Made by a program: the position numbers and the translations under genes
Part shown: piece after piece, positions 1-32,268 of the stretch
Position numbering within the stretch: position 1 is the stretch's first letter
How the letters are laid out: the number at the start of each line of letters is the position of its first letter
The notes under the pieces: model-generated
The model's database searches: none
Told to the model about the DNA's origin: nothing
Seen by the model: the letters and a program-made list of their open reading frames with translations, nothing else
Sequence record: SRR20825019_1786
Strand: one strand, 5' to 3'
DNA length: 32,268 bases

Positions 1-1
1 C

Positions 2-1234
2 GCGGGCGAAGCCGGCAAGGGCTTTGCCGTTGTCGCCTCCGAGGTCAAATCGCTGGCGCAACAGACCGAGAACGCCATTCAGGATGTCAGCCAGCATACC
101 GCCGGCGTACAGACCGCAACCCGCTCATCGGTCGATGCCATCACCGGGATCGCGGCGAAGATTGCCGAGGTGAACGGGATTTCATCCGGCGTCGCCTCCG
201 CCGTCGAAGAGCAACTGGCCGCCACGAGCGAAATCGGCCGTTCCTCGAACGAGGCCTCGGAGATGACGGGCCAGGTCGCGGCCTCCATCGCAAAAGTGGC
301 CGAACAGGCGGAGCGCACAAGCCGGTCAGCCAGCGCGATCGAGACCCTGGCCAAGAATGTCAGCACGAATGTCAGCGACATGAAACGCAGGCTCGGCATC
401 GTGGTGCGGGCGGGCGAGGAAGCCAATCGGCGGGGCAGCGACCGGGTGCCAACGGTAATCGGCGGCATGCTCACCTTCGGCGGCCTCAGCGCGCAGGGCT
501 TTATCGCGGATCTCTCGCCACGCGGCGCGCTGCTGCTGTGCGACGGACAGGAAGATGCGGAAGCGGCGAGCATCGGCAGCATCACGCTCCCGAACGGGGT
601 TGCACTCCCGGCCCGCGTGGTTGCGGCCACATCCCTCGGCCTGCATGTCGCCTTCGAGAATATCGATGCCATGGCTGCCGAAATGATCGGCGCCATGATC
701 GAGCAGGCGATGGGCGAAAACGATGTCTTCCGGGACATTTGCGTGACCGCCGCGCAGGAGGCGGAGGACGCACTGCAAGGCGCCCTGCGATCAGGCCGGA
801 TATCCGAGGACGCCCTGTTCGACAGCCAGTATTCGATCATACCGGAGACAAATCCGACACAATACACGACCCAGTTTGTCGATTTGACGGATGAGCTGCT
901 GACGCCGATCCAGGAGCGTCACAAGGAGCGGGATGACCGTATCCGGCTGCTCTGCGCCACCGACAGGAATGGTTATATCGGCACCCACAACGCCGCGGTC
1001 TCGCAGCCGCAACGTCCGAACGATCCGGAATGGAACGCCGCGAATTGCCGCAACCGGCGGATTTTCGACGATCGGGCGGGCCTGCTGGCCGCCGGCAACA
1101 GGGAGCCGCACCAATTGCAGACCTATCTCCGCGATATGGGCGGGGGCAAGAAGGTGCTGCTGAAGGAGATCGATGCGCCGATCACCTTGTCCGGGCGCCT
1201 TTGGGGCAACATGCGCTGCGCCTTTGTCCCCTGA
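2..1234 (+). CDS. Methyl-accepting chemotaxis protein (5'-partial) with MCP signalling domain, PilZ domain and C-terminal sensor-like domain
   Basis: The frame from position 2 reads AGEAGKGFAVVASEVKSLA (MCP hairpin tip) and is continuous with ORF 170..1234. PilZ motifs RGSDR (RxxxR) and DLSPRG (DxSxxG) follow. The C-terminal block DRNGY..THN..SQPQRP.DP.WNAANCRNRRIFDDR is typical of alphaproteobacterial MCP tails. Confidence 0.9.
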   Translation, partial: AGEAGKGFAVVASEVKSLAQQTENAIQDVSQHTAGVQTATRSSVDAITGIAAKIAEVNGISSGVASAVEEQLAATSEIGRSSNEASEMTGQVAASIAKVAEQAERTSRSASAIETLAKNVSTNVSDMKRRLGIVVRAGEEANRRGSDRVPTVIGGMLTFGGLSAQGFIADLSPRGALLLCDGQEDAEAASIGSITLPNGVALPARVVAATSLGLHVAFENIDAMAAEMIGAMIEQAMGENDVFRDICVTAAQEAEDALQGALRSGRISEDALFDSQYSIIPETNPTQYTTQFVDLTDELLTPIQERHKERDDRIRLLCATDRNGYIGTHNAAVSQPQRPNDPEWNAANCRNRRIFDDRAGLLAAGNREPHQLQTYLRDMGGGKKVLLKEIDAPITLSGRLWGNMRCAFVP

Positions 1235-1286
1235 GCAAGGTTGGCCCTGAACAAGGCTGCGGCGGAGCAAAAGCCCAGCCTTACCC

Positions 1287-2147
1287 CTAGCCGTTGACCT
1301 TGCAATAGAGCTGCCGGACGGTCCCGGCCCGCTCCAGTTCCGAAAAGGACGGCGCTGCGGTCCATCCGGTCTGCTGCATGTTTTCGACCGGCACTTTTTC
1401 GCTGCTCAACATCTGCTGGATGGTGCGCGGCGCGACCGTCGACACACGTCCGCGCCGCGTGTTCGAGGCAATGGCGATACCGACCAGACGGCCCGAGGCA
1501 TCCAGTGTCGGTCCGCCGCTGATGCCGCCAAGACTGCCCGGCGCCACGCCCTCGCGGCCGGTCTCTGCCCAGACCAGAACAAGACGGCCAACACCGCGCA
1601 ACGACGCCGAGCGCAGATCGCCCCGCCCGAGCAGCGTGGAGGAAACGCGCCCCTTGCCAGTGCCGGGAAAGCCATAATGGTATCCGGCATCGCCGATATC
1701 CGGCAGCGGGCCGAGAGAGAGAGCGGGCGATCGCCCGGCATCGGCATGCACCAGCGCGATATCCGCGTCCGGATGCGAGACCGCAGCGTCCCTGATCGGC
1801 GTCACACGCCGCCGGTCAACGACAAACCCCAACCGGTCGCAGCCCTCGACGACATGCCGCGCGGTCAGCCAGTAATCCCGCGAGACAACAAACGCCGTAC
1901 CAACCCCGCTCTGGATCTTTTCGCGTTCTTCGAGCTGCAGCCTGATATCGCTCCGGCTGGGCGCGGGCAAAGGCCGGCGCGGCGTACGCCCCGCATCCTG
2001 AACCGGGGGAGCTTCATATGCGGGGCGGCCTGGACGGTCTTCCGGCGCCGGCTGCAAAAGATCGCCACCCCACTCGAACAGCCCGGCCAGCACGAAGGCA
2101 GCCACGGCTCCGAGAATTCCGAGCTTTTCAGGAGGAAGGGATCGCAT
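1287..2147 (-). CDS. Membrane-anchored trypsin-like (S1) serine protease
   Basis: N-terminal TM helix; triad motifs LTARHV (His), DADIAL (Asp) and GISGGP (Ser). Confidence 0.85.
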   Translation of the reverse strand: MRSLPPEKLGILGAVAAFVLAGLFEWGGDLLQPAPEDRPGRPAYEAPPVQDAGRTPRRPLPAPSRSDIRLQLEEREKIQSGVGTAFVVSRDYWLTARHVVEGCDRLGFVVDRRRVTPIRDAAVSHPDADIALVHADAGRSPALSLGPLPDIGDAGYHYGFPGTGKGRVSSTLLGRGDLRSASLRGVGRLVLVWAETGREGVAPGSLGGISGGPTLDASGRLVGIAIASNTRRGRVSTVAPRTIQQMLSSEKVPVENMQQTGWTAAPSFSELERAGTVRQLYCKVNG

Positions 2148-2152
2148 GGCCG

Positions 2153-2566
2153 CTAGCCCGAAACAGCCGCCGCATTCAGGGCCGCCACCGACAACTTCAT
2201 CGAGACAAGAAGCGTCGCCGCACCGATTTCACCGTCTTCAATGCGTCCGGAAAGATTACGCACCATAAGGTCGGTCAGCCTGAAAACCAGAATCTGGATC
2301 AGCAACGTCACCGTGCCCCAGATCAGAATATCGAGAAGCCCGACACTGGCCGCGAGGCAAAAGGCAAGCGGGATGGCCAGACCGAGCACGGCACCGGCAA
2401 GCGACAGCGCGGCCGCGGCGTTACCTTCCCGGATCAGCTTCATCTCGTCATGCGCCGTGATCCGCATATAGATCAGGGTTCCGATCAGGAGCATTCCCAG
2501 GCTCGCCGCGAAATGCGCGATCAGATATGGAAGACCAGCCACCAGACTGCTGAAGACACCGGACAT
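2153..2566 (-). CDS. DUF350 (YjfL-like) inner membrane protein
   Basis: Four hydrophobic helices and the motif IT.HDE..LIREGN.AAA. The ATG at 2566 is preceded by a GAGG RBS. Confidence 0.85.
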   Translation of the reverse strand: MSGVFSSLVAGLPYLIAHFAASLGMLLIGTLIYMRITAHDEMKLIREGNAAAALSLAGAVLGLAIPLAFCLAASVGLLDILIWGTVTLLIQILVFRLTDLMVRNLSGRIEDGEIGAATLLVSMKLSVAALNAAAVSG

Positions 2567-2829
2567 TTTTCGCCCCTCACCCAGAAACAACGCAAACGGG
2601 AATGCCACGATAAAGCATCTCCCCTGACCACGACATATGCGTCAGGCCAAAGACAGGCGCCACAAAATATTCCAAATTTTAAGGATATTCATCGCAATTT
2701 CGGCTTATAATAAATGTGCGTCTGGACAATTATAGGCTCTCTAATATATTTTAAGTCAATTGATCAAAATTAGTTTAAGATCAAAAACAGAATACAAAAA
2801 GTGCATTAAAAGGGAAAAGATTTCCGCTG

Positions 2830-3714
2830 ATGCAACAGTATGTCATCCTCGACGAGCAAGCCGAACGTGAAGCGCGTGTCATGCACCGCTATCGCGTCGA
2901 GGTCGCTGCGTACTGGATGAAATGGCACCTGTGCATAGCGCTGGTCTCCGCTCTCGGCATGATCTTCCTGGTCGGCCTGGTCGTCGCTCTCTACAACGCC
3001 GCGATCCTCGGTATCGGACCGACCCTGAACGACTGGGGCGATTTCTCGTTCCTGCTGCACATCAACATCTTCAACTGGCGGGTTGACCCGGATTATTATC
3101 ACCGGCTGGTGACGTATCCGATGATCCCCATCACGCTCGATCATATGCCCTGGGCGCACCTGTTCGGCTTCATCACGTTCGGCACCTGCCTGATCACGGC
3201 GATGATGAGCGTGCTGCATTTCGAGCCGATCATCAGCCACGACCCGAACCGCTATATCCGCATTGAACCGGTACGGCTGGTGCCCCCGATCGAGGTTTAT
3301 TTCGAAACCGACCGCGGGTTCGACCAGAAATGCGTGATCGACGTCATCTTCACCGCGCCGGGCCCGGCCAGCGCCCAGGTGATCCGGGAGAAATCGAAAG
3401 CGATCTCCCTGCATTGCCAAACCGAAATCCAGCGCCTGGTCGATAGCGCGGTCTGGCAGATCCGGCTACCGCAGCTCCGCCGGCAACTGGCCCGCATCGC
3501 CGTGGAATATGTGCCGCGCGATGCGATCCACGATCTCAAGATCCGCTCGATCAAGATGCACCCGGTGGTACGCCCGATGCCGCTGACCCTGCCTGCGGGC
3601 GTTACGGCAGTCGGCGGCGTTACGTCTGCGGCGCAAGGCATCGACGCGGACGCCTCAGTGGAGGTGCCCGCCGCCGTCGAAGATATCGCCCGGGAACCGG
3701 TCCCGGCGGAATAG
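2830..3714 (+). CDS. Hypothetical membrane protein, 2 TM segments plus C-terminal FliL/SPFH-like domain
   Basis: 294-aa ORF with host-like codon usage after an AT-rich intergenic region. It has two hydrophobic segments and a C-terminal beta-beta-alpha-alpha-beta pattern reminiscent of FliL (inference). Confidence 0.6.
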   Translation: MQQYVILDEQAEREARVMHRYRVEVAAYWMKWHLCIALVSALGMIFLVGLVVALYNAAILGIGPTLNDWGDFSFLLHINIFNWRVDPDYYHRLVTYPMIPITLDHMPWAHLFGFITFGTCLITAMMSVLHFEPIISHDPNRYIRIEPVRLVPPIEVYFETDRGFDQKCVIDVIFTAPGPASAQVIREKSKAISLHCQTEIQRLVDSAVWQIRLPQLRRQLARIAVEYVPRDAIHDLKIRSIKMHPVVRPMPLTLPAGVTAVGGVTSAAQGIDADASVEVPAAVEDIAREPVPAE

Positions 3715-3740
3715 ACTCTCCGCTGGTAAACGGTCCCGGC

Positions 3741-4031
3741 TCAAACGCCCACGCGCTCCCAGACAGTCACATTCTTCTGTTCGATCATCGGCGCGACCCG
3801 GCCGTCGAACGCCTTGAAATGGTCGCTCGCCAGATGCGCCTTGAAAGCCGCCTCGTCGTCGTAAAGTTCGTACAGGAAGCAATGCGCCGGATCCTGTGGA
3901 TCGAAGCAAACCTCGAACTGATGACAGCCCGGCTCAAGGCGCAGCGACGCCTCCGCATTCTCGAGCATCGCCACTCTGAACCCGGCCGCCATGTCGGGCC
4001 GGATATGAAACTCGACGGTGATGACATACAT
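3741..4031 (-). CDS. Antibiotic biosynthesis monooxygenase (ABM/LsrG-like) family protein
   Basis: Motifs EPGC..F.V and FLYELY.DEAAF.AHL.S.HF; about 96 aa. An alternative GTG start lies at 4040. Confidence 0.85.
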   Translation of the reverse strand: MYVITVEFHIRPDMAAGFRVAMLENAEASLRLEPGCHQFEVCFDPQDPAHCFLYELYDDEAAFKAHLASDHFKAFDGRVAPMIEQKNVTVWERVGV

Positions 4032-4071
4032 CGCTTTCACCTTTCCTGAAATTTACTGATACCGGTCCGGA

Positions 4072-4836
4072 TCAGGCCCCTATCAGGCTGCTGACCCCGA
4101 CCCAGAGAAGACGCGCCGCCAGCAATGTCAGAACGGTCTTGAAGCCGATGGCGAAGACCCGTTCCGGCATCCATTCCAGCACCTTCTTGCCCGTCGCCGT
4201 GCCAAGAAACCCGGTCGCGATCATGGCGGCGATCAGCGGCAGCCATTCCGGAAAGGCAAAGCCGACAATGCCGAAGGCCACGACTTTCACGCCGTGCTGC
4301 ACCGTCATGCAGGCGCTGTGGGTCGCCACCGTGACCATCTTTCCGTAACGGTCCGGCGGCAGGAAGGCGGCCAGCAGCGGGCCGGTCGCGCCGACGAACA
4401 TCGTGGCAAAACTGGTCACCGCACCAACCCCGATGAAGGCGGGTGCCGGAACCTTGTGCTTGCCGAGTTTGGGACCCCAGACCGTGTAGAGGATGAACAG
4501 CGCCAGCAACGCCTGCAGGGCCGCCTGCGGCACGGAGACGACGATCTGCGCCGCAATGGTGATGCCGATCAGCGCCCCGATCACGAAAAACCCGAAGAGC
4601 TTCCGTTCCGTATGCGCGCGCATCACGTAGGCCCGCCCGGCATTCGAGCCGAACTGGACGACGCCATGCACCGGAATCACCGCCAGCGGCGGCAGGACGG
4701 AGCCGAGCGCGACCAGCATCATGACCCCGCCCCCAAGGCCGAAGGCAACGGTGACCGCGGACGTCACATAGCTGAAAAGGATCAGCGATATACCAGCCCA
4801 CAACGGTATGGAATCAGGCAGCAGGAATTCGATCAC
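4072..4836 (-). CDS. Sulfite exporter TauE/SafE family membrane protein
   Basis: About 8 TM helices with the repeated motifs FGLGGG and FVGATGP. The GTG at 4836 is preceded by a GGGGGA RBS. Confidence 0.85.
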   Translation of the reverse strand: MIEFLLPDSIPLWAGISLILFSYVTSAVTVAFGLGGGVMMLVALGSVLPPLAVIPVHGVVQFGSNAGRAYVMRAHTERKLFGFFVIGALIGITIAAQIVVSVPQAALQALLALFILYTVWGPKLGKHKVPAPAFIGVGAVTSFATMFVGATGPLLAAFLPPDRYGKMVTVATHSACMTVQHGVKVVAFGIVGFAFPEWLPLIAAMIATGFLGTATGKKVLEWMPERVFAIGFKTVLTLLAARLLWVGVSSLIGA

Positions 4837-5039
4837 GGACGCGTCCCCCAACGCTGGAATTATTAAAAGCGGCCGCAGCTTACCCCATCCGGGCCCGGCC
4901 GCCACCCTGTCGCGCGCAGGTGACTTGTGCCGGAGAACGCGCCATGTAGAGTGAGAACCTGATTGCGTGCATATTGCAGCCGTACCCTCAATCAACCCAG
5001 TGCCGCCCCACATTGGACGGCACCATTTGGAGACCCCTC

Positions 5040-8000
5040 TTGAAGAAACTGGTTCTTACGGTTCTGGCGCTGATCATCGTGCTGGGCGCAGCCGTCCTCG
5101 TTGGGCCCAGCTTCATCGACTGGAACAGCTACAAGGACGAAATCACCCGCACCGTTGAGGAGCAAACCGGCCGCCGGCTCCAGATCGACGGCGACATCAG
5201 CTTCCAGATACTCCCGGCTCCCCGGCTTTCGGTGGAACAGCTGAAACTCGCCAACATCGAGGGCGGCAGCGCCGACACCTTCGTTTCGGCGGATGCGCTG
5301 CAGATCCATGTTGCACTGGCGCCATTGCTGACCGGCAAGATCAAGGTCGCCTCCGTCACCCTGAACGATCCAGTTGTCGCGCTGGAACAGTTTCCCGACG
5401 GCCGGAACAACTGGACATTCACTGCCCCCGGAAGCCCGGCGAAAGAAGCCGCAGGCAGCACCGACGAGGCCAAGCCCGCTGAAGGCGGGGATATCGACTT
5501 CAGCCTTGATGGCGCCGTCATCACAAACGGGCGTATCTCATTTTTCGACCATGGAACGGGAACCACACACACCCTGTCAGGTCTGGATGCCGCCCTCAGC
5601 GCCAGCAGCCTGAACGGCCCGTTCAAGCTGACAGGCGACCTCACCTACAAGGGTGTCCCGGTCACGCTTTCAGCCGCAACCGGCCAGATCGATGCCGGAC
5701 GGGCAACCCCGCTGGAAACCATCGTCACGCTCGGCGACAAGGCGGCGGAGCTGAGTTATAGCGGCACCCTCGTGCTCGGCGACACACCCCGGCTGATGGG
5801 AACCATCGGTGCCACCAGCAAGGATCTGGTCGCCGCCGGCGCGGCTCTGGCTCCGCTCGGCTCCGGCACGGACGCGCTTCCGCCAGCCCTCGCCGGGCCG
5901 TTCAAGCTCTCGGCCAAACTGCAGGCGTCCCCGGAACAGGCCACGCTCAGCGACCTGGTCCTGAATGCGGGCGGCTTCTCCGGAAAAGGTTCCGTGACCG
6001 CCTCCCTTGCGGACCGCGTGGCCATTGACGCGGCGCTGGCTCTGGACCGCTTCCAGCTTGACGAGGTCCTGGCCTCCCTGACGAAGAAGGCAACCGGCCC
6101 TGCCCCGGCGCCCTCCAGCAGTCCGGCCCCTTCCAATTCGGCGGATACGGGCTTTACGCTTCCCGCCGGGATCGATGCGGATCTGGTCCTGACCGCCGAT
6201 GCCGTGGATTATCGCGGCGGGGTGATCCGCCAGCCCCGGCTCGAAGCGTCCCTCGCCGACGGCGTCGCGGTCCTGAAAAACTTCAGCGCGCAGATGCCCG
6301 GCGGCTCCGACATCAGCCTTTCCGGCAGTCTCGAAAGCGCGAATGGCGGCCCGCAATTCTCCGGCCGGGCCGACTTCGTTTCGGACAATCTGCGCGGCAC
6401 GCTCGGCTGGCTCGGCGCCGATCTCGACTCCGTCGCGGCCGACCGGCTGCGCAAGGGCAGTCTCGGCGCGGACATCACCGCCAACCAGGAACAGATCCAG
6501 CTCACGAACTGGACCATGGATCTCGACACCACCCGGATCCGGGGCGGCCTGACCCTGCTGCTGCGCGACCGGCCCGCCTTCGGTCTGGCGCTGGATCTCG
6601 GCAAGATCAATCTGGATGCCTATCTGCCGCCAAACGGCCAGACGGACACCCAGAAGCCCGCAGCCACGGACCAGTCCGCAGCGGCCGGAAGCACGCAGCC
6701 CGGTCCCTCTCCCATGGAGCAGGTTGCCGTCGCCCTGAACAGTTTCGATGCGAATGTCCGGATTGGGTTCGAGGAAATCACGGTGCACAAGACCCCGATC
6801 ATCGGCGGTCAGCTGGAAGCACGTATCCAGAACGGGGCATTGTCCGTCAACAAGCTCGCCATCGCCGATTTCGGCGGGGCGAAGGTTACCCTGAGCGGCT
6901 CGCTCGCCGGGGCCGTATCGGATCCGAATACCAAACTTGAATTCGACGTCGACGCCAAGTCTCTGGCCCGGCTCGCCCGCCTTGCCGGAATGGAGCCCGA
7001 CGAGACATTGCAGCGGATTGGCGGCGGCAGGCTCAGCGGCAGCATCCTCGGCGATCTGTCCGCCATGACCATTGATGCAACAGCCAGCGCCGCCGGAGCC
7101 ACCGCCACTGTCAAAGGCATCGTGCATCCCCTGGCACAGCCCCTCAATGTCGATCTCGCGGTCAAGCTGCAGCACCCGAATGCGGACAGCCTCGCGGCAA
7201 CCCTGTCCCCCGGCGCCCTGCCAAAGGGCGTAAAGCTTGGCTCCCTGGCGCTTGCGGCAACCGTGATGTCGGCACAGGACGGGGCCTACAGCCTCGATGC
7301 AACGATGGATCTCGGCGGCGGCCAGCTCGGCCTGAAGGGGACGGTCTCCCCCGGCCCCGACCGCACGGCGCTCGCCCTCGACACACGCTATGCACATCCT
7401 GATGTGGTCGCCCTGATACGCGGCCTGTCCCCGGATTACACGCCGTCGAAGCGTGATCTTGGCCAGGCGACCCTGACAAGCCGCCTGGAAGGCAACACGG
7501 ACAACCTGAAAATCAACAGCCTGCGGCTCGGCCTTGGCCCGATTTCCCTGACGGGCACGGCCTCTCTCGTCCTGACGGGCCCGCGCCCCAAACTGACGCT
7601 GGCGGCTGAAACCGGCACCATCGCCATCGATCCCTGGCTGCCCAAGGGCAGTGCCGCGCCGGCCGGCGGCATCGCCCCGGTCGTTCCGGTGAAAAGCAGC
7701 TCACGGACCTGGTCGCGGGAAACCATCGACACCTCGGGCCTGCTTGCAGCCGATGCGGATATCACCCTGAAAGCGGAGCAGGTTCTCTACGGCGCCTACA
7801 AGCTCGACAAGCTCGATCTCGCGGCGGTTCTGGACAGTGGCGCGCTGACGGTATCGAAGCTGTCCTCCGGATTGTTCGGCGGCACGCTCGACGGCACCGC
7901 GTCCCTGAAGCACGGCGCCACCCCGGAGGGCGGCCTGACCCTCTTGATCAAGAATGCCGATGTGCGCCAGGCGGCGATGTCCGCCTCCGGTGCGGCGCAG

Positions 8001-8639
8001 GTCACCGGCACCCTGAATTACGAAACCAGCCTGAATACCGCGGGCCGCAGCGAATACGCCCTGGTCTCCGGGTTGCAGGGCAATGGCTCGATCAAGGTCA
8101 GCGACGGCACTGTCGAAGGCTTCGACCTGCCGGCGGTGAGCGATCAATTGAAGCAGCTCGACCGCTCCGTCGATTTTCTCGTGCTCGCCCAGCGGGCCAT
8201 GCAGGGCGGCACGACGCCTTTTGACAGCCTGACGGCGACCTACAAGATCACCAATGGCGTGCTGCAATCGGAAGATATCTCGCTGAAATCCAAGGCCGCC
8301 GAGGGCCGGGGCACCGCCGTGGTCAACCTGCCGCCGCAGGAGATGGATGTCCGCACCCAGTTCTGGCTCAGCGAGCATTCGAACTCACCGCCCATCGGTC
8401 TGCGCCTCACCGGCCCGCTCGACAATCCGCGCCAGATTCTGGACGCCAACAAGCTGCAGGCCTACGTGCTGCAACGGGTGATCGAGCGTGGCATCCTGCG
8501 GCAGTTCAACAAGGGCAGTGATTCGAGCGGCAGCAGTGACAGCACGACAACGCCGGACGCCGCACCGACGGAGCCGGTCGAGAAGGTCGATCCGCGCAAG
8601 GCTCTGCGCGGTCTGCTGAAAGGCCTACTCGATAATTAA
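5040..8639 (+). CDS. AsmA family protein (bridge-like lipid transfer protein)
   Basis: TTG start at 5040 after GGAG. N-terminal TM anchor, then P.FIDWN.YK..I...VE..TGR.L.IDG, long amphipathic beta repeats, and a C-terminal T.FD.L.AT..I.NGVL block. Confidence 0.9.
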   Translation: MKKLVLTVLALIIVLGAAVLVGPSFIDWNSYKDEITRTVEEQTGRRLQIDGDISFQILPAPRLSVEQLKLANIEGGSADTFVSADALQIHVALAPLLTGKIKVASVTLNDPVVALEQFPDGRNNWTFTAPGSPAKEAAGSTDEAKPAEGGDIDFSLDGAVITNGRISFFDHGTGTTHTLSGLDAALSASSLNGPFKLTGDLTYKGVPVTLSAATGQIDAGRATPLETIVTLGDKAAELSYSGTLVLGDTPRLMGTIGATSKDLVAAGAALAPLGSGTDALPPALAGPFKLSAKLQASPEQATLSDLVLNAGGFSGKGSVTASLADRVAIDAALALDRFQLDEVLASLTKKATGPAPAPSSSPAPSNSADTGFTLPAGIDADLVLTADAVDYRGGVIRQPRLEASLADGVAVLKNFSAQMPGGSDISLSGSLESANGGPQFSGRADFVSDNLRGTLGWLGADLDSVAADRLRKGSLGADITANQEQIQLTNWTMDLDTTRIRGGLTLLLRDRPAFGLALDLGKINLDAYLPPNGQTDTQKPAATDQSAAAGSTQPGPSPMEQVAVALNSFDANVRIGFEEITVHKTPIIGGQLEARIQNGALSVNKLAIADFGGAKVTLSGSLAGAVSDPNTKLEFDVDAKSLARLARLAGMEPDETLQRIGGGRLSGSILGDLSAMTIDATASAAGATATVKGIVHPLAQPLNVDLAVKLQHPNADSLAATLSPGALPKGVKLGSLALAATVMSAQDGAYSLDATMDLGGGQLGLKGTVSPGPDRTALALDTRYAHPDVVALIRGLSPDYTPSKRDLGQATLTSRLEGNTDNLKINSLRLGLGPISLTGTASLVLTGPRPKLTLAAETGTIAIDPWLPKGSAAPAGGIAPVVPVKSSSRTWSRETIDTSGLLAADADITLKAEQVLYGAYKLDKLDLAAVLDSGALTVSKLSSGLFGGTLDGTASLKHGATPEGGLTLLIKNADVRQAAMSASGAAQVTGTLNYETSLNTAGRSEYALVSGLQGNGSIKVSDGTVEGFDLPAVSDQLKQLDRSVDFLVLAQRAMQGGTTPFDSLTATYKITNGVLQSEDISLKSKAAEGRGTAVVNLPPQEMDVRTQFWLSEHSNSPPIGLRLTGPLDNPRQILDANKLQAYVLQRVIERGILRQFNKGSDSSGSSDSTTTPDAAPTEPVEKVDPRKALRGLLKGLLDN

Positions 8640-8861
8640 CGGCTTCCGGTTCTGCAGTTCCGACAGCACGAACACGCGCAGCGCACTCGAAAGATTGCCG
8701 CTGCGCGTAGCATCCACCTCGGAAACCAGCCCGTTGATCGACAGATCGCGGGCGGTGGCGATTGCCTTCAATGCATCCCAGAACGCTTCTTCCATCGACA
8801 CCGAGGTGACGTGCCCGGAGACCGTCACGGTGCGCTTGCGAATGCGGGCCGGGTCCAGCAT
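8625..8861 (-). CDS. Ribbon-helix-helix domain protein (RHH_4 type)
   Basis: Signature KR.V...GH.TSVSME..FW..L..IA......IN.LV..VD.....NLSSALRVFVL. Confidence 0.85.
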   Translation of the reverse strand: MLDPARIRKRTVTVSGHVTSVSMEEAFWDALKAIATARDLSINGLVSEVDATRSGNLSSALRVFVLSELQNRKPLIIE

Positions 8862-8866
8862 TCCGG

Positions 8867-10273
8867 CTACCCGTCACGACGGACGAAATGGGCGACCAGC
8901 TCGATATGCGGGGTCCAGAGGAACTGGTCGATCGGGGTGACTTCGAGGCACTCGTAGCCGCCATCCACCAGCGTCCGTGCATCCCGGGCGAATGTCGCCG
9001 GGTTGCAGGACACATAAACGATCCGCTGCACTTTCGAGTCCGCCAGAGCCGCCGCCTGCTCGCGTGCACCCGCGCGCGGCGGGTCGAGCACCACGGCGTC
9101 GAACTTGCCGAGTTCCTTTCCGGCAAAGGGGCGCTGGGTCAGATCCCGCCGTTCGGTCCGCACCCGGCCGCCGAGCCGGGCCGCATCGGCCCCGCCCCGG
9201 ATCGCGGCCAGCAAGGCATCGTCGCCTTCCACCGCAAGCCGTTCCGCCGAGCCATCCAGTGCCAGACAGAGCGTGCCGCACCCGGCATAGAGATCGAGCA
9301 CGGCGCGGGCACCCTGCGTGCCTTGACGCACCAGCTCCTGAATGGTCGCTTCACCATCCATCGTCGCCTGCAGGAAAGCCCCCGGCGGCGGCGTCACGGT
9401 AACCGGGCCGAACGTGATCACCGGCGTGCGGCGCTGGGCCAGCGGCACCGGCGCGGGCAGACTGTCACCCTCGGCATGATAGGACAGCCGGGTCAGGTCC
9501 TGCTCATCGGCAAAAGCGGCGAGCTTTTCACGGAAGTCGAGATCGGGGTGATCGGGCAGGCGAAGCAGCAGATCGAGCCCGTTATCCAGCTCGTTCACCA
9601 CGCAATCGATGGATTGCCCTTGCTCCAGCATACCGTCGAAAAGCTGCCGCAGCGGCTGCATCAGGGCGAAGATCGCCGGGCGCAAAACGGGGCATTCACT
9701 GATCTCGACAATCCTGTTGCTGCCGCGCTCATGAAAGCCCGCGACCAGCTTCCTGCCGATCATGCGAAGCACGAAATCCGCCCGCCGCCGGGCTTCCGGC
9801 GCACAGGTCCGCAGCGCCGCGACGGGAACAGCACCCAGCCCGGCCCGACCGAGATATTGCACCACCTGATCCCGCTTCCAGGCCTGATAGGCCCCGGCCT
9901 CGAGATGCTGCACGGCGCAGCCGCCGCAGGTCATGAAATGCTCGCAGGCCGGATCGATCCGTTCGGGCGCGGGCTCCACCAGCTCGATCAGATCGCAGGC
10001 CACGCCCTCGCCCCGGTCGGATACCGGGCGCACCCGGACCCGTTCGCCTGGAAGGGCGAATGGAATGAAAAGCGGCCGGGTCTCGGTGACATAGCCGACC
10101 GTGATATCCGCCTGGGTCAAGCCGTCGCCACGACCGCCGAGCCGCTCGACAACGACGTCGAGGAGTGGCGCATTGGAGGCGTACCCCTTGCGTTGTGCTG
10201 GCCGCTGCGATGACCGTTTTGCCGCCCGGGGGGCTGACTTCCCCCGCTTGCTTCCCTGCCGTCCTCGGCCCAT
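8867..10273 (-). CDS. rlmD: 23S rRNA (uracil-C5)-methyltransferase, RlmD/RumA family
   Basis: TRAM-like N-terminus, 4Fe-4S motif CEHFMTCGGC, SAM motif LDLYAGCG, LDPPRAG, and catalytic YVSCNP. Confidence 0.88.
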   Translation of the reverse strand: MGRGRQGSKRGKSAPRAAKRSSQRPAQRKGYASNAPLLDVVVERLGGRGDGLTQADITVGYVTETRPLFIPFALPGERVRVRPVSDRGEGVACDLIELVEPAPERIDPACEHFMTCGGCAVQHLEAGAYQAWKRDQVVQYLGRAGLGAVPVAALRTCAPEARRRADFVLRMIGRKLVAGFHERGSNRIVEISECPVLRPAIFALMQPLRQLFDGMLEQGQSIDCVVNELDNGLDLLLRLPDHPDLDFREKLAAFADEQDLTRLSYHAEGDSLPAPVPLAQRRTPVITFGPVTVTPPPGAFLQATMDGEATIQELVRQGTQGARAVLDLYAGCGTLCLALDGSAERLAVEGDDALLAAIRGGADAARLGGRVRTERRDLTQRPFAGKELGKFDAVVLDPPRAGAREQAAALADSKVQRIVYVSCNPATFARDARTLVDGGYECLEVTPIDQFLWTPHIELVAHFVRRDG

Positions 10274-10346
10274 AAAGCCATCGTCCTTTTCTGCATGCGA
10301 CGTATGGCGCCTAACCAGTGTCGGCGGCGCCTGCTATGGTGATGAC

Positions 10347-10772
10347 ATGCAACGCGCCAGGCTGACAACATCCGAACTGCGAAATCCGGCGGGACACAGC
10401 CATGCCCGGCGCCGGATGATCGCGGCTGTTTTCGGTGTTCTGGCGCTTTTGACCCAGGCCGGCTTTACCCTCGGCGCCTCCGCCGCGCTGACCAGCGCGC
10501 CTCCCGGCAGCCTCGCCGCCGACCTCGCCAAGCTTTGCCTCGGCGCCGTTGACGGGCCGGATGGTAGCTGGGATGACGGCAGCCCTTCGGGAAGTGCCGC
10601 CAATTGCGGACATTGCAATCTCTGCGGCGTGGCGGGAGCCTCGCTCCTGCCCGCCACCGGACCGGAGACGGCCGGACGGATCGCCGCCTCCCTTCGCCTC
10701 CGGAGCCTGACATATCAGGTCCACCGGCAAGGCTTTACCCGGTTCCGCAATCCCCGGGCCCCTCCTCTCTGA
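10347..10772 (+). CDS. DUF2946 family leader protein (CruR/CutF-like) with CxxCxxC and C-terminal RAPP
   Basis: Signal/TM segment, CGHCNLC, and the terminus NPRAPPL-stop, directly upstream of a copper chaperone. The start may be 10347 or 10416. Confidence 0.75.
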   Translation: MQRARLTTSELRNPAGHSHARRRMIAAVFGVLALLTQAGFTLGASAALTSAPPGSLAADLAKLCLGAVDGPDGSWDDGSPSGSAANCGHCNLCGVAGASLLPATGPETAGRIAASLRLRSLTYQVHRQGFTRFRNPRAPPL

Positions 10773-10835
10773 CTTTCAGCTCACATTCCAAGAAGACAGC
10801 GGTACAGCCGCACCCAAAAAAGCTGAAAGACAGAG
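10767..10835 (+). promoter_or_regulatory. mRNA stem sequestering the PCu(A)C translation initiation region
   Basis: CTCTGACTTTCAGCT (10767-10781) is complementary to AGCTGAAAGACAGAG (10821-10835) at 14 of 15 positions. The right arm ends 2 nt before ATG 10838. Confidence 0.7.
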
Positions 10836-10837
10836 CA

Positions 10838-11383
10838 ATGATCACTTTTGCAAAAAACGCCGCGCGGGTTCTCGCGCTTGTCATCGTCACCCTGCCCCTG
10901 TTCGGCGGCATCGCCTGCTCCCATGAGTTCAAGGCCGGTGACATCCTGGTCGATCATCCCTGGGCCCGGGCCACGCCCGGCCGGGCCAAGAACGGCGCGG
11001 CCTTCATGAAGCTCGTGAACCATGGCGGCGCGGATGACCGGCTGATGAGCGTGTCCGGCGAGGTCGCCGACCGGGTCGAGCTGCACACCCATATCCATGA
11101 GAACGGCGTGATGAAGATGCGGCCGAGCGGCCCCGTGCCGGTTCCGGCGGGCGGCATGGCCATGCTGAAGCCCGGCAGCTTTCACGTCATGATGATCGGC
11201 CTGAAGGCACCGCTGGTGGAAGGCGAGAAATTCCCGCTGACCCTCAGTTTCGAGAAGTCCGGCACGGTCACGGTCGAGGTGAAGGTTGAGTCCGTCGGCG
11301 CGGGCGCTGGCAGCAAGCCCATGAAGCACGACATGGAAGACGGCCAGGACATGAAACACGGTCACGGCACAAAGAAGAACTGA
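10838..11383 (+). CDS. Periplasmic copper chaperone PCu(A)C with His/Met-rich tail
   Basis: Signal peptide; HPWARAT, GAAFM.L.N.G..DDRL, ELHTH....GVMKMR and PGSFHVM.IGL; C-terminal MKHDM..MKHGH. Confidence 0.93.
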   Translation: MITFAKNAARVLALVIVTLPLFGGIACSHEFKAGDILVDHPWARATPGRAKNGAAFMKLVNHGGADDRLMSVSGEVADRVELHTHIHENGVMKMRPSGPVPVPAGGMAMLKPGSFHVMMIGLKAPLVEGEKFPLTLSFEKSGTVTVEVKVESVGAGAGSKPMKHDMEDGQDMKHGHGTKKN

Positions 11384-11404
11384 TCCGCCTTTCCCGGCAA
11401 GCGA

Positions 11405-11815
11405 TCAGGCGGGGTCTTCCTGCTTGATCGCTCCGGGGCGGGTCGCGATCCAGGTGGCGACCAGGGCCAGCACGACGCCGGTCACCGCCGCCAATCGCCA
11501 GTCCTCCAGCACAAAGCCCCAGAGCAGCGCGAAGGAAAAGCCGATCATCGTCACGGCGGCGATCTTGGCGCGCGGGGGGATCACTCCGTGTTCATGCCAG
11601 GCACGCACACCGCTGCCGAAGCGCGGATGATTGTAGAGCCAGAGGTGAAACCGTTCGGAAGAGCGGGAAAAAGCCCAGACAGCGATCAACAGAAACAGCG
11701 TTCCCGGCAATCCCGGCAGCACGATACCGGCAATGCCCACGGCTGTGCACAGAATGCCGAAGCAGAACAGCACATAGCGCCAGGGGCCGCAGATGGTTTT
11801 CGGAAGTTCGCTCAA
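11405..11815 (-). CDS. ybaN: YbaN (DUF454) family inner membrane protein
   Basis: Signature GI.LP.LP...FLL.A.W.F.RSSERFH.WL..HP.FG and IP.RAK. Confidence 0.88.
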   Translation of the reverse strand: MSELPKTICGPWRYVLFCFGILCTAVGIAGIVLPGLPGTLFLLIAVWAFSRSSERFHLWLYNHPRFGSGVRAWHEHGVIPPRAKIAAVTMIGFSFALLWGFVLEDWRLAAVTGVVLALVATWIATRPGAIKQEDPA

Positions 11816-11907
11816 TTTTCGTCTCCGCGCGATCCTGCTCGCGCGCCGATTATGGTCTCGATCCGTTAAGATTTAGTTCGGGCCGGGCACCTGCCCAGAG
11901 GCAAAAC

Positions 11908-12642
11908 CTAAAGCCGGCGGGCAAACCATATCACGCGGCCGACAATATTCACTTCCTCAATCGTCCGCTCGTAATCCCGGTAGCGCGCGCTTTCCGAGCG
12001 GATCAGCACCCGTGGCGGATCGCTGTTCGGAATATATTCGAGCTGCTTGGCAACCAGACCAATCCCGTCATGCAGCACGAAGATGCCCGGCGGAGACGGG
12101 GCCGTGCGGCTGAGATCGATCATCACCTTGTCGCCGGAATACAGCACCGGCTCCATGGAATCCCCGTCGATGGAAATCACCCGGAGATCCCGGGCCGAGG
12201 CCCGCAGCTCGTAGCGCAGCCAGCCGGCGTCGAAATACCAGTCGTTGCCGCCAGGCTCCTGCTCGAGATTGGCGCCGCCACCGGCCGAGGCGGAAATCCG
12301 CACTTCGGGAACCGCGGTGACTCTTGCCGGGTCGATGGAGCCTGCCGCGGGGCCGAGACCGGAAAAGGGCCGCATGGCCGCCGAAGGACTGTCCCCGCGG
12401 GCAGCAGAGGGCAGAGGGACCGCCCCCTGTTCCGGCCGCAGCACCGCCTCGTCGACGCCAAGATGGCGGGCCAGGGCATAGCGCACGTCTTCCGGCAGCT
12501 TTCGCGGCGTCCCGCGATTGATGAACTGGTGCAGGTAGGCGTGATTCTTGCCGCAAGCCAGCGAGGCCTTCTTCAGATCCGTCGGAGGATCACGATGCGC
12601 CACCAATTCCAGGATGCGCTTTCGCTGGATATCGAGCTTCAT
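11908..12642 (-). CDS. CI/LexA-like repressor: N-terminal HTH plus S24 autopeptidase
   Basis: HTH LKKASLACGKNHAYLHQFINRGTP, cleavage-site-like SAG, catalytic Ser in GDSMEP, Lys in LVAKQL, and C-terminal IVGRVIW. Confidence 0.9.
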   Translation of the reverse strand: MKLDIQRKRILELVAHRDPPTDLKKASLACGKNHAYLHQFINRGTPRKLPEDVRYALARHLGVDEAVLRPEQGAVPLPSAARGDSPSAAMRPFSGLGPAAGSIDPARVTAVPEVRISASAGGGANLEQEPGGNDWYFDAGWLRYELRASARDLRVISIDGDSMEPVLYSGDKVMIDLSRTAPSPPGIFVLHDGIGLVAKQLEYIPNSDPPRVLIRSESARYRDYERTIEEVNIVGRVIWFARRL

Positions 12643-12648
12643 AACCGG

Positions 12649-12677
12649 AACCTAAACTTCCGCAATCGGATGATCAA
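12649..12677 (-). promoter_or_regulatory. Putative sigma70 promoter giving a leaderless repressor mRNA
   Basis: The minus strand reads TTGATC-N17-TAGGTT-N6-ATG(12642), with no Shine-Dalgarno. Confidence 0.55.
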
Positions 12678-12691
12678 GAGTTTTTTTCCTA

Positions 12692-12720
12692 TTGCCGAAT
12701 ATTAATCTTTCGCCTAGAAC
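12692..12720 (+). promoter_or_regulatory. Putative sigma70 promoter of the DUF6362 gene
   Basis: TTGCCG (12692-12697), N17, TAGAAC (12715-12720); back-to-back with the repressor promoter. Confidence 0.5.
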
Positions 12721-12868
12721 AACCTAAGCGTCAGTGGCAAAGATGTTTTTTGACCGGGAAAATCCGATCCCGCCGCAACCTAACGCTCTGAATGCAGAAA
12801 AGCCACGCCCACATCTTTAACGACGCTCTGATCATGCGGCGCGGACCGGTCCCGACTGGAGGGAGTCA

Positions 12869-13285
12869 ATGACGAGCACGCAGATTGTGCCGGATCCAAA
12901 ATGGATCAAACATTACCTGAAAGAAGCAGCGGACACTTTGCATCGACTACCGCGGGCATATGCCAAAGCCCGCCTCACCGGATGGCCGGACGTGGCGCAA
13001 AACAGCTTTGCGCATGAATTGTCGCCGGGCAGGACACGGCCGGCATCGCCAAGCCCGGCGGCGATCGACCGGCTCGATGAAAGCCTCGGCTGGATGTTTG
13101 CCTGCGATCAGGAGGAACGGATCGTGGTCTGGGCCCGGGCCTGCGGCGTCGCCTGGCGAAAACTGGAGGATATTGACGGACGCAGCCATGTCACCCTGCG
13201 GCGGATCGAGGATCGGGGCCTGGCCGCAATCCGCGACCGCTTGCGGAAGACGCCCCCGCCTCATGTTTTTCGCAGGCCTGATTAA
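12869..13285 (+). CDS. DUF6362 family protein, putative late-gene activator/antiterminator
   Basis: EAADTL.RLP, WPD, PSPAAIDRLDE.L.W and R.VVWARA.G..W, followed by an HTH-like C-terminus. GGAGG RBS. It lies immediately before the terminase genes; the function is inferred from position. Confidence 0.75.
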   Translation: MTSTQIVPDPKWIKHYLKEAADTLHRLPRAYAKARLTGWPDVAQNSFAHELSPGRTRPASPSPAAIDRLDESLGWMFACDQEERIVVWARACGVAWRKLEDIDGRSHVTLRRIEDRGLAAIRDRLRKTPPPHVFRRPD

Positions 13286-13303
13286 TCGGCTTTTTCCGAT
13301 TAA
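13282..13303. promoter_or_regulatory. Perfect inverted repeat, candidate operator
   Basis: TTAATCGG-N6-CCGATTAA. Related ATCGG-N6-CCGAT sites occur at 12753-12768 and 13380-13395. Confidence 0.55.
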
Positions 13304-13394
13304 AGAAAACACTAACATGTTGATATAGCCATAATATTTATACTTAATCGCTAGATCAGCATACAAACAAATGACAACTATCGGAAAAAACCGC

Positions 13395-13423
13395 TTTACA
13401 GGGTTTATAAAATCGGCTAAATA
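13395..13423 (+). promoter_or_regulatory. Putative late promoter
   Basis: TTTACA (13395-13400), N17, TAAATA in a GCTAAATA context (alphaproteobacterial-type -10), within an AT-rich intergenic region. Confidence 0.45.
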
Positions 13424-13436
13424 CTATCCTATCGTC

Positions 13437-13476
13437 GGCGCTTTGTGGGAACACCCCGCAAGGCGCCTTTTTCTTT
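13437..13476 (+). terminator. Intrinsic terminator in the leader of the structural operon
   Basis: 13-bp stem GGCGCTTTGTGGG / CCCGCAAGGCGCC (2 G-U pairs), 5-nt loop, then TTTTTCTTT. It ends 11 nt before the terS ATG. Confidence 0.75.
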
Positions 13477-13487
13477 GGGTGAAACGC

Positions 13488-13955
13488 ATGGCCGAATCCG
13501 CAGCACGGACCCGCAAGAAGCGGCACTTTCTGAAAGCTCTCGCCGAAACCGGAAATGTCAGCGAAGCCGCCCGCAAGGCGCGGCTGGACCGCAGTCACGC
13601 CTATCAGATCAGGCGCCAGGATCAGACTTTCGCCGAGGCCTGGGATGAAGCACTCGATATCGCCGTCGATCTGCTCGAGGGGGAAGCCCGGAGCAGGGCC
13701 GTCGAGGGCGTGGAACAACCGCGTTTCCATCAGGGCAGGATCTGCGGGACGGTCCGGAAATATTCCGACTCGCTCCTGATGTTCCTGCTGCGGGCACACC
13801 GCCCGGAAACCTTCCGGGAGGGCAAGGATGCCGGATCAGACGACATGGAACGCCACCTCAAGGGAGCAAAGGAAAAGCTCGCCGCCCGTCTCGAGGCCCT
13901 CGCTCCGAACAATGACTCCGATGGAGCGGACCCGGTTCCTGGGCGGGATCAGTGA
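13488..13955 (+). CDS. terS: Terminase small subunit-like protein
   Basis: HTH FL.ALAETGNVSEAAR, AY..R..D..FAEAWDEA, LE.EA..RAVEG and RKYSD.LLMFLL.AHRPE; overlaps terL. Confidence 0.75.
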   Translation: MAESAARTRKKRHFLKALAETGNVSEAARKARLDRSHAYQIRRQDQTFAEAWDEALDIAVDLLEGEARSRAVEGVEQPRFHQGRICGTVRKYSDSLLMFLLRAHRPETFREGKDAGSDDMERHLKGAKEKLAARLEALAPNNDSDGADPVPGRDQ

Positions 13956-15180
13956 CGCCGAAGCCGCCCTGCTGCTGTATGACTGGCCGTTCTGGGCGCG
14001 CGAGAAACAAGTGCCGCCGGAGGGCGACTGGCGGGTCTGGCTGATCCTGGCCGGGCGCGGTTTCGGCAAGACCCGAACCGGTGCCGAGTGGATCAGGACG
14101 GCACTCGAAAGCGGCCGCTGCCAGCGCGCCGCGATCATGGGAGCCACCGCCGGAGATGTCCGTGACGTCATGGTCGAGGGCGAGAGCGGCCTGCTGGCCA
14201 TCGCCCCGCCATGGGAACGGCCGCGTTACGAGCCATCGAAACGCCGGCTGACCTGGAAATCCGGCAGTGTCGCGACCCTCTTGTCGGCGGACGATCCGGA
14301 CCAGGTGCGCGGTCATCAGTTCGACATTGCCTGGGCCGACGAAATCGCGGCCTGGCCGCAACCCGAGGCCTGGCACAATCTGATGATGGCGCTTCGGCTC
14401 GGCCCCCGGCCGCAATGCATTGCCACCACGACGCCGCGTCCAAAGGACTGGCTGAAGCGGATCGCGGAAGCCGCCGATACCCGGCTGATCCAGGGCCGCA
14501 GCACGGAAAACCGGCTCAACCTTGCCCCGGGTTTCCTGGCCGCGATGGAGAATACCTATGGCGGCACCCGGCTCGGGCGGCAGGAACTCGACGGCGAATT
14601 CCTGACCGATGTGCCGGGCGCCTTGTGGCGTCGGGACCGGCTGGAAGCCGACCGCCTGCCTCCGGGAGAACGTCCGGCTCTGGACCGCATCGTGGTCGCC
14701 ATCGATCCGGCGGCAAGTCACCATGCCGCCTCGAACGAGACCGGCATTCTGGTCGCCGGGCGCGCTGCCGAGACCGCTTTTGTACTTGAGGATCTGTCAG
14801 GGCGGCTTGCTCCGAGCGACTGGGCTGTCCGCGCCATCGACGCCTATCACCGGTATAACGCGGACCGCATCGTCGCCGAGGTCAATCAGGGCGGCGATAT
14901 GGTGGAGCAGGTGCTGCGCAGTGTCGATCCGTCCGTCCCGCTGCGTCTGGTGCGTGCCAGCCGCGGCAAACAGACTAGGGCCGAGCCGGTTGCGGCACTC
15001 TATGAGCAGGGCCGCGTCCGCCATGTCGGACGCCTTGATCTGCTTGAAGACCAGATGAGCAGCTTTACCGGAGCATCGGGCGGCAATGGCTCGCCTGACC
15101 GGGTGGATGCGCTGGTCTGGGCCCTGACCGAACTCTTGCTGAGCCGGAACCGGACGCAGACCGGGCAATTTCTGATCTGA
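13912..15180 (+). CDS. terL: Terminase large subunit (Terminase_6 type, related to the clade that includes RcGTA TerL)
   Basis: Walker A WLILAGRGFGKTR, Walker B AWADE, coupling motif TTTP, and nuclease motifs VAIDP, AEVNQGG and SPDRVDALVWA. The exact start is uncertain. Confidence 0.95.
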   Translation: MTPMERTRFLGGISDAEAALLLYDWPFWAREKQVPPEGDWRVWLILAGRGFGKTRTGAEWIRTALESGRCQRAAIMGATAGDVRDVMVEGESGLLAIAPPWERPRYEPSKRRLTWKSGSVATLLSADDPDQVRGHQFDIAWADEIAAWPQPEAWHNLMMALRLGPRPQCIATTTPRPKDWLKRIAEAADTRLIQGRSTENRLNLAPGFLAAMENTYGGTRLGRQELDGEFLTDVPGALWRRDRLEADRLPPGERPALDRIVVAIDPAASHHAASNETGILVAGRAAETAFVLEDLSGRLAPSDWAVRAIDAYHRYNADRIVAEVNQGGDMVEQVLRSVDPSVPLRLVRASRGKQTRAEPVAALYEQGRVRHVGRLDLLEDQMSSFTGASGGNGSPDRVDALVWALTELLLSRNRTQTGQFLI

Positions 15181-15226
15181 GCCTGAATATATGACCTTTG
15201 GGGCCAACCACTGGGGGAGGTGGGAG

Positions 15227-15928
15227 ATGCCTGTAATCGCGTACCTCGAAACAAGCGTCGGCCCCGGCACCGGGCAGCCGCACGACATAGCCCTCGTTCA
15301 GGCCCTGCTCGCCCACATCAAGGACCTGTTCGGGCACCCCTACTGGCCGGACAGAATCGATGGCATGGCCAGCGATGCCCTGCTGGAGGCGATCAACCGC
15401 TTTCAGGAAGAATTCGGCCTGCTCGATACTGCCGGTGAGGATATCCGGACGGTGATCTCGCCTGCCTCCGTGACTTTTCAATGCCTGCGGGAAGCAACGG
15501 CCCCCGCCCTCTCCGGTCTGCGCGCCGTTACCGGCACCGCGACCCTCTATATTCCGCCCCGTTGCGGCGAGCAGGTCCTGGGGGTGATGGCCGCGAAGCT
15601 ACGTAGCCTGGGCTTTGAAGGCAACACCGCTCTGGGGCGGCGGCTGGCGGCCCTTGCCGAACGGGTGTTCGACAGGCACCGCTTCCTGATCCGCTTTCCG
15701 GCACCGGAAGACAGCAACAGCCGGACACAGCGGGTCCGTGTGCATTTTCACGGCCTGAAATGGCTGACCGCTCAGGGGCGGCTGACCTCCCCTGAGCAGC
15801 CGCACAGCCCGGTTCCCGAAGCACTCTGGTCCCTTGTCACGGCGGAAACCCGCCCGGTCGGCGGGCTGATACCGGAGCAGATAGACTATGCCGGCTGCCG
15901 GGAACTCTGGCTCAGGCATGACGGATAA
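15227..15928 (+). CDS. Hypothetical protein with N-terminal peptidoglycan-binding-like helical domain
   Basis: GGAGG RBS before ATG 15227. SVG......DIALVQALL....IDG......AI.RFQ resembles the PG_binding_1 pattern; the C-terminal half is not recognised. Confidence 0.55.
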   Translation: MPVIAYLETSVGPGTGQPHDIALVQALLAHIKDLFGHPYWPDRIDGMASDALLEAINRFQEEFGLLDTAGEDIRTVISPASVTFQCLREATAPALSGLRAVTGTATLYIPPRCGEQVLGVMAAKLRSLGFEGNTALGRRLAALAERVFDRHRFLIRFPAPEDSNSRTQRVRVHFHGLKWLTAQGRLTSPEQPHSPVPEALWSLVTAETRPVGGLIPEQIDYAGCRELWLRHDG

Positions 15929-15951
15929 GTATACCGCAGAAAGGCCACACA

Positions 15952-17157
15952 ATGAGTTCCGACGTCGCAACTCCGAATGCCGCCTATCAGGACATGGCCA
16001 CCGATTGGGAGCTGGTCCACGATCTGCTCGGCGGCACCCGCATCATGCGGCAACGCGGAGAGAAATGGCTGCCCCGGGAACCCGGCGAGAGCCGCGAAGC
16101 CTATGCCATCCGGCTGAACCGGAGCGTGCTGTTCAACGGGCTTCAGCGCACCATCCAGACTCTGCTTGGCAAACCGTTCCACCGTCCGGCCAGCCTGACC
16201 GGCGCCCCGCCGGACGCACTGGCGGCGTTGGCGGACAATGTCGATCTCGGTGGCCGCAACCTCACGGTTTTCGCCCGCGATGTCATGCAGGCCGCACTGA
16301 CGGACGGCCTCACGCATATCCTGGTGGACCATCCCCGGGCCGGCGAGGCGGGAAAAGACACCGCCCGGCCCTATCTCGTTCATATCCACGCGGCGGACCT
16401 GATCGGCTGGCGAGGCCAGGAAAGCGGCATCGGCAGCGCCCTGACCCGGGTCCGCATCCGGGAGACCGTGAACAGAACATCCGGAACCTGGGACGACAGG
16501 GCGGAGCGCCAGATCCGGGTGCTCTATCCCGGCCGCTTCGAAATCTGGCGGCGCGGCGGTGACGGTCTTGGCCCCTGGCGGCGCGACGATGCGGGAGAGA
16601 CAAGCCTCGACTGCATTCCGCTCGTCACCATCTATGCCAACCGGGCCGGTTTCATGACCGCCCGTCCGCCGCTGATGGATCTGGCCTGGCTCAATCTGGC
16701 GCACTGGCAATCGGCAAGCGATCAGCGCCACATCCTGCATGTCGCCCGGGTGCCGATCCTGTTCGGCCGCAACCTGACCCTGCCCGAGGACGGCCTGGCG
16801 CTTGGCCCGAACCGGATCGTGACCGGCGAGGGCGAAAGCGCCGATCTGCGTTTTGTCGAGCATAGCGGTGCCGCAATCGCCGCCGGCCGGCAGGATCTGA
16901 TCGACCTCGAAGACCGGATGGCGGTCATGGGCCTCGATCTGATGACAAGACGCGGCGGCGCGGGATCGACAACGGCGACGGCGCGGGCCATAGACGCGGC
17001 GGAAAACAACACATCCCTGCTCGGCCTGATCCATGCCGTCGAGGACGGGCTGAGCACCGCCTTCGGCTTCATGGCGGACTGGCTTGGTGTTCCAAGAAGC
17101 GAGGCCGGGCGAGTCGCCCTGCACCGGCAGGACACGCAGGACCTTTCGGCCGGCTGA
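15952..17157 (+). CDS. Portal protein, DUF4055 family
   Basis: W.LV.DLLGGT..MR..GE.WLP..P.ES..AY..RL, PPL.DLA.LNL.HWQS.SDQ..ILH.ARVPIL and FVEHSGAAI.AGR; position after terL. Confidence 0.88.
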   Translation: MSSDVATPNAAYQDMATDWELVHDLLGGTRIMRQRGEKWLPREPGESREAYAIRLNRSVLFNGLQRTIQTLLGKPFHRPASLTGAPPDALAALADNVDLGGRNLTVFARDVMQAALTDGLTHILVDHPRAGEAGKDTARPYLVHIHAADLIGWRGQESGIGSALTRVRIRETVNRTSGTWDDRAERQIRVLYPGRFEIWRRGGDGLGPWRRDDAGETSLDCIPLVTIYANRAGFMTARPPLMDLAWLNLAHWQSASDQRHILHVARVPILFGRNLTLPEDGLALGPNRIVTGEGESADLRFVEHSGAAIAAGRQDLIDLEDRMAVMGLDLMTRRGGAGSTTATARAIDAAENNTSLLGLIHAVEDGLSTAFGFMADWLGVPRSEAGRVALHRQDTQDLSAG

Positions 17158-17218
17158 AGATCGAAGCTGTTGCAACCCAATGATTGCAGTGGCACAGGAT
17201 GCAACAAAACCATCTTTA

Positions 17219-17239
17219 CCGATTGATAACCTCAATCGG
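17219..17239. promoter_or_regulatory. Perfect inverted repeat upstream of cheZ
   Basis: CCGATTGA-N5-TCAATCGG. Confidence 0.4.
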
Positions 17240-17271
17240 ATAGAACTTGGGCGAGTTAGAGGAGTAGCGCT

Positions 17272-18075
17272 TTGCCTAGGTATATGAAAACGCCGTACAG
17301 CATCGAAACGCGCCGCGCCCCCAATGCGGGCGCGAAGACTGGCGCGGTTGCGAAAAATGGTGCGGGCACCAAGCACAATACCGGCAGCAGAAATGCTCTG
17401 GTCGCCGAGAGTGTCGTCACCGCCGCCGAGGTCGATCTGTCCGAAGTGATGGAGGCGATCCGTTCTCTGGAACGCAAGATCGACGGGAAGCAGCCAACAC
17501 CGGTAGCAGCAGATAAAGATACGGATACTGCAGCGGTTGTCGGCAAGCAGGATCAGAAGATCGAGGAGATCCGGACAGAGATCTCCGAGATCGCTGGCCG
17601 TATCCAGGCGACCAAGGTCGAGATTGCCGCCCTGCGCCACCCTCTCTCGAACGACGACAAATTCGAGTCGGCGACGGAGGAGCTCAGCGAGATCGTGCGC
17701 CAGACCGAGACCGCGACCGACGGGATCATGACCACCGCCGAGAAAATCGAGGAAGTCGTTGCCGACCTCCTGACGGTGACCACGGACGAATATGCGAATT
17801 CGCGGCTTGGCGACATCGCGGATTTGATCACGGGAATATACGAAGCCTGTAACTTCCAGGATCTGACCGGCCAGCGCATCAACAAGGTGATCAAGGTTCT
17901 CAATTATATCGAGGAACGGGTCGACGCGATGATGGCCACCTGGGATATCCGCGAGTTCCAGACCATGCCGCTGCCGCAGGACATCACCCGCAAGGACGAG
18001 GATCTGACCCTGAGCGGGCCGATGGCGGAAGGCCAGGCCATCTCGCAGGACGAAATCGACGCCCTGTTCGACTGA
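17272..18075 (+). CDS. cheZ: CheZ-family protein phosphatase (alphaproteobacterial type)
   Basis: EL..IV..TE.AT..IM, catalytic EACNFQDLTGQRI.KV (DxxxQ), and the C-terminal CheY-binding peptide SQDEIDALFD. AGAGGAG RBS 7 nt before TTG 17272. Confidence 0.9.
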   Translation: MPRYMKTPYSIETRRAPNAGAKTGAVAKNGAGTKHNTGSRNALVAESVVTAAEVDLSEVMEAIRSLERKIDGKQPTPVAADKDTDTAAVVGKQDQKIEEIRTEISEIAGRIQATKVEIAALRHPLSNDDKFESATEELSEIVRQTETATDGIMTTAEKIEEVVADLLTVTTDEYANSRLGDIADLITGIYEACNFQDLTGQRINKVIKVLNYIEERVDAMMATWDIREFQTMPLPQDITRKDEDLTLSGPMAEGQAISQDEIDALFD

Positions 18076-18099
18076 CGCCTCTCCTACCCGGACTTTTCC

Positions 18100-18132
18100 A
18101 AAACGCCCCGCCCAGCGGGGCGTTTTTCGTTT
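18100..18132 (+). terminator. Intrinsic terminator after cheZ
   Basis: AAAACGCCCCGC-CCA-GCGGGGCGTTTT followed by TCGTTT. Confidence 0.85.
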
Positions 18133-18159
18133 CAGCATCTTTTATTACTGGAGCTCATC

Positions 18160-18768
18160 ATGCCGTTGCCCGCCGAAACAGACTCTCTCGACGCCGTCCC
18201 GGAAGCGGTGCGCGCCTTCTACGTTGAAACGGACGAGGGCCGGTATCGCCTCGATGCCGACGGCGTGGAAGACGTCTCCGGCCTGAAATCCGCGCTGGAA
18301 AAGGAACGCGCCGCCCGGCGGGAGCTGAAAGCCGAACTGGACGCGCAAAGCACCGGAGAGGTGTCCCTCACCCAGGTGAAACTGGAAGCCGCCCTGATCG
18401 CCGCCGAGGCTCGCGCCGCGATCCATGCCGAGCACGGCATCGCCGAGCTGTTGCTGCCCGTCATCGTGCCCCGGCTGATCCTGGCCGAGAGCGAGGCCGG
18501 AATCTCGGTGACAATCCGTGGCGAAGGCGACGAGCCGGCGGAAAATCCGGAAGACGGCACCCCGCTCACCCCGCGCGATCTGGTGCGCGAGCTGCAGGCC
18601 AGCCCGGTCTATGGCCGGGCCTTCGAGCCACCCGCACGCGGCGGCAGCGGCGCGCCAAGCCTCGGACAGGCAGGCGGCAGCGAGAGCGTCATCGCGCTGA
18701 GCGACCAGAACGCGCTCGACCGCAACATCGCCGCCATCGCCAGCGGCCGGATACGGGTCTCCCGCTAA
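18160..18768 (+). CDS. Capsid scaffolding protein
   Basis: LD.VPE..R.FY.E...G.Y.LD..G.EDVSGLKSALEKER, acidic coiled coil, and C-terminal F....GGSGA. Directly upstream of the capsid gene, with a GGAG RBS. Confidence 0.75.
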   Translation: MPLPAETDSLDAVPEAVRAFYVETDEGRYRLDADGVEDVSGLKSALEKERAARRELKAELDAQSTGEVSLTQVKLEAALIAAEARAAIHAEHGIAELLLPVIVPRLILAESEAGISVTIRGEGDEPAENPEDGTPLTPRDLVRELQASPVYGRAFEPPARGGSGAPSLGQAGGSESVIALSDQNALDRNIAAIASGRIRVSR

Positions 18769-18897
18769 CCCCGGCCACTTCACACATTTTAACCTGACAC
18801 AACCGGCGGCCGGGATGGCCGGCGGCGCTTTGTGCTGCGCGCGGGCCGGGCAGCACGAACCCGACATGCCTTTTTCACACATCGAGGAGCCTTCCAA

Positions 18898-20049
18898 ATG
18901 GCAAATGCCATGACCGAAATCATGCCGAAAATCCTGGCCCGCGGCCTCTTGGCCCTGCGCGAGCAGGCGATCATGCCGCGGCTGGTGAACGCGGACTATT
19001 CGAACGACGCCGCCCGCAAGGGCGACACCGTGGATGTACCGCTGCCGAGCGCCATCACGGCGAGCGACGTCACCCCGTCGAACACCGCCCCGCAGCCGGA
19101 CGACATCACCATCTCCAAGGTCCAGGTTCCGCTGGATAAATGGAAGAAGGCGGGATTCTACCTCACGGACAAAGAGGTGATGGAGATAGACCGGAACGAG
19201 AGTTTCGTGCCGATGCAGATGAGCGAGGCGATCCGGGCGCTGGCCAATGCGGTCAACGCCTCCGTCCATGCCGAGTACAAGGGCGTCTTCGGCCTTGTCG
19301 GCGCGGCGGGCGTGACGCCGTTCGGCTCCGACGTGTCCGACGCCACCTCCGCCCGGAAGCTGCTGAACAAGCAGCTCGCCCCGCGTGGCGACCGGCGGGC
19401 CGTGCTGGATTTCGATGCCGAGGCCAACGCTTTGGCCCTCGCGCCCTTCTCCGATGCGGAGAAAGTCGGCTCCGCCTCGGTGAAAATCGACGGCGAGATC
19501 GGCCGCAAGTTCGGAATCGAATGGTACGCCGATGACGGGGTGCTGACCCATGCCGCCGGCACAGCCAGCGACAGCGGCAGCTTTACCATCACCGCCAATG
19601 TGGCGAGCACCGGGGCAACAAGTATCGCCCTGAAATCCGATATAGGCAGCCCGACCCTGAAGGTAGGCGATATCGTCAGCTTCGCCGGACATGCCCAGAG
19701 TTACGCGGTGATGGCGGACGCGGTTCTCGATGGCAGCGGCGTCTCGGTTGCCATTAACCCGGCCCTGAAAGCGGATGTCGCCGCCGATGCGGCAGTGACC
19801 GTCACGCCGAGCCATGTGGTCAATCTGGCCTTTCACCGGGATGCCTTCGCGCTGGCCATGCGGCCGCTCAGCGCCGGCACCCAGGATCTTTCGCTCGGTA
19901 ACCAGATCCTGTCCATGACAGACGCCGAGACGGGCATCTCCCTGCGGCTGGAAATCTCCCGCCAGTACAAGCAGACGGTCTGGGAATTTGACGTTCTCTG
20001 GGGCGTGAAACTGGTCCGTCCGGAACTCGCGGTCCGCATCGCCGGTTAA
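18898..20049 (+). CDS. Major capsid protein, P22 coat protein-like
   Basis: GAGGAG RBS; L..LRE..IM.RLVN.DY....A.KGDTV.VP.P, a beta-rich insertion domain, NLAFHRDAFALA.RPL and FDVLWG.K.VRPELAVRI.G. Confidence 0.9.
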   Translation: MANAMTEIMPKILARGLLALREQAIMPRLVNADYSNDAARKGDTVDVPLPSAITASDVTPSNTAPQPDDITISKVQVPLDKWKKAGFYLTDKEVMEIDRNESFVPMQMSEAIRALANAVNASVHAEYKGVFGLVGAAGVTPFGSDVSDATSARKLLNKQLAPRGDRRAVLDFDAEANALALAPFSDAEKVGSASVKIDGEIGRKFGIEWYADDGVLTHAAGTASDSGSFTITANVASTGATSIALKSDIGSPTLKVGDIVSFAGHAQSYAVMADAVLDGSGVSVAINPALKADVAADAAVTVTPSHVVNLAFHRDAFALAMRPLSAGTQDLSLGNQILSMTDAETGISLRLEISRQYKQTVWEFDVLWGVKLVRPELAVRIAG

Positions 20050-20083
20050 CGCCTCCTGTCATCAGCCTTCCCTGCGCCCACCT

Positions 20084-20125
20084 GGCCCGGGTCTCCGACT
20101 ATCGGAGCCCGGGCCGCTTTTTATT
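20084..20125 (+). terminator. Intrinsic terminator after the capsid gene
   Basis: GGCCCGGG(T)CTCCGA-CTA-TCGGAGCCCGGGCC followed by GCTTTTTATT. Confidence 0.75.
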
Positions 20126-20155
20126 CAGCATCTGCCAGACCGAAGGGGCCGTTCC

Positions 20156-20452
20156 ATGTCCGAGCCTGAAGCCGACCTGTTGCCGACCGTCACGCTGCAG
20201 CACCGCTACGGCGAGCAGCGCCTGCTCGCGAACCGGGCGGATTATATCCACGAGAAAGACGGCCGGTTCAGCAACTGGCTGCTGGCGGACGACGATCCTG
20301 AAGTGCAGCCGCCACCCTGCCAGTCCACTCCAGCTCATGTCCCGGCGCCTGCTGTTGCACCCGTTGCAGCCATAACAGCGCCAAGCGCTCCCGCGCTTCC
20401 GCCCGCGCCCGTTCATTCGGGCAAGCGGCGGCGCCGGGGGAGGCGGAAATGA
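20156..20452 (+). CDS. Small hypothetical virion-associated protein with Pro/Ala linker and basic tail
   Basis: GAAGGGG RBS; ATGA overlap with the next gene; ends KRRRRGRRK. Confidence 0.6.
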   Translation: MSEPEADLLPTVTLQHRYGEQRLLANRADYIHEKDGRFSNWLLADDDPEVQPPPCQSTPAHVPAPAVAPVAAITAPSAPALPPAPVHSGKRRRRGRRK

Positions 20453-20919
20453 GCCTCTCGGTCGGCGAAGACACCTATCTCACGGTCGCGGATGCGGATG
20501 CCTATTTCGCCGCCCGCAACGCGTCGGGATGGGCGGCGGCGCCGTCGGTCGCACGGGAAGCCGCCCTGCTTCAGGCCACCGCCTATATCGACGGCAGCTA
20601 TGCCTTCCGGGGGCGCATCGCCGATCCGGGACAGCCGCTTTCCTGGCCACGGCGCGATGCGGTGGACAGCGAAGGAAGGACTCTCTCCGGCATTCCGCGC
20701 CGGGTCGAGCACGCCACCGCCGAGCTGGCGCTGATTGCGCTCGCCGGGGATCTGACACCGCCACTGGAACGGGGCGGCAAGGTGCTGCGGGAGAAGGTCG
20801 GCCCGGTCGAGGTCGATTACATGCCCGGCGCCATGCCCGGCCGGTCCTACCCCTTGATCGACCTGCTGCTGAAGCCGCTGCTGCGGCCGGCCGCGAGCCA
20901 TGAGGTGATACGCGCATGA
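20449..20919 (+). CDS. Head-tail adaptor (family often annotated DnaT-like)
   Basis: Y.TVADADAYF..R, AL..AT.YID, Q.L.WPR, IP..V..A..ELAL and EKVGP.EV.Y; position after the capsid gene. Confidence 0.8.
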   Translation: MSLSVGEDTYLTVADADAYFAARNASGWAAAPSVAREAALLQATAYIDGSYAFRGRIADPGQPLSWPRRDAVDSEGRTLSGIPRRVEHATAELALIALAGDLTPPLERGGKVLREKVGPVEVDYMPGAMPGRSYPLIDLLLKPLLRPAASHEVIRA

Positions 20920-21278
20920 CCCCGCTTGGCTCTTCTCTCTCGGGCGTGGCCGCCCGTCTGATCACCCGCTACGGCGCCCCGATGGTGCTCAGCAAGACCG
21001 AGGCCGCCAGCTACGACCCGGCGACAGGAAACGTCACCGGAACGCCGTCCGACCATCCGCTGCTGGGCATCGTCGAAAGCATCTCGGCGGCCTTTGTCGG
21101 CGGGCTGGTGCAGAACGGCGACCTGCTGGTCACCGTCGCCGGAGAGGATCTGTCCGGCATCCGCCCCGCACCGGGCGACCTGCTCCGGATCGACGGTACG
21201 GCGCACGACGTCGTCAATGTCACCACCATCGCCACCGGCACCGAACCCCTGCTGTTCCGCCTGCTCGTCAGGCGCTGA
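20916..21278 (+). CDS. Head closure (stopper) protein
   Basis: A.RLI..YG, YDPATG, G.LVQ.GD and P..GD...IDG; ATGA coupling to the adaptor. Confidence 0.7.
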   Translation: MTPLGSSLSGVAARLITRYGAPMVLSKTEAASYDPATGNVTGTPSDHPLLGIVESISAAFVGGLVQNGDLLVTVAGEDLSGIRPAPGDLLRIDGTAHDVVNVTTIATGTEPLLFRLLVRR

Positions 21279-21289
21279 GGAGATTAGAG

Positions 21290-21682
21290 ATGTCCTTCAC
21301 CAGTGCCCGGCGCGCGGTCGAGAGCTTTTTCGGCGCCAACTGGCTGCTCACCCCGATCGCCTTCGAGAATGTCGCCTTCACCCCGCCGGAGGACGGATGC
21401 TGGGTCAAGCTGATGATCCTGCATGAGCAATCGGAGCAGGCCGCGCTCGGCAGCCCGGCCCTGCACCGCTACCGGGGCCGCATCCTGATCTACTGCTTCA
21501 CCCCGCTTGGCGGCGGCGCCCAGCAAGCGAGCACTCTCGCCGATGCCGCCGCCGCCCTGTTCGACGGCGCTCTGATCGCGGGTCACGTGCTGCTGCCGCC
21601 TGAAATCAGCGAGGACGAGAATATCGACGGTGCCTACCGGGCAACCGTGGCCATCCCGTTCTGGCGCGACGAAATCCACTGA
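21290..21682 (+). CDS. Tail terminator protein (DUF4128-like)
   Basis: PIAFENV.F.PP....WV, G...I..F.P.G.G and V.IPF; position before the tail tube. Confidence 0.75.
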   Translation: MSFTSARRAVESFFGANWLLTPIAFENVAFTPPEDGCWVKLMILHEQSEQAALGSPALHRYRGRILIYCFTPLGGGAQQASTLADAAAALFDGALIAGHVLLPPEISEDENIDGAYRATVAIPFWRDEIH

Positions 21683-21725
21683 GTTTCAACCCAGTCCCCC
21701 AAACCACACGCCCAAGGAGACCACC

Positions 21726-22895
21726 ATGGCGGATTCAAGCCGCACGGAACTCGCCTATGCAAAGGAATCGCTCTGGGGATCGACCCCGGCCTCGGCCCTG
21801 ACAAAACTTCGCTTCACCGGCGAGAGTCTCGGCTACACGATTGCCACCACCAGCTCGTCCGAAGTCCGGGCCGACCGTCAGGTCCCCGACCTGATCCAGA
21901 CCGGCGCCTCCGCCTCGGGCGCGGTCAATATGGAGCTTTCCTATGGCGCTTACGACACGCTGATCGAAAGCGCCCTGTTCTCCGTCTGGTCCGCTCCGCT
22001 CGGCATTTCCGTCGCGGACGATATCGCGGCGAATGCAAGCGGCAGCGCTTTCACCAGCACCTCAACGGATTTCGTGGCGGCCGGGATCAAGACGGGACAA
22101 TGGGTCCGGGTCGGCGGCTTCGCGGCGAACAGCGGAGAGAATAACGGCCTCTACCAGGTCAGCGCCGTCACCGCGAACAGCCTCACCGTGGCATCCGCCC
22201 CGGCAAGCGACGAGGCGGCGACCGGTCTCACCGTCAGCCTGGACGGCTCGATGATCCGCAACGGCGTCTCGGAAACCGCGCTGACACTGGAAAAGGCCTT
22301 CACCGATATCGGCCAGTATATCGCCTTCACCGGCATGGTCGCCGACACCATGGATTTGCAGATCCAGACCGGCCGGGTGCTGACCGGCAGCTTCGGCTTC
22401 ATGGGCGCTTCCGCCTCGATCGGCAGCGCCACGGTCGGCACCGGCGCGGCCATTCCGGCCCTGACCAATCCGGTGCTGAACGCGGTCAACAATATCGGCC
22501 AGGTGATGGAAGGCGGCGCGCCGCTCTCCGGCATCTTCCTGCAATCGCTCTCGATCTCGCTCGCCAACGGGCTGCGCGGGATCGGTGCTGTCGGCAGCCT
22601 CGGCAATGTCGATATCGGCACCGGCCGGTGCCAAGTGACGGGCCGGGCCAGCTTCTATTTCGCCGATGGCGCGCTGTACGAGAAATACCTGAACGGCACC
22701 CCGACCAGCCTGTCCTTCCGGGTCACGGACGCGGACGGCAACGCCTATGTCTTCTCCCTTCCGCGTGTCCGGCTGACCCGGGGCAGCATCGCCGCCGGCG
22801 GCCCGGACCAGGACGTCATGGCCGACTTCCAGTTCCAGGCAGTGCGCGATCCGGCCACCGGGGCAACCGTCCAGATCGACCGCATCGCCGCCTGA
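21726..22895 (+). CDS. Major tail tube protein (Phage_tube_2-like, non-contractile)
   Basis: AAGGAG RBS; E..WG.TP, LRFTGESL, S.EVRADRQ, G.VN.ELSYG, G.C.VTG....YF.D..LY.K.LN and GNAY.F.LPRV. No sheath gene is present. Confidence 0.85.
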   Translation: MADSSRTELAYAKESLWGSTPASALTKLRFTGESLGYTIATTSSSEVRADRQVPDLIQTGASASGAVNMELSYGAYDTLIESALFSVWSAPLGISVADDIAANASGSAFTSTSTDFVAAGIKTGQWVRVGGFAANSGENNGLYQVSAVTANSLTVASAPASDEAATGLTVSLDGSMIRNGVSETALTLEKAFTDIGQYIAFTGMVADTMDLQIQTGRVLTGSFGFMGASASIGSATVGTGAAIPALTNPVLNAVNNIGQVMEGGAPLSGIFLQSLSISLANGLRGIGAVGSLGNVDIGTGRCQVTGRASFYFADGALYEKYLNGTPTSLSFRVTDADGNAYVFSLPRVRLTRGSIAAGGPDQDVMADFQFQAVRDPATGATVQIDRIAA

Positions 22896-22943
22896 TCCCA
22901 GACACCCCTCATTTTCCCATCCCCCTTTCTCTAAGGACAGACA

Positions 22944-23402
22944 ATGGATCTCTCGAAATTCAAGGCCGACCGCACCGCCGAGGATGAAGGCGTCTGGGTT
23001 GCACTGGACGGCGCCGATACAGGCGCGCGGGTCAAGCTCGCCCGGATCGGTAACCGGCGCTATCGCGAGGCGATGCAGCGCCGGATGAAACCCTTCCGCC
23101 GGGCCCTGCGCGCCGGAACGCTGGAGGAAGCGACGGCGGAACGGGTGACCGCCGAGGTGCTGGCGGAAACCGTGCTGCTGGACTGGCAGGATCTCGCGCT
23201 GGACGGCGCGGCGCTTGCCTATTCGCCCGACCGGGCGCGGGAACTCCTGCTCGACCCGGCACTGCGCGACTTCCGCGATCTCATCGTCGAGATGGCGACC
23301 GATATCGAGCTCTACCGGCAGCAGGATCAGGAGGAAGCGGAAAAAAACTTGCCGCCTTCGTCCGCTGGCAAGTCGCCTGGGGCGGGCGGCAAGACTTCCT
23401 GA
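22944..23402 (+). CDS. Tail assembly chaperone (gpG-like)
   Basis: E.EGVWV, K.AR.GN..Y, AETVLLDW and YS...A..LL; slippery GAA AAA AAC near the 3' end. Confidence 0.85.
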   Translation: MDLSKFKADRTAEDEGVWVALDGADTGARVKLARIGNRRYREAMQRRMKPFRRALRAGTLEEATAERVTAEVLAETVLLDWQDLALDGAALAYSPDRARELLLDPALRDFRDLIVEMATDIELYRQQDQEEAEKNLPPSSAGKSPGAGGKTS

Positions 23403-23698
23403 CCCTTCTCGCCGAGCAAAGCGGCACAAAGCCATCCGCACTCGACGAGAAACCCGAGCTGTTTCCGGATCTTGAGCGGGTGGCCCACGCTTTCGCCTTG
23501 CTGACGCGCGGACGCCCGCTTGTGTCCACGCCGTTCGGAACGGCGGAAGGGGCCATCCCGCTGGCCGAGATCGCCGCCTATTGCGGGCTCTTCGGCATCA
23601 CGGACCCGGACGAGTTCGTGCCCCTGCTCCGCACCATGGACGAGGCCTATCTCCGCACCCGCGCGGAGCAGGCTCCCCCGCAAAAGAAAAAGGACTGA
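23342..23698 (+). CDS. Tail assembly chaperone extension (gpT-like), reached by -1 frameshift
   Basis: The -1 frame is open from A-AAA-AAC (23342-23348) to the stop at 23698, reading LAAFVRWQVAWG...PELFP...AF.LL.RGR...IPLAEIAAY. Confidence 0.85.
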   Translation, partial: KKLAAFVRWQVAWGGRQDFLTLLAEQSGTKPSALDEKPELFPDLERVAHAFALLTRGRPLVSTPFGTAEGAIPLAEIAAYCGLFGITDPDEFVPLLRTMDEAYLRTRAEQAPPQKKKD

Positions 23699-23703
23699 TC
23701 GCC

Positions 23704-26673
23704 ATGCCGATCCGCCGCCTGCCCGAGGACGGTGCCGCCGCCGGTGTTTACACACTGCTGGAGGCCATCGACACCATGCCGCCGGTCCTCAGCCGCGCGG
23801 AATCCGCCTTCGACCGGCTGGCCGGCAGCCTCACCGGAACGATCGACCGGATCGGCGCGGCGCTCGACACACTTGACCGGCGGAGCCTGCCCCCAGCCAC
23901 ACCCGGGGTACAAAATCCGTACATTCAGGACGCTTCCTTCAGCTCCGCCGACACCGATCTTCTCTCCCTCGGTGAAGACCGGCTGCATCTGGAAGATCTG
24001 ATCACCGAATCCCTGGTGGAGCAGCTGACCGCGTCGGAGAACATCGCATCCGCCCAGGAAGATGCCGCCAGACGCAGCGATACCGCCTGGGGCACGCTCT
24101 CCGACGATATCGTCGGGGATTTCAACCGGGCCTTTTCCGGCATTTCGGAGAACGGGGCGAAAACCTTTTCCTCCCTGTGGCAGAACATGGCGGCGGGACT
24201 TGACCAGACCATCTCCGCCATCGACTGGGATGGCCTGTTCGGCCCTGTTGCCGGACAATTCGCCGATGCCGCATCCGGCCTTCTCGGCTCTTTCGGTGGT
24301 AACGGCAGCGGCGGGTTCTCCGGACTGTTCGAAGCCGGCGGCTCGCTGCTTTCCAGCTTTCTGCCCGGTATGGGCGGCGGCGGAGCGGCAGGCGGCTCCG
24401 TGCTCTCGGGCATTACCGGCTCGCTTGGTAGTACGGGGGTAATCGGCGCCATCGCCACCGCCGCCGTCTTTGGCCTGAACGAACTGTTCAAGGACGAGGA
24501 TTATCCTTTCGCCAGGGCGGAGATCGGTATTCAGAACGGCACCCCCAGCGCCGGAAGCTCGATGGAGCTGGATGGCGGACCGCTGGACAATATCCTGCAA
24601 TTGCAGGACCGGGTGCTAACGGCCCTCGATGCGATGACCAACCGGCTTGGCGCATCCTTCTCCGGCGATGTGAGTAATTTTCTGCAGATCGGCTATTCCA
24701 GCGGCCGCAAGTCCATCCTGCCGTCCGGCTACTTCGTCGCCGGTCTGGAGGCAGGCGGCGATTTCAACAGCGGTGCCGACTTCACCGGGATCGAGGATGA
24801 AGAGGAGCTGATCGGGCGCGCCATCGAACTGGCCTTCGCCAAAGCAGCGCGGGACGGTACCCTGACCGGGCTCTCGGACGATGCCGGGGCGGATTCCCGA
24901 GGTCAGAAAACATTCGAAGCGGGCATCGAAAAGCTGCTCGCCGCACCGTTCGAAAGCCTCGAGACATCCCTGCGCCGGATCGATTTCCTCGCCAGCTTCG
25001 AGGAGACCGTTGCGCTCTTCAGGGACGGCACTGAAAGCGTCGATGCCTATACCCGCTCCCTCAGGGCCCAGCGCGCGGCTCTTGAGGAAGCGGGCCAGGC
25101 CGCCGCAGATGATGCCTTCGAGCCGATCCGTCTGTTCATGGAAGATGCCGCCCTGCTGTTCAGCGGCGGCGGGGAGCAGGACGCCGCGTCCGCCTTCCGC
25201 CTCGATCAGGCGGGCGACACGGTTCGGGGGATGACCCGCGATCTGCTCGACACGCTCTCCCTGAATGGCATTGAAGCGCCACTCGAAGGATACGCCTTGC
25301 TGTACGAGCAGCAGGCCGCCCAGATCACCGCCCTGGTCCCGGCACTGGAAGCGCTGAACCAGGAACTGGCAGCGCTCGGGCTTGAGACCATCGATGTCGC
25401 CGCCGAAATCAATGCCGCCAACGAGGCATTGAGCGCGGAAGTCCGGACCCTTTTCCTGAAGGACCTCGATGCCGGGCTTTCTCCCGAGCGGGCGGCCGCG
25501 CAACAGGCGATGGATGAAAGGGACAGCCTGCTGCAACAGGCCGAACAGCTCGGCTACGGCCAGGATCAGGAGATCCTTGGCAAGATCGAGGCGAACTTCA
25601 CCGCGGAACTCGACCGGCTCGGCTTTACGGTCGGCGAAAGTGGCAATTTATTGCAGACTTTCGCCGACAGCATCGAGGCGGCCACCGCCGGGCTCGACCG
25701 GCAGATCACGGCGCAGGAAAATTCGGTCGGGGAATTCGTCCGCCTGACGGAGAGCCTTGCAACCGCCCGGCAGGATTTTGCCCTCGACAGCTCCCTCTCA
25801 CCGCACGCACCGCTGGACCGGCTGACACAGGCGAGGACCGGGTTCGAGGAACTTGCCGCCGCGTCCGCCGATGGCGATCTTGAGGCGCGAGAGGACCTGG
25901 CGGCCAGCGCCCGCACCTACCTGACATTGGCACGCGAGGTTCATGCCTCCAGCGAGGCCTATACCGATATCTTCTATCAGGTCGATGCGGTGCTTGCCTC
26001 CGCCCTGCATGACACGGAAGCCCAGGTCACGGCGGCCGAGCGCCAGCTGGACGTTCTGATCGAAATCCGGGACCGGCTCGGCCCGCCCAGCGCCACGGGC
26101 GGCGCCTTGGAATTCCGCTCGGCCGGCGGCGGACAGTATCTTTCGGAAAGCGGCGGGCCGGTCGGGGCCGGGTACGATCTCGGCTACAACCCGGAACGCA
26201 ACATCGCCATCCTGACGGCCCTCGATGCCGCAGGCCTACCCCTGCCGAGCGGGTTTGGCGAAGGCCAGCTCTCCCGGCTCAGGGCGGATAATCAGGCCGT
26301 GGATGCGATTGTCACCGCCATGGGCTTCGCCACCGGCGGGATTATGACCGCGAACGGCCCGGCCCAGACCGCGCCATACGATGGCGGCATTACCAGCGAC
26401 GTGTCCGTCGCCCTGTTCGGTGAAGGCAGTCAGCCGGAAGCCTATGTGCCCCTGCCGGACGGCCGCTCCATTCCCGTCACGCTCAGTCTGCCCGCCAACG
26501 ACGATAGCGGCGACACCAGCGAGACACGGGATGCCCTGCGCCTGCAACGGGCGGACAGCCGCGCGCTGGTGCAGGAACTGAGGAGCCTCAACCGGGAAGT
26601 CGCCGCGCTCAGAGACGATAATGAACGGCTCAGCCGCGTGCTCGGCCGGGCCTTCTCGCGCCAAACCGCCTGA
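23704..26673 (+). CDS. Tape measure protein
   Basis: 989 aa, Ala-rich and helical, with a Gly-rich hydrophobic segment and C-terminal GFATGG...FGEG..PEAYVPLPDGRSIPV; follows the chaperones. Confidence 0.85.
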   Translation: MPIRRLPEDGAAAGVYTLLEAIDTMPPVLSRAESAFDRLAGSLTGTIDRIGAALDTLDRRSLPPATPGVQNPYIQDASFSSADTDLLSLGEDRLHLEDLITESLVEQLTASENIASAQEDAARRSDTAWGTLSDDIVGDFNRAFSGISENGAKTFSSLWQNMAAGLDQTISAIDWDGLFGPVAGQFADAASGLLGSFGGNGSGGFSGLFEAGGSLLSSFLPGMGGGGAAGGSVLSGITGSLGSTGVIGAIATAAVFGLNELFKDEDYPFARAEIGIQNGTPSAGSSMELDGGPLDNILQLQDRVLTALDAMTNRLGASFSGDVSNFLQIGYSSGRKSILPSGYFVAGLEAGGDFNSGADFTGIEDEEELIGRAIELAFAKAARDGTLTGLSDDAGADSRGQKTFEAGIEKLLAAPFESLETSLRRIDFLASFEETVALFRDGTESVDAYTRSLRAQRAALEEAGQAAADDAFEPIRLFMEDAALLFSGGGEQDAASAFRLDQAGDTVRGMTRDLLDTLSLNGIEAPLEGYALLYEQQAAQITALVPALEALNQELAALGLETIDVAAEINAANEALSAEVRTLFLKDLDAGLSPERAAAQQAMDERDSLLQQAEQLGYGQDQEILGKIEANFTAELDRLGFTVGESGNLLQTFADSIEAATAGLDRQITAQENSVGEFVRLTESLATARQDFALDSSLSPHAPLDRLTQARTGFEELAAASADGDLEAREDLAASARTYLTLAREVHASSEAYTDIFYQVDAVLASALHDTEAQVTAAERQLDVLIEIRDRLGPPSATGGALEFRSAGGGQYLSESGGPVGAGYDLGYNPERNIAILTALDAAGLPLPSGFGEGQLSRLRADNQAVDAIVTAMGFATGGIMTANGPAQTAPYDGGITSDVSVALFGEGSQPEAYVPLPDGRSIPVTLSLPANDDSGDTSETRDALRLQRADSRALVQELRSLNREVAALRDDNERLSRVLGRAFSRQTA

Positions 26674-26683
26674 AGGAACAAAC

Positions 26684-28192
26684 ATGTCTCTCTATGACGC
26701 ACTGATCGCCGATCCCTTTTCGATCCGGCGCTACCTTGCCATCCTGGAGCCGTATGATTCCGATCTGGAAACAACGGTTCCGCTGTATCTGAGCGACCAT
26801 GGCTTTACGACCGAGCCGGACGAGGTGCCGGGCAACCAGTATTTCGATGCAAGGCTGCTCTCCGCCATCAGTTTCGAGCGCCATCTCTATCGCAGCGGTC
26901 AGCTTGAGGGCCGGTCGGTGCCGGGCTTCGGCACGCTCGACATCAACAATGCGGACGGCGCCCTCGATCACTGGCGCAGCTTCGCATTCGACGGCCGCCG
27001 GGTCCGCCTGCTGCTCGGTGGCGACCGGTTCCGCCTCTCCGATTATCAGACTGTGTTCGACGGCACGGCGGAGCGTATCGAGTTCGACGACGACCGGATA
27101 CGCCTGCATCTCCGCGATTTGCAGGTGCTGTTCGAACGGCCGTTGCAGCAGAGCCTCTATCTGGGCACGGGCGGGAGCGAAGGCGATGCCGGACTGAAGG
27201 GCCGCCCGAAGCCGCTGTGCTATGGGCGCTGCTTCCATGTTCCGGCGGTGCTGGTGGATGCTGCGACCCTGACCTATCAGGTGCATGACGGCCAGATCTC
27301 CGGGATCGACGCCGTATTCGACAGCGGTCTGGCCCTCAGCGCGGGGACCGAACCGCCAGCGCCGTCACACTATGCCGTGGATCTCTCCACCGGGACATTC
27401 CGCCTCGGCAGCGCGCCGGACGGCCCGGTCACGGCCCATGTGCATGGCGATGCGGCGGGCGGCGCCTATGCGGAAGACGCAGCCAGCCTGATGCTGCGCA
27501 TTGCCATGCGTGCCTCCGGGCTGTCGCTCATCGACTGGGGCGCTTTCGCCAGCCTCACCCTCGCCGCCCCCATGGCGGCCGGTTTCTTTGCCAATCAGGA
27601 GACCGGCATGCTGTCCGCGCTGGACGATCTCGCAGACAGTATCGGCGCGCATTTCGGCTTTAACCGGCAGGGGCTGTTCACCGTCGGAAGGCTGACGGAG
27701 CCTCTCGAAACGGCGACGGAAAGTTTCGATGACAGCGCCATCGTCAGCCTTGAGCGAGAGCCGTCCGCCCTGCCGATCTGGCGGCAGAAACTCGGTTACG
27801 CCCGCTATTGGCGGCCGCTCTCAGACGGGGAAAGCGCGATCGGGCTCGGTGCGGAGGCGCGGAGCGATCTGACCGCATCCCACCGCTATGCGGACGCCTC
27901 GGACCCGGCCATCCAGATCCGGCACAAACTCGCCGGCGACATTCAGAAAGACGGATTGCTGGCAACCGAACCGGACGCTGCCACGGAAGCGGCTCGGCGT
28001 CTCGCTCTTTTCGGGATAGCGCGGGACCTTTTCCGGGTCCGGGTAAAGACCCGGCCCTACAGCCTCACCCTCGGCAGCACCATCCGGATCACCTATCCGC
28101 GCCACGGGCTGGCCGGGGGACGCAACCTGGTGCTGGCCGGACTGTCCGAAGACAGCGCTTTCGACGAAGCCGAACTCACCCTCTGGGGATAG
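26684..28192 (+). CDS. Tail tip / baseplate hub-like protein
   Basis: G.L.I.NADG.LD, Y.GTGG.EG...LKG.PKP.CYG.C..VP, YQVHDG and L.LG..I.ITYPR.GL; position after the tape measure gene. Confidence 0.7.
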   Translation: MSLYDALIADPFSIRRYLAILEPYDSDLETTVPLYLSDHGFTTEPDEVPGNQYFDARLLSAISFERHLYRSGQLEGRSVPGFGTLDINNADGALDHWRSFAFDGRRVRLLLGGDRFRLSDYQTVFDGTAERIEFDDDRIRLHLRDLQVLFERPLQQSLYLGTGGSEGDAGLKGRPKPLCYGRCFHVPAVLVDAATLTYQVHDGQISGIDAVFDSGLALSAGTEPPAPSHYAVDLSTGTFRLGSAPDGPVTAHVHGDAAGGAYAEDAASLMLRIAMRASGLSLIDWGAFASLTLAAPMAAGFFANQETGMLSALDDLADSIGAHFGFNRQGLFTVGRLTEPLETATESFDDSAIVSLEREPSALPIWRQKLGYARYWRPLSDGESAIGLGAEARSDLTASHRYADASDPAIQIRHKLAGDIQKDGLLATEPDAATEAARRLALFGIARDLFRVRVKTRPYSLTLGSTIRITYPRHGLAGGRNLVLAGLSEDSAFDEAELTLWG

Positions 28193-28198
28193 CAACCG

Positions 28199-29050
28199 AT
28201 GAGCAACATGCTGATCGTCTACCGGAACTATCTGGACAATGCGGCCCTCGACGGCGGGGACTGGAGCAGCGGTCTGCCGCTGGACAATCTCGCCCATCCG
28301 CATCCGAGCCGGGTCGCCCGAACCGTCAACACCGATCCGGCGTCATCCTGGTTCGAGGTGGATTTCGGCGCCCAGCGTCCCGTCAGTTTCGCCGGTATTC
28401 TGAACCACAACCTGAGCCAGCGCGGCACCTGGCGGGTGCGGCTGTTCAATACCTCACTGGAACAGCCGGAACTCGACACCGGCGCCGTGCCGATCTGGCC
28501 CCGCGTGGTGCCATTCGGCACCGGGCACTGGGGCGAGTTCCAGTGGGGCGGCCATCTCGATACCGCGACGGCGGAGACGTACGGCATCGGGTCCTACGCG
28601 ATCCTGCCCGCGGCGCGGCGCGTGCGTTATGTGCGCATGGATCTGGAAGACCCGGACAACCCGGCCGGCTATCTGCAAGCGGGACGCGCCTTGCTGGCAC
28701 CGGCATGGACGCCCAGCGTGAACCTGCAATACGGCTGGAGCATCGAGCAGGTGGACGAGAGCCGGATTGTCAAGTCGCGCGGCGGCCAGGCCTATTTCGA
28801 CGGCAAACCAAAATACCGCCGCCTGCGCTTCCGGATTGAACATCTGGATATCGACGAGATGCTGGCCAACGCCTACGAGCTGGAGCGGCTGAAGGGTACC
28901 GGCGGCGACATCCTGGCGATGGTCGATCCGGACGACACCGCCCACCTGCACCGGCGCACGGTCTATGGCCGGATCGCCGAAACCACCCCCATCGTGAACG
29001 ATTTCAACGAACGCTATTCCAAGGAATTCGTCATAGAGGAGCTGTACTGA
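28199..29050 (+). CDS. Tail tip structural protein (distal-tail-like, with probable carbohydrate-binding-like insertion)
   Basis: LPL.NL, NHNLS, RYVR...D.DN..GY.Q.GR, W.P..N..YG, S.GG..Y and terminal F.IEEL. Confidence 0.65.
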   Translation: MSNMLIVYRNYLDNAALDGGDWSSGLPLDNLAHPHPSRVARTVNTDPASSWFEVDFGAQRPVSFAGILNHNLSQRGTWRVRLFNTSLEQPELDTGAVPIWPRVVPFGTGHWGEFQWGGHLDTATAETYGIGSYAILPAARRVRYVRMDLEDPDNPAGYLQAGRALLAPAWTPSVNLQYGWSIEQVDESRIVKSRGGQAYFDGKPKYRRLRFRIEHLDIDEMLANAYELERLKGTGGDILAMVDPDDTAHLHRRTVYGRIAETTPIVNDFNERYSKEFVIEELY

Positions 29051-30084
29051 TGACCTGGTCCGTGACCATCGGCGACCGCACTTTTACCGACGCCAATCTG
29101 GACGGCAACGCCTACGCCGAGGAAGAAACCGGCTTCCCCGCCATCGTCCGTGCGGTTGCCGAGGAAACCGCCGTCCTGAAGGGCGCGGCAGGGCTTTCCG
29201 CTTCCCCGCTCACCCCCGCGACCGGCCCCGTCACCTTTACCCTTCTCGCCACTCCGCCGCCCGGCTGGAAGGCCGGACAGGTGTTGCGGGTCACCAGTGC
29301 GGGCGAGGCGACACACCTCATGGCCGGCACGATCACAACGCTCGACGGCACGGCCCTGACCATGGAGGTCAGCTTCGCCGAAGGCGCTACCGAACGGAGC
29401 GACTGGGTGCTGACCTATCCGCTTTTCACCGCCTTCCTCGAACGCGCTGGCGGGACAATAACCGGAGCCCTGAAGATCGACGATCATTCCCCGGCCCTGA
29501 ACGCTCCGCCCGGCCAATACCTCAATCTCCGGATGATGCGGGATGATCTGCCGCATCTGGATTTCGGCCTCGACGATACCCCCCTTTCGGATACGGCAGG
29601 CGGCAGCCTGATCTTCCTGCACACCTTCGACAATAGCGGTGCCTGGACAGGCCGGCCTTTGGAGATCAACCGGGCAACCGGCGAGATCAAGACCATGGGC
29701 CTGAACCTTCAGGGCTATGCGCTGGCCGACGGGAACCTGCGCGGCACCCGGATGAGTATCGAAGACCTCGGAGAAATCGGCACCGGAACTGTGTCTATCG
29801 ATGCGTCACGCTGGAACGCCCTGGCCGTGACCCTGACCGGAAATGTCGGTTTCGATTTCGCGGCACTCGGCCTCGGCTTCGAATACACGCGCAGATTCCT
29901 CATCACCCAGGGCGGCGCCGGAGGGTTCGCGCCGTCATGGACCCTCGGCGGCAGCGCAGGTGGAGTCAAACGCATCGGCGGGGTCCCGAACTATGCAGGC
30001 CAGGCGCCGGGCGTTGTGACCCGTGTCACCGCCGAGGTCTGGGGCAACCAGCTCCGGCTCTGGGAAGCGGAAGAAAGTCCGTAG
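29050..30084 (+). CDS. Tail fibre / receptor-binding protein candidate
   Basis: Coupled to the previous gene; beta-rich; L.R.GGTITG.L fibre motif and a C-terminal ID......VTLTGN...ITQGG.GG..W domain. Confidence 0.65.
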   Translation: MTWSVTIGDRTFTDANLDGNAYAEEETGFPAIVRAVAEETAVLKGAAGLSASPLTPATGPVTFTLLATPPPGWKAGQVLRVTSAGEATHLMAGTITTLDGTALTMEVSFAEGATERSDWVLTYPLFTAFLERAGGTITGALKIDDHSPALNAPPGQYLNLRMMRDDLPHLDFGLDDTPLSDTAGGSLIFLHTFDNSGAWTGRPLEINRATGEIKTMGLNLQGYALADGNLRGTRMSIEDLGEIGTGTVSIDASRWNALAVTLTGNVGFDFAALGLGFEYTRRFLITQGGAGGFAPSWTLGGSAGGVKRIGGVPNYAGQAPGVVTRVTAEVWGNQLRLWEAEESP

Positions 30085-30133
30085 TTCCAAAGGCGCCGCC
30101 TATTCGATTTTCCCACAAGATGAGGAGTTGCCC

Positions 30134-30385
30134 ATGCAAGTCAGATCGATTCTGGCTGCCTTGAGCCTGCTGGCGGCATTGCCGGGATGTGCCGCCCCCG
30201 ATGCCGCTGCGGAGATTGAAATCCGCAGAACCAATGCCCTCGCCGCCATCCGCGCCGTGCGCGACGGCTATTGCGCCCTGTCCCCCGCTGTCCGGGAACG
30301 GTTGCGGGATGCCGGGGACATCGATCCCGCGCTGGACAGTTGTACCACCCCTGCCGAAACCAATCCCGAGGAGACAAAGCAATGA
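30134..30385 (+). CDS. Small lipoprotein (possible spanin/lysis accessory)
   Basis: GAGGAG RBS; signal peptide with lipobox LPG-C; two further Cys residues. Confidence 0.6.
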   Translation: MQVRSILAALSLLAALPGCAAPDAAAEIEIRRTNALAAIRAVRDGYCALSPAVRERLRDAGDIDPALDSCTTPAETNPEETKQ

Positions 30386-30558
30386 CCTTCAACACAAGCT
30401 GGCTGTTGGACCGTTTAAGTGAACGAAGCACCTGGATCGGCCTGACGGGAATTCTCACGGCCGCCGGAGTGTCTCTGGAGCCTGAGATCGGTGAGGCAAT
30501 CGGGGCCGTCGGCATCGCCCTTGCCAGTCTGATCGCCATGCTGACAAAGGACCGCTGA
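30382..30558 (+). CDS. Holin-like small membrane protein
   Basis: 58 aa with two TM segments and RL.E.STW.GL; GAGGAG RBS; ATGA overlap. Confidence 0.65.
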   Translation: MTFNTSWLLDRLSERSTWIGLTGILTAAGVSLEPEIGEAIGAVGIALASLIAMLTKDR

Positions 30559-30579
30559 CGCGGCGAAGGGAGTGCCTCC

Positions 30580-30816
30580 ATGGACCAGGACGATGCCCGC
30601 CGCGTGGTGCGGGCGACATTGACTGAGCTCGGCCTCGACGTCACCTCGCCGGAGCGGGTGATCCAGGCGCAGCACGATTTTGCCTATCTGCGCCATCAGC
30701 GGAATCTGTCGGAGAAGATCGGCGTCGGTGTCCGGCTGATAATGCTGACCAGCATCATCAGTGCCGGGCTCGCCACCATCTGGCTCGGTATCCGGCACTC
30801 CCTGATCCTGAAATAG
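30580..30816 (+). CDS. Small phage-type protein with C-terminal TM helix (lysis-cassette associated)
   Basis: V..TL..LG.D...P....Q.DF.YLR plus a C-terminal hydrophobic helix; GGGAG RBS. Confidence 0.6.
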   Translation: MDQDDARRVVRATLTELGLDVTSPERVIQAQHDFAYLRHQRNLSEKIGVGVRLIMLTSIISAGLATIWLGIRHSLILK

Positions 30817-30843
30817 GTGCCGGCTCAACGCGTGTGAGACCGG

Positions 30844-31647
30844 CTAGGGTTTCAACAAAACCCGCTCGGCCAGATCGACGCGTTCCGACGCGCCGGTGAT
30901 ATGGCCGACGATCATACCGAAAGGCCCTTCCGACTCCAGACGCACCGGCACCCAGGAGCCGCCTTCCGTCAGCCGGGCAACCCAGAGCCGTGTCACTGCA
31001 TCTGTCTTGTCTTCGCCGAACCAGGGTTTTTTGTAGCCGCCTGCAAGGGTCTCATACGCCACCGTGCAAAGTTCCGCCGGTCCGCTGAAAGCGCTGTAAT
31101 CCGTCTTCTCCAGAATGTCGGCGCCAGCGTGGGACAGGCGGAAATCCGTTCGGGTCCGGCCATTGAAGACCCGCAATTCTTCCTCGCAGGGATTGGCTTT
31201 GCTCGTAAGTGCGAGCGACACGACCGCCGCGTATGGATCAATCGTGCCCAGCTGCAGATCCTCGGGCACGGCGTCACGTTTCACCGGATCGCGCGGCGGG
31301 TGCATGACCACCGCCGGTGCGGCACCGGCACGGCTGGTCAGCGTGATCCGGCGCGGCTCGCCGCCGAAGGTTCCATTGCTGCGGTAGGTCTCGGGTTTGA
31401 TGCCCTTGCCGGTCACCTGGCCGGTGCCCTCGCTGGTCACTGCAATCGGGAAGAAAAAGTCGAGGATGCCGAGGGAACGGGCGTTGGTCGTAACCCGGTA
31501 GGCCGAACGGTCAACGGCGATTTTCGAGTCGAACGCGGCGACGGACAAACCGCCAAAATAAATCGTGTAGGAGAGATCAAGCTCCCGTGCATCGGCTTTT
31601 GAAGCCAGCAGGGCGCCACCGATCAGTCCTAAAAAAAGCCACCGCAT
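30844..31647 (-). CDS. DUF3108 domain exported protein
   Basis: Signal peptide; Y.IYFGGL, GT.DP..A, C.....VF.GR.R and W.A......VPVR. Confidence 0.8.
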   Translation of the reverse strand: MRWLFLGLIGGALLASKADARELDLSYTIYFGGLSVAAFDSKIAVDRSAYRVTTNARSLGILDFFFPIAVTSEGTGQVTGKGIKPETYRSNGTFGGEPRRITLTSRAGAAPAVVMHPPRDPVKRDAVPEDLQLGTIDPYAAVVSLALTSKANPCEEELRVFNGRTRTDFRLSHAGADILEKTDYSAFSGPAELCTVAYETLAGGYKKPWFGEDKTDAVTRLWVARLTEGGSWVPVRLESEGPFGMIVGHITGASERVDLAERVLLKP

Positions 31648-31692
31648 GCCCCGCCCTCATGTGCGTGTTTGCGTATGGCTTTAGATAAGGGA

Positions 31693-31724
31693 ACGCGGCG
31701 GCGGATCAAGTGCCGCCGCCGCGT
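31693..31724 (-). terminator. Hairpin downstream of ahcY (terminator-like)
   Basis: ACGCGGCGGCGG-N8-CCGCCGCCGCGT perfect 12-bp stem; weak U tract. Confidence 0.55.
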
Positions 31725-31735
31725 ACATGCTGTTT

Positions 31736-32268
31736 TTAGTAGCGATAGGCCTCGGGCTTGAACGGGCCTTCCTGCGTCACGCCGATATAGGAAGCCTGTT
31801 CTTTGGAGAGCTGGGACAGCATCGCGCCGACCTTCTTCAGGTGCAGAGCGGCGACCTTCTCGTCCAGCTTCTTCGGCAGCACATAGACCTGCTTTTCATA
31901 CTGGCCGGCATTGTTCCAGAGTTCGATCTGGGCCAGCGTCTGGTTGGTGAAGGACGCGCTCATGACGAAGCTCGGGTGGCCGGTGGCGCAGCCGAGGTTA
32001 ACCAGGCGGCCTTCGGCCAGCAGGATGATCCGCTTGCCGTCCGGGAATTCGACCTCATCGACCTGCGGCTTCACATTGTGCCAGGTCAGGTTACGCAGCG
32101 GCTCGACCTGAATTTCGTTGTCGAAATGGCCGATGTTGCAGACGATGGCGCGGTCCTTCATGACCCGCATATGGTCCATCGTGAGGATGTCCTTGTTGCC
32201 GGTCGCGGTGACGAAGATGTCTCCACGCGGCGCGGCTTCTTCCATCGTCACGACTTCGTAACCTTCCC
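31736..32268 (-). CDS. ahcY: Adenosylhomocysteinase (3' part; 5' end outside the window)
   Basis: [55 protein letters not shown] and [10 protein letters not shown]. Confidence 0.98.

Follow-up and report, generated by a model that had tools for sequence, protein, structure and literature searches.

A vertically inherited siphovirus-like particle locus in Nisaea and related genera, a candidate gene transfer agent of independent origin

The window analysed here, a stretch of 32,268 nucleotides from sequence record SRR20825019_1786, belongs to a Nisaea species and carries at 11908-30816 an S24 repressor gene, a DUF6362 gene and some 20 genes in one orientation that resemble siphovirus head, tail and lysis genes. 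We consider it very probable that this cluster is a particle locus passed down vertically and maintained by selection. But is it also a gene transfer agent (GTA)? An intact gene set at one inherited site, with no means of self-replication or mobility, gives the impression of a virus that the host has tamed, perhaps for DNA exchange. The whole reading, a domesticated siphovirus locus whose particles would package and transfer host DNA as a GTA of independent origin, is a proposal that we consider about as likely as not. No published account of this Nisaea locus was found in the literature searched.

The cluster measures about 19 kb, of which the late operon takes about 17 kb (Table 1). A first-pass annotation had described co-oriented morphogenesis genes with two regulators, and every part it named was found in place; its Terminase_6 TerL, DUF4055 portal, scaffold, P22-like coat, Phage_tube_2 tail and 989-aa tape measure are all matched by families. 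The inventory had passed over the PG_binding_1-like gene, the CheZ-family gene and the three small lipoprotein/membrane ORFs at the 3' end, and ahcY proved to lie on the minus strand. ORF coordinates give gaps of 92 bp to ybaN and 27 bp to DUF3108, in agreement with the annotation, and the GC content is that of the flanks, host-like. The claimed lack of integrase, excisionase, att, tRNA and replication genes also stood. Scans of the 31 window ORFs against Pfam and PHROG families returned no integrase, excisionase or replication family, a tRNA search of the window found none, and none of the largest 20 of at least 60 direct-repeat families brackets the cluster as an att-like repeat. PF00589 integrase is absent within 20 kb of the element in 5/5 genomes from four genera. 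Has an early region been lost? In a related genome (G013), a prophage remnant has ParB_N, DUF1376 and DnaA_C genes between the S24 repressor and DUF6362, whereas in the window only 226 bp separate the two. Because the remnant carries these genes at that position, the window cluster can be described as missing its early module, which supports the earlier wording that this region is cleanly missing.

Table 1. Features of the cluster, in window coordinates, with the evidence for each.
Position	Strand	Feature	Evidence
11908..12642	-	CI/LexA-like S24 repressor	Peptidase_S24 7.5e-8; phrog_4 1.3e-25
12643..12868	.	divergent regulatory region, blocks common to all 10 Nisaea species	10-species alignment
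12869..13285	+	DUF6362 protein, putative late-gene activator	PF19889 8.3e-22; phrog_6836
13286..13487	.	putative late promoter/operator region	palindromes; alignment of 10 Nisaea species
13488..13955 (ORF open from 13371)	+	small terminase subunit TerS	phrog_4044 1.2e-36
13828..15180	+	large terminase subunit TerL	Terminase_6N and 6C; alternative ATGs 13912, 13921
15191..15928	+	PG_binding_1-like N-terminal part, C-terminal half without family	PF01471 E 0.007
15952..17157	+	portal (DUF4055)	PF13264 1e-37; phrog_145 1e-100
17272..18075	+	CheZ-family protein between portal and scaffold	PF04344 36.8 bits (cut-off 30.7)
18160..18768	+	scaffolding protein	phrog_206 2.8e-20
18832..20049	+	major capsid protein, P22 coat-like	PF11651 9.7e-28; phrog_283 1.3e-82
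20156..20452	+	small Pro/Ala-rich protein	without family match; partly conserved
20449-20919	+	head-tail adaptor Ad1 (Pfam 'DnaT_2' match)	neck, PHROG/Pfam
20916-21278	+	head closure Hc1	neck, PHROG/Pfam
21290-21682	+	tail terminator	neck, PHROG/Pfam
21630..22895	+	tail tube (Phage_tube_2)	PF18906 2.1e-49; PDB 8xan_B 2.1e-27
22944-23402	+	tail assembly chaperone G	phrog_313 2.6e-29
to 23698	+	GT extension of tail chaperone	-1 frameshift site A AAA AAC at 23342
23704..26673	+	tape measure, 989 aa from ATG 23704	phrog_1292, phrog_16823
26621-28192	+	distal tail gene dt1	phrog_8917
28199-29050	+	distal tail gene dt2	phrog_8610
29050-30084	+	distal tail gene dt3, no family match	dN/dS 0.04-0.21
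30134-30385	+	lipoprotein with LPGC lipobox	hydropathy, lipobox
30382-30558	+	membrane protein, ATGA overlap with preceding lipoprotein ORF	hydropathy, start codons
30580-30816	+	membrane protein	phrog_6420, hydropathy

How might such an operon be controlled? The repressor combines a DNA-binding part at its N terminus with an Ala-Gly cleavage site and the catalytic Ser (GDSMEP) and Lys, which suggests SOS control. These self-cleavage motifs are kept in all but one of the 17 aligned orthologues, the exception being G015, without Ser and Lys, and the gene evolves at dN/dS 0.08-0.17. Alignment and motif search place an operator-like sequence, ACCGGGAAAATCCGAT, at 12753-12768 within the divergent regulatory region. 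In a predicted model (pLDDT 77) the C-terminal half of the DUF6362 protein resembles sigma-factor region 4; the folds it matches best are those of ECF sigma, sigma region 4 and Q21, all non-significant (E>0.6, best 0.68). DUF6362 is present in one of 50,697 phage records, and in the G013 remnant it sits immediately 5' of the packaging genes. Downstream of it in the window, a palindrome ATCGG-N6-CCGAT at 13285-13300 is nearly invariant in the 10 Nisaea species and a second site, ATCGGAAAAAACCGCT at 13380-13395, is invariant across them. Searching two complete genomes showed that three of the five distinct sites found genome-wide fall at the element. The TerS gene probably begins at the ATG of position 13488 and not where the ORF opens, at 13371: the phrog_4044 match begins at residue 39, and the 39 codons upstream are probably a conserved regulatory site. 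Regulation of the cluster looks more like that of PBSX or an SOS prophage than that of RcGTA.

A DNA-binding-type region survives in TerS (HTH_28, E 0.003); packaging might for that reason be site-directed and not random. As for the protein encoded after TerL, its G015 homologue matches PF01471 at 1.8e-5, Atlas leads reach a score of only 0.76, and forms of 563-570 aa stand in its place in other genera. The CheZ-family gene, restricted to genera g1 and g9 and covered by RNA-library contigs at 17285-18090, is probably an accessory, moron-like gene. The neck genes are supported by phrog_477, phrog_161 and phrog_179 together with PF20557 and PF13554. The slippery site of the tail chaperone is present in 15/15 genomes, with an extension of 79-109 aa in 14 and of 25 aa in G067 alone. 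A Phage_tube_2 tube, a frameshifted chaperone and a 989-aa tape measure indicate a siphovirus-type tail; the cluster has no sheath family, as a contractile tail would require. The dt3 product is the probable receptor-binding part. No endolysin domain was recognised in the cluster, and the three last ORFs form a putative holin and spanin-type lysis cassette; comparable small membrane/lipobox ORFs come after dt3 in genera g2 and g33.

The cluster occupies one site in 10/10 Nisaea species genomes. Eight copies are complete, every cluster gene being matched without an internal stop, and two have deletions. The gene order in the window is TauE-AsmA-rumA-PCuAC-ybaN-[element]-DUF3108-ahcY, and the orthologous site is found in five genera beyond Nisaea, hence in at least six, with coats 70-77% identical between them. 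Thus G019 shows TauE-AsmA-rumA-hydantoinase-[element]-DUF3108, G015 TauE-AsmA-[element]-ahcY, and g2 and g33 hydantoinase-[element]; in G022 (AsmA-rumA-[remnant]-DUF3108-ahcY) the remnant consists of the regulators only. Across the family, 23 of 63 genomes have the coat, with a single match per genome (in G001 it is split over two contigs). The synteny expected among relatives is therefore seen, but not everywhere intact, given the two Nisaea deletions and those in several other lineages. G003 has lost the coat-to-tail genes; in G011 the regulators alone remain and a CBASS-like island replaces the other genes; G066 has an internal deletion; and G069 and G070 lack both regulators and have a TniA/B/Q transposon adjoining. 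In the 32-row host clade that includes all element-bearing rows, nine rows are without a coat match, eight of them unexplained losses and the ninth G011. The locus is dispensable. From dt3 onwards, the genes vary from lineage to lineage.

Do the genes evolve as if they mattered? For genus g1, the pairwise dN/dS (NG86, which saturates between genera) of structural and regulator genes other than orf30023 is 0.03-0.35, with dS up to about 1, similar to the flanking rumA, ybaN and DUF3108. For g2 and g33 the range is 0.05-0.49, again purifying selection. Terminase, portal and coat are under the same constraint as the tail genes (coat 0.04-0.17; distal tail genes dt1, dt2 and dt3 0.04-0.21). Element dS rises in proportion to host rpoB dS. 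The element tree has 11 of 19 splits in common with the host tree, which is a quick search of a single gene (rpoB), where 0.17 are expected and 2000 permutations gave at most 3. Every genus is monophyletic in this comparison, and discordance is limited to shallow nodes and to the deep position of G015 and G019, which has weak support. Among Nisaea species, recombination tracts cross the element and extend into the flank. Synteny, tree agreement, purifying selection and non-RcGTA parts together bear out the evolutionary half of the domestication reading that the first-pass annotation had proposed.

Could the cluster instead be a prophage, active or dying? It was rejected as a temperate prophage, having no integrase or excisionase, att repeats or early/replication module. 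A functional temperate phage with these genes unrecognised or elsewhere has hardly any chance of being right: it could appeal to the ORFs without a family (orf20156, dt3 and the C-terminal half of orf15191), but the repressor and DUF6362 adjoin, unlike in the related remnant, and thus leave no room for early genes between them. The fixed locus, the co-divergence with hosts and the one coat match per genome also stand against it, as does IMG/VR, where element-type loci are confined to contigs of at most 25 kb and the next viral contigs, with coats at most 62% identical, have little else in common. Nor is a decaying, functionless remnant, conserved for lack of elapsed time, much more credible. 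Deletions and replacements in several lineages and the shortened chaperone extension of G067 would fit decay, but we strongly disfavour it given some 20 stop-free genes in eight Nisaea species at the divergence and constraint described above, similar constraint in g2 and g33, and an orthologous locus across at least six genera. A killer particle of the PBSX type, an SOS-induced weapon against related strains in which DNA packaging is incidental or serves assembly only, is unlikely but deserves more weight. It would explain why a repressor and a sigma-like activator accompany structural genes in the absence of integrase and replication genes, as in PBSX, and also why dt3 and the genes beyond it are variable. 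Yet the tail is non-contractile and sheathless, with a Phage_tube_2 tube and a long tape measure, and terminase, portal and coat, needless for a pure tail weapon, are constrained like the tail. F-type tailocins have lost their heads, and the cluster was excluded from this class (tail genes only) by its present and constrained terminase, portal, scaffold and coat. Phage satellites (PICI and capsid-forming PICI) were excluded likewise, for the cluster has no integrase or replication genes and has a full tail module.

A self-transducing defective phage has a somewhat better, though still small, chance. Here a headful packaged in situ, comprising the 19 kb cluster and flanking host DNA, would spread or re-seed the element in kin through homologous recombination at its usual site, and selection would act partly on the element and not on the host alone. 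The size of related phages favours it. Coat, portal and TerL have no phage record above 52% identity, and the best match comes from a different phage each time: the Vibrio phage MAR10 and SSP002 group for the coat (48%), Nitrincola 1M3-16 and Pseudomonas AAT-1 for the portal (42%), and Brevundimonas Strzyga and a Desulfofustis phage for TerL (52%). Coat relatives at 46-48% identity are phages of 75-79 kb, those at 58-62% are viral contigs of 50-62 kb, and portal relatives are phages of 57-82 kb. The nearest lytic siphoviruses share structural families and head-to-tail gene order with the Nisaea cluster but, unlike it, have genomes of 45-82 kb with full replication modules, and none has its S24 repressor and DUF6362 module. 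Self-transduction also draws on the HTH-type region retained in TerS, on the shallow tree discordance with the weak deep placement of G015 and G019, and on the recombination tracts; these tracts, however, take in host flanks and so may be ordinary recombination. Against it, genus-level co-divergence and the fixed locus show no spread past close kin, and the deleted copies in G003 and G011 remain unrepaired.

A domesticated locus that may exchange host DNA has several known counterparts. Two marks of GTAs are found here: a structural cluster without replication, integration or excision genes of its own, and vertical inheritance under purifying selection. GTA particles would further carry largely random pieces of host DNA, too short for the full gene set, into recipient cells. 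Like RcGTA and CcGTA (Rhodobacter capsulatus and Caulobacter), it is a chromosomal head-tail cluster lacking integrase and replication genes, inherited and selected in Alphaproteobacteria, lost in some lineages, with a dedicated activator before the structural operon. RcGTA is controlled by CtrA and quorum sensing. The hallmark Nisaea parts scanned belong to other families, namely a P22-like coat with scaffold, a DUF4055 portal, Terminase_6, Phage_tube_2 and a 989-aa tape measure; the RcGTA head-tail cluster is marked by an HK97-type capsid, protease and portal and by the g12-g15 families. The RcGTA markers PF09931 and PF13547 are absent from 5/5 genomes (a Caulobacter positive control was positive), and membership of the RcGTA type (Rhodogtaviriformidae) is ruled out by these markers and by the part families, as the description of non-RcGTA parts had implied. 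In its layout the cluster resembles PBSX of Bacillus subtilis. As far as the available part of the source describes it, PBSX is a defective prophage whose site is conserved and in which a repressor and a sigma-type late activator (Xpf, which drives the late genes) precede the terminase, head, tail and lysis genes; this prophage is SOS-induced and packages random 13 kb pieces of host DNA (PMC8347963). PBSX is a precedent for the logic of repressor, sigma-like activator and late operon. It differs in its contractile tail, Xre repressor and small 13 kb head, where the Nisaea element has a siphovirus tail and a self-cleaving S24 protein; the hosts are unrelated, and the likeness is one of layout, with the link from DUF6362 to sigma region 4 a fold-level lead. 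Bartonella BaGTA, Brachyspira VSH-1 and the Faecalibacterium GTA, separate domestications of tailed phages into particles carrying host DNA in the available parts of the sources (PMC9953437, PMC12946183), indicate that the GTA kind arose repeatedly; belonging to other host phyla or orders, they are compared with the Nisaea cluster by description only.

We picture the following course of events. An ancestor common to Nisaea, Thalassobaculum and other related genera would have acquired a siphovirus-derived locus in its chromosome. This locus would have lost its integration and replication genes and been inherited with the host thereafter, while selection kept its function. On DNA damage, active RecA would lead the S24 repressor to cleave itself at Ala-Gly, as its conserved residues suggest. 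The derepressed, sigma-region-4-like DUF6362 protein would then turn on the late operon of about 17 kb, a step to which gene order, the fold lead and the conserved ATCGG-N6-CCGAT sites point. Terminase, portal, scaffold and coat would make DNA-filled heads, as the complete and selected gene set implies, and neck, tube, frameshift chaperone, tape measure and distal tail genes a long non-contractile tail. With neither excision nor replication, the terminase would package headfuls of chromosomal DNA. The small lipoprotein/membrane ORFs, perhaps with the PG-binding-like protein, might free the particles, which would inject host DNA into kin cells, making the locus a GTA of independent origin.

In BaGTA, VSH-1 and the Faecalibacterium GTA the packaged DNA is described as shorter than their own gene sets. 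Does the Nisaea cluster obey the same limit? Coat relatives have genomes of 50-79 kb, so its head may hold the entire 19 kb cluster, unlike GTAs packaging about 5-15 kb, the range given in the available part of PMC9632790. The rule that no GTA can carry its own genes may thus fail for this cluster. It is a tentative and rather unlikely idea that the head keeps the capacity of its phage relatives, about 50 kb or larger; damage-induced headful packaging in situ would then move the locus with tens of kb of chromosome into kin, where homologous recombination would rescue it. If true, such a self-carrying GTA would be a stable intermediate between a lateral-transduction prophage and a classical GTA and would answer the objection that GTAs cannot persist through their own transfer.

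The independently domesticated DNA-packaging particles characterised to date are few, and each informs the passage from virus to host organelle of gene exchange. This candidate lies in marine Alphaproteobacteria that are culturable and non-pathogenic, with type strains among the Nisaea and Thalassobaculum records. Its comparative record is unusually clean: there is one orthologous site, element and host have diverged together across six or more genera, and naturally deleted variants can be used as controls. The switch, a self-cleaving repressor with DUF6362 and a palindromic site, is simple and testable. The reading would assign DUF6362 a function, and the locus would allow a direct test of self-transfer by a GTA-like element with a full-size head.

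The cluster proposed by the first-pass annotation does lie between ybaN/DUF454 and DUF3108, as ORF calling and family scans show, and the ORF coordinates give the same gaps of 92 bp and 27 bp to the flanking genes. Its S24 repressor is on the minus strand, separated by a 226 bp divergent region from the plus-strand genes. These run in the order DUF6362, TerS, TerL (Terminase_6N + 6C), a PG_binding_1-like gene (orf15191), a DUF4055 portal, a CheZ-family gene, scaffold and P22-like coat, followed by a small Pro/Ala-rich ORF, the adaptor Ad1 (a Pfam 'DnaT_2' match), Hc1, a tail terminator, a Phage_tube_2 tube, a tail chaperone, a 989 aa tape measure, the three distal tail genes (dt1 to dt3) and three small lipoprotein/membrane ORFs. 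Is there anything left of a mobile phage? Just as had been claimed, none of the 31 window ORFs scanned belongs to an integrase, excisionase, cro or replication family. A tRNA search of the window found none, of at least 60 families of direct repeats none of the 20 largest brackets the cluster, and GC stays at 59-69% throughout the window, with no compositional break at the cluster edges. A PDB sequence search with the coat gave no match. Two very long antisense ORFs run across the portal, CheZ-like, scaffold and coat genes and are most likely artefacts of GC-rich DNA.

Positions of features in the window and in fetched loci (L-numbers, each with its own coordinates)
Sequence	Position	Strand	Feature
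Window	2-1234		Methyl-accepting chemotaxis signalling domain fused to PilZ domain, left edge
Window	11405-11815	minus	ybaN/DUF454, left flank gene
Window	15886-18138	minus	Antisense ORF, 750 aa
Window	17272-18075	plus	CheZ-family gene
Window	17285-18090		Part covered by Logan contigs of two RNA-library runs
Window	18145-19836	minus	Antisense ORF, 563 aa
Window	30844-31647	minus	DUF3108, right flank gene
L020 (G010)	6834-8156	minus	TPR-repeat gene
L020 (G010)	8904-9911	minus	TPR-repeat gene
L034 (G011)	8157-12338		Genes after the retained regulators
L050 (G069, G070)	19-4241		TniA, TniB, TniQ
L052 (G069, G070)			TniA, TniB, TniQ
L053 (Thalassobaculum fulvum)	2268-5402		PG_binding_1-like frame with Ntox44 end
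L157 (Ralstonia phage YO164_3)	19376-19720		DUF6362
L160 (G022)	5274-11589		Orthologous site with regulators
L164 (G013)	6231-15265		Prophage remnant

With the coat as query, matches were found in 13 of 41 relatives: 8/10 in Nisaea, the genus of the window, 5/15 in the family's other genera and 0/16 in the other families of the class. Across the whole family in the dataset, which holds one genome per species and many MAGs, the coat is present in 23 of 63 genomes (22/44 of high quality) and 7 of 17 genera, always as one match per genome except in G001, a fragmented assembly with the gene divided between two contigs. All eight coat-bearing Nisaea genomes have the whole cluster. In the seven fetched Nisaea loci it sits between ybaN and DUF3108/ahcY (the latter where the fetched stretch reached that far), in G001 the flanks share the two contigs that carry the coat pieces, and the two coat-less Nisaea genomes, G003 and G011, hold remnants at the same site. 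The flanks of other genera, compared by tblastn with named flank proteins, interlock with those of the window, which read TauE-AsmA-rumA-PCuAC-ybaN-element-DUF3108-ahcY (ahcY being on the minus strand). The order is TauE-AsmA-rumA-hydantoinase-element-DUF3108 in G019 (genus g9), TauE-AsmA-element-ahcY in G015 (g5) and hydantoinase-element in g2 and g33. The synteny comparison thus finds the same site in Nisaea and interlocking flanks beyond it, which points to a probable single ancient insertion followed by local rearrangement. Outside the window, where tyrosine recombinases alone were searched for, 5/5 genomes from four genera are free of a PF00589 integrase up to 20 kb from the cluster.

Is the cluster maintained, or is it decaying in place? 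Pairwise NG86 estimates against the window give dN/dS of 0.03-0.35 for the Nisaea structural and regulator genes (orf30023 excepted), a range comparable with the 0.07-0.26 of the flanking rumA, ybaN and DUF3108, so that the cluster is under purifying selection. Its dS in Nisaea is of the same order as that of the flanks, and the few in-frame stops all lie upstream of true starts. Constraint is likewise seen within g33 and g2, where genome pairs with a higher rpoB dS also have a higher element dS; between-genus ratios are unreliable, as dS is saturated. In a host tree built on rpoB from 40 genomes of the family (one gene, quick search), all 22 element-bearing rows fall inside one 32-row clade, and the remnant of genus g12 lies just outside it. 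All genera come out as groups in the 24-row tree built from eight concatenated element proteins, as does the backbone (g10,(g8,g2,g33)). For the 22 shared taxa the two trees agree in 11 of 19 splits, where 0.17 are expected and the maximum in 2000 label permutations is 3; this statistic is descriptive, as kin are not independent. Congruence with the host phylogeny, as far as a one-gene host tree gives it, is therefore borne out. The disagreements concern shallow nodes within Nisaea and g33, together with G015 and G019, whose placement has weak support. Homologous recombination explains the disagreements at shallow nodes, because identity tracts cross the element interior and run on into the host flank. 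Profiles of window positions 8800-32268 against four Nisaea genomes (G005, G006, G007 and G009) are mosaic: in G005 the left flank and head half look like G006 (95-99%), the tail half and right flank like G007 (93-99%). Such mosaic identity indicates interspecies homologous recombination across the locus.

The locus is dispensable, since several lineages carry deletions or replacements. G003 has kept repressor through scaffold and lost coat through most of the last ORF; its retained head genes show pairwise dN/dS of 0.13-0.26, above equally complete near relatives, which might reflect relaxed selection after loss of the tail or the greater distance of G003. All that is left in G011 is the repressor, DUF6362 and the conserved leader ahead of TerS; the genes that follow encode an IrrE-type M78 peptidase, a SMODS nucleotidyltransferase and a patatin phospholipase, so that its structural set appears to have been replaced by a CBASS-like defence set. 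G066 has an internal deletion from coat to dt2. In G069 and G070 the 12 kb before TerS hold neither repressor nor DUF6362, and at the regulators' expected place, directly upstream of TerS, these genomes carry TniA (rve, Mu-transposase C), TniB and TniQ of what looks like a Tn7/Tn5053-like transposon; their structural genes are still under purifying selection. The coat-less G022 (g12) has AsmA-rumA-repressor-DUF6362, about 5 kb of unrecognised, family-less ORFs with a Sel1-repeat gene, and DUF3108-ahcY at the orthologous site. In G062, G063 and G057 the regulators are followed by the contig end, G057 also retaining part of TerS. In at least three lineages, then, the regulators have survived longer than the structural genes.

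How might the particle be switched on? The Ala-Gly site, GDSMEP serine and lysine of the repressor are kept in 16 of 17 aligned orthologues, G015 having lost Ser and Lys; together these residues are the signature of RecA-stimulated self-cleavage, as in LexA and CI. The C-terminal helix-turn-helix-like block of DUF6362 is invariant. Its structure model (pLDDT 77) matches ECF sigma factors, isolated sigma region 4 domains and the antiterminator Q21 in the PDB, all at E >0.6 and none significant, with a TM of 0.78 on the target and a probability of 0.98 against SigR region 4; a sigma-like role is a lead only. The prophage remnant of G013 places DUF6362 at the early/late junction, because there it directly precedes packaging genes: the order there is S24 repressor, ParB_N, DUF1376, DnaA_C, DUF6362, two ORFs, SU10-type portal and host aroA, and this remnant shows what was removed in the element. 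G013 has a second DUF6362 match of equal score elsewhere. After the DUF6362 stop codon lies the palindrome ATCGG-N6-CCGAT, with a near-copy 95 bp downstream that is invariant in 10/10 Nisaea species and a third variant in the divergent region. A search of two complete genomes for the W6 form of the motif gave five distinct sites, of which three lie at the element; the reversed control pattern was found nowhere. Further downstream, 15/15 genomes retain the tail chaperone's canonical -1 slippery site, A AAA AAC; in 14 of these the frameshift extension has 79-109 aa, and in G067 it is truncated to 25 aa.

Some genes are less easily placed. The CheZ-family gene (36.8 bits, above cut-off) lies inside the head module between portal and scaffold and is limited to g1 (Nisaea) and g9. 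Contigs from two RNA-library runs cover it almost exactly, though DNA is possible in such libraries, and in one run the spanning contig has adapter sequence at both ends. The same runs also cover the repressor, DUF6362, TerL and Hc1 in part; contigs give no ranking of expression, and gaps in their coverage carry no weight as to a repressed or induced state. Taken together, the last three ORFs look like a holin and spanin set: the first encodes a lipoprotein, the next a membrane protein coupled to it by ATGA, and the third another membrane protein. Small ORFs of similar kind follow dt3, the probable receptor-binding part, in g2 and g33. The high pairwise dN/dS of 'orf30023' (0.45-0.66 against the four nearest species) arises because its first 37 codons precede the lipoprotein ATG. 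In G010, two opposite-strand TPR-repeat genes lie near the right end, one between dt3 and the lipoprotein ORF, the other past the last element ORF at the position of DUF3108 in the window; extra genes in that region are a feature of the more distant Nisaea species. No endolysin domain was recognised anywhere in the cluster, whose sole cell-wall-related candidate is the PG_binding_1-like protein; an Atlas search with it gave weak PG_binding leads (score 0.76). In other genera this protein has 563-570 aa and differing C-termini, which suggests a variable cargo or ejection protein. In the Thalassobaculum fulvum element the corresponding frame, which lies between TerL and portal, has an Ntox44 polymorphic-toxin domain (9e-15) as its last part and may be over-extended at its 5' end.

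The element is without a close free-living relative in the two viral collections searched. Seven IMG/VR loci, each on a contig of 9.8-25 kb, have coats of at least 72% identity. After these, viral contigs (50-62 kb where long) reach at most 62%, and what they have in common with the element is limited to the coat plus weak matches in portal, tube or adaptor. Among 50,697 phage records the best identities are 48% for coat, 42% for portal and 52% for TerL, each in a different phage with a genome of 45-82 kb. DUF6362 occurs in one of these records, the 25 kb, unverified Ralstonia phage YO164_3 (32% identity), which was rejected as a relative since nothing else is common.

What, then, does the particle carry? 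The class that includes GTAs and PBSX is defined by a complete, constrained packaging, head and tail set that is chromosomally fixed and can neither excise nor replicate. Because the element has such a set, without excision or replication genes, a damage-induced particle that would package host DNA ranks first among the readings. PBSX argues for the same reading: as described in PMC8347963, it is induced by the SOS response, has a sigma factor for its late genes and packages random host DNA of 13 kb, the logic proposed for the element. That the particle would act instead as a PBSX-type killer seems improbable. Somewhat unlikely, too, is that it carries the element itself, although the coat and portal relatives fill heads of 50-82 kb and the cluster measures only 19 kb; if true, this would conflict with the usual statement on cargo size and self-propagation, namely that a GTA takes up about 5-15 kb of DNA into its particles and is unable to propagate itself (in the account of PMC9632790).

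The RcGTA markers PF09931 and PF13547 are absent in 5/5 genomes tested (Caulobacter served as positive control), so by those two markers the hosts have no co-resident classical alphaproteobacterial GTA, and the cluster stands apart from RcGTA, as first proposed, with its DUF4055 portal, Terminase_6, P22-like coat and Phage_tube_2 tube. In the literature searched as full text (supplementary tables apart), no paper links Nisaea or Thalassobaculum with gene transfer agents: two contain both the name Nisaea and the term, apparently on other subjects, and none pairs the term with Thalassobaculum; full-text searches found DUF6362 mentioned nowhere, and broader work on new or domesticated GTAs held nothing on this family. 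New GTA types are still being reported, for example in PMC12946183. The kind of element is already known, and our claim is limited to what was tested; transfer of packaged host DNA would be the most likely use to which these bacteria put the proposed particle.
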